This document shows positions 1 through 64,000 of a stretch of 64,000 nt of DNA, in pieces (within the stretch, counting starts at the first letter, position 1; each line of letters starts with the position of its first letter). Under the pieces are notes generated by a model. The model did not search any database, was not told the origin of the DNA, and saw only the letters and a list, made by a program, of their open reading frames with translations. This DNA comes from a virus (lineage: Duplodnaviria; Caudoviricetes). The stretch covers positions 32,001 through 96,000 of the IMG/VR virus record IMGVR_UViG_2806311071_000002; one strand, 5' to 3'. Position numbers and translations under genes: made by a program.

Positions 1-1350
1 TTCTTCATACCAGTTCCCCAGCTCATCCTTTTTATAGTTATATGGCTTTAATTCATATCTGGTTTTAGAACCTGTGTACTCATCTGCGAAAAGTAACCTT
101 CCCATCATTACAACTGCAGCTACTTCGTTTATCTCCATACTCTTTCCCGTAGAGTCTAAGTCCAAGAATCTTGTCTCTTTGCCTAACTTTAGCTGTACTG
201 TCGCTAAAGTCCCCACATTCTGGTTGTCTTCCTTAATCAAATCATGCAGTTCTTGAGCTGAGTTTGAAAAAGCTTCCCACCGAGCCATATCTTTTTGTGA
301 TCGATCAGGTTTAAAGGTATCGATGATAAGCTTGTTATAGCCCTTGGGCCTGTAAAGTTCAACTCGGCTTAATATATCCTCTACACGATACTTTTTTAAC
401 TCCAGTGTTTTAATTAATCCCTGGCCACGCTCCCACGCCCAATCTTTTGCTGCATTTAATTTATTTAGCATCTCTTGCTTAAAATTACCCTCATACAACT
501 TTTCTCTGTTTATCGGTTTTTTTAGGATCTTAGATGAAATGGTTGCAAGAAGTAATGAACGCCACTTCTTAACACTCTCCTCGTTTATGGCCAGAATTGC
601 TTTTTCTTGGTTTTCGAAAAGGCTCAAGATAAACTTTTCCATTGCAATTGAGCTTTTCCCAACTCCAGATGAAAGAACTAAATAGTAAAGAGACCCGTCC
701 TTCCATCCTTTAATTTTCCTATTTAATCGTGGAGAATCATGTAATGGCGATCCCATAGACTCACCTGAATCCAGGTCTTCAATTGTCTCATTGAGCCCAT
801 CCACGAGATCATGCTCGATAACATCGCCAGAGTTGATGTGAGCGAATGTTTCCTTATACTTATATTGCACATATAACTGCAGTTGTTTAAGCGTCATAAT
901 CGTAAGCTTTTCAATTAACTTCTCATCTGCAATATCAATCAATGAAGCATCTTGTAATTTTCGCAAGCTCTCATATTTTTGAATTTCATTAAAATGATAC
1001 TCTTCATTCTGACTGTCGGTTTTACACTCATACATAAGTTCTTCGACTGATTCATAGCCACCAAAATCATTGTAAGCATCTAAATAGCTCTTTTTATTTT
1101 TTTCTTTAGGCCTTGATACTAAGAATGAATAAACAGTTTTGTCGTCAAAATCTCTGATTCCATTTTCAAACATCTGAGATCCAACAGTGAAGTAGAAGTA
1201 CCATATTGGCTCAGTAAATGTTTCCTTTGTAATCTTATGTGTTCTGTATCTTTGATACAACATTGGATTTGACCACAAATACCCAACGAAAAGAGACTCA
1301 TGAATATATGACGGTTCAACAAATTCATCTATGTAATTTCGTTTCTTCAT
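1..1350 (-). CDS. yorI: DnaB-like replicative helicase (3' end runs off the window)
   Basis: Not in ORF track; manual translation from ATG 1350 after GGAG RBS: MKKRNYIDEF...; Walker A LSSGVGKS, Walker B LIIDT, ATVQL motif; follows yorH. Confidence 0.85.
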   Translation of the reverse strand, partial: MKKRNYIDEFVEPSYIHESLFVGYLWSNPMLYQRYRTHKITKETFTEPIWYFYFTVGSQMFENGIRDFDDKTVYSFLVSRPKEKNKKSYLDAYNDFGGYESVEELMYECKTDSQNEEYHFNEIQKYESLRKLQDASLIDIADEKLIEKLTIMTLKQLQLYVQYKYKETFAHINSGDVIEHDLVDGLNETIEDLDSGESMGSPLHDSPRLNRKIKGWKDGSLYYLVLSSGVGKSSIAMEKFILSLFENQEKAILAINEESVKKWRSLLLATISSKILKKPINREKLYEGNFKQEMLNKLNAAKDWAWERGQGLIKTLELKKYRVEDILSRVELYRPKGYNKLIIDTFKPDRSQKDMARWEAFSNSAQELHDLIKEDNQNVGTLATVQLKLGKETRFLDLDSTGKSMEINEVAAVVMMGRLLFADEYTGSKTRYELKPYNYKKDELGNWYEE

Positions 1351-1359
1351 GGCACTCTC

Positions 1360-1977
1360 CTATAAAAAACTTGAGATATCTAATTCATCTTTTTTTATGA
1401 TTTTAGGTTTAATTTTAATATCAATTTCACTTTGCACTTGAATTTGTTTGTTAATAATATTTGTGCGGATATCGTCTTGTTGCTTACTACGCCTGTCCGT
1501 TTCTTTCATCTCGTTTAAATTATTGATCACGATACTCAGGAAATAGGTAAACTCTTGCCAACTTGTTTCAAGGGTTTTGTAGTTGCGGACATTATGTAAT
1601 TGTTGTTCAGAGAATTTATATGCTTCTAAAATTTTTGTAAATGGAACGCCCTCTTTATACCTTTTAATCTTTTGATTTTGGTATTTAACTGTACCGTTCC
1701 TTATATCCTGGATACGCTCAATCATACGGGAGTCTAACCGCTCTAATCTATGCAAATTTAATAAGTAATTGTAGAGTTCATCAAATTCTGTTGCTTCATT
1801 TTCTTTAAATTTCTTATCCTGCTTGTATGCCTCGAAGCAATCGTCGTGAAAATATTTCCTGATATATTTTTCTGATCCATTTTTATTGAGTTTCCCAGTC
1901 GGTTTTGCTTCACAGGACATACTATTCTTAACCCCTTTTGATCCACACCACTGACATTTTACTTCTTTCATAGGCAA
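1360..1977 (-). CDS. yorH: YorH-like protein with N-terminal Zn-binding motif (possible helicase loader)
   Basis: CxxC...HxxC motif; lies between yorG and yorI. Confidence 0.65.
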   Translation of the reverse strand: MPMKEVKCQWCGSKGVKNSMSCEAKPTGKLNKNGSEKYIRKYFHDDCFEAYKQDKKFKENEATEFDELYNYLLNLHRLERLDSRMIERIQDIRNGTVKYQNQKIKRYKEGVPFTKILEAYKFSEQQLHNVRNYKTLETSWQEFTYFLSIVINNLNEMKETDRRSKQQDDIRTNIINKQIQVQSEIDIKIKPKIIKKDELDISSFL

Positions 1978-1994
1978 TTCTCCTTTATAAAATA

Positions 1995-2012
1995 GGGAGA
2001 GAAATCTCTCCC
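1995..2012 (-). terminator. Hairpin after yorG
   Basis: GGGAGAG-AAAT-CTCTCC inverted repeat. Confidence 0.4.
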
Positions 2013-3176
2013 TTAGTTAGCCGCCTCCAGTATTTCTTTAGTGATATTTAAAGCTTCTTTCAGATCTTCTACAGAAGTTAATTGCTTATAATTCTTTTGT
2101 CCGCCAAACTTTGCCGCGTAAGCATCAGCTAATTGATGTTTTACTGAGGGTGCTTGACCGGTTACTAAAGAAGTGATTTCGTCCAAGTAAGTCTGAGGAT
2201 CGCTTTCAGCCTTCTCAGCTGCTTCCTGCACCTTCTCCTCTCTAAGTAACTCTTCTTCTTTTTTTATTTCCTGGACAGTTCGGTCAGTCTTTGTAATTTG
2301 CCCTAACACTGCATTCTCAAAGGTTTTCAAGAAGTTTTCAGCACTGTATTCAACCTTTTCTGGTAGTTCAGTGTATCGGCCTCCAGCAATTTCAACATAC
2401 TCAGAAGGTCTAAAATACATCATTACTTTTGTGTCATGGAAGTTACTTGCTTTATCACGACCTTTTTTATCTTTAATATTGTCATCAAGCTCATTTCCCT
2501 GTTTATCCAATACGGATACTTCGTTATGTAAGCAGCAAATAAGACTTGCCTGCGACTCAAAGACTTTTCTTCCGGAGTTAGGCATCATAAGTTGAATGGA
2601 GTTATACTTCATTCCATCATAAAGGGTTGTTTCCTTTTCCTTTGTCCATGCGAGAAACATTAATCCATAACCTGCATTTTTCAAAGTATCGAAAGGCTTT
2701 TTAAGTTCCTCATAAAGAGCTGTCCACCCATTTTCCTTACCGTTAGTCGACTCAGAAATATCCTGAAGCGATTCGAATGTTTTACCATAAAGCCTTTTTC
2801 TATCATTCAAAATCCAGGCTGTACAAGCATCAATAGCTCTGTCTGCTGTATCTACTCCAATAAGCTTGACGATTCTTCCTGTTTTTGCTTCTTGGACTAA
2901 TTCAGGCACTACAGCTTTTTTGAAATACTCCCATACTTTCCAAAGGTTTTTGTCTGTGCCTTCCTCATGCAAAGGAACAATATTGTCTAGTTGCCAAGTT
3001 TCATACCCGTCCTCAAAGGACAATAATAAAGCCTCTTCTGGGTGTGCGTAATGCATCTCTGTTACTTCTTTCCAGAGCCGTGTCTTACCTGTTTTATATC
3101 CCCCTGCTACTAGCGTCATGATGGATTGAAGTTCAACCTTTGGTGTGTTATTTTTAATTTTTTTTCGAAAGCTCAT
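2013..3176 (-). CDS. yorG: Sak4/AAA_24-like P-loop ATPase (single-strand annealing recombinase)
   Basis: Walker A GGYKTGKT, SFEDG, Walker B IGVDT; adjacent to SSB-like gene. Confidence 0.75.
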   Translation of the reverse strand: MSFRKKIKNNTPKVELQSIMTLVAGGYKTGKTRLWKEVTEMHYAHPEEALLLSFEDGYETWQLDNIVPLHEEGTDKNLWKVWEYFKKAVVPELVQEAKTGRIVKLIGVDTADRAIDACTAWILNDRKRLYGKTFESLQDISESTNGKENGWTALYEELKKPFDTLKNAGYGLMFLAWTKEKETTLYDGMKYNSIQLMMPNSGRKVFESQASLICCLHNEVSVLDKQGNELDDNIKDKKGRDKASNFHDTKVMMYFRPSEYVEIAGGRYTELPEKVEYSAENFLKTFENAVLGQITKTDRTVQEIKKEEELLREEKVQEAAEKAESDPQTYLDEITSLVTGQAPSVKHQLADAYAAKFGGQKNYKQLTSVEDLKEALNITKEILEAAN

Positions 3177-3224
3177 TTAATCTCTCCCTTTAATTTATTA
3201 TATTAATCAAAGTTATTTTTGTTT

Positions 3225-4565
3225 TTAGAAAGGCAGATCATCGTCATTGACAACGACTTCTGCAAACGGGTCTTCACTCGACGTATTCTCATTTGAAATT
3301 TCTTCTTCTGTCAACAGTCCGCTTTTATATGTACCACCAATGTAGTTGAGGATTTCTAAACCTTTTCGAGTCCCAGTAGAAACAGTTTCAAAGGACGCCA
3401 CTTTTTCCCCTACATCTTCAAAAGGGTTTTCGTCCTCGGTCTCTTTAACTTCGACTTGTGTGAATTGCGCTCTGTTATTGTCGATCCCTTCAACAACTAG
3501 AAAAGCACCTCTCTCTAATGCGCCAAAAGCATCTGCAAAAGATTTTTTTCCTTCTTCTGGCTCTTTATAATAGACAACTAGATCAACATCTTTTGGGACA
3601 CTTCGATCTTTTCCATAATCAAGATAAACTCCATTTACTTTAGTGTCTTTTGTCTCTTCGTCTTGATATGTACTCTTAATCCCTAGTTGCATTTCAAATT
3701 TATTGTGTTCGATAAAATTTTCAGACCCAAAGTCTCTTACATAAGGCACATAACTGTATTTGCCGTTTGCTTCGGCTACTCTCACTTCACTTTGAATGTT
3801 ATTTGACACCTTAATTTTGTCTGTTTCTACAACTCCGTCAGTGTAACTTATTTTAAACCGCTGCCCCTCACCGTCGTCTTTTACCTTTGCAATGAATAGG
3901 TCTCCACCGGAAGGATCCAGCCATCCTACCTTAACTTTCGCCACGCCTTCTTTCGCTTTTCCACTACCGAGTCGGATTCCGTCTTGTTCTGAGTCATACA
4001 CATTAAACTGGGCTTCACTTTCCACGTCTTTAATTTCAACTTCTCCATTTTTCAAAGGATAAACTCTGTTAATAATTCGCTTCACTAATTTAATTTCTTC
4101 TCCGTTGCTGTTTTCAAAAGTATCAAATTCGTACTGTCCTTGAACTTCAGCCCACATACCAGGCTTAACGATTTTTGCAAATTGTTCTGCCATATCCCAT
4201 TCCGGAGTAATCACATGATATGTCTCATCAGGTAGCTTTGTCTTGTCGTTACGATCTGCCCACGGGACTGCTACCGTTTTTTTATGTTTGGAGCTATACG
4301 CATAAACTAAATCACGTTCCATTCCTGCAAGCTCAACTTTTAATTCATTATAAGGCGCAGTTTCGATACTGAATTGAAGTACTCTCCGATTCTTTTTAGT
4401 CTGGGTAACTGTCGTTTCATAAATTTCAACATCATACCAACTGTCTGTTTCAGGATCTTTTTTTCTTACTGGCTTTACTAATCCAACAAATCTGAAACTA
4501 TTGGTAAACTCTTTACCGCCATGTTTTTTATTAATTTTAATTTCATCTTTTTTCTTCGCCATCAA
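3225..4565 (-). CDS. yorF: SSB-like (OB-fold) protein with acidic DDDLPF tail
   Basis: C-terminal NDDDLPF typical of SSBs; synteny upstream of yorG. Confidence 0.65.
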   Translation of the reverse strand: MMAKKKDEIKINKKHGGKEFTNSFRFVGLVKPVRKKDPETDSWYDVEIYETTVTQTKKNRRVLQFSIETAPYNELKVELAGMERDLVYAYSSKHKKTVAVPWADRNDKTKLPDETYHVITPEWDMAEQFAKIVKPGMWAEVQGQYEFDTFENSNGEEIKLVKRIINRVYPLKNGEVEIKDVESEAQFNVYDSEQDGIRLGSGKAKEGVAKVKVGWLDPSGGDLFIAKVKDDGEGQRFKISYTDGVVETDKIKVSNNIQSEVRVAEANGKYSYVPYVRDFGSENFIEHNKFEMQLGIKSTYQDEETKDTKVNGVYLDYGKDRSVPKDVDLVVYYKEPEEGKKSFADAFGALERGAFLVVEGIDNNRAQFTQVEVKETEDENPFEDVGEKVASFETVSTGTRKGLEILNYIGGTYKSGLLTEEEISNENTSSEDPFAEVVVNDDDLPF

Positions 4566-4592
4566 AATACCATCCTCTTTTTTTATTTTTGT

Positions 4593-4949
4593 TTACTTTT
4601 TCTTTGAATATGTAGTTTTGCTAAACTTACAATCTTTAATCCCGAGTTCTTTATTTAACTCTATGTATCTCCTTTTAGGAAATTTCCAATTCACTTGATC
4701 AACTTCTTGGTCTTTCTTATTTAAAATTTCAAAGACCTGCTTTTTTCTATTTACCTTGATGATTAAATTGCCATATGCATACTCCGTGTAAAATAACCGT
4801 TTCCTCACTCGACTAGGATGTGTTTCTTTAACGAGAGTGACATTTCGAATCATCTTTAATAACACTTGATCCGATGAAGTAGCGTGATTATTTTTGACCG
4901 TCTTTCGATATTGAGCCAAAGCTTTCTCAGTAATTCCGAGTACTAACAC
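4593..4949 (-). CDS. yorE: YorE-like hypothetical protein
   Basis: 118 aa, first gene of the replication operon, GGAGG RBS. Confidence 0.55.
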   Translation of the reverse strand: MLVLGITEKALAQYRKTVKNNHATSSDQVLLKMIRNVTLVKETHPSRVRKRLFYTEYAYGNLIIKVNRKKQVFEILNKKDQEVDQVNWKFPKRRYIELNKELGIKDCKFSKTTYSKKK

Positions 4950-4980
4950 GGTTGTACCTCCTTTCCTTTAACTTGATTTT

Positions 4981-5036
4981 ATTATATCCTTATTTTTTAT
5001 TTTTGTCTATTGTTTTTATACTTATTTTTTATTTTT
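4981..5036 (-). promoter_or_regulatory. SigA promoter TAGACA-17-TATAAT with two A-rich SPBRE-like repeats
   Basis: Reverse complement TAGACA AAAATAAAAAATAAGGA TATAAT; second repeat at 5017-5036. Confidence 0.75.
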
Positions 5037-5099
5037 GTTTATTTGTTAGGATTGCAAGGCTTCAGACATTTATCGAAACCCTGCAATTTAAATGGATGA

Positions 5100-5492
5100 T
5101 TAAACAACCTCATTCCAAGACCACATGTTCATTGTCTGCAGCGTAAAACCGTCAGGAAGCTTTTTCATTTTTATATTCACATTGTATCTCTTCCCAGTGG
5201 TCTTATGGATCACAGCAAGTTCTTCACCATCATAGAACCTTACAATCGCTTCATTAAATTCAATTGGCTGATCAACCATATAACCTTCTTTAAGCGCTCT
5301 GATATACAGATAAGGATCTGCCTTATAAAGCTCATAAAGCCTATTCGCAAAATCTTCGTGTTTATCTCTAAGTAGTTCAAAATTTATTAGGGATATGTAC
5401 AGTTTTTCAGATATGTTCAGCTTGTTCTTGAAGTACCGGATTGCTTCGTCTTGTTCTTTACTTAAAATATTGGTCATATATCCATCTCCCAA
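5100..5492 (-). CDS. yorC: YorC-like hypothetical protein (probable start 5477, MTNILS)
   Basis: Resembles SPbeta YorC as remembered; synteny. Confidence 0.6.
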   Translation of the reverse strand: MGDGYMTNILSKEQDEAIRYFKNKLNISEKLYISLINFELLRDKHEDFANRLYELYKADPYLYIRALKEGYMVDQPIEFNEAIVRFYDGEELAVIHKTTGKRYNVNIKMKKLPDGFTLQTMNMWSWNEVV

Positions 5493-5525
5493 TCTTGTTA
5501 AAACTACAATTTTATTTAATCTAAT

Positions 5526-5562
5526 AAAGTTGACAAAGCTGGTTAAGCCCTGTCAACTTTTT
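5526..5562. terminator. Intrinsic terminator
   Basis: AAAGTTGACA...TGTCAACTTT inverted repeat. Confidence 0.6.
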
Positions 5563-5568
5563 GTTTAT

Positions 5569-5973
5569 CTAAATCGTTTCGTATCCTTTAAATTTAAAAA
5601 ATGTAATTTCTGTATGTCTTGTTGAAACCTTCAAATAGTCTTTGAAAAAGCTCTCTACTAGAAGCTTGGTATAAAATTCAAATATGGCTCGTCCAAACTC
5701 TGCATTATTTTCTGTTGATGTTCTTTCACGGAATTTGTCATCACTAAAGTGATGTTTATAATGGAAAATTACATTTGTGAACTCATATTCAACCCTGATT
5801 TCATTATCCTTTTCTTCAAATTCTAATTTTTCAATTTTAATCGGAGTGGTTTCAATATACGTTTTAAATAGTTCTTTTAAAGCAGATTTCAATTCACCTA
5901 ATAAGCCGTCTTTTTTCTTAACAATTTCAAAACTTAGCAATCCTTGTATTTTTCGTTTTTCCATTTTTATCAA
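5569..5973 (-). CDS. Hypothetical protein (AT-rich, in the yorB slot)
   Basis: 134-aa ORF with AGGGG RBS. Confidence 0.6.
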   Translation of the reverse strand: MIKMEKRKIQGLLSFEIVKKKDGLLGELKSALKELFKTYIETTPIKIEKLEFEEKDNEIRVEYEFTNVIFHYKHHFSDDKFRERTSTENNAEFGRAIFEFYTKLLVESFFKDYLKVSTRHTEITFFKFKGYETI

Positions 5974-6047
5974 TCCCCTTCTTTGTAATTACATCTTTAT
6001 TATATCTCAAATTTCTTAATAATAAGATATTAAAGCTTTACGTAGCC

Positions 6048-7790
6048 TTAAATGACTACGTCTCCTTCTGCAGTCTTCAGTGTTCCACTATCGTATGTGT
6101 TATGGATTAATGTTGTATTCTTTGCTTTATCTGTGCAATAAGGGTGAGATAATAACTTGCTTCCAATTCCGCGCGCATCGTTTCTTACGAGACGTACCTT
6201 GTTTGTATTCTCTAAATAAACACCATATCCTTGGTCTGTTGAACGATTAAACATGATCTCATTATTGTTTAACATGTGTTCTGAACCACCTGTCAGGTGG
6301 ATAGCAATCAATGACTTACAGAAATAAATCTGATTCTCACTGATCTGACAGCTGTATTTCTCGGATGTACCTTTGATTGCAACATTTCTTGGATTATGAA
6401 TTTCATTTCTGTTGAAATACACTTCAGAATCCTTATCCCAAAAGATGCCGTATCCACTTCCGCTTAAGAATAGGTCATTCAACTTTAAACGAACTGATTG
6501 AGACCTCTCACAATAAATTCCCCCGTGCACATTTGCAAATTCATTAATTGCAAAGCTTACACGGTTCGAATCCACGATTTTAATGGCATAAGCAGATGTG
6601 GTATTTCCCCCTTTATTATTTGTAACTCTCACATCTTTTGAGTTTCGCACTTGAACTTGTATACAATCGCTGTTTTCAATATGATTATTCGAAATAAAAA
6701 CATCTTCTGCTTCATGTGTTGCAATCGGACAAGCCGCGATGTTTTCAAGTATATTGTTCGTTACATCAATCCCTTTACCTCTTACACAAATGCCTATTTC
6801 AAACCCTCTTACAGTGTTACCGCTGATTTGTACTCTATTTCCTGACTCCGTGCTTGAAACACCCACCGAGTCAATTCCATATTTCTTGGATTTTCCCTTA
6901 TTAATAATCTTGTTGTCCTTAACACTGACATCAGTGCTGTATCCATAAGAAATAACATTGTCACTATAGTTTCCTTCTAAAATTACTTCACCGCTTGTGT
7001 GAGCTGTAACGGATCCACGCCCATTATTTTTAAACCGGCAATTTCGCACAGTTAATTTATACGGGTGATCATATTTAATTCCGTTTTCTCCAAAGCCCTC
7101 TAAATCAATTCCTAATTGTGGCCCAATTGTATCTCCCCCAGCTTCCTCTATATCACAGTCATCGACAAGAAGACCTTCACAACCATTGGTAGCCAGATTA
7201 TTTCTTCTCCCTCTTAAAAGAGTACACTTTCGAACGGTTACATTCTTTGAAGGCGTATACGCTCCTGGAGTGTTCATCATCCCATCGGCTGCTATCCAAA
7301 TGTTATCTCCAATACAGTCAGAGACTTGTACATTTTCAATTAACACATTACTGCTACCATGAACATGAATTCCATATCCCCATTCATGTGTCCTTTTAAT
7401 TGAAGTTATTTTTGAATAATCGTGTTCATACCGGTCACCTATAATTTGACCACCGCGAATCGTTACATTACTCGCTTGGCCGATATAAAAACAGGAGTAA
7501 CCTTGAGAATCATTTGGCTGCACTTTAAATATAGCCTCTGGATGCAGTATCAACTCAATATTTGATGGTACATTAATACCTCCGCCAAATTCAGGCAACC
7601 GCCTTGACGTATTCACTGCATCAATTAGGTAGATACCTTTTGGAACATGTACTTTATAGAATGATTTTGAGCTTGCGTATTCTAAAGCTCGGTTTAATCC
7701 TTCTGTTGTTTCAATTGCATTTGACCCTTTATCATCAATTCCCCAATCCAGAGCATCAACAAAATAGTATAAGGGCTGCTGCATGTTCAT
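6048..7790 (-). CDS. yorA: Right-handed parallel beta-helix (pectate-lyase-like) protein
   Basis: VPKGIYLI N-terminal motif and many SNVxIxN beta-helix repeats; 580 aa. Confidence 0.85.
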   Translation of the reverse strand: MNMQQPLYYFVDALDWGIDDKGSNAIETTEGLNRALEYASSKSFYKVHVPKGIYLIDAVNTSRRLPEFGGGINVPSNIELILHPEAIFKVQPNDSQGYSCFYIGQASNVTIRGGQIIGDRYEHDYSKITSIKRTHEWGYGIHVHGSSNVLIENVQVSDCIGDNIWIAADGMMNTPGAYTPSKNVTVRKCTLLRGRRNNLATNGCEGLLVDDCDIEEAGGDTIGPQLGIDLEGFGENGIKYDHPYKLTVRNCRFKNNGRGSVTAHTSGEVILEGNYSDNVISYGYSTDVSVKDNKIINKGKSKKYGIDSVGVSSTESGNRVQISGNTVRGFEIGICVRGKGIDVTNNILENIAACPIATHEAEDVFISNNHIENSDCIQVQVRNSKDVRVTNNKGGNTTSAYAIKIVDSNRVSFAINEFANVHGGIYCERSQSVRLKLNDLFLSGSGYGIFWDKDSEVYFNRNEIHNPRNVAIKGTSEKYSCQISENQIYFCKSLIAIHLTGGSEHMLNNNEIMFNRSTDQGYGVYLENTNKVRLVRNDARGIGSKLLSHPYCTDKAKNTTLIHNTYDSGTLKTAEGDVVI

Positions 7791-8602
7791 GTTGTTAAAC
7801 CCTTCCCGTCTACATTTTCATTGAGAAACCGTGACAAGATGTCAATGAAGCTATAAAAGGTCTCATTTTTTGTTCCTGAACGCCCTTTGAGAGAAAAGGT
7901 GTTAAACATTGATTTACGTAATCCAGTACTTAACTCAAGTTGAATGCTCTTTCCTGTTTTATTTTTATTGGCAACATTGTTCGGGCTGCTACCAGATAGC
8001 CTCGTACCCTCATCAAGAAGCTCTGCAGAGTAACCGGCATTGTTTAATGTGCTTGTTATCGCTTCAGCTTTGTCTCGATCTGTGCCGCCAACTAAAACAT
8101 GTTCTTCATTACTTGCATAGCCATGAAGTGACAGTGTGAACTCATGTTCCTCCAACATTTCAAGTGCTTGAGGTTCATCAAAATTCGTACTGGTCAAATG
8201 TAAATCAAATGCTCCTGGTATCTTTAAAGCTTCAAAAAGATATGTAGAGTATGTTTCGCTTAATTCCTTTGCAAGCTCGCTTGTTCCTCCTTCTATGCCA
8301 CCTCCATGGGGAGCAAGAATTAATACATCAGTGTCTTGCTCTTTTGAGAATACGCTGAAACTGAACGGCGATTCATTCACTTTAAGCTCTTCAAAGTTTC
8401 GATACTTGTCTGCTGCTAGAGAACTTACTGGATTCAGAAATGAAGCTAGAGCTGTCACCAAGACTGGAAAAGTCTTCTTAACTGTGATACACTTTAATAG
8501 CTTCGCTTCAGGGTGAAGTGTGCAGGGGAGGTGCGACCGACCAAGTTTTACCTTCTCTGCTCCTTTAATCTTTTTTAACAGTTCCTTTTTAATCCTCAAC
8601 AA
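7787..8602 (-). CDS. pghZ: Poly-gamma-glutamate hydrolase (DUF867, PghP family)
   Basis: APHGGGIEGGTSE, HLTSTNFDEP, SLHG and IQLELS motifs (yoqZ). Confidence 0.9.
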   Translation of the reverse strand: MLRIKKELLKKIKGAEKVKLGRSHLPCTLHPEAKLLKCITVKKTFPVLVTALASFLNPVSSLAADKYRNFEELKVNESPFSFSVFSKEQDTDVLILAPHGGGIEGGTSELAKELSETYSTYLFEALKIPGAFDLHLTSTNFDEPQALEMLEEHEFTLSLHGYASNEEHVLVGGTDRDKAEAITSTLNNAGYSAELLDEGTRLSGSSPNNVANKNKTGKSIQLELSTGLRKSMFNTFSLKGRSGTKNETFYSFIDILSRFLNENVDGKGLTT

Positions 8603-8875
8603 TTAATAACCACTCCTTTTTGTTTTTGCTTTATTCTTAAAACTTAAATCACATAGATAACTCACATTGTTATCACCCCCTTAAATTAGACATACAAGTT
8701 AAATCCAAGACACAATATTACCGCATTTTAAATGCACGTGTTCCTAATCTCCTTCCCAAGGGCCTTCTACTAAATCAATCTCATAATCAAATTCATCTTT
8801 TTCAATTACTTTTTTACATTCGCTGCAAAAGCAAGTAAACATTTTCACTCATCCTCTGTCTGTAAAATATCGTTT

Positions 8876-9148
8876 TTATTCAGTTTCTTTTCTTACCCAT
8901 TTTCTAACCTTCATTTCTTTTAACTCCACTTCATAACAATCCACTTGATCTTCAAATTCCCAAGGGCTTTCATGCTGGCTTTCAGTGGCACCCTTGCTAT
9001 AGAAAGTTTCAAAAAAGCGTCCTTGATATGGAAATACAATTCTATAGTGAACGCTCCACCTTGATGTGTCAGTGATTTCTTCTAAAATTGAGGACTCCGG
9101 TAGCCCCAATTCATTTACCATGTAATCCTTGTCCAATTTAATATTCAT
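8876..9148 (-). CDS. Small protein, candidate Lockin-type immune-signal sponge
   Basis: SRW and GATESQ motifs, 90 aa, overlaps the gad1 stop; family call from memory. Confidence 0.45.
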   Translation of the reverse strand: MNIKLDKDYMVNELGLPESSILEEITDTSRWSVHYRIVFPYQGRFFETFYSKGATESQHESPWEFEDQVDCYEVELKEMKVRKWVRKETE

Positions 9149-10028
9149 TCAAAATAACCCCTCTTCCTTTGCAGCATTCACATTCGACTAAAGGCTCGTT
9201 GATTTTGGCCATCAGATCATCTAAAAATTTCTTAATATTACTCTTTAAATCTTCAACGTCCTTTCCACTAAACGGTTCTACAATTGGGTAGCTCTGATAG
9301 GCTTTAGGTGCAACATTGTAAATTTCAACTTCCCGCTTTGTTTGAAATCTTTTCTCAAGTTTAGGCTTTCTCCGTTTGTACATTGCATTAAGATCAACTA
9401 TATACTCGTGAGGTTTGTAAAGCTCCAAAACTTTGACCACAGTAAAACAGAAATCATAATCACTCGTGACTCTTGCAAGTTTAGGGTTTATATTGGCTTT
9501 TATATGGTTTCTGATAATCTTATAGCTTTCTTCTCGGGACAGGTGACACGGCTTTGTTTCAAGAAGCATTGGATGAGTTTGAATTCTATCCAGTAAGTTA
9601 TAATTCAAGTTAAAATTATGACTTTGCAGCTTAAGTTCTCCGTCAATCTCTTCAATTACGTTCATTTCAAACTCAATTTTTTCATTTTGTTGTGGGACTT
9701 CTTCAAATTTCAAATCATATAGACCTTTTACTTCGTAGTATTCACTTTCTTCATCTATGTATGAAACATTAATTACTTGTGGTGTCAGATCAGTTTCCTG
9801 GAATCCCTCTTTTAATTCATACCTATGATTGATTTTTTTAGTTGGCATTTGCTTTTCAATAACACTTGGTTCCTTATCCAGCTTAAACCAGTCTGACTTA
9901 TACGTTTTAGCTGCTTGTTTCCCATCGAAAAGCAATTCATCTAATTGACTATGAAAATATCTCTTGTCTTCAATGTTGTCAGAAACCAAAAAACAGTTAT
10001 TAGTTTTAATACCAATTAGCTTCATCAA
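9138..10028 (-). CDS. gad1: Gad1-like anti-Gabija protein
   Basis: ~295 aa, MKLIGIKT start, SDYDFC motif, C-terminal CxCCKGRG; closely matches phi3T Gad1 as remembered. Confidence 0.8.
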   Translation of the reverse strand: MMKLIGIKTNNCFLVSDNIEDKRYFHSQLDELLFDGKQAAKTYKSDWFKLDKEPSVIEKQMPTKKINHRYELKEGFQETDLTPQVINVSYIDEESEYYEVKGLYDLKFEEVPQQNEKIEFEMNVIEEIDGELKLQSHNFNLNYNLLDRIQTHPMLLETKPCHLSREESYKIIRNHIKANINPKLARVTSDYDFCFTVVKVLELYKPHEYIVDLNAMYKRRKPKLEKRFQTKREVEIYNVAPKAYQSYPIVEPFSGKDVEDLKSNIKKFLDDLMAKINEPLVECECCKGRGVILNEY

Positions 10029-10109
10029 AATCTCCCTTTATTGATTTTATTTTTATCCTTATAAAATTCCTGTTTTATCTTCATCGATGCTATCTGTTCT
10101 CTCTAATTA

Positions 10110-10367
10110 TCATACACTTATTTTATTTTTATCAAATAAATCAATTATGTAAGCCTCGTACATCTCATCCCAATAGGGATCTGTTCTAGCTATGTATTTC
10201 GTTACCTTCCCATTTTCCTCAATCTTAAAAGTTTGCCCCTTTTTAATATCAGTGAACTTCTTCTTTGTCCATATCCCTCTAATTAACACATCCACTTCTT
10301 TAACCTCAACTGTTTGCTGCTTCATCACATTCCTCCTTTTTGATTTTCGTGTATCAAGCCTGTACAA
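10110..10367 (-). CDS. yoqX: YoqX-like small protein (probable start 10325, MKQQ)
   Basis: GGAGG RBS before MKQQ; divergent from yoqW as in SPbeta. Confidence 0.55.
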
Positions 10368-10386
10368 TATTCAAAAACCCTAAAGG

Positions 10387-11070
10387 ATGATGAACATGTG
10401 TGGCAGGTTCACTTTATTCTCTGAGTTCGATGACATCATTGCGCAATTCAATATAGATCAATTTTTGTCTGAAGACGAATACCATCCAAGCTATAACGTT
10501 GCCCCTTCACAAAACATCCTGACAATCATTAATGATGGATCAAACAATCGTCTAGGCAAGCTTAGATGGGGTCTTATTCCTCCTTGGGCTAAGGATGAAA
10601 AGATCGGGTATAAAATGATTAATGCTCGTGCTGAAACATTGGCCGAGAAACCCAGCTTTCGAAAGCCACTCGTAAGCAAACGTTGTATCATCCCAGCTGA
10701 CAGTTTTTATGAATGGAAGCGTCTTGATCCAAAGACTAAGATTCCTATGCGTATTAAGCTCAAATCCTCCAATCTCTTTGCTTTTGCCGGCTTATATGAA
10801 AAGTGGAACACGTCAGAAGGCAATCCGTTGTATACTTGCACAATCATCACAACAAAGCCCAATGAGCTTATGGAAGACATCCATGATCGGATGCCAGTTA
10901 TCCTTACTGATGAGAACAAAAAGGAATGGCTTAACCCCAAAAACACCGATCCTGATTATCTTCAAAGCTTACTGCTGCCGTATGACGCTGTTGACATGGA
11001 AGCTTATCAAGTTTCATCCTTAGTTAACTCACCTAAAAACAACTCACCTGAGCTCATTGAATCCCATTAA
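10387..11070 (+). CDS. yoqW: SRAP/HMCES abasic-site processing protein
   Basis: MCGRF N-terminus, YNVAPSQ, INARAET, FYEW, IHDRMP. Confidence 0.95.
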   Translation: MMNMCGRFTLFSEFDDIIAQFNIDQFLSEDEYHPSYNVAPSQNILTIINDGSNNRLGKLRWGLIPPWAKDEKIGYKMINARAETLAEKPSFRKPLVSKRCIIPADSFYEWKRLDPKTKIPMRIKLKSSNLFAFAGLYEKWNTSEGNPLYTCTIITTKPNELMEDIHDRMPVILTDENKKEWLNPKNTDPDYLQSLLLPYDAVDMEAYQVSSLVNSPKNNSPELIESH

Positions 11071-11139
11071 GTACCACAGTCATTTTGCTTTATATATCAC
11101 CTTCGCTTAGCTATTATGTTCTAAGTAGGAGGTGATATT

Positions 11140-11952
11140 TTGTTTGTATCGCCAATGTTATTACATTCAATCAAAGAACCATTTGATGACGATGGTTATA
11201 TTACCGAGCTTAAATTTGATGGAATTAGACTGATCCTCTCCAAGTTTAATGATCAGATAAAGCTTTATACTCGTCACAACAATGAGGTAACAAGCAAGTT
11301 CCCAGAACTCTTGGATCTTGATATACCCAATGGAACTGTTTTAGACGGCGAAATCATTGTTGCTGCCCCAGGAGGCGCTCCAGATTTCGAAGCTGTAATG
11401 GAACGCTTTATGTCTAAGAAATCAGCTCATAAGGTGGTTTACTGTGTATTCGATGTAATTTATATTGAAGGACAACCAATCGCTAATAAGCCGCTCATTG
11501 AACGTAAAAACGTCCTTTTACACCTTAACCTTGACCACGATAATGTATTTGTTATTGAAGGTTTACAAGGAAACGGATTAGCTTATTTTAATCTGGCCAA
11601 AGAAAAGCATCTTGAAGGAATCGTACTAAAGAAAGCCAACTCCCCTTATGAAATCAATAAACGTTCCCATAGCTGGCTGAAAGTGATTAATTATGATTAC
11701 ACAGATGTGCTTATCACTGGCTACACCAAAGAGGATATAAAGTTTCTTCTGTCTTATCCTGATGGTACTGCAGCTGGATTTATGGAATTCGTGCCGAACG
11801 CAGAACGAAGTAAATTCCACTCTATGAAACATGTAAAGTCTGAAACTGACGAATATGTATTTGTAGAACCAATCTTATGTAAGGTTAAACACAGATTTAA
11901 GACTAAGCATGGCAAACTCCGTATACCTTCCTTTGAATCCTGGAGAGTCTAA
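11140..11952 (+). CDS. ligB: ATP-dependent DNA ligase
   Basis: ELKFDGIR, LDGEI, VFD, EGIVLK, WLKV motifs. Confidence 0.95.
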   Translation: MFVSPMLLHSIKEPFDDDGYITELKFDGIRLILSKFNDQIKLYTRHNNEVTSKFPELLDLDIPNGTVLDGEIIVAAPGGAPDFEAVMERFMSKKSAHKVVYCVFDVIYIEGQPIANKPLIERKNVLLHLNLDHDNVFVIEGLQGNGLAYFNLAKEKHLEGIVLKKANSPYEINKRSHSWLKVINYDYTDVLITGYTKEDIKFLLSYPDGTAAGFMEFVPNAERSKFHSMKHVKSETDEYVFVEPILCKVKHRFKTKHGKLRIPSFESWRV

Positions 11953-12030
11953 CCTCTCCGTTACATAATTCCTTAATGTCTCTTTCTTAACAAAATTCAA
12001 AATCTATTACATTAACACTTTAAGTTAGTT

Positions 12031-12186
12031 CTATTCCATCTCAATCCACTTATAATATTTCCCTATATGACAATCAAAGCGCCAACCATCCTCAATGACT
12101 TTCGTATGACTATTCTTATATTTCGAGTGATTTAATAACACCCTAGGAGAAAACATTATTCTCTGCCAATTAAATAATTCTTTCAT
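12031..12186 (-). CDS. Small hypothetical protein (51 aa)
   Basis: Manual translation MKELFNWQRI...YYKWIEME with AGGGG RBS. Confidence 0.45.
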   Translation of the reverse strand: MKELFNWQRIMFSPRVLLNHSKYKNSHTKVIEDGWRFDCHIGKYYKWIEME

Positions 12187-12367
12187 TTTTCATACCCCTT
12201 TCCTTGTGAATTTTCACTTTTGATAACAATGTTATCTTTACAGTTCGTTCAATTAAATATTCTGCATTGCAGTAATCGCATTTTACTCTAAATTCAAGAG
12301 ATGGCTCATAAACAATGGTTTCTCCACAAATCTCACAAGGAAAAACATCTTCATTAATTGTCCCCAT
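12170..12367 (-). CDS. Zn-ribbon protein
   Basis: CEIC...CDYC. Confidence 0.55.
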   Translation of the reverse strand: MGTINEDVFPCEICGETIVYEPSLEFRVKCDYCNAEYLIERTVKITLLSKVKIHKERGMKNERII

Positions 12368-12534
12368 AAATAAATCACATCCTTTAAAATAACTATTTTA
12401 TTTTGATCCCTAAATAATTTACCAAATATCATAGCCCACAAAATCATTTAAAATATTCGTCATTTCCTCATTCTCTTCTTCTGTCAATCCATATTCATCA
12501 AGTCTCTTTAAATAATCTTCTCGTTCGTTCTTGG

Positions 12535-13362
12535 TCAATTCCTTTCCTCCTTTAATTCCACATTAATATTCAATACTTTTGCAATCCGTTTACCCACCTC
12601 ATCGGAAACTGTTTGTGACACCCTTTCTTTAAATCCATGTAGTAGCTGACCTCCGTTTTCAAAACCTTCTGCAATAAGTGATTCAATCTTTTCTCCCGCA
12701 ATTCTATCCAGTTTTCCTGACTTAGACATCTTCTGAACTTCATTAGAAACCGCAATGCTAATCATATCTTGTACATCTTGTATTGAAATACCTAATTCAT
12801 TATGTATGTAGTTTTTGACTTCTTTGTATGCACTATTTTTATTTTCAAAGGTCTTCTTATGTTTACCTAATGGGACGAGGACACGGTATTCATCGCCAAA
12901 CACCAACCCAATAGTTTCTACGCTTACGTCTCCAGCAGAATGGCGTGATTTTACCGTTCCAACTCTCCCTGTATCATAATCGTCCCCTATTACTCCGTCA
13001 GGCCTAACAATGATAATCTTCTCGCCTACTTCCCCCTCACGTTCGACCATTTCGTAGCGTCGACCGTCAATGTGCACGATGTTGGTAGGTTCGAGAACGT
13101 GGTATTCTTCGCGGTAGATAAGTCCGTCGCAATTAATACCAGATGAGGCTGCGTCGCTGTGTACGTCTCCGTCCATTCTGTGATGAGTGTGATTTACTGT
13201 AAAAATATCGCCGATTTCGTAACCTTCATCGAACTCCTCTTTCCCAATAATTACGATCTTCTCACCGACCTCCGCCTTCCGATCGACCTCAACGTATTCA
13301 CGCTTGATGCCACCTAGTTTTTCGTCAACCAGTACGTGAATTTTAGCGTTAGTTTCCGTCAT
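12535..13362 (-). CDS. Chimeric hypothetical protein (repeat-containing N-terminus fused to an AT-rich SPbeta-type C-terminus)
   Basis: Two copies of YxxVxRxxEVGEKIxI; base composition shifts near 12870. Confidence 0.6.
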   Translation of the reverse strand: MTETNAKIHVLVDEKLGGIKREYVEVDRKAEVGEKIVIIGKEEFDEGYEIGDIFTVNHTHHRMDGDVHSDAASSGINCDGLIYREEYHVLEPTNIVHIDGRRYEMVEREGEVGEKIIIVRPDGVIGDDYDTGRVGTVKSRHSAGDVSVETIGLVFGDEYRVLVPLGKHKKTFENKNSAYKEVKNYIHNELGISIQDVQDMISIAVSNEVQKMSKSGKLDRIAGEKIESLIAEGFENGGQLLHGFKERVSQTVSDEVGKRIAKVLNINVELKEERN

Positions 13363-13554
13363 TTATTCCGTCTCCTTTTCTACTTTGAAAATCATGTCTG
13401 TCTTACAAGTGGGACACGCGTCATTTAGGATAGTAAAACCGTCGTAATCGCATGTAGTTGTCTTTCTCTTTTCACTAGATCCGAAAATATGCCCGTTAAT
13501 ACATTCGTACTTTTGTTCTTTAGCTTCGAAATTAAGTCCACAACCTAATAACAA
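13363..13554 (-). CDS. Small Cys-rich protein
   Basis: CINGH...CPTC; start codon uncertain. Confidence 0.45.
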   Translation of the reverse strand: MLLGCGLNFEAKEQKYECINGHIFGSSEKRKTTTCDYDGFTILNDACPTCKTDMIFKVEKETE

Positions 13555-13599
13555 AACCGTAACGATAACTACTCCCCAAATAATAGAAAACGCCTCCCG

Positions 13600-13741
13600 T
13601 TAATTTACTACGTGCACCTGCACCGACTGCTGGCCGAACTGTACTGCGTCGGCTTCTCGCGCAACAAATACGTCAATCTTGGCGAAATTCTTTCCAAAAA
13701 TGCGGACTCAACTGCGTATGTGCGATTAGCTGTACATTCAT
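13600..13741 (-). pseudogene. Fused remnants: ThyX-like N-terminus and 3D-domain C-terminus
   Basis: ATG 13741 gives MNVQLIAHTQLSPHF; a different frame gives KIDVFVAREADAVQFGQQSVQVHVVN*. Confidence 0.45.
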
Positions 13742-13819
13742 ATCGGATTCCAAAATATAACCCTACTAGTGATTTATAGTATAATGAACTCGCAAACTAA
13801 ATAAGAAAGGAAGATATGA

Positions 13820-14188
13820 ATGAAATTGAATCGGGATTGCATGAGAGATGTACTACTAACTGTGGAAGAAGAGGTTGGTTTTAAAGACAGTGTATCCATC
13901 CAAACCCTCCACACATTCCCTAGACTGAAAGAATATAAACTTGTCGACATTTTTTATTGCGTTGAAAAATTAATGGAAGCTAGATTTGTCGTAGGGATTA
14001 CATACAAAGGTGGCGCTGGTGTTTCTGAGCTAACGTTCAAAGGTCATGAGTTCATAGAATCTATTCGAGATGACGATGTTTGGAACAAGACTAAGAACGA
14101 ATTAGGAAAAGTCGGTGGAGCCACATTGCCTATCATCGTTGAACTAGCCACTAGTTTTTTAAAAACTAAACTAGGTCTCACTGTCTAA
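13820..14188 (+). CDS. DUF2513-like winged-helix protein
   Basis: MKLNRDCMRDVLL...LTFKGHEFIESIRDDDVW. Confidence 0.8.
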   Translation: MKLNRDCMRDVLLTVEEEVGFKDSVSIQTLHTFPRLKEYKLVDIFYCVEKLMEARFVVGITYKGGAGVSELTFKGHEFIESIRDDDVWNKTKNELGKVGGATLPIIVELATSFLKTKLGLTV

Positions 14189-14960
14189 CCCCGCTACTCC
14201 CGAAGCCGCCTGCACCTCGATCGCTATCGCCGAGCGTATCAACTTCCGTAAACGCCACCTGCTCGACCGGCTTGATTACGGCTTGGGCGATACGGTCGCC
14301 TTTTCGGATGATGTACGAACCTTTCGCAAAATGATCCCAAGCTCCGAGGTAATCGAGAGCACTGACGATTTTATCTCTGATATCGAAAAGAAAGTCCTTT
14401 TCAATATCTGTATAACGATTAATATTGTCGACGATCACTCCGACCTCTCCTCGATAGCCCGAATCAACTGTTCCGAGTTGCACACGCAGTCTAGTATTCA
14501 GCGTAATGCCCGAGCGCGGTCGGATCTGCATTTCGTAAGTATGAGCTTCTGAAGTGTAGTGATGCCTATTTAATTTTATATGAGTCTTCGCTTCTGCTTT
14601 GGTCAAAAACATTGTATCCGGCCGTACAATATGAACCTTTCGTTCTGGAATTAATTCTGCTTCTTCATCAATGTATTTTTGAATCCACTCAATAGGATCG
14701 TCAAAGTCGCCCTTTTTCAACTCAGTTAAAGCTTCCTTAGAGAGCTCACTATCTTCTTTTAAATCTTCTAAATAATCATCTAAAACATATGCTTCTGCAA
14801 TATATGGCAGGTATACAGAATACCGTTCTGCGTTTTCTTCCCGAACTTCGACCCATTCATAATCGCCAACTGTCCAGAAACGTGGTGCAGCTTGACAGTC
14901 GCTGTCTTGATTTTTCAACTCTTGCTGAAGTTCTTTTAAAAACTGAATATCTTGATTCAT
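14178..14960 (-). CDS. Chimera: YoqJ-like N-terminus fused to a 5'-truncated trimeric dUTPase
   Basis: dUTPase motifs 2-5 (RPRSG, GTVDSGYRGE, GDRIAQ, RGAGGFGSSG) present, motif 1 (AGxDL) absent. Confidence 0.75.
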   Translation of the reverse strand: MNQDIQFLKELQQELKNQDSDCQAAPRFWTVGDYEWVEVREENAERYSVYLPYIAEAYVLDDYLEDLKEDSELSKEALTELKKGDFDDPIEWIQKYIDEEAELIPERKVHIVRPDTMFLTKAEAKTHIKLNRHHYTSEAHTYEMQIRPRSGITLNTRLRVQLGTVDSGYRGEVGVIVDNINRYTDIEKDFLFDIRDKIVSALDYLGAWDHFAKGSYIIRKGDRIAQAVIKPVEQVAFTEVDTLGDSDRGAGGFGSSGVRQ

Positions 14961-15083
14961 TCGCTTCCTCCTATCTGTTTAAAATCACGATTTTAATTTA
15001 ACTTTAATGTGTATCATCTTGAGAAAATCCCCTTTAATTGGTAAGCTGACACCAGATCATACTTATACAAGGCAGGTGATGTC

Positions 15084-15458
15084 ATGAATAAAATAATCGG
15101 AATGGCTGGATTAATTATCTCCTTACTTGTGTCAGGGTTTTCAGCAAGTGATTCATTGACTCAAAAGATCGCTATGGCTTGTCTATTTTTGTTCTTATTG
15201 ATTTATAATTTTGAACATACTAAGGAGTTCTCTAAAAAATCTTTGGCTATTATAGGCTCTTCCTTCATTGTATTAATGCTTGGAATTTATCAATTGCTCT
15301 CTATAACTGGTGATTATTTTAAGAGCCATGGCTTAAATATGGGCCTTATCATCTTACTTGAGATTGTCTTAGTTATTGTATTAGTGACTGCTGCGCTGAG
15401 TTTAATCAAGTATATGGCTGATCGGTTAAGGAAAACACCTGTTGGTAAAGAGCTTTGA
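15084..15458 (+). CDS. Membrane protein with 4 predicted TM segments (YoqO-like)
   Basis: Four hydrophobic segments; counter-oriented. Confidence 0.6.
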   Translation: MNKIIGMAGLIISLLVSGFSASDSLTQKIAMACLFLFLLIYNFEHTKEFSKKSLAIIGSSFIVLMLGIYQLLSITGDYFKSHGLNMGLIILLEIVLVIVLVTAALSLIKYMADRLRKTPVGKEL

Positions 15459-15471
15459 CTCTTTGCCTTTT

Positions 15472-15711
15472 TTAAGCTAAATATTTCTTTTTATGCCGTC
15501 TTCTATGTACAAAATCAAATGCGATATCAACTTTAACTTTTGTTGGTTCCTTCACCTCTGGTGCTACTCGCTCCGTAACAACAATCAGTTGTCCATTTTC
15601 CTGGCGGTCAATGCTCTGGACTGAATATCCTTTAGCAGCGTAATATTCTCCAATAATCTCATCAACGTGGTTGCTATGCAGATTTGCCTTTATCATTCGA
15701 ATAACCTCCAC
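15472..15711 (-). CDS. YoqN-like small protein
   Basis: GGAGG RBS; synteny. Confidence 0.5.
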   Translation of the reverse strand: MEVIRMIKANLHSNHVDEIIGEYYAAKGYSVQSIDRQENGQLIVVTERVAPEVKEPTKVKVDIAFDFVHRRRHKKKYLA

Positions 15712-15868
15712 TTATTTTATTTTTATCCTTATTTCTTCTATATGTATTCCATCCGCAGCCGTCAAACATGCTTATGTCCGCACCCAGATGCCATTTAAAC
15801 CAAACTAAGTTAAACCAGGCTGTGTCAATTATGTGCTTTAAATATCCTATGCGCCTTCCTCCTTTCAA
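15674..15868 (-). CDS. Small hypothetical protein
   Basis: GGAGG RBS region; operon position; start uncertain. Confidence 0.4.
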   Translation of the reverse strand: MKGGRRIGYLKHIIDTAWFNLVWFKWHLGADISMFDGCGWNTYRRNKDKNKISGGYSNDKGKSA

Positions 15869-15881
15869 TGAAATAATCCTT

Positions 15882-16073
15882 TTATTGTGATTTATTTTCC
15901 AACGCTTTTAATTCTTCTTCATACAAAGGTAGAATAGCCTTTTCGGCTTCGCCCCTAGACACACCATGCTGCTCCATATATGTAACAATATCCATTCCAA
16001 TGTTATTTCCTAGCTCGGTTTCCCAAACTATGTGATCAGCCATAGCAAGATTTCCATCCATTAAGTAGTTCAT
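15882..16073 (-). CDS. Small hypothetical protein
   Basis: 63 aa; flanked by TAAAA/TTTTA-type motifs. Confidence 0.5.
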   Translation of the reverse strand: MNYLMDGNLAMADHIVWETELGNNIGMDIVTYMEQHGVSRGEAEKAILPLYEEELKALENKSQ

Positions 16074-16176
16074 CCCCTTTCTATATAAAACAGTCTTTTA
16101 TTACGATTCTGTAGCCTAAATTAAAAATCTCTTTCCTTCTTGGTTACAATTGAAACAGCCAAGTCAAGATTAACTA

Positions 16177-16515
16177 TTACTTTCTTTCATACATTTGTAT
16201 AACTTGATGTGCTTCGTGCTCTGAAATCAGACCGCCCCCATTAAAACGCCTAACTATTTTTCGTTTTGCTTTACTGAGTGGAGACAAGCCATGTTTTTTG
16301 AACAGAGTCACGATATATTGTTTTTGTTTTGGTGTAATGAAATGAGGACTATATACTCGGTCATCTTGTCGCAAATAAGCTTGTAGGTTAGCCTTTAACT
16401 GTTCGCCTTGTCTTACTGCCATATGAAGATACATATTTTCTTTATAGACATCTTTCATATGATCGACTTGCCTTTTTAAATTTTCATTTTCTTCCCTTAA
16501 TTGTGATTCCGTCAT
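16177..16515 (-). CDS. Hypothetical protein with N-terminal coiled coil
   Basis: GGAGG RBS, 112 aa. Confidence 0.6.
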   Translation of the reverse strand: MTESQLREENENLKRQVDHMKDVYKENMYLHMAVRQGEQLKANLQAYLRQDDRVYSPHFITPKQKQYIVTLFKKHGLSPLSKAKRKIVRRFNGGGLISEHEAHQVIQMYERK

Positions 16516-16546
16516 CTTTATTTCCCTCCGTTATTTCATATGTTTG

Positions 16547-16822
16547 TTATGATTTAATTTCAACAATTAGACTGTCTGGATAGTTCTTCAAATCAAGTGC
16601 GTTCACATGACAGTGTCCTACATGGCCTTCTTTATCAATGTAAGTATAGAAGAACTTTTCCCCATTATTGATGATAACTTCACCATGGTGCGTATACTCC
16701 ATCTCTGAACCCTTATACCAGATCACTTTAACTTCAGTTCCTGGTTGGATTTTATCCGGGTCAAATATTGTTACTTCTTTTAGCAAGTTCATTTTCTCCA
16801 TTTTTATTCCCCCGATGCTCAT
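16547..16822 (-). CDS. YoqG-like hypothetical protein
   Basis: Operon position. Confidence 0.5.
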   Translation of the reverse strand: MSIGGIKMEKMNLLKEVTIFDPDKIQPGTEVKVIWYKGSEMEYTHHGEVIINNGEKFFYTYIDKEGHVGHCHVNALDLKNYPDSLIVEIKS

Positions 16823-16844
16823 TTAACTTCAATTAGATTCTGTT

Positions 16845-17048
16845 TTAATCCCAATTAAAATGTTTGGGTCTAGCGACAAATTCGTAGTTCTCCTCCCAAT
16901 CAAATTGTTTTAAACCATCTTCTTCAAATTCCCAGCATTCACCTAGTAAAGGATCATCTAATTCAGGAACTCTTTTCTTTAAAGTTCGAAGTTTGTTGAA
17001 ATGACTAGCTGTTTTTAATTTAACTTTATCCATTGGTGCAAACTTCAT
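16845..17048 (-). CDS. YoqF-like small protein
   Basis: 67 aa; synteny. Confidence 0.5.
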   Translation of the reverse strand: MKFAPMDKVKLKTASHFNKLRTLKKRVPELDDPLLGECWEFEEDGLKQFDWEENYEFVARPKHFNWD

Positions 17049-17055
17049 TTTTTCA

Positions 17056-17220
17056 TCTACTTTCTTTTAATTTTTCTAATTTCAAAACGCCATTTATATG
17101 CATCTGAGCCAATTCGATCGAATAACTTTTTCTTGCTTTTGTTTTTGATGGTTCTGATATTCCAAAACAAAACTTTCGTGATCGTGTATTATATCCTCCA
17201 TATAAAACATCATTCTCCAT
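17056..17220 (-). CDS. YoqE-like small basic protein (54 aa)
   Basis: Manual translation MENDVLYGGYN...IRKIKRK with GGAGG RBS. Confidence 0.5.
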
Positions 17221-17287
17221 TTAAATCCTCCCTTTCTCAATAAAGTTTTATTTTTAATCTAATTCCCTCATGTTTTCCCACTCCCAA

Positions 17288-17974
17288 TTAGGAGATTTGG
17301 CTAAATAAAAAGTGTTCATCTTTAAATCCATAGGTTTCACTGAAAAGCATATTGCCGTACCTATCATCATTGTCTGACCAATGTTTAATTCTGTCGGAAA
17401 CTTCCACGAAGCGTTTCATTCCTTTTGCATCTACCACTATATAAACGAACCAGTAATCAGATTTCCTTGTTGCACAACCGGAAAGTTTAATAAACTCACT
17501 ACTTTTTTCCGGGTTGAAGCCCTTTCTCCATCCTTTAACAACTTGCCATTCACGCTCAAAAGCCGTTATAGACTGGTTCTCCTTGAATGGTTGCTTTTTG
17601 AAATCTGCTGTCTCTTTAGTAAAACCCTTGGCATCGATTTTATCTCTTTCATACCTTTGTGTCTTAGCGTGTTTTATTGGGATATCCTTTAATTGAGTAA
17701 TGTCTGTTCTTTGAAGCTCCTCTTTGCTAATAAATGAAATAACCTTCCCGTTTTTTAAAACCACATTTGGCAAAAATTCTAACTTGCAATTTGAGCACCT
17801 CTCGTTAAACCAATCATCTTCGACATATAAGCCTTCTGGCGCTCCTGAAACAACATCCCCCAACTCATAGTCTAATAGTAAGCATTCACCCCATTTAAAC
17901 TGAACCTCTGCGTTTTGGATTGCAGAACAGTTAGGACATTTGATCTGACCAACAAAGGTATCAAACATTCCCAT
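17288..17974 (-). CDS. Hypothetical protein with N-terminal Zn ribbon
   Basis: MGMFD start, CPNC...CSNC; bounded by palindromic motifs. Confidence 0.65.
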   Translation of the reverse strand: MGMFDTFVGQIKCPNCSAIQNAEVQFKWGECLLLDYELGDVVSGAPEGLYVEDDWFNERCSNCKLEFLPNVVLKNGKVISFISKEELQRTDITQLKDIPIKHAKTQRYERDKIDAKGFTKETADFKKQPFKENQSITAFEREWQVVKGWRKGFNPEKSSEFIKLSGCATRKSDYWFVYIVVDAKGMKRFVEVSDRIKHWSDNDDRYGNMLFSETYGFKDEHFLFSQIS

Positions 17975-18012
17975 TCAATCGCCATCCTTTTTTAATAAAA
18001 TGCATCTTTTAA

Positions 18013-18465
18013 TCACTTCTTTGTAGCATAGCTTTCAAAGAATACTTCAACTGATCTTAGGTAACGGTATTTATTTGGATCTTCCGGATTTCTGAATCTT
18101 TTCGATAGCACCAATGACCAATTAAACATCAATGGGGAAAACCTCGCCCATTTGCTAAAGCTTAACTGAAGACCTTTCCATTCTCTTCCCGCTAATTCTG
18201 CTAATTCCAGAATTTGATCTTCTTTTAAATTCACTTCTTCTTCAAACATCACTTGAATTTCTTCGTATGGCTTATGCCCAAAACAACAATGACGTGTTTT
18301 CAATCCAATCTTGAAATTTAAAATATCAATTAAATTAATCATTTGTGTACCAAGCTCATCATATGGAATACCATTTTTGAGGAACTTTTCTCTTTGGTTT
18401 AGTTTCATATTATCTTTCAATAGCAGATCAAAAGAATTCATACTCACTCCGCGCCCTCCTATCAC
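18013..18465 (-). CDS. YoqC-like protein
   Basis: [10 protein letters not shown] motif. Confidence 0.55.
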
Positions 18466-18659
18466 ATGATAACTTGGCTAACACTTACACCATCCATTTT
18501 TATTCCTTCATATTCGTGCTTTATTCTCTGCTTATTATTGATTGAACCAATTTCACCTTTGCCGAAACAATCAACGCAAGGAATATCCTTGTCATAAAAT
18601 TTCCTCCCGTCTTCAACCCATGTAGCGTATCCTGTACCTTCGCAAACTGTGCACTTCAT
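18462..18659 (-). CDS. DnaJ-like Zn-finger mini protein
   Basis: CTVCEGTG...CVDCFGKG. Confidence 0.6.
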
Positions 18660-18970
18660 AACTCAGCGTCCTCCTTCACGATATATCCCTTTAAAATTGC
18701 CTTATTAAGATCATAAGCATGCAAGCTGTTCAACGGTTCAAACAATCCAGTCCACGGATAAGTAACACCCATATTAATACCCAGTTGTTTCCCGACGAAT
18801 TGAAGGCGTGCAAACTCTTTTTTATCTCCTTTGGACAACGCGTTCACTCTTTCGGGTTCAGCATCAGCCATTTTTAAATAAAACATCATGCCTTCATCAA
18901 TAGCCCGCGCCTGTTCCCATGTGACCTCAACCTTATCGTTTGTTTTGATTGTGATTTTTGTCTTTGTCAT
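18656..18970 (-). CDS. Hypothetical protein
   Basis: Translationally coupled to its neighbours. Confidence 0.55.
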   Translation of the reverse strand: MTKTKITIKTNDKVEVTWEQARAIDEGMMFYLKMADAEPERVNALSKGDKKEFARLQFVGKQLGINMGVTYPWTGLFEPLNSLHAYDLNKAILKGYIVKEDAEL

Positions 18971-19089
18971 TCCGCACCCTCCAATACTTCACCTGGAATC
19001 ATAGTCCCGCACTCCGGGCATTCGTAAATGTCCATATGCCATAGTTCTAATTCACTTTCGCCGCAGCTAGGGCAAATAATATCTTCCAT
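18967..19089 (-). CDS. Zn-ribbon peptide (40 aa)
   Basis: Manual translation MEDIICPSCGESELELWHMDIYECPECG...EGAE. Confidence 0.55.
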   Translation of the reverse strand: MEDIICPSCGESELELWHMDIYECPECGTMIPGEVLEGAE

Positions 19090-19301
19090 CACTCCGCGTC
19101 CACCTTCTTCCGTCGCATCGAATTGACAAGCGTTTGAATTTCTCTTGTGATCCGCTCAGCCTCTTTTGCGCCTTGATCTATCACATTGAGTCTGTTTCGC
19201 TTTCTGTAAATCACCGCGTCATGCATGACATTGTTCACCTGTTCGTTCAATTCATCAAACAGATTGAAAAGTTGAATTGTTTTATCTTTGTATGCCATCA
19301 C
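19089..19301 (-). CDS. Small coiled-coil protein
   Basis: Translationally coupled. Confidence 0.55.
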   Translation of the reverse strand: MMAYKDKTIQLFNLFDELNEQVNNVMHDAVIYRKRNRLNVIDQGAKEAERITREIQTLVNSMRRKKVDAE

Positions 19302-19720
19302 TCCGCGTCCTCCAATAACTCAGGAGTTTCAAAAATGTTTCCGACAACCTCGATTTCATCAAGTCGATACCATAAGAACCTATCCAATTGGCTCTTTTTG
19401 CTGACATGGTTCATTCTGTCGATACCTTTCCGTCTCTCAATAACATAACGGTCAATAACATTTTCTTTGAGTAAAGGATTCACATACGATTCCTCAGTGA
19501 TATCCTTCTGGTATATATCCTTCCCTTTCTTGTCCTTTAGACCTGTGCCCCACATGAGATACGTATTTTTTTGAGTACTAGACGCAATACGGATGGGACA
19601 AAGAGCTCCAACGATATTGCGATACACCCTCCATTCTCTACCCGAGATAATAAGACTCAGCTCACCATCATCCCAATAATGCATCTTCTCGCCGTCCCAC
19701 ACTCTGTATGCGGTGTTCAT
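19298..19720 (-). CDS. yopX: YopX family protein
   Basis: YRVWD, TGLKDKKGKDIY, EVVGNIFETPELL. Confidence 0.85.
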   Translation of the reverse strand: MNTAYRVWDGEKMHYWDDGELSLIISGREWRVYRNIVGALCPIRIASSTQKNTYLMWGTGLKDKKGKDIYQKDITEESYVNPLLKENVIDRYVIERRKGIDRMNHVSKKSQLDRFLWYRLDEIEVVGNIFETPELLEDAE

Positions 19721-19992
19721 AGGAGCGAACCGTCCATGATAAGGACTTCAATGTCCGGATTGTTGAAAGTTCCTGAAATATAGGTGTAAGACATAAGCTC
19801 CCCATCTTCACCCTTCGTTTGTGAATACATAATGAGCGCATAGTCTCGTTCCACTTCTCGGATTTCATCGTCTTGAAAATTGTCGTAATCGTCCGTGTCA
19901 GCAATCTGCTCGTTGTAAATCCTTTCAGCATCCACCTCGTCTTTCGCTTTGATAAGCGCGTAATATGGATCATTGATTTCATAGAATTTCAT
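19717..19992 (-). CDS. YopY-like protein
   Basis: MKFYEINDPYYALIKAKD; adjacent to yopX. Confidence 0.55.
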   Translation of the reverse strand: MKFYEINDPYYALIKAKDEVDAERIYNEQIADTDDYDNFQDDEIREVERDYALIMYSQTKGEDGELMSYTYISGTFNNPDIEVLIMDGSLL

Positions 19993-20039
19993 TGTTCTTC
20001 CCCCTTTACCTTTCTTGATAAAACTTACATTTTATGTAC

Positions 20040-20303
20040 TTATATTTCATTTTTATCCAACTTCATTTTAATAAAGAATTTTGTATACCCTATGTATTCC
20101 CTTTTGTATTTGCTTCCCTTCTTATCGGAGCCGGCATCAACAAATTCAAAGTATTTTTCTTTTATCGGATGTGCGCACACATAACCAATTTTCTCTTTTT
20201 CTATAATTCTTCTAACTAAACTTACTTTATTAAAATCAGTTAATGAAATTGTATTGTTCATACAGCTTTTTGTTCTAATCATTGGCCTCTCCTTCTTGGT
20301 CAA
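20040..20303 (-). CDS. Hypothetical protein (yopW slot)
   Basis: Operon position. Confidence 0.4.
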   Translation of the reverse strand: MTKKERPMIRTKSCMNNTISLTDFNKVSLVRRIIEKEKIGYVCAHPIKEKYFEFVDAGSDKKGSKYKREYIGYTKFFIKMKLDKNEI

Positions 20304-20454
20304 TTTGTATCTCTGCTATGTACATACCTTCATACGCATAATCGATTATTGAATGAAATAGCCCTACAACTCTTCTCATTTCTTTTTTGTCTTTGTGAAT
20401 GAGAAGTGTATCATATGCGTCTTTTAATTTACTCAACTTTTCATCAAGGAGCAT
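20275..20454 (-). CDS. YopV-like small protein (59 aa)
   Basis: Manual translation MLLDEKLSKLKDAYDTLL... Confidence 0.5.
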   Translation of the reverse strand: MLLDEKLSKLKDAYDTLLIHKDKKEMRRVVGLFHSIIDYAYEGMYIAEIQIDQEGEAND

Positions 20455-20574
20455 TGCTTTTCTAACTCACCACCAGATACTTATTTTTTATATTTAACTA
20501 TAATTTACGCTACAAAATAATCTTTGTCAATCAAATTCGATCATATTTTTTTCCAGATGACCGAATTTGATTTT

Positions 20575-20793
20575 TCATTCTGCAAATTTAAATATTATTT
20601 CATTGATATGATCCCTTATTTTCACCAGATTTTCTGGTGTTACGGACACTGTTACGTCTACATGTTTGCCATTAAAGTTTAAAAGGAATTGATATTGCTC
20701 TGATGTCAAAATCTTTTTAGTTAGTTTGAGATTAACGGTGTTGTAATCCTGAAGATCAACAAACAATTTCACGTGTTCACCTACAAGCTCCAA
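20575..20793 (-). CDS. YopU-like small protein
   Basis: Synteny. Confidence 0.4.
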   Translation of the reverse strand: MELVGEHVKLFVDLQDYNTVNLKLTKKILTSEQYQFLLNFNGKHVDVTVSVTPENLVKIRDHINEIIFKFAE

Positions 20794-20849
20794 CTACACT
20801 GCTGTAATGCACATGCTGTAATTCCATGGAGTCTTCCTATTTTTTTTAT

Positions 20850-21071
20850 TTAAAGTACTTCTTCAGTATTAGATACCTCATATTCAATGTCATTCAATTT
20901 AAATTTCTCAACTTTCCCGTCTGCCTGCAGAAAGCATACTTCCCTGGCGACCATGAGTTTTTCACACAGTCTTTCAGCAAGGCTTTGAGAAACCTCTTCG
21001 TTTTTTGCTTTGTTTTTAAGTACAATTTCTAGATGTAGTGATACATTGTTCAAATAACCTGCCATCCTCAT
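20850..21071 (-). CDS. yopT: YopT-like protein
   Basis: MAGYLNNVSL...; divergent from yopS. Confidence 0.6.
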   Translation of the reverse strand: MRMAGYLNNVSLHLEIVLKNKAKNEEVSQSLAERLCEKLMVAREVCFLQADGKVEKFKLNDIEYEVSNTEEVL

Positions 21072-21111
21072 TCTCCTATACTATGTTTTTTCTCTCCGAC
21101 AACCTTACAAG

Positions 21112-21125
21112 GGAACAAGCGTTCT
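21112..21125. promoter_or_regulatory. LexA (Cheo) box
   Basis: GGAAC-AAGC-GTTCT matches GAAC-N4-GTTC, upstream of yopT. Confidence 0.6.
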
Positions 21126-21242
21126 ATTTTGTTTGATAACATTATACAATTAATATGAGTGTAACGCTAGTGGTTATTTGAAGTCATCGTATGATATGTA
21201 TTATGTCTTTCCATAACAGAACTAGCAGGAGGATGTCCGATA

Positions 21243-21467
21243 ATGATTAAAGTTGGGATCGGGCAATGCTTGATACCTGAACTTTGTAGAAAGAAAGACA
21301 TTACAATTAATGAACTTGCTGAAATAACAGGAATCAAAAAGCAGCAATTGAGCGATTATAACCGGATGAAAAAAGTCGAGATGACTATCAGAACAGCTAA
21401 AAGAATCGCTGAAGCATTAGATTGTAATGTGGAAGATCTCTATGAATTCAAGGTTGAACGGCATTGA
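21243..21467 (+). CDS. yopS: Xre-family HTH regulator
   Basis: ITINELAEITGIKKQQLSDY...IAEALDCNVEDLY. Confidence 0.8.
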   Translation: MIKVGIGQCLIPELCRKKDITINELAEITGIKKQQLSDYNRMKKVEMTIRTAKRIAEALDCNVEDLYEFKVERH

Positions 21468-21687
21468 GTTTCGACTAAGACAAATGTCCTGGTCTCCTCC
21501 TGAGTAAACCATACGGTTTACACGACTATTTTACTACATGCTGCCATTGGTGGAAAGAACTTATTTTGGCATATTGTGTCTAGTTTTGTCGAATGTCGAA
21601 ATTTTTCATATGAATATTAATATTATGCATATTTTTTATTTTTGAACATAACAAAACACCCAGCTTTAAGCTGGGCAGGGAAAAAAT

Positions 21688-22680
21688 TTAAATTAATTCT
21701 TCTTCTTTTAAACCTAACTCTTCTGCATAAAGCTTTTTTATCACTTCTTCATTAACGTAATCTTTCATACTGTAAACAGCCCTAGATCTATTACTAACAA
21801 CTAAATTAAAATCATCGATGATCTGGTATCTAACGGCATTATCGACAACGCCTCTTTCTTTATAAAGCTGATACGCTCGATAAAGATGACCTGACCTTAC
21901 AATTGTATTAGGCGTAAGAAAGTTTATTTTAAAGAATTCTGAGATATCCGTAATTAAATTTGTGATTATATGTCTACCGGCTTGCCCTTCATTTTTTCCC
22001 CGAGTTATTTTAGTTTTTATTACATAGTCATTGTCCACCAGGGAGACTTCTTTTGCCCAGCCTTCGCCTCTACCATTTTTCAATTGATACATGGTTTCCT
22101 TTGAAGCGTTTAATGCAATTATGAGACAATCACTACTAACTTTTAATTTGCGATCTCCATTCTTTATGTCATGCAATGTTAGAACATTACCGTTTAGCAT
22201 TGCTTCTTCAATTTGTTGCCGTGAAAGACTAAGAAGTTCGGAGTGCGCCATACCTGAGATACCTTCAAACAAACATCTTAGAACTGCTTTCGATTGATAA
22301 TTGAGCAGTTTTTCTTGCATCTCTTCCAGTTCACTATAGGAGATGTATAATTTTTTACCACCTAAGCACCCATATAGCTCTTCATTCGATATAGTTCTCG
22401 CTAAATTTACAGTACCCTTGCTCAAATTATAAGATGCTGCCCAATCGATATACATTGACAATAATGATAATGTTCTTTTTACACTCCCAATTGTTGTTTG
22501 ATCGAATGATCGTATTAGCTCTAAAATCTGTACTGAAGTGAAATCATAAATATCTTTTTTATAAAGATTTTCCGTTATTTCTGATTTTGAGAACAAGGGT
22601 CTCAACTGGTGAGCTACTGCCTCTGTAACAGAATCTAAATACTTTTCCTTAATATCACTATTGAACATTGCATCAAACAT
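21688..22680 (-). CDS. yopR: Integrase-fold master repressor (MrpR/SroF)
   Basis: Tyrosine-recombinase-like, but LFEGISG/TIVRSG lack the catalytic R and H; last gene of the sro operon. Confidence 0.85.
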   Translation of the reverse strand: MFDAMFNSDIKEKYLDSVTEAVAHQLRPLFSKSEITENLYKKDIYDFTSVQILELIRSFDQTTIGSVKRTLSLLSMYIDWAASYNLSKGTVNLARTISNEELYGCLGGKKLYISYSELEEMQEKLLNYQSKAVLRCLFEGISGMAHSELLSLSRQQIEEAMLNGNVLTLHDIKNGDRKLKVSSDCLIIALNASKETMYQLKNGRGEGWAKEVSLVDNDYVIKTKITRGKNEGQAGRHIITNLITDISEFFKINFLTPNTIVRSGHLYRAYQLYKERGVVDNAVRYQIIDDFNLVVSNRSRAVYSMKDYVNEEVIKKLYAEELGLKEEELI

Positions 22681-22688
22681 CTCCTAAG

Positions 22689-24080
22689 CTAATTAAATTG
22701 CTGCTCTATCTCAATTTCTCTGAAGAAGTCACAAATTTTTTGAGGAGCTCTCGGAATACCGTTATTATCAATGACCCCAAGCTCCTTCCAAAGAGGATTG
22801 TCTTTTCTGAAATCAATTGGTTTTAGTATCTCTTCGACCTTATTTTCTACATCATCAATCGATACATCTGATTCCTGTAATCGTTTCGCTAATTGAACAT
22901 AGCCGTTAAAAAACAAATTGGCGTTAACAAGAGATCGCTTCCGTTCGTCTGCAATACTGCCTAAAAATTCATCAATATAAATATTGGCCATAGCATCAAA
23001 AAAGGCACTTAAGTATCTCCCGGTTTTCAAGATGTCTGCTTGATTGCTAAAATCCTTTTTAGAATAGTTGCGTTCAACAGCTTTCTTGAAATCCGAAAAA
23101 GTAATTAACAGGTTTTGCCCGCGGTTGATCCAGTCACTGTTGGTCTTAATGTAATCGCCAATGAGACTGTTATCTTGAATAAACTTAACGATCTTATTCG
23201 AGAAATAATGCTGACTCATCTCAGCAACCTTAGATTTTTTCACTGGGTTTATAGTGTTCTGTTGTCCAAAATGCTCTCTAGCCTGTTTTTGAGTGTAATT
23301 GTATATGTCTACTTTGAACACACGCTTTAGCAAATGCTTTAATTCAGGATGTTGTCTAATAGCAGTGGTTATCCCGATAAGTCTATGATACCCGTCCAGC
23401 ACGTCCAAAATTGTACCTTCAGTTACTGTTAAAGACATATTTTCTTCGTCATATATTAACTCAATTCCTTCATCCGCGCTGCCTACACGTGCATTAAAAG
23501 TGAACATTGAGCTTATTAATTTTCCCTCTTTAAACAACTCTTTAATTTCATCTACTGATTTTTTATTTAATTCAGGAACGGGTATTTCAATATCAGTTCC
23601 TTCAAGTTTCTTGGTTTTATTTGTTCTTTGAGCATTCGGATTATAATGAAGTAGCTTATTTTCAAATAGACGATAAAGCTCTTCAGCAGTAATCTGGAAT
23701 GTTAAATTGCTATCTGAGTATTTAACAGCGTTTTTAAAGGTGTAAGGAAGTTTAATTTCGTCTTCCACTTCACCTTCCCAAAGCGTTTCAATATCCTGCA
23801 TATCGGCTTCAGTAAAATAATTGGCAGGGTTAAACCTTTCTGATTCAAGAATCTTGAATAGGCATTTAGCTAAAAAATACATGTATTCTTTAGAAAGGTC
23901 TAACTCTGGATTTTCTAATTCGTTAATTATTTTTTGTGTTGTACCAGGAGGTATTTTGAACTCCGCCATACCTATTTGGACATCATTTATAAAAGAGCGT
24001 ATATGTTTTTTTTCAGAAAACACGTCTCTCATTTCGGTGAGCAATTTCTCATTTGCAGATTGGTCAAATATTACCGTCAT
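22689..24080 (-). CDS. yopQ: DndB/ParB-like (DGxHR) repression protein SroE
   Basis: YNPNAQR, VLDGYHR, HFGQQN. Confidence 0.85.
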   Translation of the reverse strand: MTVIFDQSANEKLLTEMRDVFSEKKHIRSFINDVQIGMAEFKIPPGTTQKIINELENPELDLSKEYMYFLAKCLFKILESERFNPANYFTEADMQDIETLWEGEVEDEIKLPYTFKNAVKYSDSNLTFQITAEELYRLFENKLLHYNPNAQRTNKTKKLEGTDIEIPVPELNKKSVDEIKELFKEGKLISSMFTFNARVGSADEGIELIYDEENMSLTVTEGTILDVLDGYHRLIGITTAIRQHPELKHLLKRVFKVDIYNYTQKQAREHFGQQNTINPVKKSKVAEMSQHYFSNKIVKFIQDNSLIGDYIKTNSDWINRGQNLLITFSDFKKAVERNYSKKDFSNQADILKTGRYLSAFFDAMANIYIDEFLGSIADERKRSLVNANLFFNGYVQLAKRLQESDVSIDDVENKVEEILKPIDFRKDNPLWKELGVIDNNGIPRAPQKICDFFREIEIEQQFN

Positions 24081-24166
24081 TATATCACCTCATATTATGT
24101 TGCTAAAATAAAGTTACCAAAGGGAAACTTTATTATCAAGAGAAAAATAAATAATAATTATTATAA

Positions 24167-25309
24167 TCATTTCTCTTTTGATTCCGATTGGAATTTAATG
24201 AATTTATTCAGTATTGACGGTTCCACTGTTTCAAAAAAAGAAATAAAATCTTCTTTTTTAGCTTCATAAAGAATGTCAATTTCAATGTCCTCATCCATAA
24301 TAACGCCTGCAGCCTTGGATATATCTTTTCTTTTACTCATATAACGTTCAGTGGTTGCTACACTGCTATGATTACCTTGCTCCCTCGCAGCTAATATGTC
24401 GTGACCAGTGTGTTCGTAAACAAAGTCAATACCCACGCCCTTAAAAGAGTGAAATTTCAAGTCCCTCTCAGGCGGTATTCCCAACCTTTCTTTAGACCGT
24501 TTTAGAGAATGTCTTAGAGATTGCTCAGATAGACCTTTAAAAACATAATCCGTGTCGACTGCGTTTTCATCTCTTAGTTCTAAAAGCTCTTCATAAAAAG
24601 ATTTATTGATCCCAGTAGACACCACTTTAGAGCCCTTGTCTAAAACTGAAACCACATAATGACCGGTCGTCGGATCAAGTTCAAAATCAATCCATCTTAA
24701 AACTAATAATGCGCTAAGACGAAAAGAAGTTCTTGCTGCTGCCTTCACACACAGTTTTTTGTGTAATGGTTTTTGACGTTCGTTAATATACATATCTTCG
24801 GCTATAAGATCAGCTTCTTCTTTGTTTGTTCTTCCCCAATTCTTCTCAACTGTTTTCAACTTTCCAACAGAGTCAAATACGCTTAAATCAATAAATTCTT
24901 TGTAATCGTGGTTAAGGTATTTATATAGCATTCTTAAGGATGCTAATTTTCTTTTAATACTCTTATTTACAAGTCCTTTACTTTGAAGATGTTTTATATA
25001 CCCCGCAAGGTCGCTTTTAGTGATTTCTAAATCTTTTTCAGACAAATATTCGATTTCTTTTTCTTTTATGATTCTGAAAAATTGCTTTATATCACATGCA
25101 TAATTTTTTCGTGTATTAGAAACAGCAGTTAAATCCTGAGTTTGGTACTTTGAGTTACCTGAGCTGCTGGCTATGTCTTTGGTGTAGAGAAAGCTCATAA
25201 TATCCTCAAACACCTTGTATTCCTTAATAGGTTTAATTTCTGCACTCATCGTCCTGTTCCTCCTTCCGTTTAAATTCGTTATCATCAATAAGATCATCAA
25301 TGGAAACAT
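24167..25309 (-). CDS. yopP: Tyrosine recombinase-like SroD (probable start 25249, MSAEI)
   Basis: TSFRLS, DKG, FHSFK, GNHSS, TERY. Confidence 0.85.
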   Translation of the reverse strand: MFPLMILLMITNLNGRRNRTMSAEIKPIKEYKVFEDIMSFLYTKDIASSSGNSKYQTQDLTAVSNTRKNYACDIKQFFRIIKEKEIEYLSEKDLEITKSDLAGYIKHLQSKGLVNKSIKRKLASLRMLYKYLNHDYKEFIDLSVFDSVGKLKTVEKNWGRTNKEEADLIAEDMYINERQKPLHKKLCVKAAARTSFRLSALLVLRWIDFELDPTTGHYVVSVLDKGSKVVSTGINKSFYEELLELRDENAVDTDYVFKGLSEQSLRHSLKRSKERLGIPPERDLKFHSFKGVGIDFVYEHTGHDILAAREQGNHSSVATTERYMSKRKDISKAAGVIMDEDIEIDILYEAKKEDFISFFETVEPSILNKFIKFQSESKEK

Positions 25310-25466
25310 CCAGTACCAAAGCGATCAGCTTAACGGAAGTTACATCTCCCTCATGCGGTTCATTAATGATTTTCTTGAGTTTATCAATATTAATCATTGT
25401 TTCTTTTGCAATCTGTTCCATTGTGATGTTGCGTTCTTCCATCAGCTTTTTAATTCGCTTTGACAT
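25233..25466 (-). CDS. yopO: Xre HTH regulator SroC
   Basis: HTH pattern; synteny. Confidence 0.75.
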   Translation of the reverse strand: MSKRIKKLMEERNITMEQIAKETMINIDKLKKIINEPHEGDVTSVKLIALVLDVSIDDLIDDNEFKRKEEQDDECRN

Positions 25467-25516
25467 AGGATCCTCCTTATAAGTTATGTATAATAAGGAT
25501 ATGCCCGCCTCTAGAG

Positions 25517-25849
25517 CTACGGTTTATAAATAAATTGCTCAAATTCAATTGAGATATGTGTTTTTAAATTCTCCATAAAAGCTATAAGCGTAGCATAATG
25601 AGGATTAGATTCTGCAGTTCTAGACAGCGCATCTCCGCCTCTGAGAACGTGCTCTATATCCTGGAGCAATGCTTTCACTTCCATTTTTGCTTTAAATAGG
25701 TCGCTTTGAGTCTTTGCGTTAAGTATGATTTTTCTGATGTCCAAAATACTATTTAGATACGTCTCAACAGCCATATTAGTAAAGTTTTCGTCAATGCTCT
25801 TAGTACTGCTAATTTTCTTCTTAGTAGCCTTTACATCCACTACTTGCAT
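25517..25849 (-). CDS. yopN: YopN/SroB-like protein
   Basis: Synteny and size. Confidence 0.55.
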   Translation of the reverse strand: MQVVDVKATKKKISSTKSIDENFTNMAVETYLNSILDIRKIILNAKTQSDLFKAKMEVKALLQDIEHVLRGGDALSRTAESNPHYATLIAFMENLKTHISIEFEQFIYKP

Positions 25850-25854
25850 GGGTA

Positions 25855-26055
25855 CTAACCCTCCTTACACGCGCTCAATAATTTCATATAACCCTTAGTC
25901 ATTTCCTTCCTAACGGTTTCTCCTCTCTTTATTTTTTCTTTTTCTAACTCCTTTTCGTTTGCGAAGAAATCGTTATGTGCAATATTTTCAAACTTATTCT
26001 GATATAAGGTTTTATGTAATGTCATGCTGCTTTGCAAATACTTTATAGCCGACAT
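25855..26055 (-). CDS. yopM: YopM/SroA-like protein
   Basis: MSAIKYLQSSMTLHK...TKGYMKLL, 66 aa. Confidence 0.7.
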   Translation of the reverse strand: MSAIKYLQSSMTLHKTLYQNKFENIAHNDFFANEKELEKEKIKRGETVRKEMTKGYMKLLSACKEG

Positions 26056-26308
26056 AATTTCTCCTCCCGAACCTATACTTATTTTTTCTTTTTATTTCTA
26101 AATTCATTTTAATGCATTAACCCTAATAAGTAAAGATGTTTTAACGACAAATAGCACATTCTTTTTAATCTTTTTTCGAATGCGCTTGTTTCAATATTTA
26201 ATTATCGATAGTGATTTTTAGGTTTATGTAAGTGCACGGTTACTTGATCTGATGATTTTCCCTTACTTATGCGAAATTGGACTTATCTCGTGATGATCTT
26301 TAAAGCAC

Positions 26309-26341
26309 AAAAGACGCCTAGCTCAATGAGCCAAACGTCTT
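26309..26341 (-). terminator. Terminator downstream of aimP (aimX regulatory region)
   Basis: Minus strand AAGACG...GCTCATTGAGC...CGTCTTTT. Confidence 0.75.
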
Positions 26342-26372
26342 CTTGGTTTCATAATTTAATTTAATTAAGTAA

Positions 26373-26401
26373 ATAATATAATCTTCTTAATTATGTGTCA
26401 A
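26373..26401 (-). promoter_or_regulatory. SigA promoter immediately after the aimP stop
   Basis: TTGACA-17-TATTAT. Confidence 0.7.
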
Positions 26402-26406
26402 GGTTT

Positions 26407-26532
26407 TTATGCGCCTCGTGGCATTCCGGCTACTTCATATTCGCCAGAAGCTTGTTGGCTAGATGTGTTAACTCCTGCAAATGAGACAAAAAGTGCTCCC
26501 AAAATAATTGCTGCCATAACTACTTTTTTCAT
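26407..26532 (-). CDS. aimP: Arbitrium pre-pro-peptide; mature signal GMPRGA
   Basis: Manual translation MKKVVMAAIILGALFVSFAGVNTSSQQASGEYEVAGMPRGA*; signal peptide; GGAGG RBS. Confidence 0.95.
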   Translation of the reverse strand: MKKVVMAAIILGALFVSFAGVNTSSQQASGEYEVAGMPRGA

Positions 26533-26552
26533 GCTCTCACCTCCTTTCAAGT

Positions 26553-27713
26553 TTACAACGCCAGCAGATTTAAAAGCTGTTCATTCTCTCCAAGCTGCTT
26601 TAACATTATTAACGGTAATCTGATAAGAAACTTGTCATTTGATTTTTTAAAATATTCAATTGATGAGTAGAAGCATTGCTTGTCCATTCTGAGTTTTCCT
26701 TTTAAGTAATAATGCATGGCCAACTCATTATCGTTATGTTCCAAATGATCTAATTGCTCTAGGATTTCTTTTGCTTTTTCTGTATTTTTTTTATTTATAA
26801 GCATATGTGCGTATTCCTGTAAATCAATTATTTCCTTAGAATCTGTGTTTAGAAAATCGTTTTCTTTTTCCCAAACATTGTTTAAAAAACAGAGAGCTTG
26901 TCCCAATATTCTTTTATAGATGTAATTGTCCGTTGAAGCACTTAAACCCTTTAGAAAAAATTCTTTAGCTTGATTGTAATCTGAGAATAATAAGGAATTG
27001 CCAGCAGTTAGATAGCTAAAAACTTGGAACCTTTGGATATTGGTGCTGTCAATTGCTTTCTTTGCATACTCTCTACATTCACTTAACTTGTTCTCATTAA
27101 GTTTGATATTCGATTGTAAAACAAAAACTCGGGTTTGATACAGACTTTTGAGAAAAAGATTTTCTTTAACTTCAGAAAGGTCAACTTGTTTTATTAGTCT
27201 ATCCATTGGAGCAAAGTTGCCTGACTCTAGATAATGGTATAGCAAAGATATACGCGCAAAGTTGTTCATTTCAGTTGTTTTAATATTTAGTCTTCCAAGC
27301 CTTTTTGTCGCCTCAAACTCATTAATATTTCCTTGCGTAAGCTCTCTATGTATCTCGTACACCTTGCCATATTCTTTACTTTTATTATTGCTGCTTTTAA
27401 TCATTAAATTTATCAACCGGTCTTCAATTTCATAAAACTTATTCGCATCTGCATACTCTAAAGCACTTCTTGCCGCTTTAGTATTTGGATCAAGATGCGC
27501 ACAATAGTCCTTCATTAGCTCATTTTCGCGTTCAGGATACTGGCTTTTCACAATATTTACAAGAGAAGAGAATTCATTAAAAGTTTTCCCATCATGATTT
27601 AGGAAATCGTAAAGAGGGTTTGGGTTTTTAAGACCGGCTACCGTTGCCCATTTACTCATGAGTGATTTATCATTTTCTAAATCTTTCCGCATAGCTATTC
27701 TTATAAGCTCCAT
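26553..27713 (-). CDS. aimR: Arbitrium receptor (HTH-TPR, RRNPP family)
   Basis: MELIRIAM...WATVAGLKNPNPLYDFLNHDGKTF, 386 aa, directly upstream of aimP. Confidence 0.95.
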   Translation of the reverse strand: MELIRIAMRKDLENDKSLMSKWATVAGLKNPNPLYDFLNHDGKTFNEFSSLVNIVKSQYPERENELMKDYCAHLDPNTKAARSALEYADANKFYEIEDRLINLMIKSSNNKSKEYGKVYEIHRELTQGNINEFEATKRLGRLNIKTTEMNNFARISLLYHYLESGNFAPMDRLIKQVDLSEVKENLFLKSLYQTRVFVLQSNIKLNENKLSECREYAKKAIDSTNIQRFQVFSYLTAGNSLLFSDYNQAKEFFLKGLSASTDNYIYKRILGQALCFLNNVWEKENDFLNTDSKEIIDLQEYAHMLINKKNTEKAKEILEQLDHLEHNDNELAMHYYLKGKLRMDKQCFYSSIEYFKKSNDKFLIRLPLIMLKQLGENEQLLNLLAL

Positions 27714-27754
27714 TCGTTTCCCCTCTTTTCATATGTTCCTTTATTTATAATCTT

Positions 27755-27809
27755 ATAATACAGAATAAACACAATCTCGTCAACGATATAATGCTTATTT
27801 TTTATTTTT
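27755..27809 (-). promoter_or_regulatory. aimR SigA promoter with upstream SPBRE-like element
   Basis: TTGACG-17(TG)-TATTAT; AAAAATAAAAAATAAGCAT at 27791-27809. Confidence 0.7.
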
Positions 27810-27866
27810 ATCTATTTAAAATTCGTATTTTATGAAGACATGATCCTCTTAATGAGGTCATGTCAG

Positions 27867-28433
27867 TTATTTGTATTGATAGTAAACACCCTTCTTGTTT
27901 AGCTTTTCAATAACTTCGTGTTTGAATGGTTCTCCAAGAATTGCAAATCTAACTGTATAATTACCTACTAGGATATCCTGAAAAGACAGATTGGATATTA
28001 TTTTGCTGGTTTCCCCTTCCGGTTGGCGTCTAAAGAGTAAACTCTTTCTGTATTCTTTAAAGTCATTTATTTCACACTCGTTCACTTTTACAAAATGCTC
28101 AATTAAACGTTCCATTTTTTCTTTACTCGAATACATTTGTGTGAAACCAAAGTGATGAAAAGCATGACAATTCGCACAGATTAGATTTAACCCAATTAAT
28201 TTAACTACAATATTTTCATAATCATACTCTTCATGCTCATGTATATGAAGCTTGCTCGTTTCACCGTTTTTAGGCGAATATTTGCAAATGCTACATACAG
28301 GAATTTTCTTTTGTAAAATTTGATCTCTTATTTTAGCCCAAAGTGATTGCCCTATCGTTTTTCTGATTGTCTTTCCATGAAACATACCTGGTTTAGCATC
28401 AATCTTCAATTTGAAATGAGTAAAATCATCCAT
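27867..28433 (-). CDS. HNH endonuclease
   Basis: W..IR..I, CSIC, HIHEH, LICANCHAFHH. Confidence 0.8.
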   Translation of the reverse strand: MDDFTHFKLKIDAKPGMFHGKTIRKTIGQSLWAKIRDQILQKKIPVCSICKYSPKNGETSKLHIHEHEEYDYENIVVKLIGLNLICANCHAFHHFGFTQMYSSKEKMERLIEHFVKVNECEINDFKEYRKSLLFRRQPEGETSKIISNLSFQDILVGNYTVRFAILGEPFKHEVIEKLNKKGVYYQYK

Positions 28434-28460
28434 AAAATCATCCCTCTTTAAGATATTAAT

Positions 28461-29087
28461 TTATTTACGTTCTTCCCACCATGCTTCTATTTTTTCTACT
28501 CTCATTTCAGATTCTAGGTGATTGATGCTTTCATTAACCTGGTGATATTCTTTTAATAGGGCAATATAATTTTCAATTAGAGTTTTTAACTCTGCACAGC
28601 CTTCTATATAGATATACTTATTATATCTTACTTGATTTTTCCTAAGTATATCCTTTATCCAATCAGCATCTGAATATCGGATTTGAACTATGTCAAAGGT
28701 AGCCAAAACTTTTCCCAGCTCCCCTATTGCAAATTTAAACTCTAAATCAATTTTTTCAGGAAGCTTATATACATTTTCATTTTTAGTAAGATCCTTTCCC
28801 ATCCATAAAGAGTCTTTGTCTAAATATTTAGCTACACGAATTGGAACGGTTTCTTTAACATTTATAAGCTTAGCTTTTAACTTCTTTCTTTTTTTAATAT
28901 TGAAGGAAAAAAACTTATCTGATTGTTTTTTTAATGTTCTCATAATTTCATGATCAATCCAGGATTTAGCGAATTTACATAACTCATCAGTTAATGCAAC
29001 CCGAGTCTCTTTTAGTTTTTTTAAAAGTTGTTCTTTGGTTGAACTTTGCTTTTTATATGTTTCTGTATCCAACTGGGCAACCTCCAT
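28461..29087 (-). CDS. Hypothetical helical protein
   Basis: Start abuts the stop of the upstream 440-aa gene. Confidence 0.65.
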   Translation of the reverse strand: MEVAQLDTETYKKQSSTKEQLLKKLKETRVALTDELCKFAKSWIDHEIMRTLKKQSDKFFSFNIKKRKKLKAKLINVKETVPIRVAKYLDKDSLWMGKDLTKNENVYKLPEKIDLEFKFAIGELGKVLATFDIVQIRYSDADWIKDILRKNQVRYNKYIYIEGCAELKTLIENYIALLKEYHQVNESINHLESEMRVEKIEAWWEERK

Positions 29088-30410
29088 TTAGTTTTTATTT
29101 ATTTCACCTGCAGACTTCACAAAGTATTTTTCGAGAATCGATTGAGTATTAATACAATGGAGTTCTATTTGTTTCACGTAGTTAGTAAATTCATCGTTAA
29201 ATGTTACAATTTTTGTATACATTTCCTCAAATGAATCTCTATCTTCTGAATTGAAATAACAATATATAATTTTTGGCCTTTTCACATTCCTAGAAAAAAG
29301 TGAATACATAACAGAACGTAAGATGTGATAATCGTTTTCAATATTCATACCAAATATTAAGACATTGTTGATACAATTTCTTTTAAATGTCTCTTCTATG
29401 TCCTCTGAATAGTACGATTTTATTTTATTATAATAATTATTTTTGATAGAATAATGAGCAATTAAGTTATATTGAGTTTTATATATAAAATAGTCTCCGA
29501 TTATTATGTCCGAGAAGCTGACGTATTCTTTTCCATCAATCAACCCAAGACTTTGGTTATAAACAAACTCAATTTTATTTTTTATAAACTTACCATGCGG
29601 ATGAATTATAGAATCGTTTTCTAAAAGTGTGTCCGCAATAAGGTCATAATTAAATGAAAGCAATGATGTGAATAAATTCAAAAATTTTTTAATGCCGCAC
29701 AAATTTAATTTATCTTTTTTCTCTAATTGGCTAAAATCACATGATTTCCCATTAGCATAGATAGCTATTGAAAAAAGCATTCTTATGTAGGTCGCAAAAC
29801 CATTCATTATAGTGTTTTCCAGCACGTGACTTTTTTGTGAAAGTAAAATTCGGCTTTTGTGTCCAGCAATAATTGATTCAACAAATGTGTTACTTTGTGG
29901 AAAAGAAAATGTTCCTTTGTCAAGCTCACTAATTGCGAAATAAAAATAAATTAAAATACTCCAGTTTTCAATATTAACATACTTATAACCTCTTCTATTT
30001 CCAACTTCACAAATATTCTTTAGGACATCAATTTCACTAATATTAAAAGCCAATGTATGAATCATTTCTTTACTTGAAAGACTTTGAAGTACCATGTCGT
30101 TATTTATAATCTCATTTGCTAGCGCTAATCCATCTTTGAATAAATTTTCAAGGTCTATTTCTGAATAAAATTTCAAATGTCTATAAACACCTGTAAAATT
30201 GTCTTTACATTTCTCCTTAAATCTTGAGTTTACTCCTTTTATATTGTATTGACCTTTCTTCGAAATTATTTTTTTATGAGAATCATATAATCGATTATAA
30301 ATTCCGCTAAAACAATCATCAAAATTAATACTGAAACCATTACCTAATAATATTGCACTATTGCTGTTAATTATATAATCTTCTAACTGTTCCAGACATA
30401 AATTTTTCAA
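29088..30410 (-). CDS. SIR2-like / AbiH / DUF4917-type protein
   Basis: ILLGNGFSINFD, SFNYDL, IHPHG, VLIFG motifs; very AT-rich. Confidence 0.65.
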   Translation of the reverse strand: MKNLCLEQLEDYIINSNSAILLGNGFSINFDDCFSGIYNRLYDSHKKIISKKGQYNIKGVNSRFKEKCKDNFTGVYRHLKFYSEIDLENLFKDGLALANEIINNDMVLQSLSSKEMIHTLAFNISEIDVLKNICEVGNRRGYKYVNIENWSILIYFYFAISELDKGTFSFPQSNTFVESIIAGHKSRILLSQKSHVLENTIMNGFATYIRMLFSIAIYANGKSCDFSQLEKKDKLNLCGIKKFLNLFTSLLSFNYDLIADTLLENDSIIHPHGKFIKNKIEFVYNQSLGLIDGKEYVSFSDIIIGDYFIYKTQYNLIAHYSIKNNYYNKIKSYYSEDIEETFKRNCINNVLIFGMNIENDYHILRSVMYSLFSRNVKRPKIIYCYFNSEDRDSFEEMYTKIVTFNDEFTNYVKQIELHCINTQSILEKYFVKSAGEINKN

Positions 30411-30455
30411 ACGTATTCCCCTTTTATAAATAGATTGCTTTCATGAAGCATTACT

Positions 30456-30593
30456 TTAAAGTCTCTTCCATTCTACATACTCAAATCGCTGCTGATAAAG
30501 GTCTTCCAGAATTGCGGCCCATTCAACCCAGCCGTCCGCAACGATGCTTTTCTTCTCCCCATCCTCAATCCATTCAATCCAGTACACCTGCAC
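30456..30593 (-). CDS. YopG-like small protein (45 aa)
   Basis: Manual translation MQVYWIEWIEDGEKKSIVADGWVEW... Confidence 0.55.
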   Translation of the reverse strand: MQVYWIEWIEDGEKKSIVADGWVEWAAILEDLYQQRFEYVEWKRL

Positions 30594-30598
30594 ACCCC

Positions 30599-30814
30599 TT
30601 ACCTAGTGATAACTTCAATTTGTCTTATAGCAGAAATGACTTTAAATTGTGTATGCAGCTCGTTTGAGATCACTAAAGCTTCTGACATTGTAGTGAACTT
30701 AGAAGCGCCATGAAGCCCCTTAGATGTCTTATAACCACTTCCATCTAATTTAAATGACTTGAAGTAATCATCATTATCAAATTGAATAACAAAAAAGTTA
30801 TCGATAACCGGCAT
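30599..30814 (-). CDS. yopF: YopF-like protein
   Basis: 71 aa; synteny. Confidence 0.55.
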   Translation of the reverse strand: MPVIDNFFVIQFDNDDYFKSFKLDGSGYKTSKGLHGASKFTTMSEALVISNELHTQFKVISAIRQIEVITR

Positions 30815-30816
30815 AG

Positions 30817-31068
30817 CTAACCCCTCTTCAACAGACCAGCAATTTTTATGGCCAGTGGCAGCAATCCAATTAATATGTAAAACACCATGATATTTATTTT
30901 ATTCTTAAAGAAAAGTTCAATCATATTCTGCTCCATGCCTGGTGAAAATGAATCAATCAGTTCCTGCTTAAACTCTTCATCATAAACCTGATCAACAAAT
31001 AAGGCCTTAACTCCCGTTAGAAAGCCAACACCAAGCCAGAGTATTAAGAAATATGCTATTCCAATCAA
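30817..31068 (-). CDS. yopE: YopE-like membrane protein
   Basis: 83 aa, two TM segments. Confidence 0.6.
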   Translation of the reverse strand: MIGIAYFLILWLGVGFLTGVKALFVDQVYDEEFKQELIDSFSPGMEQNMIELFFKNKINIMVFYILIGLLPLAIKIAGLLKRG

Positions 31069-31138
31069 ATTAAAGCCCTCCTTATATACATCGTCTGGTA
31101 TTATAGTAGTGTTAAATACTTTGTGTAGGTGAAATTTA

Positions 31139-31321
31139 ATGGAAGAGAAAGATTTTGAGACTAATGGCTACGATGTAACAGTTGTGTATGATTATAAGGA
31201 GTATCCCGATGTTAAATATGGCCGCTGTGACAACTGTGATTATGCTTTGTTCAAGAGTTCAGTGAAAAGTGGTGTGTTTTTACGTGAGTGTCGTAGGTGT
31301 GGTATGAAGAAGAGCATTTAG
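31139..31321 (+). CDS. YoyH-like Zn-ribbon protein
   Basis: CDNC...CRRC. Confidence 0.6.
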   Translation: MEEKDFETNGYDVTVVYDYKEYPDVKYGRCDNCDYALFKSSVKSGVFLRECRRCGMKKSI

Positions 31322-31335
31322 TTTAATGCTCTTTT

Positions 31336-31560
31336 TTATTTCACTGGATCCATGTAGCTTACATATACTTCAATTCCGTCTTCAGTTTTATATTCCGCAA
31401 TTTTGTCTGGATCCGATTCAATCTTTTCAATAAGCCGCTTTGCACTTTTATTGCCCTTTTCACTATTTGATGCAACAATCCAAGACCAATAATTCCATTC
31501 AGAGATGCAGGACTTAATCTTTTCTGGTATCTTATGACCTCTTGTATAAACCTTGATCAT
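31336..31560 (-). CDS. Small hypothetical protein
   Basis: GGGGAG RBS. Confidence 0.5.
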   Translation of the reverse strand: MIKVYTRGHKIPEKIKSCISEWNYWSWIVASNSEKGNKSAKRLIEKIESDPDKIAEYKTEDGIEVYVSYMDPVK

Positions 31561-31666
31561 TTATTCGTCTCCCCCTATAAAATAATGCTTGTTCTTGATC
31601 CCTTTGCCTCTGCAAAAAAAGTCTGCAACGTGATAAGGTTAACCAAATTACCTTAGGAGTGTTTGC

Positions 31667-31897
31667 ATGCTAAAAGCTACAAAAATTCTCATTTCATTTA
31701 TGGCGTTGTTACTAGCCGTGTATTCTCTGTTTAATCAAAGTGGATTCCTGTTGATTTCTCTTCAGGTATTAGTTGCAGTTCTTTTTATCATAGTCGGGCT
31801 GGAATTACTTTCAAAGAAACAAAAGAGCTATGGATATATCTTCTTTGGAACATCCGCCTTTATACTTGCCGTGAATATTATTAAATTCATGATTTAA
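31667..31897 (+). CDS. Small membrane protein with 3 predicted TM segments
   Basis: Hydrophobic; AGGAG RBS. Confidence 0.6.
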   Translation: MLKATKILISFMALLLAVYSLFNQSGFLLISLQVLVAVLFIIVGLELLSKKQKSYGYIFFGTSAFILAVNIIKFMI

Positions 31898-31987
31898 ACC
31901 TCAGATGATAGTGCCTTTATGTATCTCAATCTCTTGTTGAATACATAGTCTTCAAGCCCATTTCAATTTATAATTTTTCTTATCTCA

Positions 31988-32233
31988 TTATTTAATCCAA
32001 TGAGCTAGTGGAACGCTCAGCACCTGATATTGTTCAACTAAGTAAGCATGTTTCCTTTCCCAGGTATTTTTCTTCCATGCTTTTTGATTTGTGAATGACG
32101 AATCTATTGGCTTTGGATATTCTCCGTCCACCCAGCCATCTTCAATATGATTCAGCTTGGCTTCGTTGACTTTATCATCGTTTTTGTACCATACAGTTAT
32201 CATTTTGGCTGCCATATGTCCTCCCTCTCCCAT
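31988..32233 (-). CDS. Small hypothetical protein (probable start MAAK)
   Basis: GGAGG RBS. Confidence 0.5.
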   Translation of the reverse strand: MGEGGHMAAKMITVWYKNDDKVNEAKLNHIEDGWVDGEYPKPIDSSFTNQKAWKKNTWERKHAYLVEQYQVLSVPLAHWIK

Positions 32234-32273
32234 TAAAGTTTTATATGGATTGAAAGACTATTGAAAATAACGT

Positions 32274-32906
32274 TTAATGATTATATTCTTCAACCCCCGC
32301 AGAAGATAATACAACAGAGTAAGTTGAATTACCGATCATTATATTGTCAACTCTTTTTATTGCTTTAGAATAAAGTTTAGAAAGGTTTTGAGGGAATTGA
32401 TAATATAGTGGTTGTTTGGCTATTTCACTCCCTATAAAATTTACTGTTTCATCTGTAAGCAAGTCCTCTTGATCCGGATTGTTGGAGTGCATCTTTATGG
32501 CCGCCTCTCTTTCGACTCCAATGTAGTCATCATCTGAAGAAAAAGAGTATAATTTCGGCTGATTTTGATTTATATATCCGAGGAAAAACACCGAAATTGG
32601 AGGTATGTCAGGATAACTTGTTTCAAAAAATGTTTTTCCATTCTTAAATGCCTCTTTGAAAAAAATTAGAGGATCAATATAATTGTTTATTCCATCTATT
32701 CTCGCATAAATGTATTCAAATGCTTTTTTTGCTATATCTGCTCTTCCAGCAAAAGAAACAATGTACTTATCCTTTATAATCTTAATCTTCTTGTAGTCAT
32801 CAGAAACTACCTCAAATTCTTGACCAAAACCGTTAGATTTGGTTACTCTTTTATCAGCAGTCATAATTATGCTATTATCTGAAATTACTGTTATCACCAT
32901 CGTCAT
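32274..32906 (-). CDS. Proteasome-beta/HslV-like Ntn hydrolase
   Basis: Thr1 after Met, D17-x-R19, downstream KI, SFAG. Confidence 0.65.
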   Translation of the reverse strand: MTMVITVISDNSIIMTADKRVTKSNGFGQEFEVVSDDYKKIKIIKDKYIVSFAGRADIAKKAFEYIYARIDGINNYIDPLIFFKEAFKNGKTFFETSYPDIPPISVFFLGYINQNQPKLYSFSSDDDYIGVEREAAIKMHSNNPDQEDLLTDETVNFIGSEIAKQPLYYQFPQNLSKLYSKAIKRVDNIMIGNSTYSVVLSSAGVEEYNH

Positions 32907-33055
32907 TCATTCATCATGCCCTTTCCATAACAAACTTTATTGAGTCCTAGGAACACAATGTCCTAGATGTCTTATATCTGGTTAAAAGTACGATTTTATG
33001 TAGACCTAGAAATCTTGTAAGTATTTACTGTTCTTGTAACTTTAGTATATCATGA

Positions 33056-33283
33056 TCACTTTAAGTGATCAATATCTTTTTCATCTTTTTTGTAAATCAA
33101 CAGCTCATGCAGCTCAATGTCTAAATATGTACAGACTTTATCTAACAGGTCTCTTGGGTACCGCTCCATTTCGTCATGATACAGCTTCCTAACTGTGTTA
33201 AAACCATGGTCAATATCATTGGACAGCTTTCGAATACTGATATTCCTTTCGTCTAATATCGGCTTTAAATTTGATTTAATCAA
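33056..33283 (-). CDS. yopB: Xre HTH regulator
   Basis: [21 protein letters not shown]...; 75 aa. Confidence 0.75.
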
Positions 33284-33376
33284 TTTTACTACCCCTCATT
33301 CATTATGTATGATCACTTTAAATTATCATCATATGCATAAAAAAGGTCAAGGATATACCTTGACTATGTATTAAGC

Positions 33377-33820
33377 TTACCAATCATCATCCGGCTCATC
33401 ATGTTCGAATCCATAAAAGCCTTTAATCCAGACGTCACCGCAGCCGGTTCCTTTTGTGATACTTAAGTAATGATTCCTGTTTGCATCACCATTCACCTTA
33501 TCCTCTGCGCTCAAGTTCAAATGATTTCCCGTGAAATTCTTTTCACTTAGAGTAAAATCATAACCTGCCAGTGTAATTCTTTGGAGTTTAAAATTTAATG
33601 TACAACCTTCAGCATTGTAAATGGTGAACCTGTATCCCAACTTAGTTGGCCAATACTCGAGATTGGTGTCATCAGCCATAAAAAAGCCCGTTTCATTCTC
33701 AGTCATTTTAAAGCTGACCTTATGTTCATCTTTTGTAATCTTAGCCGAAACAACTCCACTGCTCAAACACCAAGTTAAAGACACAGCAGCAATACTCAAA
33801 CCTAACTTTTTCATATTCAT
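33377..33820 (-). CDS. Secreted protein
   Basis: Sec signal peptide MKKLGLSIAAV...VSA. Confidence 0.7.
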   Translation of the reverse strand: MNMKKLGLSIAAVSLTWCLSSGVVSAKITKDEHKVSFKMTENETGFFMADDTNLEYWPTKLGYRFTIYNAEGCTLNFKLQRITLAGYDFTLSEKNFTGNHLNLSAEDKVNGDANRNHYLSITKGTGCGDVWIKGFYGFEHDEPDDDW

Positions 33821-33894
33821 CCCCCTTCTTCCAAATTATACAGCATTTGTTGTGGAAGAGAGAGAACTGATGATATAAAATTATATTATTTCAT

Positions 33895-34623
33895 CTACAT
33901 TTTTCTTAGTTTTTTATGTTCCTCTTTGATTGCATTAAAAAGATAAATAGAAAGAGGAGAATCCCAGCCAAACCCTTGTGTTTTAAATAACTTATTTATG
34001 TAGTTCCTTCTTTTCTTTATATTTGTAAGATCTAAAAATTCATCAGTATCTTTATCTTTTATCCTGTCAATAATTAAATTTACGATTTTTTCAAAATCGT
34101 CGTTGTGATATATTGGTTTATCAATTATATTCCCATAAACCCTGTTGTAGCCTTTCGGAAAAGCTTCATAAGCCCTTATAGCAATATCCTCTAATTCATT
34201 TAATGTGGAATAAGAGCTAGAATATAGAGATATCAAATCAATTGTAAATTTGTTTCCCGATATATAGTCTTTATAAATATATTCGTTACCCTCATTGTTG
34301 AAATGCTTGAAAACTCTGTTATATATCTTAACAGCCTGACCAATGTAATATTTGTCATATGTGTGATTCCTAATAATATATATTCCTGAAAAATTCTTAA
34401 TACCTAATTGATCTCTTATAGACTTTTTGCTATACTCAAGAATTTCTTCGGGAGAATATGTAGGCAACTTCTTTCTTAGCTTATCAAGGTATTCTTTTGA
34501 TTCCCTTTTATCTTTATTTCGTTTAAGTTCGGCATCCTTTCTGTAGTGATAAGATGGAGCAAATTGTGGCACATAGCTATCTACAACACTTCGTATCCAA
34601 TTGAGTTCTTCTTTTGTAAACAT
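33895..34623 (-). CDS. GIY-YIG nuclease
   Basis: SGIYII...YYIGQA...R...H, LE, GYN. Confidence 0.85.
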   Translation of the reverse strand: MFTKEELNWIRSVVDSYVPQFAPSYHYRKDAELKRNKDKRESKEYLDKLRKKLPTYSPEEILEYSKKSIRDQLGIKNFSGIYIIRNHTYDKYYIGQAVKIYNRVFKHFNNEGNEYIYKDYISGNKFTIDLISLYSSSYSTLNELEDIAIRAYEAFPKGYNRVYGNIIDKPIYHNDDFEKIVNLIIDRIKDKDTDEFLDLTNIKKRRNYINKLFKTQGFGWDSPLSIYLFNAIKEEHKKLRKM

Positions 34624-35284
34624 TAAACAACCCCTATTCTTCGAATTGATGTTTGCATGAAATGGTGTTTTTATTTTAATATAATTTAGAAGATTAGTGT
34701 TTTATCCAACAACTTTGATATTTTCGCTTTCACAAGATGGGCAGTCATCATCAAAGTCATCACCGATCCATTTATACCCACACTCTTCACACTCGATGAG
34801 TAACTTATCCACTGTTTATCTCCCCTTTTTAAAGGATATTGCATGCAGTTTTATTTCAACCTATTTTTATTTCTTGTAAATAATTTATTAATCAATATAT
34901 CCGAGAGGTAGAGGGTCTTGGAAAAGAGATTGGTGAACTGCGATTACCTCTGAGTCACCATTTTCTTTTGATTTATCTACGATTTCAAGCATGATACTAT
35001 CTAATGCACCTTTTGTTTTCTTGACTTCAATTTCCATATTTGTACTCCTCTCATTATTGATAATCTTTTTAATAAGTTGTTTTATTTAATCTCAGCTTCA
35101 ATTTGCACATATTCGCCTAATGGTTCAACACATCGTACTTGATACATGCAGTCGTCATAAGTATTGAGCAGTACCTGTGTTTCCTCTGTTATTTCCCCTT
35201 TGTTTATCATCTCTTGCAATGAATCAATTAATTGTTTTACCTTCATGGCTATTATATTTCCCCTCTCTTTAACTACTCAGTTGC

Positions 35285-35644
35285 CTAACTAATTAATGGC
35301 TTAATTTCTTTTACATATAAAAAAAACTGCTGTTGACCTTCAAGAATGCCAAACATTTCATGCCTACCAGTAAAGACCCATTGAGGTGACTCCCCATTTG
35401 TCTGTATCTCTACAGTAAAGCTAGTTCCTTTTGTATTAATCTCTTCATCTTCCTCAAGTTCATAATGATGTTCAATTAATTTTTTCAGAGTTTGACTGTC
35501 TTTTATTTCTTTCGAATAAAACGTTAACTCCTGATTTTCATATTCCTTTAGTTTAAAGCCATTGTCTAGTAAGAATTGAAGGATGTTTTCATTTAATTTC
35601 GTCATGCTTTTTTCTCCTCTCTTTAAAACTGCTGTTTTATCCAC
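35285..35644 (-). CDS. Hypothetical protein (probable start MTKLN)
   Basis: GAGGAG RBS. Confidence 0.55.
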   Translation of the reverse strand: MDKTAVLKRGEKSMTKLNENILQFLLDNGFKLKEYENQELTFYSKEIKDSQTLKKLIEHHYELEEDEEINTKGTSFTVEIQTNGESPQWVFTGRHEMFGILEGQQQFFLYVKEIKPLIS

Positions 35645-36299
35645 TTCTTTGATAATGTTTGTTTATATCTTTAAGTACAATAGCTTTAATTTTATTTTCA
35701 TGCTCTTTGTCTACAAAAATCCTTATCACATTATCACAGTCTATGTGTTCTAAATGCTCAAGCTCTTGCTGTGTATCAATATAAATAATATCCCCTATAC
35801 GTTTATTCCCGTATTTATCAAAGAAATATTTAACTCCCTCGTCATATTCCCTGTCCCATCTTTCCTTCCTAATTTGATCAATTGGTGAATTAGAGGTTTT
35901 ATTCGTAGAGTCAGATTGATCTTCCTCATTTATTTTAGTTGCCTTCTCCTTCATTTGAGCTTGTTCGATAATTTCTTGCGGAGTATCTTCTATAATAAGA
36001 TATTGATTAATAATATGATCTAGTGCGTTAATTATTTTATTTAGATAAACTTTTTTAAGAGGCTTCTTGAATTGATTGTAAGTCAAAGGTACTTCAATAT
36101 AACCGCGGGCAAGTGTATCGTACTCCGCAAAACTATTTGAATTTTCATCACGCTGAATTACCTTATATTCAATACAAAGACTATTTGTATTACGATAAAG
36201 GCTAGTTTGAAGCGTTGTATTGTTATCTAAATTATATAGGTCGCATGTTGTTTCCATACTTCCTCTGAATTGATTGAAATCTACTTGATATGTACTCAT
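35637..36299 (-). CDS. Hypothetical protein
   Basis: 220 aa, GGAGG RBS; bounded by palindromic motifs. Confidence 0.65.
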   Translation of the reverse strand: MSTYQVDFNQFRGSMETTCDLYNLDNNTTLQTSLYRNTNSLCIEYKVIQRDENSNSFAEYDTLARGYIEVPLTYNQFKKPLKKVYLNKIINALDHIINQYLIIEDTPQEIIEQAQMKEKATKINEEDQSDSTNKTSNSPIDQIRKERWDREYDEGVKYFFDKYGNKRIGDIIYIDTQQELEHLEHIDCDNVIRIFVDKEHENKIKAIVLKDINKHYQRSG

Positions 36300-36344
36300 C
36301 TTAATGCCTCCACACTGGTTAAAATATGCATTTCATTTAGATTA

Positions 36345-38141
36345 TTAACAAACAAGCTCCTGTTGCCTATACTCATCAAAAAACATATTACAGTGACCAA
36401 TTTGACTAAGATACAGGCTCTCCTTAGGTCTTGTTACGCCGACATAAAATAATCTCGCTTCGTCTAGAAGATCGCTTTTCCTATGTGGAAACTTACCATC
36501 TTCAACCCCAATTAAGAACACATGTTTAAATTCTAGACCCTTGCTTGCGTGAATACTCATTAATCTCACCGCATTTTCATTTTTCTTTTTACTTGGCTTG
36601 CTGCCGTATACAAAATTAATGAACTGCTCTAAGTTATTATTCTTTACAAATTTCTTCATTGTATTGAGAGATTCTTTTCTGTCAGTTATCTCATCTTCAT
36701 CGAGGTATTTCTCTTCTATGTAATCATTCATTCTGAAAGTTTTAACTACATTGTCGATCAATTCTTCCACGGCAATTCCTTTAAGCACTTGCATTTGGAG
36801 TTTATTAATCATACTTTGAAATTTCAAGACATTATCGTTTTGAGTCGGACGATCAAATCTCAAATTTAACATCGCCTCATATAGGGACATATTTGTTTGT
36901 CCGGCAAATGACTCAACATCTTTTAAATTCTTATTGCTAAAATAACGAAAAGGATCATTCCTTAGTGTGAAAATATCTCGAAAGGCTGCATCATCATGTG
37001 GATCACGAATTAATCTTAAATAAGCTACAATCCCTCTTACCTCTTTTCTCTTAAAAAAGCTCCCATTGTTAGTAATATCATATTCAATTTCACGCCTTTT
37101 TAGTTCATTCTCAACATAGCTAGAATGAGAGTTTAATCTATAAAGGACACAAACTTCTGATGGTTTTTCACCGGCTTTAAGCAATGTTTCAATTTTATCA
37201 GCTGTATTCAGACCTTCTGCTTCTCTGTCTTGATATGTTAGTGTCTGAATTTCGCCATTGTTATGAATATTAGGGATGGAGTCTGCGTAATGTTCATAGT
37301 CACCGTAGTATTCCTTGATAAAGCTGTTTGCGTTATCAACTATGTTTTTATTTGATCTATAATTTGTATCCAGGTTAATCACAGTGGCGTTTTCCCAATC
37401 CTTTTCAAACTCCATACAATACTCAGTATTGCCGCCTCTAAATGTGTAAATAGCTTGTCTATAATCAAATAAACAGAATATGTTCCCAGAGGCGCACAGC
37501 TCTTTTAAAATGAGGTTTTGTACTAAGTTAGAATCTTGATGCTCGTCTACAAGAATAAATTCATACGTATACTTATATTTATTGTTTTTTAGTACCTTGT
37601 AACACTCTAATAAATAATCATCATAATCGAACAGTCCATTCTTGGTTTTAAAAGCTTCATACTCCTTATAGAAGAGTCGTAATTGCTCCTCAGTATATTT
37701 ACTCTCTTTAATTAAAAACTCGTCTGTGCACCCCCTTAAAAAGTTCTTTTGGTAGCTGATGAAACCCGTTATGTCTTTAATGTCTGGTTTCTCTTCAAGT
37801 GATTTAAAACAGTTTTCTCGCTGCCATTCTTTAATCGTATTTTTATCGTTAATTTCAATTCCCTCTTTGAGAAGAATGTTGCGGCATACTGAATGAAATG
37901 TACCTACATTCACACTGGTTAATTTCTGCTTATGTAATTTCTTCTTAAGATCATTTGCAGTATTACGTGTGAAACTGATAGCTAAAATATCTTCTTGATC
38001 TTCACTGTAATCCCTTACTAATGTTTTAACACGGTTAAGGAGAACGGTGCTTTTACCGCTCCCTGCCCCTGCAATGACTGCGCAAGCTCCTTTATAAAAA
38101 TTAATCGCTTCTAGTTGTTGTTTATTAAACTTAACAGTCAT
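36345..38141 (-). CDS. UvrD/PcrA-like SF1 helicase
   Basis: AGAGSGKS, GTFHS, VDEHQD, QAIYTFRG, NYRS, SIHASKGLEF, YVGVTR. Confidence 0.92.
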   Translation of the reverse strand: MTVKFNKQQLEAINFYKGACAVIAGAGSGKSTVLLNRVKTLVRDYSEDQEDILAISFTRNTANDLKKKLHKQKLTSVNVGTFHSVCRNILLKEGIEINDKNTIKEWQRENCFKSLEEKPDIKDITGFISYQKNFLRGCTDEFLIKESKYTEEQLRLFYKEYEAFKTKNGLFDYDDYLLECYKVLKNNKYKYTYEFILVDEHQDSNLVQNLILKELCASGNIFCLFDYRQAIYTFRGGNTEYCMEFEKDWENATVINLDTNYRSNKNIVDNANSFIKEYYGDYEHYADSIPNIHNNGEIQTLTYQDREAEGLNTADKIETLLKAGEKPSEVCVLYRLNSHSSYVENELKRREIEYDITNNGSFFKRKEVRGIVAYLRLIRDPHDDAAFRDIFTLRNDPFRYFSNKNLKDVESFAGQTNMSLYEAMLNLRFDRPTQNDNVLKFQSMINKLQMQVLKGIAVEELIDNVVKTFRMNDYIEEKYLDEDEITDRKESLNTMKKFVKNNNLEQFINFVYGSKPSKKKNENAVRLMSIHASKGLEFKHVFLIGVEDGKFPHRKSDLLDEARLFYVGVTRPKESLYLSQIGHCNMFFDEYRQQELVC

Positions 38142-38142
38142 T

Positions 38143-38760
38143 CTAAATAATGCCCCCTTTTGTTCCCTCTTCTGTTTTTTCTAGATATGTATATAAAGCA
38201 TTGATCTTTTCTTTTTCAAGTGTTTCATCTTCAAGCATGAGTATGTATTCGTTGATCTTTTTGTCAATGTACTTTCTGCTGGGCGCCCATCGCTTAACAA
38301 TTTTCAATGCAGCTTCAAAGTCATTAATGTTAATACTTGAAGTATTAGGCACATTTAGAGCCTCAGACACCTTTCGATAGCACTGCATCAATAACCCTCT
38401 ATAAAATAAAATATGCTCTGGACTGCCAATCGGCTTTACATAATCAAACACTCTACTTTTAGCAGCATTTTTAAACTCCAGAAATTTTCCTGATTTATCA
38501 TGTTGGAAAGTAAAGAATGTTTCATCATATTCTTTAAATTTGCCTTCCATCTTTGAAATTTCTTCTGCATTTTCACTTTCTTTTAAAGACAACTGCTCAA
38601 CTTGCAGCTCCAGCTCTTTTTGTTTATCAGCCATTTTTATAAAATCTTCACTTAATCTATTCACTTTTAAACTTAATACCTTGTCCATGAGCATATCAAT
38701 TTCTCCGTTTGACATTTTGTTCAATTCCAATTCATTAATCGCCATATTAAACCACCTCAA
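38143..38760 (-). CDS. Coiled-coil plus ORF6C-like domain protein
   Basis: C-terminal ALNVPNTSSININDFEAALKIVKRW resembles ORF6C. Confidence 0.55.
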   Translation of the reverse strand: MRWFNMAINELELNKMSNGEIDMLMDKVLSLKVNRLSEDFIKMADKQKELELQVEQLSLKESENAEEISKMEGKFKEYDETFFTFQHDKSGKFLEFKNAAKSRVFDYVKPIGSPEHILFYRGLLMQCYRKVSEALNVPNTSSININDFEAALKIVKRWAPSRKYIDKKINEYILMLEDETLEKEKINALYTYLEKTEEGTKGGII

Positions 38761-39664
38761 TAATATTATTTTTATCCGTGATTTTTCTCATTTCTTTGCA
38801 CCAGGATTCTACATGCCCAATTACAGAATCCAGATTGTTTATTATAATTTGATTGTCACTCATATTCCTTATGGCCTTTGCATATTTTACAGGCGCTAAG
38901 CTACCTTTTAGCACTTTTTCAATCTGCCAAACCATTTCAGAAAGCTCTGAAGTGGCCTCAACTTGTCTCCCTAAATCATCCTGTTCTCTTGTTACGGCCT
39001 TTAATTTGTTTGTTAGCTCCTCATATTCTTTTACTTTCACATCACTCCTTTCAAGTTGTTGTTCTAAGATCATTTTTTGTTTAGATAAGTTTTCATATTT
39101 TTTGTTTTGATACTCTAATTCTTTTTTTAATGTGTCTATTTGCTTGTAGTCAGTGTTATCAATGACTTTTTCAACAACTGTCCTGTTCTTCTTTTCTTGG
39201 CTTAATTCATAACTAAGATTCTTATTATCCTTTTCAGCTTTCCTCAGCTTAGCTTCAAGTTCTTTGTATTCCTTTAATGTCTTAACTTCTCCATTTAAGA
39301 CTGCTTCCTTAGCTTGTTTCTTTGACTCTGTTGATTCTGATGAGGGTTTAGCTATTTCATATGTTAGAGATACAGGTAGGTCTTCTATCAATTCTTTACT
39401 GTGACAATTTGTCACAATTAATTCATACCGTTGTATTAACCTACTAACTGCCTTTCTATTGATTCCTATGGACATGCACCATTCTTCAAAACACCCGTAT
39501 CTATTCTTAGCCAGCATGTCTTGTGCTTCCTTTAGCTCTCTTCCCAGCTCTGTATAAGCTTTACCGACAATCTCACGCATGTTAAATTCTTTTTGTTTAA
39601 GGAAATCAGCAGTTGATTGATCGACTAAATCATATTTGAACTCTGTTGATAACTCGTTTGTCAT
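38747..39664 (-). CDS. DUF3102-like DNA-binding protein
   Basis: ELGRELKEAQ...YGCFEEW motif then coiled coil. Confidence 0.65.
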   Translation of the reverse strand: MTNELSTEFKYDLVDQSTADFLKQKEFNMREIVGKAYTELGRELKEAQDMLAKNRYGCFEEWCMSIGINRKAVSRLIQRYELIVTNCHSKELIEDLPVSLTYEIAKPSSESTESKKQAKEAVLNGEVKTLKEYKELEAKLRKAEKDNKNLSYELSQEKKNRTVVEKVIDNTDYKQIDTLKKELEYQNKKYENLSKQKMILEQQLERSDVKVKEYEELTNKLKAVTREQDDLGRQVEATSELSEMVWQIEKVLKGSLAPVKYAKAIRNMSDNQIIINNLDSVIGHVESWCKEMRKITDKNNIIEVV

Positions 39665-39669
39665 TGTCT

Positions 39670-40572
39670 TTACATCCTTTCCAAGTTGCCGTTCCGATCC
39701 ATTTTTAACTTTATGTTTTTCAAAGGATTGTCCTCTTTTTTCACTTTTATTGATTTGGAACCATCTTCATCATGATCAATCAACTCACTTGCTATAAGCT
39801 CTTGAAGCTTGTCTATTCTCCTCTTCTGGCTTTTAACTTTGTTACTAAGTTTATTGATCTTGTCATCTTTATCAGCTAATAGTTTGTTTGTTCCAGTTTT
39901 CTCATGTTTCAAAGACAAAATTTCGTTTTTAAGATCAAAGATTTCTTTTGTTGAGGTTTCTGTCATGTTTTGCACAGATTGCTGCATATTAAAAATCGGT
40001 GCTAACAATTTCTTTACCTCATGTAGAATTTGTATATTGTTCGACTTCATCATTTCTTTTATCACATTTGTATTTGAAGCAGATTCAACAACTTCTTTTC
40101 TTTCATGAAAAACTGCTGGAACAATTTCTTGTTGATCACCGTCCTCCTGGTCTGTGAGTTCTTTTCTTATCTTAATGGCTGTATCTGAATTTTTAAGGAT
40201 CATTGCCAATCTTAAGGCTGCTCTTTTAGGAACGATATATAGCTTAATGAATTTCCCAGGCATATTATATTTATGCTTAAATCCTTCAAGCTCTAATCCT
40301 TCTAGTTTCTTTAGTCCATCATCAACCAAAACCTCATTATTTCTGTGAATGTATGTAGTTAATGTAGGTACTTTCATTCCGAAATACTCTGACAAAAATT
40401 TTATTGAGGTGTGTTTTTTGTCACCTAGCATCTTTAACTTTTTCACTTTGTCCAAGACGTCAATTCGATCCATGTACTGCTCTCTTTCACTTTCTTTGAT
40501 TAAATATAGATTGGTATTCTTCATGTTATGTATTCTCCTCTTTAATTTATATTTTTTATATTTTCTAATCAC
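39670..40572 (-). CDS. Antirepressor-like DNA-binding protein (probable start 40524, MKNTN)
   Basis: VLDKVK...EYF...RAALRLAMILKNSDTAIKIR; coiled coil. Confidence 0.55.
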   Translation of the reverse strand: MIRKYKKYKLKRRIHNMKNTNLYLIKESEREQYMDRIDVLDKVKKLKMLGDKKHTSIKFLSEYFGMKVPTLTTYIHRNNEVLVDDGLKKLEGLELEGFKHKYNMPGKFIKLYIVPKRAALRLAMILKNSDTAIKIRKELTDQEDGDQQEIVPAVFHERKEVVESASNTNVIKEMMKSNNIQILHEVKKLLAPIFNMQQSVQNMTETSTKEIFDLKNEILSLKHEKTGTNKLLADKDDKINKLSNKVKSQKRRIDKLQELIASELIDHDEDGSKSIKVKKEDNPLKNIKLKMDRNGNLERM

Positions 40573-40848
40573 ATTATATACTGATCACTTTAATAATTCA
40601 ACAATTTATATACATATTTTTTATTTTTATATGATTAAATATAATGCTCATGAGGGGGTTTGGGGGTGGTGTGAGCAAAAATTGTTCAGGTGAGGAACGA
40701 ACCGTTTTGAACAATTATCAGCACCCCCATTCTCTTATTTTATTTATTAAATTATTTACCTCTTTTCTTCTACGAGAGACCCCCTTCAAACCCTTACGTA
40801 TCAAGGGTTTCAAAAACGATTTATTGCTTTTTTTTTCATACGCCTTAT

Positions 40849-42081
40849 TCATATCTTGTTTTCAAGCCAATCTTTTAACAGCTTTCTCATTCTTGATGAA
40901 GGAACATAAATATCGATATTTTGACCATTTCTAATTGCTGATCTCCAAATCCATTGAATCATTTCAGAAAGTGCAAAATTATCTTCGTTAATGTCAACTC
41001 CCTTGGATCTAAAGTAATCATCAATTGCAGGATTGACAAATCTATTTATAGAATAAACTAATGTTTTCTTATGGCTGTATTCGTTTGTTGCCTTGATGTT
41101 ACAGGCTAAAAACCCTTTAGTATAACCTTTACCACTTAGCTTGCTCTTATGTGATTTAAACGTTGTCCATAGATTGTCCTTAGACTTTGATTTAATGATA
41201 TTTTGATAATAATTAAGTATGTTATTCTTTAGTCTTTTATGTAACACTGACCGTTTTTCAAACCACGTTTTTGATAATGCATAATAGTCATCACCGATTT
41301 TATTTAAATCACCTTCATATATTCTAATTTTATTCTTAAGTTTATCCTTCTTTGCTTTATCAAACTGCTTATTATGCTGCATCAATTTGTAGCTGTGATT
41401 GTCTTTAACTACGGCATAAAGTTCATATTCAATTCCATGAATATCATAATAATATTTCTGTATCTGCGCATCAAACAAATATGTAAGGTTGTATACTTGC
41501 TTAAATTGAGTAAAAATGTCGACTGGGAATTGCCAAAAAAGTACGGAATCATTGTGCAGAATTAAGTTATTACTCTTGGCTAACTGCTTAAGCGTTTGGA
41601 ATTCTCCTCTATACTCCCTATTAAGATTCTTTTCTTGATCATCATTCCATATGATTATTCCGTTTTGATTCTTAATCCATTCATTTTGAAACAACATATC
41701 TAAATCATCTTTAGATATATTTAATTTCTTTACTACTTCCATTGTTTCATCAAGTACAAGTGTATAATTCCCCGAATAAATCAATTCTTTAGTTGTTTCA
41801 TTAGCCATACTGAACAAAGCATGAGTTGTCACAATGTCATTGTTATCCGCTAAATGTTTGTGCAATGAGTCCAGTTTATAGAGTGTTTCACCCTCCTCAC
41901 TATGTATTTTCGGTTCGTAAAACTTTCTATTGGTGCATGACCGCTTTATCCTTGTTACCTCGTCAAGATAAGGTGTGATGAAAATGAAGTGTTCATCTTT
42001 CGGTGCCTCATTCATCATTCTAATAATGTATGTTGTTTTACCAGATCCCATAATGGAATCAATCACTTTAATCTTTTTCAA
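40849..42081 (-). CDS. yonV: YonV-like SF2 helicase-related protein
   Basis: DSIMGSGKT, LDE, QWIWRSAIR; 410 aa. Confidence 0.75.
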   Translation of the reverse strand: MKKIKVIDSIMGSGKTTYIIRMMNEAPKDEHFIFITPYLDEVTRIKRSCTNRKFYEPKIHSEEGETLYKLDSLHKHLADNNDIVTTHALFSMANETTKELIYSGNYTLVLDETMEVVKKLNISKDDLDMLFQNEWIKNQNGIIIWNDDQEKNLNREYRGEFQTLKQLAKSNNLILHNDSVLFWQFPVDIFTQFKQVYNLTYLFDAQIQKYYYDIHGIEYELYAVVKDNHSYKLMQHNKQFDKAKKDKLKNKIRIYEGDLNKIGDDYYALSKTWFEKRSVLHKRLKNNILNYYQNIIKSKSKDNLWTTFKSHKSKLSGKGYTKGFLACNIKATNEYSHKKTLVYSINRFVNPAIDDYFRSKGVDINEDNFALSEMIQWIWRSAIRNGQNIDIYVPSSRMRKLLKDWLENKI

Positions 42082-42335
42082 ATTTTATCCCCTTATATTT
42101 TCTTTTTAAAAAAGGAACGATAAACATTTTACCGCTCCTTCTCATACCTTAAATTCAATAGTTAGTTCTCTCTTCAAGATCATTAAAGTATCCTTCCCGC
42201 CTAGAAAATGAATCATTATTGCACTGTTGATCACTTGTTTATAATGGCAACATAGATGCAATTTCTCCAGGTTCATTTGTGACAGTCCATTTATTTGTCC
42301 CGCTCATCTCAAATAAGCACCATATAGTGTGATGA

Positions 42336-42554
42336 TTAGTTAGACTTGTCTACATTCTTTCCGCGTAAAGCAAAGTAAATGATCCATAACAAAACGATGA
42401 TAACACATGTTACTATAAAGACAATCGTAATAAGCGACTGTATTCCGCTGCTGAAGTAATCTTTGATGAAGAGGAACAATAAGAATAAAATAACAAATGT
42501 AATGTTCGTAAACCACAATGAGAATCGTTTCATGTTTACAAAGTGCTTGATCAT
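42336..42554 (-). CDS. yoyJ: YoyJ-like membrane toxin
   Basis: Two TM segments; downstream of yonT. Confidence 0.65.
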   Translation of the reverse strand: MIKHFVNMKRFSLWFTNITFVILFLLFLFIKDYFSSGIQSLITIVFIVTCVIIVLLWIIYFALRGKNVDKSN

Positions 42555-42568
42555 GTTATAATATGGGT

Positions 42569-42670
42569 AGCAACTAAAGGGGAAATTAATCCCCTTTAGA
42601 GATGTTATTTGCGTGTACGTTTGCGTTGTCTCTTTGGTCGGAGACGCTTGCGTATACGCTTTATTTTTTT
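42569..42670 (+). ncRNA. SR6-like antisense antitoxin RNA
   Basis: Promoter TTTACA-16-(TG)TATAAT at 42535-42562; hairpin CTAAAGGGG/CCCCTTTAG; terminator GCGTGTACG/CGTATACGC plus T-run, overlapping the yonT 3' end. Confidence 0.7.
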
Positions 42671-42805
42671 GTCTATCTCTTTCGCCTTTTTGCTTTTCTT
42701 ATTCTTCTTTATGTTTTGGAATTTCTCAACTATCGTCAAACAGTTGATGATTAAAACCGTTATAGGAATAAGAAAAGCAATTGCTATACCCACTTTCTCA
42801 AGCAC
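42605..42805 (-). CDS. yonT: YonT-like type I toxin
   Basis: MLEKVGI..TM..basic tail KRIRKRLRPKRQR. Confidence 0.85.
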   Translation of the reverse strand: MLEKVGIAIAFLIPITVLIINCLTIVEKFQNIKKNKKSKKAKEIDKKIKRIRKRLRPKRQRKRTRK

Positions 42806-43768
42806 TTATGTACACCTCCTTTCCCTATGTATCTATTATAACATTTTCCATACTAAATGTATACAATTATTATACTTATTTTTTATTTTTGTATCGTATT
42901 AGTGAATAGCGTATTGTCCATTATAATTGCGTATATGAGGATGTGGAGTTAAGTAGACTTATGGTATTAGATTGGAGATAAGAAGGCTTAGAAAGGCATT
43001 AGAAAGCTTCTGGAGGGATACTGTGAGTAATAATGTGAAAAAGTTAGGAATGATATAGGATGATGTGCTGAATGGATATGTGAAAGAGGAAACAGGATGA
43101 AGGAAGACTATGAATGTGATTAATGCGGAGAATTGGAATGCGTAATATGATGAAGAATAAAAAAATAAGACTTCGATTTGCTTCCTCTCGTTATACCCAC
43201 GATTATTTTTGATGAATGGTCATTCATATTTAAAGTACGCCCTTATTTAATTTTTGAAAATAAATCTTGTTTTTCGTTTGTAATCGTGGTAAAGCCTCAG
43301 TTTAATGGCTGAAATCATCAAATGCAGGTATAACGGATATTATATGTGCATTACATTACCAGTATATGGGGGTGTATTAACATCTAAAGGCCAAAAAACA
43401 GGAACAAATGTACCCCTAGCACTTCCATTTCCACACCCAACTTATTTTTTCACTTTCCCATTTTTCACCCTATTTTTACATCGTAATCGCTATCGTAAAA
43501 GCCTATAATATCAATGTTTTTCCACCCCTCATTCTTCCCTTTTTCATCAGATTTTTAACTGAACGACATCTTTCCCTCTCTCCTGCCTACGTTTTACGAT
43601 CACAAAACACCTATTGTCCCCTTTGACAGCCCTAAAACATTGCTATTTCAACTAATTACCCCTTTCCGATCTTCATTTACGATAAGCACTTTTTCAGCTC
43701 ACGATCACCAGGGGGTCATTAAAAATCAAAATAAAAAAGCCACCTTAGTAGGCAGCTTCCCTTTAAAA

Positions 43769-44880
43769 TTAGCGCTTTAGTCTCTTCAGTGCCTCCATAT
43801 ACGAGGTCTTTTTCGATTCCTTGCTCTCCAGTTTCTTCGGTTTAAATAAATCCTCTCTACGTCGATTTCTAGCTTTATAAACAATTGTTTCTTTCATCTC
43901 AGTGTTCCCTGTTTCAATTAGATCGTCTAACTGCTTCATCCGTTCATTGATCCAGGTTAATCCACTAAGAATGGTTATCGCCCTATTCCCCTTTTCATAA
44001 TGCCCCTTAAATAAGTCTAAAGGCATTTTGTTATCAAAGACATTAAACAGCTCATTATACGAAATATGCTCCATTAAGAACTCATGAACATCCAGAATAA
44101 CTCCTGCTCTCATCACATTTTTAAACTCAACTGGAGTGAATATCGAATTGTTCCATGATTTCTGTATGTCTTCATGCAGCTTATCAAAATACTTGCCCTC
44201 ATTTGTAAATTCAGTGAGGTCTGTTTGAGCAATAGTCATGATTCCTGGTGTATCAAAAAGCTGATTTAAATCCTTCCTGTCTAATGTACTGATCTTTGAT
44301 CCTCTGTCCGTGTAATTGAGTAAGACTTCAATTAAATCAAGGAACATCTTGTTTGTTTCCTTGTATAGTCTACTCTCAGAAATCTTCCCTTCATATTTAC
44401 TCAAAACCATTTGATTATCCAAAGGTAAAACACATGTCTCTGGCATAGATAAGTCATCAAGTAACTCCAGTGAATTCATCTGGTTAACCATACTTCATTG
44501 TTGTCAGGAAGGATTGGTACAGCAACTATTGTTTTATGAGTGAGACATTCGTTTAACAATTCTAATAATATAGGAGCTACCCCTGAACCAGTTCCACCAG
44601 CTGCAGAGAAAACAACAAAAATGACTTGAACTGAAGGCTTTTCCATTGTGTTCTTTATAAACTCAATAGAAGATTCCCAGTTGTTTTTCATATGTTTCGC
44701 TGCTACACTTCTTTCTTTGCCAACTCCTTCTGTTCCAACCAGATGAAGCTTATCCTGGACATTAACCAATGAATTAAGGTCTGAAAGTGAATAATTTATT
44801 GCAACAGAATGAAATCCTCTCTTCATTGCTTCATCTGCAACACTTCCACCGGCCTGACCTACTCCAATAAATCCAAACAT
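43769..44880 (-). pseudogene. tubZ: TubZ/FtsZ-like GTPase split by a 1-nt deletion near 44490
   Basis: GVGQAGG, AGGTGSG, ILP, LPLDN, LDRKD; restoring one base joins ORFs 44476-44880 and 43769-44491. Confidence 0.8.
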
Positions 44881-45269
44881 TAAACCCTCTCCCCTTCTAA
44901 TTGATATCTCAAAGCTTCGTATCCGTAATCAGTTAACATTACTTTGTGGGATCTAGCCCCAGCCACAATTTTTATAAACATAAGAGCTTCAAGCCGATAT
45001 AATGACTTTCTTAAAGCTGCTTCTGTCAAAGGCGTACCTGCTTCAATAGCTATATCTTTGATTTCAATTTTGGAAATTGCTTTAACTTTAATGTCTGCTC
45101 CCCTTTCCGAAAGAAAAGTCAAAATTGACAAGTCATCAAAATTTAGGTTTGAAGTTATCAACTCAAAATAATTCCCCAAAATTACTCCCTCCACAAAATG
45201 ATCAGGCTTGATATTTCTGGATAAAAGATTACCCAATATGATAATATCCGAAGTAATCATTTTCTGCAA
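44880..45269 (-). CDS. TubR-like winged-helix DNA-binding protein (probable TTG start ~45179)
   Basis: wHTH pattern LTEAALRKSLYRLE...LTDYG; coupled to tubZ. Confidence 0.55.
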   Translation of the reverse strand: MQKMITSDIIILGNLLSRNIKPDHFVEGVILGNYFELITSNLNFDDLSILTFLSERGADIKVKAISKIEIKDIAIEAGTPLTEAALRKSLYRLEALMFIKIVAGARSHKVMLTDYGYEALRYQLEGERV

Positions 45270-45333
45270 CTATTGTAATCATTAATGCTTACAAAAAGAA
45301 CATTACATTTAAAAAATCAATAACTCGATTGAG

Positions 45334-45612
45334 ATGAAGGTATTAGTGTTGTATCTTTTAAATAAGAAAGGATGGTTATTATTGAAATACAAAATAAAAA
45401 CCAATTTAGAACCTTATTTAAAAGAACGAGGTATTCAAAAAGTTTGGCTTGCAGAAAAAACCGGTGTAACAAAACAGCAGATTTCTAGATGGTCTAAAAA
45501 TGATGAGAGTGGTTTCTGTAAGTATACCCCTTCACTTTCATATGCTCTTGTCATTTCAAAAGTCTTGGATTGCGACATCAAAGAAATTTTTGAACTTATT
45601 GAGCTGAAGTAA
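45334..45612 (+). CDS. Xre HTH regulator
   Basis: WLAEKTGVTKQQISRW...ISKVLDCDIKEIF. Confidence 0.75.
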   Translation: MKVLVLYLLNKKGWLLLKYKIKTNLEPYLKERGIQKVWLAEKTGVTKQQISRWSKNDESGFCKYTPSLSYALVISKVLDCDIKEIFELIELK

Positions 45613-45632
45613 TTTTTCGGCTCAGAAAACCA

Positions 45633-45661
45633 TAGACAAAAATAAAATATAAGTATATAAT
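45633..45661 (+). promoter_or_regulatory. SigA promoter of yonP-yonO with SPBRE-like element in the spacer
   Basis: TAGACA-AAAATAAAATATAAGTA-TATAAT. Confidence 0.75.
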
Positions 45662-45686
45662 ATAAACAAGAACAAGGAGGTGTGAT

Positions 45687-45866
45687 ATGCGGAAAACATA
45701 CATGACTACTCACGTAATTGAATTTCTAGAATCAATTGTGCAAAATGATTGGGCTACACAAAGCGAATGTGAGCTTTATGAGGACTTCAAACTCTTCGGT
45801 ACTATTGATAAAGAATCGATTACATATAAAAGACTGGTTTATAAATATTTAAGGAGTGATTATTAA
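45687..45866 (+). CDS. yonP: YonP-like small protein (59 aa)
   Basis: Manual translation MRKTYMTTHVIEFLES...; GGAGG RBS. Confidence 0.6.
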   Translation: MRKTYMTTHVIEFLESIVQNDWATQSECELYEDFKLFGTIDKESITYKRLVYKYLRSDY

Positions 45867-45907
45867 TATTAAAAAATAAAATATAAGTATTAAATGGAGG
45901 GGATTGA

Positions 45908-48427
45908 TTGAAAAGAAAAAAAGATGGATTGTCTAAGCAAGTTCACATATACAGCGTAGACACATCAGCATTTTATAATGACAAAGAAAATTCATTACAT
46001 AATAAGATTTTGAAGTCTTATAGATACAGAGATTATCTTAAAACATTAGACAATGTAAATAATAAACATAAGAAATACATATCACATAGAATTACATACC
46101 TTAAAGAGTGCCTCTATTCTGCATTCGAAGAACATAATGACATAAGAACACTTCGAACTGACAGTTTAAGGGATAATAAAGTAATTTCTTTATTTGATTC
46201 AGTGTTGACCCGTACATTAGGGATTAAAGAAAATACCCTTTCAGAGGAAATCATGGTTGTACAAACTTATCATTTTGAAGTATTGAAAGACATTATTGAC
46301 AAAGGATTTTTACATAACAATGAGAAATACGTTTATTTCACAAGCAGTGCCGGTCAAATTCGCACAAAGAAGTCATGTTTCATAAAAAAAAGCACTTACG
46401 ATAAGTATCAGGATGCTTTGACCTGTGGCTTGAGAATTGAAAAGATTAATTCCCTTGGTGGGAGCAGCATTAACAAATGGAATAGCTATATGGCCTTATC
46501 TAACAGCGCCAGTAGCCCTTGGGAGATCGATATTGATAAAGCAATTGTTGTTAACGACCTAGAAACGGATGTATCAAGCCTTGTTGACTATATTGACCGA
46601 GACACCTACGAAATCACACGAAAAACAATGAACATTCCCATTGAGCATACAGATGGCTGCGGAATGATACTCCCCACTCTAAGTCGTAAAAGCTTCATGG
46701 TAAGGCTCCCGTGGGTAAAGGGTTTATTAGTCCCTTTTGATTTTCGTAAATTTGCTGAGGAAAACAAAGCTTTTAAAGTAACTGATATATACGGCAAGGA
46801 ATGGGACGTAGTGAAAGATGATGTTCAAATTATCTTCACTAAAAGCCAGTTTAAAATGTGGAAGTATTATTCATCGTGGGAAGAATATCAAGATAATTAT
46901 AAAAAATATGGATGCTTAGGGGCAAAACTCAACGAAGAAGACCCTTCTGTTGAAGGTAAGCTCACTTATCAAATGCTCCAGACACTTACAGATATCTCCG
47001 ATGAAGAATTAATTCAAATGAGCTCAAAGACTGTAAAAGAGATTACCACATTGGGAACTGACAAAGAAACCATGTTAAGAGTTCTTGGAGCTACGGAGAA
47101 AAAGAAACATCGGACAACTCTTCAGGACGCTTTACTTCTATATCCAGAACTTCTTAACGATGATCACACGAAAGAAATTATTAAAAATAAAAAGAAAAGC
47201 ATGATTAAAGATGCCAAATCAGGAAAATTGCTTGTTGATGGTGCTCGTTATACATACTTATGCCCTGATCTATATGCTTTCTGCGAAAAATTATTTCTGA
47301 ATATCCAGAATCCAAAAGGAATGCTTTCAGGAAGTGATGTCCATTGTTCTTTATATGATGAAGGGTATATTGACATCCTCCGCTCCCCTCACCTATTCAG
47401 AGAGCATGGTGTTAGGTGGAACAAAAAAGATGAGAAATATGAAAAGTGGTTCATTACCCCAGGTGTTTACACAAGCATTCATGATCCGATATCTAAGTTG
47501 CTGCAGTTTGATAATGACGGGGATAAGGCCTTAATTATTTCTGATGAGTTAATCGTCAATATTGCCAAGCGTAATATGGAGAACATCGTTCCTTTGTATT
47601 ATGAAATGTCAGTAGCCCAGAAACAAGAGATTAATAGCAGGAACATCTATGAAGCACTAACCCTTGCTTACGGAATCAATATCGGGGAGTACAGTAACAA
47701 CATCACTAAGATATGGAACAGTGACAATATAAACCTGGACGTGATCAAATGGTTATGCATGGAAAATAACTTTACTATTGATTTTGCAAAAACCTTGTTC
47801 ATGCCTACCCGTCCTGATCATGTTGATGAAAAAATCAAAGATTACATAAAAAATAAAGTCCCCCACTTCTTCATCAACGCAAAGGATAAAGAAGAACATA
47901 GCGTTGAGTTTATTAATGAAAGCACAGTAAATAAGTTAGACTGCATTATCCCTTCTGACCGAATTAATTTCGCAGCTGTTGCAGGAAAGTTCGATTATCG
48001 CTTCCTACTCAAGAACAAGGATATTAAATTGGACGATGCAATTATTCGTGAATATAAACGATTAGACCAGAACAAGAAATGGCTCATGAATGATGAGGAC
48101 ATTAAGCCTGGACAAAAACTTTATGTTTATAAGGTTATCAAAGACAGATTGTTGAAAATCCATAATGACGAGCAATATGTTGCTGATGTTTTAGCAAAGT
48201 ACCTATATAAAAAGAAAAGCAAATTTAAATCAACATTATGGGAGTGCTTTGGTGAGATTCTATTAAATAACTTAGCAATAAACTTAAAGAACAGGAAGGT
48301 ATGTTTAAGCTGCTTGAAACCTATAAGCAATAAAGGAAACAAGAAAAAATACTGTACAAAATGTTTAAATGAACGAGAAAAGATAAGAAAAAGAGAATGG
48401 AAGAGAAAACAACTGGTAGCGAAATAG
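45908..48427 (+). CDS. yonO: Single-subunit two-barrel RNA polymerase
   Basis: RSPH, catalytic FDNDGD, TDGCG, C-terminal CxxC..CxxC; 839 aa. Confidence 0.93.
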
Positions 48428-48679
48428 AAAGTGCCCTGAGCCTTACTCCCCCAAGGGGTACAGCGATTTTACCAGAAAAAGTTTAACGAAAAAAGCGCCT
48501 TGAACCCTTGATATGACTGGTCTGAAAGCCCCTTTTGAGATAATCGCCATAAGGGAGAAAGAAAGCTAATTTCCACATATAAGGGTGAGTACGTCTCCCG
48601 TTTTTCAAAAGAAGCACAAACGTTACCGTAATTTTACTTTAACACAAAAATAAACAATATCACTAGGAGGAATTAAAAC

Positions 48680-48955
48680 ATGAACAAAACAGAATTTGTT
48701 GGAGAAGTTGCAGAAAAATTAGGAGTTACTAAGAAAGAAGCTGCACCTAAAGTGGAAGCAGTATTTAATGTCATCATTGAAGCACTAACAAAAGGTGAAT
48801 CAATCAAGATTCCAGGAGTTGGAACGTTTGAAGTTCGTGAACGTGCAGCTCGTAAAGGGAGAAATCCGCAATCGGGTGAGGAAATTGATATTCCAGCTAC
48901 AAAGGCACCTGCCTTCAAGGCTGCTAAAGCACTAAAAGACGCAGTGAAAGCTTAA
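48680..48955 (+). CDS. yonN: HU-like DNA-binding protein
   Basis: MNKTE...GTFEVRERAARKGRNPQSGEEIDIPA. Confidence 0.95.
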   Translation: MNKTEFVGEVAEKLGVTKKEAAPKVEAVFNVIIEALTKGESIKIPGVGTFEVRERAARKGRNPQSGEEIDIPATKAPAFKAAKALKDAVKA

Positions 48956-48981
48956 TGTAGCATCTTCCTCCCTTTTCCCTA

Positions 48982-49127
48982 GAATGCGGTGGCGAAAAAG
49001 GTAAACGCGTAGATCGAGGTGGTATGACTAACCTTCGGGAATCTCGAGGCCAACCTTCAAGAGAAGACTAATAGTTGGCGAATTGTCATCCATGAGAGGT
49101 GCAAATCCTCTCCCGCATTCATCTCCA
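48982..49127 (+). ncRNA. tRNA-like RNA with an ~85-nt insert replacing the anticodon and variable arms
   Basis: Acceptor GAATGCGG/CCGCATTC, D-arm GCG-AAAAAGGTAAA-CGC, T-arm GAGAGG-TGCAAAT-CCTCTC. Confidence 0.65.
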
Positions 49128-49139
49128 GGTTTATTAATT

Positions 49140-50301
49140 AGAGTTCTTTTATTGATGGCATGGGGGTGTCGTCAATAATAAGCTGATTACTGATATGTGG
49201 GATATCAGTTCTCGGCTAATATTCATTTGTTTGAGGACTTGGAATGCTGGAGCTTCGGACAAGTGGATATTAGCGGGGTATTGCCCCTTCGTGGATTAAG
49301 CTTTTTCTAAACATGTCTATTCTCACTTTCTAACGAACAAAAGCATTAAATTCGACTTTACAGCTACAACTGGTCATTGTGGTTAGTCGGATAATGGTCA
49401 TTTATGAGGGTTCGAGGTTAACTTGGATGTCTGTATCTTAAAGAGACAGGTAATTGGCTATTATCGGGCTAAACATGCCGATAAGACTTAGCGCATTAAT
49501 GCAACGACTGAATCCCATCAGGGTCTTATTATGGGTGGCATGTGACCTGAATATTAATTGCGGTGTATTGCTTCGGCTTGCACTTAGGTAAGGAAGATGC
49601 GTCTCCCTTCCCTTTAAATAATGCCCTTGTAAGCTTTGATGCTTATTATGCGGCCACATAAAAATTTTCCGGGTTAGCGAGTCTTCTATACTCGTAAAAT
49701 AAGTGAGATGGAGGTTTGGGCGCTTGATCACCGCCCCCATTTCACAGAAAAGGATTATTTTCGGTCTTACCTTTTCAACTTCACTTAGCAACACATTCGC
49801 TATTTATTCACTTCATCTCCTTCAATGTTCTGAATGGAGACTTACCTTTCCCAATGCACATACCTCCTTACACGGGTCAGAGAAAACTGTGCAAAATAAA
49901 TGACGAGCGTTTGAGACGCTTTGTTTCTCAATAAGGCGTGTAACCTGACAAGAGCATTAAAAATGCCATTGAGAAGGCTTATTAGGGTCTTCCCTTCTCA
50001 AATTTTTCCTTGGCTCTCAGACTCTAAGGGCTGAGCAGTTGGCAAGCAACATAAAAACTTGATACATTTTCCAGACTACGAGAGCCGGACGTTGGCAAGC
50101 AACATAAAAACTTGATACATAAGATGTAAAGGTAATAGGAACTTTTAACACATTCCAGAAAGCGTGTATTATTTGTTGTCATAGCTCATCTGCCAGGTGT
50201 AGAAGGAGCCAGCTGGATTTCAAACAGCGATAACCAGCCTTTTATGCTCATGTACCATGATGTACAAGGAGTTCCTGAAGACGTTATTATGGCGTCTTTT
50301 G
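49140..50301 (+). ncRNA. Dense cluster of structured non-coding RNA
   Basis: Successive G:U-containing hairpins; no credible ORF; terminator at 50278-50301. Confidence 0.55.
50038..50120 (+). repeat. Two exact 30-bp direct repeats with a 23-bp spacer
   Basis: GTTGGCAAGCAACATAAAAACTTGATACAT at 50038-50067 and 50091-50120. Confidence 0.95.
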
Positions 50302-50440
50302 TTATTTTCGACTTACAAAGATTTCGATCGATGAACCTGTAATCAGCGTATTCCCTGTCGATTTTGCGTACCTACGTGGGTTAATGAATAATATTTAAGG
50401 AAACGCTAATTTCGTATAATTTTCAAGGGAGGACGAAAAG

Positions 50441-50671
50441 ATGGACACAAACATTCGCGTTAAAGTTATGTATGATGACACGGTATATAATAAGTGGGGC
50501 GAGATTATTAATGAAACTTATGCCGGCGAGATTATCGATGCTATCCTTAACGAAGACACAGAAGAATATTTTGGAAAAGATCATGGAGGTCGCGAAGTAT
50601 TTGTCGCATCTCTCGACATGTACGGTAAGCTCGTACTAGAGCCTGGATTTAAATTAGTAGACGACAAATAA
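50441..50671 (+). CDS. Small acidic hypothetical protein
   Basis: GGAGG RBS, upstream TATAAT and its own terminator (50683-50715). Confidence 0.7.
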   Translation: MDTNIRVKVMYDDTVYNKWGEIINETYAGEIIDAILNEDTEEYFGKDHGGREVFVASLDMYGKLVLEPGFKLVDDK

Positions 50672-50919
50672 CGCAATCAGAAAGAGGCTTCCGCATCCTG
50701 TGGCGAGGTCTTTTTGTGCTTGCGTTTTACTTTAGCGATCATCCGGAATGTGCTTACGAGCCTTCCGGTACGCAAGTAATCAATAATCTCCTTCGGGCGT
50801 TTCCCCAACGCCTATCCGACTTATCTTTTCATCTCCTTTATATCCCCTTTTCGGACGTTACCGATGCTTCGGATCATCGGGCTTCCGAAGGAGCTTATTG
50901 TACGTAAATAAAACACATA

Positions 50920-51120
50920 TTGGAGGAATTAAATTTGGCTAAGAAAGTTCATACAGTAAATTTAAAAGGTAACTATACTTACATTGATGGAATTATTGAA
51001 GAAGAAACAAAAACAGACATCGAGCGTTATGATCTAAATTCAATCTTAAAATCATTTGATGGTCGGAAAGTGAAAATTTCTATTACCGAAGAAGACGAAC
51101 TTCCACAAATCAATGAGTAG
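50920..51120 (+). CDS. yonK: YonK-like protein
   Basis: AKKVHTVNLKG...KVKISITEEDELP. Confidence 0.7.
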   Translation: MEELNLAKKVHTVNLKGNYTYIDGIIEEETKTDIERYDLNSILKSFDGRKVKISITEEDELPQINE

Positions 51121-51131
51121 GTGGTGACTGA

Positions 51132-52331
51132 ATGACAGCTATTTTAGATCCTGTTTTGCATCGTGAAAAAGACGAATCATTTACTGATTATCATATTAGA
51201 CTTTTCAAAAACAAAGACACTTATCACATTGACACAAAAACAATTGCATCCCTTTTAAATAAGGATCAAGGAACCAACTATGATGAAAGCAAATGGCGTA
51301 AAGACTTTAAACAGTATGAACGCTGGCACGATTACTTCATCTCAAAGAATATGAACAAAGAAGTTCAACAAAAACATGAAGAAATTCGCATTGAAACCGA
51401 AAAACAAACAATCAAAGCACGAGATCAAAAAAGAGAATACCGCAAGTTCATTGCCAATCAAGCACGATTTGAAAAAATTAAAGATGATGTTGTTCAAGCT
51501 ATTGCATCTCTAGAGTCAAAAAGACCCCTTCGCTTCACCTTCCCATCACCTGCTATTACTGAAAAACATGGACTTGCTCTATTCAGTGATTGGCACTTCG
51601 GAATGGAAATTGACAACCGCATTAATAAATTCAATAAAGAAATCTTTAATGAGCGTGTAGAACATCTCACCAACAAAGTGATTGAGTATGGTAAGCAGAA
51701 TCACATTTCCACACTTCATGTAGCAAATCTCGGTGATTTAATCGGAGGCCTAATTCATGTGTCTACAAGAGTTCAGGCCAATGAAGATGCTGTAGAACAA
51801 ATTAAATATGTATCTGAAACGCTTGCTGAGGTGTTAGCTATGTTGGCTAGTGAGTTTCAAGAGGTTAAGTTCTATAACGTTGCAGGCAATCACGGTCGCC
51901 TCTCCCCTTCTAAGAATGATGTGGGGATCAAAGAAAACTTTGAATACCTCATTAATTGGTATCTTGAAGCCAGATTGAAGAATATAAAGAACATCTCAAT
52001 TGAACCTGAGCAAGACGGATTCATCCCCGCTAAAATCAACAATCAGGAAGTCGTGTTTGTGCACGGCCACTACGATCGTGTTGATCAGTGTGTAACACGA
52101 TTGCCCCAATTACTTGGTTACATCCCTTCTTACATATTCGGCGGTCATATTCATCACAATTATGAAAAAGAGTATGGCAGCACAACAGTTGTAGTAAATG
52201 GAGCGCTTGTCGGTGCGGATGATTATGCTATGCAAGGTCGGTTCGGAACAAAACCTTCTCAAAAATTTATGGTTTTTGATGATGCTGGTATTGAGGCTAC
52301 ATACATAATTCGCTTTAAAAATGAAAAGTAA
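51132..52331 (+). CDS. yonJ: Calcineurin-like metallophosphoesterase
   Basis: SDWH, GD, GNHG, HG, GHIH. Confidence 0.85.
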   Translation: MTAILDPVLHREKDESFTDYHIRLFKNKDTYHIDTKTIASLLNKDQGTNYDESKWRKDFKQYERWHDYFISKNMNKEVQQKHEEIRIETEKQTIKARDQKREYRKFIANQARFEKIKDDVVQAIASLESKRPLRFTFPSPAITEKHGLALFSDWHFGMEIDNRINKFNKEIFNERVEHLTNKVIEYGKQNHISTLHVANLGDLIGGLIHVSTRVQANEDAVEQIKYVSETLAEVLAMLASEFQEVKFYNVAGNHGRLSPSKNDVGIKENFEYLINWYLEARLKNIKNISIEPEQDGFIPAKINNQEVVFVHGHYDRVDQCVTRLPQLLGYIPSYIFGGHIHHNYEKEYGSTTVVVNGALVGADDYAMQGRFGTKPSQKFMVFDDAGIEATYIIRFKNEK

Positions 52332-52478
52332 AAGGAATGATTCTATGTCTGCCAACGAATTTATTGAAATATTAGCAGAACATTGGGACAACCTGTCCCA
52401 TGAAAGCAAAAACACTTTAGTAAATTTGATTGTTAATTGATTTAAAACTTTAATTTTATTCAGATTGGAGCAGTGTAA

Positions 52479-52808
52479 GTGGCTGATCACAAAGATGTTT
52501 ACGAGTCTTTCTGGAAGGAAATCATTGAAGATGGAACAGGAAATATTAACAAAGAACAATTAATGAAAGAGCTGTGTGATTATAAGTATCTGTTGGATTC
52601 AATTCCTGCTGTTTATGAAGAAGTGACTTGTAATACTGTAAGTAAGCCATTTGCTGATCCTAAATATGTTATTGAGACTCATAGAGAAGCTTTTATAAAT
52701 AAAAGAATTGTCATAGATGATTTAAGAAACATGAGTGTGGCAGCAAAACACTATTCACCTTATGAGACAGTTGTGAGCCTAGGAGCTATTGAAGGTTTAT
52801 TAAAGTAA
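52479..52808 (+). CDS. Hypothetical protein
   Basis: GGAG RBS, GTG start. Confidence 0.6.
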   Translation: MADHKDVYESFWKEIIEDGTGNINKEQLMKELCDYKYLLDSIPAVYEEVTCNTVSKPFADPKYVIETHREAFINKRIVIDDLRNMSVAAKHYSPYETVVSLGAIEGLLK

Positions 52809-52838
52809 TACAAAAAATATTGAGGATGAAGACGAAAA

Positions 52839-53312
52839 ATGACGAATGAAGATTTTAAATACTTAAACAAGCATTTTGAACAGCTTATTAAATTAAGAGA
52901 ATCTGGTTATAAATGTGATTTTGAGATTAGAACTGTCTTAGATAAATTGCATGAAAAAATGGGTCTTGAGCAAAGAGCAACTATCGGAAAATGTTCAATG
53001 CCTGGAATTAGTATAAAAGAACCTTCCGTTGTTGTTTCACAAGGAGCAGTTAATTATTCACCGGCATTTGGGTCATCTAAAGGTGATACCCCCTTAAACA
53101 GTCAGAAAGATAAACCTAAGCTATTGATTCTTGGTGAACCTGGTTTGCTTTTTGAATTTTTCAAAGCATATATTGTACCTGAATCAACTATAGTAAGATG
53201 CAATATAAGTCGAGATCAAGCTCAGATAATTACAGAGGAAATTGAGATAACTTTTTTGAAGAAGACGTCCTCTACTAGGGGGATGCGATTTGATTATAAA
53301 TTGTCTATGTAA
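52839..53312 (+). CDS. Hypothetical protein (yonH slot)
   Basis: Synteny. Confidence 0.5.
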   Translation: MTNEDFKYLNKHFEQLIKLRESGYKCDFEIRTVLDKLHEKMGLEQRATIGKCSMPGISIKEPSVVVSQGAVNYSPAFGSSKGDTPLNSQKDKPKLLILGEPGLLFEFFKAYIVPESTIVRCNISRDQAQIITEEIEITFLKKTSSTRGMRFDYKLSM

Positions 53313-53420
53313 TTAAAAACACATTTTAAGAGCGCCCAGTGATGATTGAAGTCTCCCCACTTCTCTATTGCTGGGCGTTTTATAAAACGTGTTTTTAAAA
53401 ATTATATTGGAGGTGTATGA

Positions 53421-54350
53421 ATGCCTAGAAAAGCCAAAGAAAAGGAAAAATTGATCTGTGCTGCTTGTCAGAAAGAAAAGGACAAAGAGTCAGGGTTCTA
53501 TAATTCACGAAGCAGTCTGTATGAGAAGACTGGAAAAGTCCCTATTTGCAAGACTTGCTTGAAGAAAAACATTGATTACAACAATATTGAGTCAATATAT
53601 ACAGTCTTACAACAGATCGATGTTAAATTTGATCCTTTGTATTGGGAACAAGCTGAAAAGAGAAAAACAGATACATTTAGCGCTTATATGACAATGGCTA
53701 ATTCATTGAAGCAATTTAACGGTACTGGTTACAAAGACAGTATATTTACAAAAGAAGATAAAACAAATGTAACAGCTAATGAAGAAGAGAGCCAAACGTC
53801 TCAAGACATTGACTCAGACTACCTAGAGAAACTTAAAGAAAAATACGGATATGGCTATCCCGATGACGACTACCTCCTCTTCGAAAAGAAATTCCTTCAA
53901 CTAAAACCCTCTTTTCAGTTACTCACCACAATGCACGAAGAGTGCTTACGAGAATACTGCGTAAATAAGGTATATGAGACCCTTGCTAAAGCAAAAGGAG
54001 ATTTTAAACAAGCTAAAGACTGGGCTGCAATGGCAAAAGATACAGCTGAAGCTGGGAAATTAAAACCTTCTCAAATGAGTAAAGCTGATTTATCGCAAGG
54101 TTTGGATGGATTTGGACAACTGGCGAGAATGGTTGAAGAGAAAGTTGACATTATCCCTATTTTACCGAAGTTTGTTTCTCAGCCGAAAGATAAGCCAGAT
54201 GTAGTATTATGGTGCTATTTAAATTATGTTCGGGACTTAAAAGGTCTTCCACCTGCTGATTATAAAGATATCTACAACTTCTATGAAGAACGTAGATCAG
54301 ATTATGAGAAACAGGAATTAGATAACGATCCTTCAATGCGGGAGTTATAA
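53421..54350 (+). CDS. yonG: YonG-like protein, probable terminase small subunit
   Basis: CAAC..CKTC Zn finger; directly upstream of the large terminase. Confidence 0.6.
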   Translation: MPRKAKEKEKLICAACQKEKDKESGFYNSRSSLYEKTGKVPICKTCLKKNIDYNNIESIYTVLQQIDVKFDPLYWEQAEKRKTDTFSAYMTMANSLKQFNGTGYKDSIFTKEDKTNVTANEEESQTSQDIDSDYLEKLKEKYGYGYPDDDYLLFEKKFLQLKPSFQLLTTMHEECLREYCVNKVYETLAKAKGDFKQAKDWAAMAKDTAEAGKLKPSQMSKADLSQGLDGFGQLARMVEEKVDIIPILPKFVSQPKDKPDVVLWCYLNYVRDLKGLPPADYKDIYNFYEERRSDYEKQELDNDPSMREL

Positions 54351-54352
54351 TA

Positions 54353-56128
54353 ATGGCTTCGAGAAAGAACTTCCAAAAAGATAATTTTAAATACACCAAA
54401 CAAAGTTCAAGATTGGACAGCGACCCTGAATTTAACTCCCCTGTCCAAGCAAATCAAAATAAGGTTGATACTTTTGAGAGAAATTTAGATAAATGGATTG
54501 AATTTGTTCAATGGGCAAGATGGTTTCCTGATTTATGGTACGACTTAATTAAGCCAGAAAAAGGCGGCATGAGACTAGATTTAGATCAAAGGGTTTTCCT
54601 AAGATGTATGAGTCGTTTTGTAAGTACATATGGAGTTTTTCCTCGTGGATTTGGGAAAACAATGCTCGAGTTAATGTCAATTTACCATACTGCTATTTGG
54701 TTTCCTGATATCACGATAGCCATGTCAGCACAAACAAGAGAAAATGCAGCTTCAATCAGTGAAGAGAAACACAATGAAATTATGAAGTGGTTTCCTTTAA
54801 TGAAAAATGAATTAGCTGGTAGACCTTCTTTTACTAAAGACTCTGTTGAGGTTAAGTTTTCTTCTGGAGGAGTTTATTCTGTGCTGGCAAATGCACAGTC
54901 TACAAAAGGACAGCGTAGAAGAAGGCTAAATGTTGAAGAATCAGCTCTCTTAAATAACGAGCTATTTAAAGATGTGCTTGAACCAGTAGTAAACGTACCC
55001 AGAAGAACAATTGGTAAGCTTGCTACAGTAAACCCTTTTGAATTGAACGGAATGATTAATTACCTAACAACGTCAGGCTATCGAGGATCGGATGAATTCA
55101 ACAGGATTTTAAACATGCTTGATGAAATGGCTGATTTAAAAGGGAAAATTGTTCTAGGAGCAAGCTGGGAGTTACCTTGTCACTTTGGCAGAGGTGAAAC
55201 ACGGACTCAAATACTTGCAAAGAAAAACGATCCTACAACCTCATCAACTGCTTTTGCAATGAACTATGAGTCTAAATGGGTTGGTGCGAGTGATGGAGCA
55301 CTTATCAACATTAGCAAATTGATCAAAGCAAGGACAATTACAAACCCAGAACTGACCTGCCCTAGAGATAAGAATAAGAATTTCTTATTAAATGAATATG
55401 TGATTGGGGTCGATGTTGCCCGCTCAAGTGAAAAGTCAAACAACAAAACAGCCATCATTGTTCTGAAGATTATTCGCAACTCCAATAATGCAATTAGACA
55501 AGTCCAGGTTGTAAATATAATCGAGCCGCCAAATGGATTGAATTTTAAAGAGCAATCGATCATGGTTAAAAGGGTTTTCAAAAACTATGGAGGTAATGAA
55601 GATCTATCTATATCAAGAGTTAGAGCTGTGATTGTGGATGGAAACGGAGTCGGAAGTGGACTAGTGGATAGACTTCTAGAAGATGTTACAGATCCAGAAA
55701 CGAATGAAGAATTAGGATGCTGGGCAACAATCAATACTGATCAGAAGCCAGATGTTCCAAACTCCCCTGCTATTGTTTACAACCTCAAATCTCAAGGGAT
55801 TAATGACAAGATTATTACCACTTTCTTAGATTATGTTGAATCTGGAAAGTTGAAATTATTGAGACCATATGAAGAAATAAAAAGCAAAAAAGTCATCAGC
55901 GACGATATAATGGTTGAGGCCACATGTATTCAAACACAATTATTAATTGATGAAGTAGCCAACTTAAGGCTAAAGAAAACACAGAACTCAATTAGCGTTG
56001 AACAAGTAGTTAAACGTATTGATAAAGATAGGTACAGTGCATTGAGTTACGCTCTTTACTACATAGCTTTATTTTTAGAAAAGGAAGAATCCGATGATGA
56101 GTATTCATTTGGATTCTTTTTTAATTAG
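54353..56128 (+). CDS. yonF: Terminase large subunit
   Basis: PRGFGKT, GQRR, VEE, GVDVAR, KDRYSA. Confidence 0.9.
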   Translation: MASRKNFQKDNFKYTKQSSRLDSDPEFNSPVQANQNKVDTFERNLDKWIEFVQWARWFPDLWYDLIKPEKGGMRLDLDQRVFLRCMSRFVSTYGVFPRGFGKTMLELMSIYHTAIWFPDITIAMSAQTRENAASISEEKHNEIMKWFPLMKNELAGRPSFTKDSVEVKFSSGGVYSVLANAQSTKGQRRRRLNVEESALLNNELFKDVLEPVVNVPRRTIGKLATVNPFELNGMINYLTTSGYRGSDEFNRILNMLDEMADLKGKIVLGASWELPCHFGRGETRTQILAKKNDPTTSSTAFAMNYESKWVGASDGALINISKLIKARTITNPELTCPRDKNKNFLLNEYVIGVDVARSSEKSNNKTAIIVLKIIRNSNNAIRQVQVVNIIEPPNGLNFKEQSIMVKRVFKNYGGNEDLSISRVRAVIVDGNGVGSGLVDRLLEDVTDPETNEELGCWATINTDQKPDVPNSPAIVYNLKSQGINDKIITTFLDYVESGKLKLLRPYEEIKSKKVISDDIMVEATCIQTQLLIDEVANLRLKKTQNSISVEQVVKRIDKDRYSALSYALYYIALFLEKEESDDEYSFGFFFN

Positions 56129-56146
56129 AAATTGAGGAGGTGAATA

Positions 56147-57688
56147 ATGACTACACCTGAACCACAGCCATCATATGAGTTTAATACAAATTTAACACCG
56201 CTTGATTCATTGTTCTTTAATGATTTATTTAACGGCATTTCTTACGACAAAGTTAAATCATGGCTGAAAGACCACAACACCTACAATAAACAGATTAGAG
56301 ATGCCTCTAAATTGCTTTATAACGCAAATGGTGTGTATAGAAACGTTATTGACTACATGGTAGCCCTCCCTACTTTAGACAGAGTTATATTGGGGTCAAG
56401 TAAAGCAACTAATTTTAAATCGAACAAACAAAAGTTCAACCTGGCTTTAGGGAAAATCAGTGACAAAAGTGTTGTCAGGGATTCATTAGGAAAGCTCAGC
56501 AAATATGGTACTGGTTTTTATTATTTTGATTCTGTGGTGAATGATTCCTTCCCCACTACTCTAAGTGACAATGAGATCGGATCAATAACTGAATCAAATA
56601 CCATTGACGACTTTAATTGTTCAGTCCTCCCCCTTCCTCTCGATTATTGCAAAATTATCGGCAGGAAAAATTCCTCTTATCAGTTAGCTTTTGATGTCTC
56701 CTATTTTGACAAGTTCACAACTAACGGAAGGTCGCTCAAGCTTAAACGATGGCCAGAAGAAATCAGACAAGGTTATAGAGCTTATAAAAAAGATCAAAAT
56801 CGAAAATGGCTAGTTCTTGATAACAATAAGACCATTGCTGTTAAAGGAAGTAGCGACATTGAAGATCAATGGGGACGCCCAATCGGTTTATCTGCATTTA
56901 TTGATATGGTTTATGATGAATACTTTGTTGACACTAAACGGAACATTTTAGATGAGCTTAACAGTACTTTAATCTACCAGACCTTCCCTGAAGGCGATCA
57001 AAAAGGTAAATCAGCTTTATCTCAAAAGCAACAGGAACAGCAGCACGAGAATATAAAAAAAGCGTTAGTTGCCAAAGGCAGTGTTAAAGGGGTTAAGTTC
57101 TTCTCTTTGGCTTCGGGAACAAAATTAGACAAGTTAGAAACTAATGTGGATTTCTTGAAGGTAAAAGGTGAAGACGAGCTCATTAAACGAATCACTACAA
57201 ATTTAGGATTTGCAGGATCTGCTCTCAATGGTCAAGACGGTAACTACTCTTCTCAACAAACCAATATTGAGATGGTTTCTTCCCAAATATTCTCCTGGTT
57301 AGAACAAATCCAAAGTGAATTTAACAAGGTGATAAACGCCAACATCATCAAAGATCCTCGCTCTTATATTGAGGTTTACTACCTCCCTCTTACCCACGTT
57401 AACAGGAAAGAAAAAGTCCAAAACATGAAAGACCTTTATACAAGTGGTCGAGGCAGCCTTATTGCTTGGATAGCCGCTACTGGATGGAATCCTGATGCTT
57501 ACTTATCCCTAATGGAATATGAAAAAGACGAAGGTTTTGATGAAAAGTTCCCTGTTCATGCAACCTCTTTCACAATGAGCAAGAATAGTGATAAGTCAGC
57601 CGGCGCACCTGAGATCGATACTCCGAAAAATGAAAACACGATTAAATCGAAGACAAATAACAGTAACGGAACGCCTTCTGGCTCTTGA
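56147..57688 (+). CDS. yonE: Portal protein
   Basis: 513 aa, follows terminase; synteny. Confidence 0.75.
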   Translation: MTTPEPQPSYEFNTNLTPLDSLFFNDLFNGISYDKVKSWLKDHNTYNKQIRDASKLLYNANGVYRNVIDYMVALPTLDRVILGSSKATNFKSNKQKFNLALGKISDKSVVRDSLGKLSKYGTGFYYFDSVVNDSFPTTLSDNEIGSITESNTIDDFNCSVLPLPLDYCKIIGRKNSSYQLAFDVSYFDKFTTNGRSLKLKRWPEEIRQGYRAYKKDQNRKWLVLDNNKTIAVKGSSDIEDQWGRPIGLSAFIDMVYDEYFVDTKRNILDELNSTLIYQTFPEGDQKGKSALSQKQQEQQHENIKKALVAKGSVKGVKFFSLASGTKLDKLETNVDFLKVKGEDELIKRITTNLGFAGSALNGQDGNYSSQQTNIEMVSSQIFSWLEQIQSEFNKVINANIIKDPRSYIEVYYLPLTHVNRKEKVQNMKDLYTSGRGSLIAWIAATGWNPDAYLSLMEYEKDEGFDEKFPVHATSFTMSKNSDKSAGAPEIDTPKNENTIKSKTNNSNGTPSGS

Positions 57689-57705
57689 GAGGAGGTGATT
57701 AGTAT

Positions 57706-58860
57706 TTGAAAAGCACGATTTTAGAAATTAACAATCAGAAAAAAACCAGTGGTCAGACATACATCAAGTGGGTCGTTCTTGAAATTCATGAAAACAATAC
57801 TCAATTTAACAAGAATGGCATTACCTGGCTGGAGAAATACATAAACGCTAACCTTGAATCAATCAAGTTAATGCCAATTTGCGCAGAGTTCTTGGATGAT
57901 GAAAACAGTGAGCCATTCGGACACGGGTTAACAGAAGTCAAGGACGGTACCCCGCTCTTTGAAAACAGCGCTGTGGTTGGTACGACCACCAATGCTTACA
58001 TTGATACTATAGATGTTAATGGTGAGCCAAAAAGAGTGTTAATAGCTGAAGGCTTCCTATACAACCAGCGCTACCCTAAATTTGTTCAATGGTTAAAATC
58101 AAAAATGTTTGATGGTGATTTCCCTGAAACCTCGGTTGAGATAGCAGCTGTGGAAGGTTCAGATGCAATTGAATATGAAGGTGGCTGGAAAGAACAAGGA
58201 CGTATACCTATGAAATTTGACTTTACAGGTGATGCAATTTTAGGTATTGACCCTGCAGATGACGCTGCCATTTTACTTGAATTAAACAGTAACAAAAAGG
58301 AGGATAATTTAATGTCAAAATCTCAAGAAGAAGTAGTCCTTGAATTAAACAACAAACTTGATAATAAGAATAAAGAAATTGGAGAGTTAAATCAAAAAGT
58401 TGAGAAACTTACTGAGGACTTAAAGCAAAAAACTGAAGAACTGAATGCTGCTGTTAAAGCTGCAAAGGATGAAAAAGCTAAGGCTGAAGCAAAAGAAAAA
58501 GAAGCGCAAAAAGCCAAGGATGAAAAAGCCAAGGCAGATGAAGAGCTTAATTCCCTAAAGGAATTCAAAAACAAGGCGGTAGCCGAAAAGATGCAAGGAG
58601 AGCTTAACCAAGCTTTAAAGGAATATTCTCCTGAAGAAAAGGATGTCGCAAAAGAGAAAATTGAAATGTTCTCTAAGTCCCCTTCTATCGAGCTTAAAAA
58701 CGAAATTATTTCTGAAATCAACTCAGCAATCGCTCGATCCTTCATCGCTGAACGCTCAAAGAAACAAGCCTCTGAGACTAATAGCAAAAATTTCGATATT
58801 TATTCAGACGTTCGTGATTCTGGGCAACAAGGTTCAGTGACAATTGATGATCTTTATTAA
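57706..58860 (+). CDS. yonD: Prohead protease/scaffold
   Basis: N-terminal GHG and TSVEI, long coiled coil. Confidence 0.65.
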   Translation: MKSTILEINNQKKTSGQTYIKWVVLEIHENNTQFNKNGITWLEKYINANLESIKLMPICAEFLDDENSEPFGHGLTEVKDGTPLFENSAVVGTTTNAYIDTIDVNGEPKRVLIAEGFLYNQRYPKFVQWLKSKMFDGDFPETSVEIAAVEGSDAIEYEGGWKEQGRIPMKFDFTGDAILGIDPADDAAILLELNSNKKEDNLMSKSQEEVVLELNNKLDNKNKEIGELNQKVEKLTEDLKQKTEELNAAVKAAKDEKAKAEAKEKEAQKAKDEKAKADEELNSLKEFKNKAVAEKMQGELNQALKEYSPEEKDVAKEKIEMFSKSPSIELKNEIISEINSAIARSFIAERSKKQASETNSKNFDIYSDVRDSGQQGSVTIDDLY

Positions 58861-58900
58861 GATAAAATAACACTTTTATAAAATTTAGGAGGAATACTCA

Positions 58901-59365
58901 ATGTTCAAATTTGGAACAATTGGTGCTTACAAACAAGTACGAAATAATCCACGCTGCAAGGCTAGCGTCGATTTAGTCCCTGGTCTAGTCGTAATTCCTA
59001 ACGATTCATCTGCTAATGCATTCCCTCCAGGCGCATCTTCAACTGCAAAAGGTGATGTGTATGTGGTTGGAAACATTATTGATAAACCTGAAATCCGTGA
59101 TAAAGCCGACTTCAAAGTTTTAAAAGGTGAATATGTCCTTGCTTTCAATGTAGCAGATTTAAAAGGACTTCCAATTGAACTCAGCTCTGATGTGGTTGTT
59201 GATTATGATGCGCTTGTTAAAGACGACGTATTGGTTCCTGCTGCCGACAAATCAGGCAAATGGGTTAAAGCTGGAGATGACGTTGCAGAGTTTAAAGTAT
59301 CTCTAAAAGTCTTAGAGAAAAATACATTTGGCGGAAAAGGTTTGTACCTAACAGTACAGGCTTAA
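58901..59365 (+). CDS. yonC: Head decoration-like protein
   Basis: Between scaffold and capsid. Confidence 0.55.
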   Translation: MFKFGTIGAYKQVRNNPRCKASVDLVPGLVVIPNDSSANAFPPGASSTAKGDVYVVGNIIDKPEIRDKADFKVLKGEYVLAFNVADLKGLPIELSSDVVVDYDALVKDDVLVPAADKSGKWVKAGDDVAEFKVSLKVLEKNTFGGKGLYLTVQA

Positions 59366-59389
59366 TTAATATTCTGGAGGTAATTATTA

Positions 59390-60496
59390 ATGTTTACAGT
59401 TGAATTAAACAATGTTCAAAAAGACTCAAACCATTATGCAAATGCTAAATTGAATGCTAAGTCCCCTATTGTAGAAATCTTTTCTGCAGCTGCAACGGGT
59501 CAAGATCTTTCCAAATTTGGAGCAAAAGCCGATGCCGCTATGACCCATGTGAAGGAACTAGCTTCCAAAGCTCTAATGGGCAACCCTGTAGCTAAAGCCG
59601 AGATCAACACAATTGTGCGTTATGCTATTGAGCCTAAACTTATTTCAGCAATTAAGCTATTTGATTTTATGGGCACGTTTAGAAATATTGGCTATGATCA
59701 GCAACCAATGATGACAACATACGCACATGAATCCATCCGAAGCCAATTCCAAGCATCCCGTGGTGACGTACCGTTCGCTACTACAACTTGGAGCGAATAT
59801 CCAATTGGAACTCAAACCATTTCTTCTGGCTATGCTGTTAACTATCGTGAGATTCAAAGTGGAAACCTCGATAAAGTAGCTGAAGGCATGGAGCAAGTTC
59901 AAACAGATATGATGAACAAAGCAATGTACTATGTAGTAAATGAAATGTTCAATGCAATTAAAAATGCAACAGGCGTTAAATACTTTGCTGAAACTGAAAA
60001 CATCACCAAATCATCTGTAGACGATATAATCACAAAGATTCGCCGATTTGGACAACCTTCTATTGTTGGTGACTTTTCTGTTGTTTCTCAGTTAAATGAC
60101 TTTGCAGGATTCCAGGCTGTAGCCGGAGATGCTTCAAGCACTAAGCTCCCTCAATCTGTAATGGATGAAATCCGAAGAACCGGATTGCTTAACACTTATA
60201 AAGGTTCTTCTGTTGTAGAATTGCCTAACTCTTATAATCTTACTGAATTAAACAAAGCCGGCGATAACTTCAAAACATATCTTCCTGAAGGTCTTCTCTT
60301 CTTCATTCCTCAAGGCAAAAAGTCTCCTCTTCAAGTATTCCAAAAAGGCGGACTTACTTCAATGAATGGTAACGACATCATCACTGGAACTGAGATCACT
60401 CGTTTTGATATGGAAATTGGAGCTGGTGTAGCCAAAGGACAAGAGCATCAAATTGGTCTCATCAGAGACACCAAATATGAATTGCCACAAATTTAA
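59390..60496 (+). CDS. yonB: Major capsid protein
   Basis: 368 aa, strong RBS, terminator follows; synteny. Confidence 0.75.
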   Translation: MFTVELNNVQKDSNHYANAKLNAKSPIVEIFSAAATGQDLSKFGAKADAAMTHVKELASKALMGNPVAKAEINTIVRYAIEPKLISAIKLFDFMGTFRNIGYDQQPMMTTYAHESIRSQFQASRGDVPFATTTWSEYPIGTQTISSGYAVNYREIQSGNLDKVAEGMEQVQTDMMNKAMYYVVNEMFNAIKNATGVKYFAETENITKSSVDDIITKIRRFGQPSIVGDFSVVSQLNDFAGFQAVAGDASSTKLPQSVMDEIRRTGLLNTYKGSSVVELPNSYNLTELNKAGDNFKTYLPEGLLFFIPQGKKSPLQVFQKGGLTSMNGNDIITGTEITRFDMEIGAGVAKGQEHQIGLIRDTKYELPQI

Positions 60497-60510
60497 ACAA
60501 TTTAAAATCT

Positions 60511-60537
60511 AGGAGGGCTGTGTCCCTCCTTTTATTT
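60511..60537 (+). terminator. Terminator after the capsid gene
   Basis: AGGAGGG-CTGTGT-CCCTCCT-TTTATTTT. Confidence 0.75.
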
Positions 60538-60550
60538 TTGGAGGGATTAC

Positions 60551-61024
60551 ATGTCTTTTAATTTAGATAAAAAGATCACAATTAAAAATTTATGTCCATG
60601 GGATTTATATTTCCGAAAGATTGACACTCACGGTGACTTCAGATTGCCGGCCAATGGGATTAGACAGATTACAGCTGGAGAAGTGCAATCCCAAGTTTAT
60701 GACAGTACCTCACTGTTCACCGGAACTGACGGTCAAGGCACACATGCCAAAATCTATATCGATGACAAAGAAACCCGTGTACACTTAGGTTTCGAGACCG
60801 AAGATAAAGACGACAAGCAAGAAATTGTTACTGTAGAACGGATTAAACAAATCTTGGGGTATAAAACACAAAAAGCTTTCGAAGAAAATGTTCAAAAGGA
60901 AATCTTACTTGAGTCTGAGAAAGCTCAGCTGTTTGAGGTAGCTAAAAAAGAAAAGATTAATGATTACGCCAAGATTAAGTTCATTGAAGAGTACACTGGA
61001 TTTAAATTTGATACTCAATCATAA
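60551..61024 (+). CDS. yonA: YonA-like virion morphogenesis protein
   Basis: Size and synteny. Confidence 0.5.
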   Translation: MSFNLDKKITIKNLCPWDLYFRKIDTHGDFRLPANGIRQITAGEVQSQVYDSTSLFTGTDGQGTHAKIYIDDKETRVHLGFETEDKDDKQEIVTVERIKQILGYKTQKAFEENVQKEILLESEKAQLFEVAKKEKINDYAKIKFIEEYTGFKFDTQS

Positions 61025-61036
61025 GGGGGTTAAATC

Positions 61037-61423
61037 TTGACTCCTTATGAGAAAGTAATTAACGTTTTCCACTCAATGTTTCAATCAAATGAAGTTCTCC
61101 CCGATGGACTTGAGCAGCAATTTTTCACTAACGCCGTGGGTGAATATGAAACTGAACTAACGGAACTTGGCTTTGATGAAGAGTCCAATACATTTAAAGA
61201 TCCCCTCACATCTCCTCAAATTCAGATTTTAGGAATACTCATGTATAAAGGTTATCTTGGAAGATACCGGGACAGAGCCCTAAAATTAAATAATGTTGTG
61301 GGGCGAGATATTCAATTGACGGGGTTAGCAAATACAAAAGCTCAAGTTAACAGGGCGTACGAAGACCTAATCGATGATATCGAAAAAAAATTGAGCAAAT
61401 TAAAAATGAATAACTTTGATTGA
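61037..61423 (+). CDS. yomZ: Head-tail adaptor-like protein
   Basis: MTPYEKV..F; size and synteny. Confidence 0.5.
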   Translation: MTPYEKVINVFHSMFQSNEVLPDGLEQQFFTNAVGEYETELTELGFDEESNTFKDPLTSPQIQILGILMYKGYLGRYRDRALKLNNVVGRDIQLTGLANTKAQVNRAYEDLIDDIEKKLSKLKMNNFD

Positions 61424-61432
61424 GGTGATTAG

Positions 61433-62098
61433 ATGTCTATAGATTGGTATCTAACCTCTTCTTCAAATTATTTGAGTGGCTGGGAAAACGAAGAGTTTAA
61501 TTCAAACAAGTATGAAGTTTTCAAAGAAATCTTAGCAAATTCACCTGAAACTTACAACATTGAATTGAATGGTAAGCCTGAACAGGTGATAATTCAAACC
61601 ACTCAGGACAGCGAAACAAAAAAAGTCCTTACAGTTTTAGGCTTATTAAATCGTGGAGATTTGATTTTGTATGACGGTAGTTACTGGCTAGTTAATTCAC
61701 GTCCTACCGATAACAAAATGAATGACAGTGCTACTATGCGGCTTTGTAATTCATCAATTAGTCTAACATCTTCTGATGAACTAATTGATTCTGGGAAGAT
61801 TGATGAAGTTACAGGGAGACCGATAAAGATTAAAGTACCTGGTGAGAAGGTTGACATCCCGTGTGTTTTAGAACGAACAACCTCAACAATTGGATCAGAA
61901 TTGGCCATAAATATTCCTGAGGGACAGGCACACGTTACCATCCCCTTTTTAAAACATGAAAAATTAAAGAAGGGTCTTTTTCTTTCTTTTTATGGCGAGG
62001 AATTCCGTGTTGATGATATAGACTATTCCAAGGTTTATGGAGACACTGGAACAATTAGACTTATAGCCAAAAAGAAAGTTGGAGGTGATAGCGAATGA
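61433..62098 (+). CDS. yomX: Head closure/connector-like protein
   Basis: Size and synteny. Confidence 0.5.
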   Translation: MSIDWYLTSSSNYLSGWENEEFNSNKYEVFKEILANSPETYNIELNGKPEQVIIQTTQDSETKKVLTVLGLLNRGDLILYDGSYWLVNSRPTDNKMNDSATMRLCNSSISLTSSDELIDSGKIDEVTGRPIKIKVPGEKVDIPCVLERTTSTIGSELAINIPEGQAHVTIPFLKHEKLKKGLFLSFYGEEFRVDDIDYSKVYGDTGTIRLIAKKKVGGDSE

Positions 62099-62601
62099 GT
62101 ATGATGGTCGAACATATGACAACTATATTCAGAACTATTATGAATGATTCAGAATTGAATCGTCTTTTATATTATAAGGATGACCCTCTCTCCTCTTCTC
62201 TCCCTGACGTTCAGACGTTGGAAAATTATTATGATCCAGTTGATGATTCCCCATCAATATTAAGCTCAATAATTAAACGTGCTCCCAAAACTGATGATTT
62301 AACCGATCAACCAATATGCAGACTTTGTGTTTATCTTGGCAATGGAATCCCTAAACCCTCGACCCAAAGTGTGATGCTGCTAGATCAAGACTTGATGATT
62401 GATGTTTATACACACATTAACACTTATGAGGAGACCGAATTCAGGAACCTGAAAATTACTGATCGTATTTGTGACATGCTCTTCAATCAAAATTTTGCGG
62501 GTATCGGTAAAAATGTTAAATACACAAGACTACTCATATCAAATGCACCTGAAGGGTACTTGGGATACAAATTGATATTCACTTTTGGAGCAAGTAAATG
62601 A
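62095..62601 (+). CDS. yomW: Tail terminator-like protein
   Basis: RLLYYKDDPL, IDVYTH; 168 aa. Confidence 0.55.
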   Translation: MSMMVEHMTTIFRTIMNDSELNRLLYYKDDPLSSSLPDVQTLENYYDPVDDSPSILSSIIKRAPKTDDLTDQPICRLCVYLGNGIPKPSTQSVMLLDQDLMIDVYTHINTYEETEFRNLKITDRICDMLFNQNFAGIGKNVKYTRLLISNAPEGYLGYKLIFTFGASK

Positions 62602-63308
62602 ATGTGTTAAAGGATTTTTTCTTTTTAGGAAGACCTATTAACACTGATGTCGGTGCTATCAGCTTTATTCGCTTAAGAGATTATCCAGAGTACATAAGTG
62701 AACTAAATATGATGAAAATGAGCAAGAAGGAAATCATTAGAAACTTTTTAAAAATCAACAATGACGGTTCATTAAATGATTTAATTATCGAATTGAAGAA
62801 GAACAGCCTCTTCAAAATTGTTCATGATTACTTACCTGAATTTAACCAAGCTTATTTTAAAGTGTTTAGCAAAGTATTTGTGGACAAAGAGTCACTAAAG
62901 CTTATTGATCAGAAAGCATTTAATAATGTTAGAAAATTGATATTAGAGATGCATTGTTTGACTGAAGAGAAAATTGTTGAAAATGATGAATTGCAAGAGT
63001 TTAATGATTTAAATAATCAATTAAAGCTCCAAAATTCTCAAAATGATTTAAAGGACATCGTCAGCTGTGTGACTGCTTTTAATGGATATACATATCAAGA
63101 GGTAGCCGATATGACAATTTATCAATTGTACCTGTCATATTACAGAATGGGCGAAATAATGAATTATAACACTTCTGCGTTATTCGCTACTGTAGCAACT
63201 GATGTGAAAATCGGTGACTGGAATAGTCATGTAGATATGTATAAAGAAGAAAAGCACCACCTCAGTACAGCAGATGCCAAAAATTTAGAGCAATTATTCG
63301 GAGACTGA
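62598..63308 (+). CDS. yomV: YomV-like protein
   Basis: 236 aa; DMTIYQL motif. Confidence 0.55.
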   Translation: MNVLKDFFFLGRPINTDVGAISFIRLRDYPEYISELNMMKMSKKEIIRNFLKINNDGSLNDLIIELKKNSLFKIVHDYLPEFNQAYFKVFSKVFVDKESLKLIDQKAFNNVRKLILEMHCLTEEKIVENDELQEFNDLNNQLKLQNSQNDLKDIVSCVTAFNGYTYQEVADMTIYQLYLSYYRMGEIMNYNTSALFATVATDVKIGDWNSHVDMYKEEKHHLSTADAKNLEQLFGD

Positions 63309-63348
63309 TTTTCAGTCTCTTTTTCATTTTATATTAGGAGGAAAACAC

Positions 63349-64000
63349 TTGGCAAAACAAACAGTTATCCATGAAGTTGGTAAGGTGCTAACCAAAAGAC
63401 TTAGTGACCATAAGGTTGTTGCATCTTCTGTAACACAAATGACTCAGTTCGCCCAACAAGTCCAACAAGACTTTTTAAAAGGTGGATGGGGAAATAGAGA
63501 CCTCTATGTCATCAACTCAAGCAAAGAGGTTTCAGGTAATGTAAAAAATGCTTTCTTTGATCTTGATTTTATGGCAATGCAGCAAGGTGTAAAAATTGAA
63601 AACGAGACGATTTCTGTATGGGAAGATGAAAGTCTTACTGTAGATGATTCTGGCACGGTCAAAATCGCGTATACTCCTTTATCCAGAGTCTCACTTACAA
63701 ATGAAGACGGAGATCAACAAGAATTTAGTGTTTCAGACAAAACAATTACTGTTCCTGAAACGTTTGCTACTAAAGGGAACGCTGTAACAGCTCATTATCA
63801 AATTGAAGTTGATGCAGAAACAGTTGAAATTAGTGGTGAAAAATTCTCTGAGAACTATTACTTCGAAATTCACACACTTGAGTACGATCCAAAGACATCA
63901 AAAATTTACAGTGACCTATATATCCAGTTGCCTAAAGTTAATTTCTCTGGTGAAGCAGACATGTCTTTGGAAGCAGGACAAGCCTACACACCTGAAATTG
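63349..64000 (+). CDS. yomU: Major tail tube protein (runs off the window)
   Basis: Manual translation from TTG 63349 after AGGAGG: MAKQTVIHEVGKV...LKGGWGN... Confidence 0.65.
   Translation, partial: MAKQTVIHEVGKVLTKRLSDHKVVASSVTQMTQFAQQVQQDFLKGGWGNRDLYVINSSKEVSGNVKNAFFDLDFMAMQQGVKIENETISVWEDESLTVDDSGTVKIAYTPLSRVSLTNEDGDQQEFSVSDKTITVPETFATKGNAVTAHYQIEVDAETVEISGEKFSENYYFEIHTLEYDPKTSKIYSDLYIQLPKVNFSGEADMSLEAGQAYTPEI

Follow-up and report, generated by a model that had tools for sequence, protein, structure and literature searches.

The stretch of DNA analysed here (the window, 64 kb, part of a 122-kb SPbeta-like phage) carries a palindrome, TAAAA-N6-TTTTA, that recurs between genes, and the question is whether this palindrome marks the places at which gene cassettes are exchanged or serves the phage in another way. 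SPbeta and its relatives serve as the model temperate phages of Bacillus subtilis, and several anti-defence genes discovered recently, such as gad1, come from variable regions of this group. A preliminary description of the window had proposed that the palindrome borders accessory gene cassettes and could act like the attC sites of integrons. No published description of the motif was found in the literature.

Occurrence of the motif in the window and in related genomes

The exact motif is present 13 times in the window, against 0.94 copies expected and a maximum of 4 in dinucleotide shuffles, a comparison which the preliminary description had named as a check and which confirms the enrichment. 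A scan of spacers from 0 to 15 bases gave a sole peak at six (13 copies in the window, 34 in SPbeta), with 0-4 copies at the other spacings, and the reversed and direct-repeat controls of the motif were flat over the same scan. In 400 kb of the host chromosome no N6 peak was seen (8 N6 copies versus 3-6 at other spacings), and a provirus of the same host contains 28 N6 copies. Base composition or a host-wide motif is ruled out by the peak at N6 only, together with the comparison to the host chromosome. In the other ten genomes of Spbetavirus the number of copies is 29-43, again with an N6-only peak; the distant relatives Perkons, G002 and G003 carry 17, 36 and 28 copies, and relatives devoid of YopP still have a slight N6 excess (5-9 copies).

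The 12 exact copies listed previously are all present at their given coordinates. The thirteenth (11505-11520) was absent from that list; it is probably a chance match, since it has no relatives and no breakpoints. The statement that every copy sits between a stop codon and a ribosome-binding site holds for the other 12 of the 13, which are all intergenic, and fails for this one, which is inside a gene. The 36.4-52.4 kb region described as motif-free has indeed no exact copy between 35624 and 52443. Sites are found throughout the 122-kb genome, most of them in the early region; cassettes are encoded on either strand, and each cassette gene is provided with its own ribosome-binding site. The motif lies directly 5' of Shine-Dalgarno sequences and frequently overlaps the preceding stop codon: in 12 genomes the modal distance from its end to the next start codon is 20 nt, and in 74 of 278 tandem cases the upstream gene terminates in the motif's own TAA. 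Copies are also found between convergent and between divergent genes.

The degenerate copies previously reported exist as sequences and are not enriched as classes (one-mismatch copies number 23 at N6 and 22 at N7 spacing), only that at 36320 being clearly real. As proposed, it brackets the 220-aa gene together with the copy at 35624, and it is a one-base variant of the collinear 16-mer of the relatives. The degenerate partner suggested for 27817, at about 30427, has at least three mismatches and is not credible, and the SIR2 and HNH labels given to that block have no Pfam match at E <= 0.001.

Table. Motif copies and related genes in the window, with the occurrence of each 16-mer among the genomes compared
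Feature	Position	Strand	Context	16-mer and flanks
Motif copy, spacer CTACAA	5499..5514		between 5569-5964 (-) and yorC-like gene 5100-5477 (-)	this genome only
Motif copy, spacer TATCGT (coding strand ACGATA)	8863..8878		downstream border of gad1 cassette; its TAA serves as stop codon for the 90-aa gene	7/12 genomes; 4 left-flank and 4 right-flank types
gad1 (Gabija anti-defence 1)	9138..10028	-	PF25705, E 4e-149; cargo between the 10062 and 8863 copies	
Motif copy	10062..10077		between yoqX-like gene and gad1; upstream border of gad1 cassette	spacer with 2-base difference from the SPbetaL4 copy in front of gad1
Exact copy	11505..11520		inside yoqV-like ligase gene 11140-11952 (+)	
Motif copy	12385..12400		abuts ribosome-binding site of 12170-12367 (-)	3 genomes, left flank different in each; homology blocks begin at -5 to -1
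Motif copy	14980..14995		between divergent genes 14178-14960 (-) and 15084-15458 (+)	
One-mismatch copies	15869, 17241, 34658, 36320		sequence present	
N5 variants	16086, 53314, 53383		sequence present	
Motif copy	17996..18011		after yoqC-like gene 18013-18447	12/12 genomes; 7 left-flank and 7 right-flank types, 10 combinations
Motif copy	20019..20034			10 genomes; 8 left-flank, 3 right-flank types
yopP homologue	24167..25249	-	Xer-type tyrosine recombinase fold; candidate enzyme or binder	
Motif copy	27817..27832		between aimR (26553-27713) and AT-rich three-gene block 27867-30410	homology with 6 relatives stops at +15 to +23
Motif copy	32983..32998			8 genomes; 4 left-flank, 4 right-flank types
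Motif copy	35624..35639		TAA serves as stop codon for the 220-aa gene (35637-36299)	7 genomes; 6 left-flank, 3 right-flank types
One-mismatch copy, last arm TTTCA	36320..36335			variant of 16-mer kept collinearly in 8 relatives
Motif copy	52443..52458		late (+) region, 20 nt before start of 52479-52808	10 genomes
Motif copy	58863..58878		late operon, between 57706-58860 and 58901-59365	4 genomes; both flanks conserved there

Shape of the site and candidate proteins

Outer bases lengthen the site to about 11-6-11 bp, TYTNDW-TAAAA-N6-TTTTA-WHNARA (about 28 bp), and the half-site T(80%)-Y-T(73%)-N-D-W-TAAAA is common to both arms. The site thus has the form of the Xer/dif type, with inverted arms of about 11 bp, a 6-bp centre and enrichment of the 6-bp spacing only. 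The core-site geometry of tyrosine recombinases, which had been suggested from the inner arms, is borne out by these 11-6-11 bp, and the A4-N6-T4 core is shared with difH. From this pattern we infer a putative double-stranded DNA site for a dimeric protein.

The position of the motif against the Shine-Dalgarno sequence, often overlapping the preceding stop codon, could also suggest an element acting in RNA, such as a small hairpin, a processing site or a translational operator 5' of the ribosome-binding site of early genes. This we consider very improbable. The stem of five A-U pairs is unstable (-0.6 to -2.7 kcal/mol, z-scores of -2.1 to +0.3), covariation was looked for in the outer arms and no compensatory changes were seen, copies lie between convergent and divergent genes, and the breakpoints described below would be left unexplained. 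A sigma-A promoter and a terminator were ruled out as neither is enriched at the motif, with 53 promoter-like sites against 52 expected and 9 terminator-like sites against 7.9 expected. One arm plus T gives TAAAAT, a -10-like hexamer, and that T is found in only about half of the copies. A promoter for YonO was also rejected, given that most copies lie in the early region whereas YonO serves one late operon, which it starts upstream of yonK (PMC5467207).

SPBRE, the operator of the master repressor MrpR (YopR), is found in the same phages and is likewise a repeated intergenic inverted repeat, bound by a protein of tyrosine-recombinase fold which is encoded nearby (PMC10516654). That the motif is SPBRE itself is next to impossible. 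SPBRE has about 10 copies, located at promoters and without breakpoint excess, its sequence derived from ten published target promoters, approximately ACAAATACAAAWAATATGTATA, is unlike the motif, and the window's own six SPBRE-like sites lie elsewhere. The identity is refuted at the level of sequence, and YopR/MrpR, which had been put forward as a possible binder of the motif, is excluded by the published ChAP-seq, in which the 10 MrpR peaks are all at SPBRE (PMC10516654).

YopP is encoded by a core gene of the SPbeta-like group (PMC10516654) and is composed of a Phage_int_SAM_1 and a Phage_integrase domain. The profile of the YopP family matches XerA (3.5e-11, the best match) and XerD (1e-8); the single sequence of YopP found no match among PDB sequences by phmmer, and its single-sequence structure model has a pLDDT of 32. 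Residues R, K, H, K, H and Y are invariant in the family down to 25% identity. The earlier observation that YopP keeps R, K, H, H and Y holds, with the reservation that Arg II is replaced by an invariant Lys. YomM, whose gene was found intact in this genome by direct search, has the same HxxK pattern with Lys at the Arg II position, and this residue may indicate altered or lost catalysis in both proteins. The co-occurrence of YopP with the motif is confounded by lineage, and that of YomM is likewise not clean. MrpR, a paralogue of YopP and YomM, is a pure DNA binder (PMC10516654). A further protein, YopQ, has a DndB/ParB-like domain (cf. PMC8612738).

Breakpoints and proposed cassette exchange

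The gad1 block is, as proposed, a cassette bounded by two copies, and SPbeta has a single copy at this place. In SPbetaL2 the 14980 site has a precise insertion, made up of a one-gene cassette of 441 bp and a second motif copy. Such precise gains and losses bounded by two copies, gad1 included, give modules in varying combinations as in dif modules, only 3-4 clean indels being found; in those between phi3Ts and L5 and between SPbeta and L4 the joined copies have only 5-6 bp in common. Most change is slot-for-slot replacement in fixed order, not cassette capture.

The comparison set consisted of 11-12 genomes, whose shared ancestry makes breakpoint statistics across genomes pseudo-replicated: 659 of 4543 homology endpoints (14.5%) fall within -10 to +25 of a motif start, positions that together make up 0.95% of the sequence. 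Endpoints peak at -9 to +2 and at +15 to +23, i.e. at both edges of the 16-mer, so that the alignment of SPbeta-like genomes which had been called for does show an excess of breakpoints at the motif. Intergenic regions with the motif have 2.76 endpoints each and those without it 1.13 (all genomes); in the window alone the values are 2.83 and 0.88 (p=0.0024). Counted per site, there are 1.74 endpoints at the motif, 0.45 at true MrpR operators (88 SPBRE sites) and 0.36 at generic gene starts.

The 11 genomes contain 80 distinct 16-mers, none of which occurs twice in a genome, and the shared ones are all collinear. Where two genomes have a 16-mer in common, neither flank is homologous in 400 cases, the right flank only in 223, the left only in 129 and both in 167, and outside the 16-mer identity falls to the background level over about 6 nt. 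Several flank types on both sides are seen in 27 of the 41 widespread 16-mers; at least three of the four gametes were counted in 21 of the widespread ones and all four in 4. Divergence in orthologous alignments is 5.3% in the centre, about 4% in the arms and 8-10% in the flanks. Deep conservation of the centres was not found, sharing with distant relatives being at chance level, and an "address" role of the centres is consequently supported only on shallow timescales. The pile-up of breakpoints and the swapping of flanks around kept 16-mers agree with the claim that the motif marks the borders of variable gene blocks, and this cassette-border reading is supported by the genome comparison.

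The intergenic regions are so short that selection by itself confines surviving breakpoints to the vicinity of the motif. A gene-adjacency test gave odds ratios of 2-9, mostly not significant; it was replaced by the breakpoint counts, because almost every junction is variable among the 11 genomes. Laboratory phi3Ts x SPbeta hybrids are uninformative on the motif since their crossovers lie inside long identical blocks. One hybrid crossover is in a 40-nt motif-free interval, which indicates that ordinary homologous recombination is at work in these phages; the 16-22 bp of identity at a motif could serve it as well.

These data bear on a different reading, in which the motif is a non-catalytic binding site, regulatory or architectural, of a phage dimer such as YopQ or a catalytically silent YopP. 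Selection would conserve the site, leaving it as the sole identity island between unrelated cassettes, and homologous recombination, whether general or by phage enzymes (Sak4-type annealase, RecA), would cross over there, as has been suggested for the PeSL of T4-type phages. We regard this as a possibility of some weight, though rather doubtful. It would account for the constant distance of about 20 nt to the start codon and for the retention of the site across a wide clade; MrpR gives the precedent, in the same phage, of a recombinase fold acting as a pure operator-binding protein, the DndB/ParB-like domain of YopQ would suit such a role, and homologous recombination demonstrably yields hybrids in this group. 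However, SPBRE as a genuine operator is longer and more uniform and lacks the excess of breakpoints (0.45 against 1.74), and a centre that is not contacted should drift like the flanks, whereas it is conserved as the arms are (5.3% against 8-10%). Moreover, 16 bp is short for RecA-type exchange, the phi3Ts/L5 and SPbeta/L4 indels join copies with only the 5-6 shared bp, and the copies between convergent or divergent genes fit poorly with a single role in gene expression.

The concentration of breakpoints could also come from a phage nuclease or nickase (HNH or GIY-YIG homing-type) which cuts the motif in mixed infection, repair from the co-infecting genome giving local mosaic borders. Interrupted palindromes are typical of nuclease sites and several homing-type endonuclease genes are annotated in SPbeta-like phages. 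This explanation is nevertheless improbable: repair tracts should end variably, whereas homology stops within a few bases on both sides, and the phage would need protection for 30-40 sites of its own. Also, we know of no nuclease gene conserved across all motif-bearing relatives.

On balance we lean towards TAAAA-N6-TTTTA being the core of an approximately 28-bp site for a phage-encoded dimer and the place at which SPbeta-like phages cross over. In the mechanism we propose, each junction of the genome would have its own six-base centre, in a junction order fixed among related phages. When two phage or prophage genomes share a cell, crossing over between their copies of one junction would swap one whole side, and two such exchanges would result in slot-for-slot replacement of a cassette without scrambling gene order; a rare exchange between neighbouring non-identical copies would add or remove one cassette and one copy. 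The catalyst would be a site-specific Xer-like tyrosine recombinase binding the arms, most likely YopP, otherwise YomM, and exchange would proceed preferentially between allelic sites, whose centres match, in the manner of heterospecific lox/FRT sites. The full form of the proposal is more tentative: a natural recombinase-mediated cassette exchange, with 25-45 dif-like sites and YopP or YomM of the unusual R-K-H-K-H-Y type, could let co-resident phages and prophages swap defence, anti-defence and accessory cassettes with gene order intact.

Known systems and meaning of the finding

Many dispersed 11-6-11 Xer-type sites in one replicon, bounding discrete accessory modules which are variously combined in related replicons, are also seen in Acinetobacter plasmids, with their pdif sites and dif modules served by XerC/XerD (PMC6449649, PMC13141974). 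Here the replicon is a phage, the sites have each their own centre and a fixed order, and the candidate enzyme is phage-encoded, with Lys at Arg II; the palindromic arms imply one protein and not a XerC and XerD pair. The sequence of the motif is presumably unlike that of the Bacillus dif. Palindromic inner arms around a 6-bp centre are found in the difH/XerH system of Helicobacter and Campylobacter and in the archaeal XerA/dif, where a single recombinase acts, and XerA is the closest match of the YopP profile. The difH site of XerH is TGAAAA-6 bp-TTTTCA, and altering its four A's abolishes recombination (PMC3325230). It differs in being a single chromosomal site for chromosome dimer resolution, against 24-43 sites per phage genome, and in having G as the fifth arm base where the motif has T; a link to FtsK is not known for the motif.

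The pairing of identical arms with differing centres is used in heterospecific lox/FRT sites for engineered recombinase-mediated cassette exchange. Common arms and distinct centres would similarly permit slot-for-slot exchange without deletions within a genome; no 16-mer of the motif is repeated within a genome, and its centres are conserved like the arms, but not at deep divergence. We know of no description of a natural counterpart.

PeSL of T4-type phages consist of a sigma-70-type promoter and a terminator hairpin, and recombine through the homology of near-identical copies (PMC2839356, PMC4122927). They resemble the motif as repeated intergenic elements in the variable regions of large phages, at which insertions, deletions and replacements start or stop. 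The motif differs in having neither promoter or terminator signature nor stable hairpin, and its copies have only 5+5 bases in common. Like integron cassettes, the few clean indels comprise a gene and one site as a unit, and the cargo is accessory and includes defence and counter-defence genes. The analogy with integrons made in the preliminary description does not hold beyond this. An attC is a single-stranded hairpin of 57-141 bp with paired R and L boxes, while the present site is only 16-28 bp and has no long attC-type fold, hairpin stability or covariation of the arms; there is no attI, Pc promoter or IntI and no platform beside yopP, and the cassettes lie in both orientations with their own ribosome-binding sites in a fixed order of sites.

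The motif most likely marks built-in joints for the exchange of gene cassettes such as gad1. A defined joint of 16 bp would explain how these phages shuffle cargo without breaking the phage, would give a rule for locating cassette borders, and thereby new accessory genes, in any relative, and would assign a role to yopP and yomM, two recombinase-like genes that are conserved and so far unexplained. Should the enzyme act as proposed, engineering would also gain a natural set of orthogonal sites for recombination; if instead the motif is a non-catalytic binding site, it would still be one that is spread over the genome of a well-studied phage and has gone undescribed.

Distribution of the TAAAA-N6-TTTTA motif

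All 12 exact copies of TAAAA-N6-TTTTA listed in the preliminary description are present in the window, and a thirteenth is found at 11505, inside a ligase-like gene; shuffled sequence gave 0.94 copies on average and 4 at most. A scan of arm spacings from 0 to 15 has a single peak at 6, where the window has 13 copies and SPbeta 34, other spacings giving 0 to 4, and reversed or direct-repeat versions of the motif are flat over the same range. The abundance of the motif is not an effect of AT-richness. The complete provirus record is 122,255 bp long, of which the window takes up bases 32001-96000, and carries 24 copies. The proposal that all copies lie between genes holds for most exact copies of the window but not for 11505; of 395 copies in 12 genomes, 86% lie between genes. 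In 74 of 278 tandem cases the upstream gene ends with the TAA of the motif, and distances to the following start codon are sharply peaked, with a mode of 20 nt. Copies with one mismatch or five central bases do exist where they had been listed, but both classes are at background frequency. The only clear decayed copy is 36320, derived from a widely kept 16-mer (one full copy of the motif), and the one proposed near 30427 is not a credible copy. As described, the stretch from 36.3 to 52.4 kb is free of exact copies; these 16 kb are mostly without SPbeta homologues and include a gene for a UvrD/Rep-type helicase of 598 amino acids.

Similarity of the window to SPbeta-like Bacillus phages is patchy, with 84-90% identity in the matching parts, and the genes of the window were assigned by gene-by-gene comparison with SPbeta. 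At a position corresponding to yonR-yonS of SPbeta it encodes a tubulin/FtsZ-family GTPase domain (PF00091, E 1.4e-16), which seems, together with its neighbours, to belong to a TubZ-like module. In ten complete Spbetavirus genomes there are 29-43 N6 copies each against 0-5 at adjacent spacings, and in the Psychrobacillus phage Perkons, whose YonO is 50% identical, 17 against 0-1. Among IMG/VR relatives the N6 peak persists where YonO identity is about 50% or more and is weaker below. A 133-kb contig labelled Streptomyces sp. (locus L241) encodes a YonO 97% identical to that of the phage studied, which suggests that a Bacillus phage or prophage contig has contaminated that assembly.

Features of the window and its immediate surroundings (window coordinates unless a record is named)
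Feature	Position	Strand	Basis or remark
yopR/mrpR	21688-22668	-	SPbeta comparison
yopQ	22689-24080	-	SPbeta comparison
yopP	24167-25249	-	SPbeta comparison
aimR	26553-27713	-	SPbeta comparison
AT-rich genes (three)	27867-30410	-	
UvrD/Rep-type helicase	36345-38141	-	
Tubulin/FtsZ-family GTPase domain	44476-44880	-	
yonO	45908-48427	+	SPbeta comparison
Late genes	3' of yonO	+	SPbeta comparison
yomM	G000:C1:100683-101678	+	intact, just beyond the window
SPBRE-like sites	5017-5036, 20476-20495, 21624-21643, 26074-26093, 40609-40628, 42871-42890	all -	2-3 mismatches to SPbeta consensus

Comparison with known signals

No description of the motif was found in the SPbeta review (PMC8270828), the Spbetavirus comparative preprint, the MrpR paper (PMC10516654) or full-text searches, a coverage to which the original 1999 genome paper does not belong. 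SPBRE, the operator of MrpR (YopR), was mapped by ChAP-seq at ten promoters (PMC10516654); its consensus ACAAATACAAAWAATATGTATA, taken from the ten MrpR-target upstream regions in SPbeta, is unrelated to the motif, and the published binding profile rules out MrpR as its binder. Six SPBRE-like sites, against 0.14 expected, are present in the window, all at places other than motif copies and located 5' of yorE-like, yopM-like, yonT-like and other genes; in this phage they probably serve as the operators of MrpR. A YonO promoter was rejected, as YonO initiates just one late operon (PMC5467207). An RNA hairpin was likewise rejected, with folding energies of -0.6 to -2.7 kcal/mol and unremarkable z-scores, and pairing between bases beyond the motif core is no commoner than in shuffled controls. 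Promoter and terminator scans of the motif copies gave no enrichment. A T as first central base turns the arm into TAAAAT, a -10-like hexamer, and minus-strand positions 5509-5514 and 14990-14995 have a sigma-A promoter-like score with an upstream -35-like hexamer. Nor is the motif host-wide, since in 400 kb of Virgibacillus chromosome the N6 form occurs 8 times and other spacings 3-6 times, compared with 28 copies in the provirus of the same contig. We treat it as shown that the motif is a real, phage-specific double-stranded DNA site.

Breakpoints, flanks and cassettes

Breakpoints were defined as distinct alignment endpoints in all-against-all blastn, and in related phages they concentrate at the motif edges, in line with the cassette borders proposed in the preliminary description. 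Among phylogenetically non-independent genomes, 659 of 4543 endpoints (14.5%) fall from -10 to +25 of a motif start, a zone that makes up 0.95% of the sequence; the peaks are at -9 to +2 for block starts and at +15 to +23 for block ends, with the same picture for 216-bp probes. The shortness of the intergenic regions by itself keeps surviving breakpoints near the motif, which limits what they say about mechanism. In same-strand intergenic regions of 16-200 nt there were 2.76 endpoints per region with the motif against 1.13 without, 90% and 46% of the regions respectively having at least one. In the window only, the zone makes up 0.73% of the sequence and holds 21 of 169 endpoints, with 2.83 per intergenic region that carries the motif against 0.88 (p = 0.0024). 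Homology to six relatives stops exactly at motif 27817, beside the three AT-rich genes; these genes, labelled SIR2/HNH in the preliminary description, gave no Pfam match at E <= 0.001. The main rival reading, which we consider less likely than not, is that the motif is a non-catalytic putative binding site serving as an island of short homology. SPBRE operators were the control for the idea that any conserved binding site is such an island: endpoints per site were 1.74 for the motif, 0.45 for 88 SPBRE operators and 0.36 for generic gene-start windows.

Eleven SPbeta-like genomes contain 80 distinct 16-mers, 33 of them in at least 7 genomes; none recurs within one genome, and the order of shared 16-mers is identical in all 11. 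The flanks of this fixed scaffold are reassorted. Genome pairs with a common 16-mer have flank homology on neither side in 400 cases, on the right only in 223, on the left only in 129 and on both in 167, and on the non-homologous side identity drops from 100% to background within about 6 bases of the 16-mer. In 11 phages the copy after yoqC (17996) occurs in five left and seven right contexts, paired for example as A-a, B-a, B-b, E-b, A-c and B-c. For 27 of 41 widespread 16-mers both flanks are of several types, and three of the four possible gametes were found for 21 and all four for 4 of these 41.

Whole units are gained or lost between copies. SPbetaL2 has a 441-bp one-gene unit and a second motif copy inserted exactly at the site which is single at 14980, two copies enclose 2.8 kb in phi3Ts at a place with a single copy in SPbetaL5, and a third two-copy indel separates SPR from the phage studied. 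The gene gad1 (PF25705, E 4e-149) and the 90-amino-acid gene lie, as had been noted, between copies 10062 and 8863. The order in SPbeta is yoqX, motif copy, yoqY, and in SPbetaL4 yoqX, a first copy, gad1 with three small genes, a second copy and a yoqY-like gene, the left flanks of the two phages being identical as far as the arm. Copies joined in such indels have as little as the 5-6-base arm in common.

In experimental phi3Ts x SPbeta hybrids the crossovers lie within identical blocks of 1.4-18 kb, and their exact positions therefore cannot be placed; the edges of the identical blocks between the two phages coincide with motifs. One crossover, confined to a 40-nt interval inside yonO where the motif is absent, is plain homologous recombination.

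Candidate recombinases and the mode of exchange

Copies were first oriented by transcription and later pooled as half-sites, in which T (80%)-Y-T (73%)-N-D-W precedes TAAAA on both sides. As a whole the site measures about 11-6-11 bp, the same layout as that of Xer/dif sites. The difH site of the single recombinase XerH reads TGAAAA-6 bp-TTTTCA, and replacement of its four A's abolishes recombination (PMC3325230).

YopP has Xer-type domains, and a profile built from ten members of its family has matches to XerA (3.5e-11), XerD (1e-8) and, weakly, XerH. R177, K205, H267, K270, H294 and Y303 are invariant in the family down to 25% identity, and the lysine of its HxxK aligns with Arg II of XerA. 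YomM also has HxxK where the tyrosine-recombinase family has HxxR, and the two proteins may represent a distinct active-site variant. YomM of SPbeta and Perkons are 61% identical, exceeding most structural proteins. YopQ, a further candidate protein, has a DndB/ParB-like domain.

YopP homologues are present in 5 of 5 YopP-clade and 0 of 7 low-density records, a contrast that is essentially one lineage split, and YomM-like proteins in 11 of these 12. Complete records of three YopP-bearing relatives have 36, 28 and 7 motif copies, and three records without detectable YopP have 9, 7 and 5. In the last of the YopP-bearing three, the IMG/VR relative G004 (YonO 54% identical), the leading interrupted palindrome is TAATA-N6-TATTA, with 10 copies, against 7 of TAAAA-N6-TTTTA, so that arm specificity may have shifted; a YomM homologue was not detected in this relative (L208-L214).

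In orthologous alignments divergence is about 4% in the arms, 5.3% in the centre and 8-10% in the flanks, and centres common to distant relatives are not above chance; that matching centres direct the exchange is a further proposal, less likely than not. A dedicated Xer-like recombinase acting at the motif is a tentative proposal, with somewhat less than an even chance of being correct. Breakpoints, flank reassortment and two-copy indels all support the view of the motif as a border of exchanged gene cassettes, and on the evidence of genome comparison we take it as shown to mark places of past cassette exchange between SPbeta-like genomes.

Follow-up and report, generated by a model that had tools for sequence, protein, structure and literature searches.

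A mosaic of conserved RNA modules between the HU gene and yonK in an SPbeta-type Bacillus phage, and its possible roles

Introduction

Among the relatives of the multi-subunit RNA polymerases, YonO, known from the Bacillus phage SPbeta, is the only one with a single chain to have been characterised. It pauses little (PMC5467207), and its transcription start in SPbeta has been placed at position 2225998 of strain 168 (Forrest 2017, PMC5467207). The SPbeta locus is the closest described system to the one presented here. It is mentioned by Forrest et al. 2017 (PMC5467207) only as "an unannotated non-coding RNA"; besides the start site and this one phrase, the structure, extent, modules and function of the RNA are not given in that paper.

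In the SPbeta-type Bacillus phage studied here, a gene-free region of 1.5-2 kb separates the HU gene from the late genes. This region was analysed here within a 64-kb stretch of phage DNA (the window, to which all coordinates refer; all features described lie on the + strand). Reading frames, together with Pfam and PHROG matches, show the synteny YonO - HU - leader - YonK - YonJ in the window, and the gene order is identical in about 45 loci. The tract is composed of an upstream array of hairpins (block U), the ortholog of the SPbeta YonO start, and a mosaic leader (modules A1, A2, A3, B and C) that runs to yonK at 50935. The RNA that YonO would make first can now be defined with comparative support at the level of base pairs.

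The YonO Start Site and the Limits of the Tract

The offset for the strain 168 coordinate was fixed by a 100% match of the SPBc2 locus to a 4.2-Mb genome. Position 2225998 then aligns without gaps to position 49393 of the window, and the segment from -23 to +50 around the start is nearly identical between SPbeta and the window; identity across the leader is 77-94%. The A at 49393 lies in the motif AGTCGGATAAT (49385-49395), which occurs only once in this phage genome. The motif is found at the expected position in 36 of the 43 SPbeta-like loci, the other seven being without it through deletions. In distant YonO loci its counts are at chance level (33 forward vs 25 reverse). By orthology with SPbeta, YonO probably initiates at 49393 within AGTCGGATAAT in this phage too, and the motif is a candidate core of the YonO late promoter, open to test. 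The distance from this start to yonK at 50935 would set the length of the RNA made before the first late gene at ~1.54 kb. Public RNA data were searched with the orthologous SPbeta stretch rather than with this phage's own sequence: 13 runs contain the SPbeta ortholog, as contigs only. Four runs were mapped with the SPbeta query; two raw RNA runs gave practically no reads and a Ribo-seq run gave 10, while the match in the contig run extends over 22 kb and so does not speak for transcription.

The downstream limit had to be redrawn. In a preliminary description of the window, the structured tract ended at 50301 and the gene bounding it was called yonK; the structured tract actually extends to 50899, and that gene is an orphan reading frame beginning at 50441. 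The Pfam YonK match (PF09642, E = 7e-10) is instead at 50935-51117, in the true yonK (50922-51120), the first late gene, with its ribosome-binding site GGAGGAA at 50922-50928 and a TTG start at 50935. The inserted orphan gene (50441-50671, 76 aa) has a good ribosome-binding site, is found in just three other loci and has zero Pfam, PHROG or PADLOC matches. A stable terminator-like hairpin lies directly 3' of it (50670-50726, z = -4.0). According to BLAST, this hairpin is common to the unrelated Bacillus siphophages 268TH007, phi18-2 and KLEB27-1, and a similar element lies 3' of the A3 copy in prophage G008:C43, which is described below.

The reading frames of the stretch had been judged spurious, rightly so, as none of them is intact across homologs. 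A small one at 50244-50342, which shares its sequence with a covarying hairpin and with the terminator, was not accepted as coding; just 3 of 36 homologs have it intact. A PIN-PhoH gene occupies the slot of the leader in distant YonO phages. A decayed PIN-PhoH pseudogene was also considered and rejected, since tblastn with six PIN-PhoH proteins gave chance matches only and there is no reading frame intact throughout the homologs. The pac site can be set aside here because published mapping puts it between yonR and yonP. No tRNA gene is found by ARAGORN in the 64-kb window; a tRNA-shaped element at 48982-49127 is passed over by the program.

RNA Folding on the + Strand

All of the stems first pointed out in this stretch are present in the sequence, and two of them, GTGAGATGG/CCATTTCAC and TTGAGAAGG/CCTTCTCAA, are conserved helices. 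The pair TTATCGG/CCGATAA does exist as well, but the comparative data prefer long-range partners for both of its arms. The initial impression of "wall-to-wall" structure does not follow from fold energies alone, most single 150-nt windows over 49400-50600 reaching only z about -1 to -3. Across about 40 related phages, base changes that compensate one another support the folding, and controls with slid pairing partners are far lower for every block tested. Such changes, together with G-U pairs that read as A-C mismatches in the complementary strand, indicate that the structure is formed at the RNA level and on the + strand. The earlier proposal of a + strand, folded non-coding RNA heading the late region is upheld; the SPbeta ortholog is transcribed from the YonO-dependent start that corresponds to 49393.

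Stable folding is seen in block U (49149-49288), located 3' of the HU gene and 5' of the YonO start. It consists of four hairpins, H1 (49149-49178), H2 (49189-49209), H3 (49215-49274) and H4 (49275-49288). The segment 49136-49310 has a folding energy of -68.7 kcal/mol (z = -7.4), a stability reached by 0 of 200 shuffles, and sliding windows over this part give z -8.1 on the + strand vs -4.0 on the - strand. In the alignment, 36 pairs are found with 95% of cells paired, 11 of these pairs showing a compensatory change (at most 5 in slid controls), and the G-U pairs are compatible with the + strand only. H2 to H4 are retained in B. pumilus-group phages with different stem sequences. The hairpins at 49149-49271 had been counted as part of the late RNA; they precede the late start by 100-250 nt and sit in the 3' region of the HU gene. 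Block U most likely belongs to the HU/yonN transcript, within its 3' untranslated region.

Conservation of the tract might also be sought at the DNA level, in YonO promoter architecture, sites for protein binding or extruded hairpins. The motif AGTCGGATAAT at the start site does not vary, ATCGGGCT, ~70 nt downstream, is the complement of its upstream half, and block U, being upstream of the start, would be untranscribed by YonO. However, pairing is kept by compensatory changes despite sequence change, many G-U pairs would become A-C mismatches on the other strand, and the + strand folds far more stably than the - strand. DNA signals are thus a very unlikely basis for the conservation.

Modular Architecture of the Leader

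Module A1 (49393-49625) was defined from a 34-sequence alignment. The first transcribed base is paired in it, an 8-bp helix standing at the very start of the transcript (49393-49400/49455-49462). A long-range helix (49474-49487/49523-49542) encloses a variable hairpin and a second hairpin at 49508-49521, with a possible loop-bulge pseudoknot (49514-49517/49532-49535). The 3' part, A1b, is made of the hairpins 49562-49584 and 49586-49613. In total, A1 has 46 pairs, 98.6% paired, with 13 compensatory pairs and 114 compensatory cells, where slid controls give at most 20 cells.

Module A2 (49626-49846), which includes the helix GTGAGATGG/CCATTTCAC, is restricted to B. subtilis-group phages and is missing from the pumilus-group and myophage copies. 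Its aligned sequences are close relatives, and 3 of its 37 predicted pairs are compensatory.

Module A3 (49847-50009) is based on 40 sequences and has 28 pairs, 98.2% paired, with 15 compensatory pairs and 102 compensatory cells. It includes a hairpin (49856-49892) whose nearly invariant loop ACCUCCUUA at 49862-49870 is replaced by the variant ACCUUCUCA in B. pumilus-group phages. The loop ACCUCCUUA has the same sequence as the anti-Shine-Dalgarno end of 16S rRNA. Further along are a junction helix (49900-49904/49965-49969), a hairpin at 49912-49930 and a candidate pseudoknot (49868-49873/49938-49943). The module is closed by a 3' hairpin (49971-49999) followed by a U-run, terminator-like and reaching 50009; this hairpin plus U-run closes A3 in most lineages. 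The whole segment 49393-50010 folds with z = -4.7. Pairing of the A3 loop with module C, or else with the Shine-Dalgarno sequence of yonK, was considered and dropped, as the alignments gave no covariation in support.

A variable spacer (50010-50175) follows, with low occupancy and identity in the alignment and no stable fold (z = +1.2). It carries a 53-nt tandem duplication seen as identical 30-mers at 50038-50067 and 50091-50120, the 30-mer being single-copy in only two relatives. Type III antitoxin arrays comprise several tandem, conserved, pseudoknot-forming repeats and normally lie beside a toxin gene. Such an array was rejected for 50038-50120, which has two copies only, z = +1.2 and no neighbouring toxin gene. 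In other loci, the spacer site carries cargo reading frames. The cargo genes of relatives have zero defence-system matches.

Module B (50176-50390) comprises three conserved hairpins, with compensatory stem swaps in the alignment, and an intrinsic terminator. The terminator expected near 50278-50301 was recovered by a terminator scan (stem 50277-50299 plus U-run) and is conserved in subtilis-group phages. In SPBc2, the 3' end of module B matches the Rfam family DUF3800-VIII (RF03075, 47.5 bits, locus L001 2734-2799). No RF03075 match is found in the window, where ~50340-50400 carries a 7-nt deletion and the motif is degraded.

Module C (50782-50899), just 5' of the yonK ribosome-binding site, is a four-helix junction: P1 (50782-50796/50885-50899), P2 (50797-50811), P3 (50815-50819/50851-50855), which closes a pyrimidine-rich loop of ~30 nt, and P4 (50861-50880). 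It is the most conserved part of the tract, with 92-97% identity in all 42 loci, compared with ~41% for the YonK protein, and it is more conserved than the flanking protein genes. Its 30 pairs are 99% paired, with 3 compensatory pairs plus G-U changes, and the single-sequence fold (z = -3.9) gives the same structure as the comparative one. Module C is always joined to yonK.

About 40 phages have the modules in the same order, and cargo genes are found between them; the leader is a hotspot for accessory-gene insertion. Its modules are candidates for new RNA families. This long, continuous, folded non-coding tract with a conserved module order in SPbeta-like phages could suggest one giant, ornate RNA like GOLLD or ROOL, about 1.2 kb in one unit. 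Against it, modules are lost, inserted or moved separately (A2 is missing in the pumilus group), insertions of 0.2-2.6 kb separate A3 from C, with genes that in part run on the opposite strand, and there is an internal terminator within the tract. The consensus helices all close inside one module, no intermodule long-range helix being recovered. A search of Rfam 15 at gathering thresholds gave SR6 at 42571 as the sole match in the whole window; with E up to 10, the region 48400-51000 gave three chance-level miRNA/lncRNA matches only. GOLLD and ROOL, which had been put forward for this tract, are thus not found in it, nor is any other Rfam family, and ARAGORN finds no neighbouring tRNA genes. 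A single giant RNA has become hardly credible. Where the preliminary description had left a choice between one large RNA and a processed array, an array fits the mosaic of mobile modules better. As judged from sequence comparison, the leader modules are separately conserved, mobile and partly autonomous.

Copies in Other Phages and Their Implications

Parts of the leader are also found outside SPbeta-like phages. In Bastillevirinae myophages, A1b and A3 occur together behind a conserved sigma-A-like promoter (TTGACG-17-TATCTT) and have another promoter and a terminator between them and the genes that follow. A3 alone is present in a second prophage type (G008:C43), without the U-run, and A1b alone in another sequence (G008:C3). 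The covariance model of A3 (R1) matches both the Bastillevirinae myophages and the second prophage type, and was not found in a sample of 150 other Bacillales genomes. The covariance models R1 and R2 (module C) and nhmmer gave 0 matches in about 95 distant YonO loci; the distant YonO phages are without such a leader. DNA homologous to the 3' end of SPBc2 module B adjoins a DUF3800 gene in a Bacillus genome. The copies of A1b+A3, A3 and A1b elsewhere imply that these modules work without YonO and without yonK, which favours autonomous roles. One core is common to unrelated Bacillus phage families, which suggests a generally useful phage function.

The tract could accordingly be read as an array of autonomous small RNAs, chiefly a ~270-nt A1b+A3 core, released by termination or processing and acting in trans, possibly as decoys or antidotes against defence or toxin systems of the host, or as late factors directed at host machinery, the YonO promoter providing timing only. 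Independent mobility speaks for this, A1b+A3 having its own promoter in myophages, as do the hairpin and U-run that end A3 in most lineages, the DUF3800-VIII RNA copy orphaned at the SPBc2 module B 3' end with its counterpart beside a DUF3800 gene in a bacterial genome, and the distinct non-coding RNA spoken of in Forrest 2017 (PMC5467207). However, SPbeta-like phages hold strictly to one module order, module C never leaves yonK, and the G008:C43 copy of A3 has no U-run. This reading is a serious one, though we consider it rather doubtful.

A narrower proposal bears on the A1b+A3 core, common to SPbeta-type siphophages, Bastillevirinae myophages and a third prophage type. This core may represent an undescribed autonomous class of phage RNA acting on the host expression machinery, a speculative and fairly unlikely idea; it might make the polymerase terminator-resistant or disturb ribosome-mRNA pairing. 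If true, A1b+A3 would be a general late-phase device of Bacillus phages, not a passive leader.

Processive antitermination in the style of HK022 put or the B. subtilis eps EAR element was also weighed. A1b-A3 would bind the polymerase, confer resistance to the terminators downstream and let it read on into the long late operon. A promoter, a folded RNA, one or more intrinsic terminators and structural genes do succeed each other in three backbones (SPbeta-like phages, myophage 000TH008 and G008:C43), with a strong terminator ahead of the portal genes in 000TH008 (L175 3394-3422), and the RNA has candidate pseudoknots and invariant single-stranded stretches. On the other hand, YonO and the host RNA polymerase are too unlike for one RNA to be likely to bind both, YonO is pause-resistant already, no Rfam antitermination family matches, and the distant YonO phages do without the RNA. 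Antitermination appears therefore improbable as the function of the leader.

A Proposed Cis-Acting Leader

On balance, the tract is probably a long non-coding leader of the late operon, acting in cis and preceded by a separate hairpin array. The following cis mechanism is the most likely one, as far as can be inferred. YonO would start at 49393 and transcribe the ~1.54 kb of leader RNA before reaching yonK. The 8-bp helix at the transcript start would guard the 5' end against 5'-dependent decay in Bacillus. Bacillus mRNAs are known to be stabilised by 5'-terminal stem-loops, for example in the aprE and ermC leaders and in the stabiliser of phage SP82. In three lineages, the leader contains terminators. 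In this phage, the hairpin at the 3' end of A3, the terminator of module B and the hairpin that follows the orphan gene would halt host RNA polymerase arriving from the early genes; YonO, with little pausing and no flap domain, would pass them, and such read-through would make YonO necessary for the late genes. Module C lies 10-25 nt ahead of the ribosome-binding site of yonK and may serve the first late cistron by resisting processing or by setting translation. The defined RNA and the start-site motif provide constructs for studying initiation by a minimal polymerase, its disregard of terminators and the handover to translation.

Comparison with Known RNA Systems

The GOLLD and ROOL RNAs resemble the present tract as long, non-coding RNAs of Firmicute phages with a complex fold. 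However, the tract is modular and attached to an operon as its leader, with no sequence or structure match to them and no tRNA neighbours. The abiF motif RNA/RCd22 (RF03085) is found neither in the window (E up to 10) nor in the SPBc2 locus (E up to 0.1). The likeness to the DUF3800-VIII RNA (RF03075) comes from the SPBc2 module B 3' end, which scores above gathering; this window differs in giving no match, and the phage has no adjoining DUF3800 gene.

Like the 5' stabilisers of Bacillus mRNAs, the leader has a helix at +1 of the transcript, and a stable junction structure directly before the first cistron. One short element is enough in those systems, whereas ~1 kb of further modules and the copies in other phages are left unexplained by this comparison. 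HK022 put and the B. subtilis EAR share with the leader a promoter-proximal position before the intrinsic terminators of a long operon, and a pseudoknotted structure, for which there are candidates here. The position agrees, with the start at 49393 and terminator-like sites at 49971-50009, 50277-50299 and 50670-50726, and analogous promoter-to-terminator layouts are seen in loci L003, L001 and L175. The phage leader is however much larger, has no sequence or model match to these elements, and is associated with the non-canonical polymerase YonO.

The nearest relative is the SPbeta locus itself. It is without the 53-nt duplication, the inserted orphan gene and the degraded DUF3800-VIII motif of this phage, but the two loci share an orthologous start site and the flanking genes for YonO, HU/YonN and YonK.

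Extent and Gene Context of the Late-Leader Tract

The window is part of a provirus record, 122 kb long, that belongs to an SPbeta-type Bacillus phage. The folded tract noticed between the HU gene and yonK in the preliminary description is confirmed, and it constitutes a real, conserved and uncatalogued set of phage RNA structures. Its true non-coding extent is 48956 to 50934, downstream of the genes for the single-chain RNA polymerase YonO (45908–48427, + strand, identified by ORF and protein comparison) and HU/YonN (48680–48955, +, Pfam Bac_DNA_binding). The right border had been drawn at a gene taken for yonK, which is in fact an insertion, since this 76-aa ORF (50441–50671, +) has no family match in Pfam, PHROG or PADLOC and the Pfam YonK match, borne out by reading the sequence, lies at 50935–51120 (+), ahead of a YonJ-type exonuclease gene (51132–52331, +, family match). 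The orphan ORF, common to only three other prophages, has a strong ribosome-binding site and lies inside the late leader, where it would be expressed together with the late genes. Directly 3′ of it stands a stable hairpin (z = −4.0), also present in unrelated Bacillus siphophages.

Elsewhere in the window, 42571–42670 (+) holds SR6 (Rfam RF02892, 84 bits), the RNA antitoxin in the type I toxin–antitoxin pair yonT/SR6, as would be anticipated for an SPbeta-type phage. A tRNA-shaped element (48982–49127, +) lies between the HU stop codon and the four-hairpin array called block U. An acceptor-like stem of 8 bp and a T-arm (loop UGCAAAU) are present, but a long branched insert replaces the anticodon arm; neither ARAGORN nor the Rfam tRNA model calls it, and its fold z is only −1.8. 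About 45% of related loci have the element; SPBc2 (SPbeta) lacks it.

Evidence for Conserved RNA Folding

All the stems previously named could be found in the sequence. From energy alone, only 49136–49310 gives a very strong signal (−68.7 kcal/mol, z = −7.4, with none of 200 shuffles equally stable), with a strand bias in sliding windows (z of −8.1 on the + strand vs −4.0 on the − strand). The 618 nt from 49393 to 50010 reach z = −4.7 and module C, the last of the leader modules (A1, A2, A3, B and C), z = −3.9; many single 150-nt windows between the strongly folding parts are unremarkable. It is the comparative evidence, not energy, that is decisive. BLAST and retrieval through the YonO protein yielded homologous tracts from about 45 SPbeta-like loci, giving 42 distinct intergenic sequences for alignment, including a divergent B. 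pumilus-group clade with YonO about 70% identical. No reading frame of the tract is intact across the aligned loci, and the stems persist although their sequences differ.

As these sequences are related, shuffle controls of the covariation counts are not probabilities; slid controls, in which pairing is recounted with the partner column shifted, preserve relatedness and are still far below the real counts: block U has 36 pairs, 95.3% of cells paired and 11 compensatory pairs in 51 cells (slid controls at most 5 pairs, 11 cells); A1 46 pairs, 98.6% and 13 in 114 cells (at most 20 cells); A3 28 pairs, 98.2% and 15 in 102 cells (at most 7 pairs, 17 cells); and C 30 pairs, 99% and 3 in 20 cells (at most 1 pair, 3 cells). 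Additional stem swaps are seen in A2 and B. Many variable pairs switch between A-U or G-C and G-U, which works on the + strand only; a purely DNA-level signal is poorly supported.

The YonO Start Site

For the late operon of SPbeta, the start that depends on YonO was mapped by 5′-triphosphate-enriched RNA-seq and primer extension in a study that described the YonO promoter as unknown (Forrest et al. 2017, PMC5467207). Its primers bracket positions 1659–1851 of the retrieved SPBc2 locus, and the SPBc2 tract is 100% identical to 2225610–2227296 of a 4.2-Mb single-contig genome, which fixes the coordinate offset. The bracketed A of TAGTCGGAT[A]AT is the mapped start and aligns without gaps to window position 49393. 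The present locus corresponds by orthology to the “unannotated non-coding RNA” named in that report (PMC5467207). The existence of the leader RNA was thus noted in 2017; its characterisation is absent from the literature found, which holds no description of the structure or function of an SPbeta-type late-leader RNA.

AGTCGGATAAT occurs once in the whole phage genome, and GTCGGATAAT is at the expected position in 36 of 43 SPbeta-like loci, the remaining seven having deletions there. The motif, which is not enriched in distant YonO phages, is a putative YonO promoter core. It is flanked by 8-nt direct repeats TGGTCATT (49370–49404, +), and in one relative exactly the stretch between them is deleted, removing the candidate promoter. 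Six further prophages carry different deletions in the start region; such prophages may be defective for late transcription.

Anatomy of the Leader

Block U (49149–49288, +) lies 100–250 nt upstream of the late start, hence outside the YonO transcript. Its covarying stems contain G-U pairs, which indicates that it works as + strand RNA, most simply as the 3′ UTR of the HU/yonN mRNA. Module A1 (49393–49625, +) opens with an 8-bp helix whose first pair includes the +1 nucleotide, followed by a covarying long-range helix enclosing a variable hairpin and a CCCA-loop hairpin; pairing between this loop and a UGGG bulge is possible, with one compensatory pair. The module closes with two hairpins, A1b. 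A2 (49626–49846, +) is restricted to subtilis-group phages. A3 (49847–50009, +) contains four helices with covariation, and TTACAC/GTGTAA, 99.6% paired with a single compensatory pair, is a candidate pseudoknot; its loop ACCUCCUUA is nearly invariant, with ACCUUCUCA in B. pumilus-group phages, and it ends in a hairpin and a U-run.

The variable spacer of the window phage holds a non-conserved 53-nt tandem duplication without stable fold, visible as a perfect 30-nt direct repeat (50038–50067 and 50091–50120, +; 53-nt spacing). It looks like a recent duplication, being single-copy in the only two relatives that have it and lacking a stable fold; mimicry of a type III antitoxin is likewise not supported.

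Module B (50176–50390, +) combines three hairpins that covary with, at 50277–50299, an intrinsic terminator of canonical form. In SPBc2, its 3′ end (2734–2799 of the locus) matches the Rfam motif DUF3800-VIII (RF03075) above threshold, at 47.5 bits, without a DUF3800 gene nearby; in a Bacillus genome (L159, 611–1558), homologous DNA lies directly 3′ of such a gene. The window copy is degraded by a 7-nt deletion and consequently has no Rfam match. The abiF motif, by contrast, gives no match in either the window or SPBc2, so an orphan AbiD/F antitoxin RNA is not borne out there. Module C (50782–50899, +) folds into a junction of four helices, closed by one of 14 bp and bearing a pyrimidine-rich loop of about 30 nt, and ends about 22 nt upstream of the yonK ribosome-binding site. 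It is 92–97% identical across all loci, whereas YonK of the window phage shares just about 41% amino-acid identity with its SPbeta counterpart.

Mobility and Distribution of the Modules

The leader modules are mobile. A covariance model built from A3 (R1) and nhmmer detected A1b+A3 in myophages of the Bastillevirinae, SIOphi and 000TH008 among them, inside a 1.5-kb gene-free gap ahead of the portal genes. There, a conserved promoter-like site (TTGACG-17-TATCTT) ends 2–3 nt upstream of the A1b match, and between the RNA and the following gene lie a second promoter-like site and a strong terminator. Just upstream of the 000TH008 copy (L175, 2690–2870), the G-rich, telomere-like GGGTTAGGG occurs three or four times, about 50–60 nt apart. 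In one bacterial genome, A3 occurs by itself in a prophage of another kind, ahead of small ORFs and a gene for an HNH endonuclease; elsewhere in that genome A1b, also by itself, precedes a DUF6847 gene, a family inserted directly 3′ of A3 in two SPbeta-like loci. The earlier interpretation is supported in part; a single GOLLD/ROOL-like particle is poorly supported.

The late leader is also a hotspot for accessory-gene insertion. The interval between A3 and C contains, in relatives, 0.2–2.6 kb of unrelated cargo, in part encoded on the opposite strand. Examples (L004, 11461–13889; L104, 11421–12668, −; L088, 10983–11991; L074, 9938–11390) include a DUF6847 protein, a membrane protein together with a weak DUF6731 match and a 415-aa opposite-strand gene, among others.

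Among 91 Bacillaceae species genomes, R1 matched only the six with such prophages, and none of 150 other Bacillales genomes sampled. No module was detected in the corresponding slot of distant YonO phages (Paenibacillus, Brevibacillus, Metabacillus and others), which holds a short gap or, in Metabacillus, Brevibacillus and Paenibacillus phages, a PIN-PhoH fusion gene (RNase domain plus ATPase) between the HU gene and yonK/yonJ (L005, 9137–10375; L008, 9235–10476; L010, 9183–10619; others). Descent of the leader from a decayed PIN-PhoH gene was rejected, tblastn with six PIN-PhoH proteins giving chance matches only.

Possible Function

The YonO-dependent start in the ortholog and the conserved RNA structure are established; as to function, a leader acting in cis is favoured. 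5′-end-dependent decay is known in Bacillus, and the paired transcript 5′ end would be consistent with it. The several terminator hairpins between early and late genes would block the host polymerase. YonO, which pauses little and has no flap domain (the part through which hairpins cause termination), transcribes late genes reported as a single operon (PMC5467207), so that it must read through the leader terminators. Module C is joined to yonK in every case, is the most strongly constrained part of the tract, and could from there govern how the first late cistron is processed or translated.

As the chief alternative, modules would be released from the leader and act in trans; the copy that stands on its own in myophages and the DUF3800-VIII motif orphaned in SPbeta both argue for it. 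A put/EAR-like antitermination role would suit the recurring order of promoter, folded RNA, terminator and then structural genes, but a single RNA would have to act on two very different polymerases.
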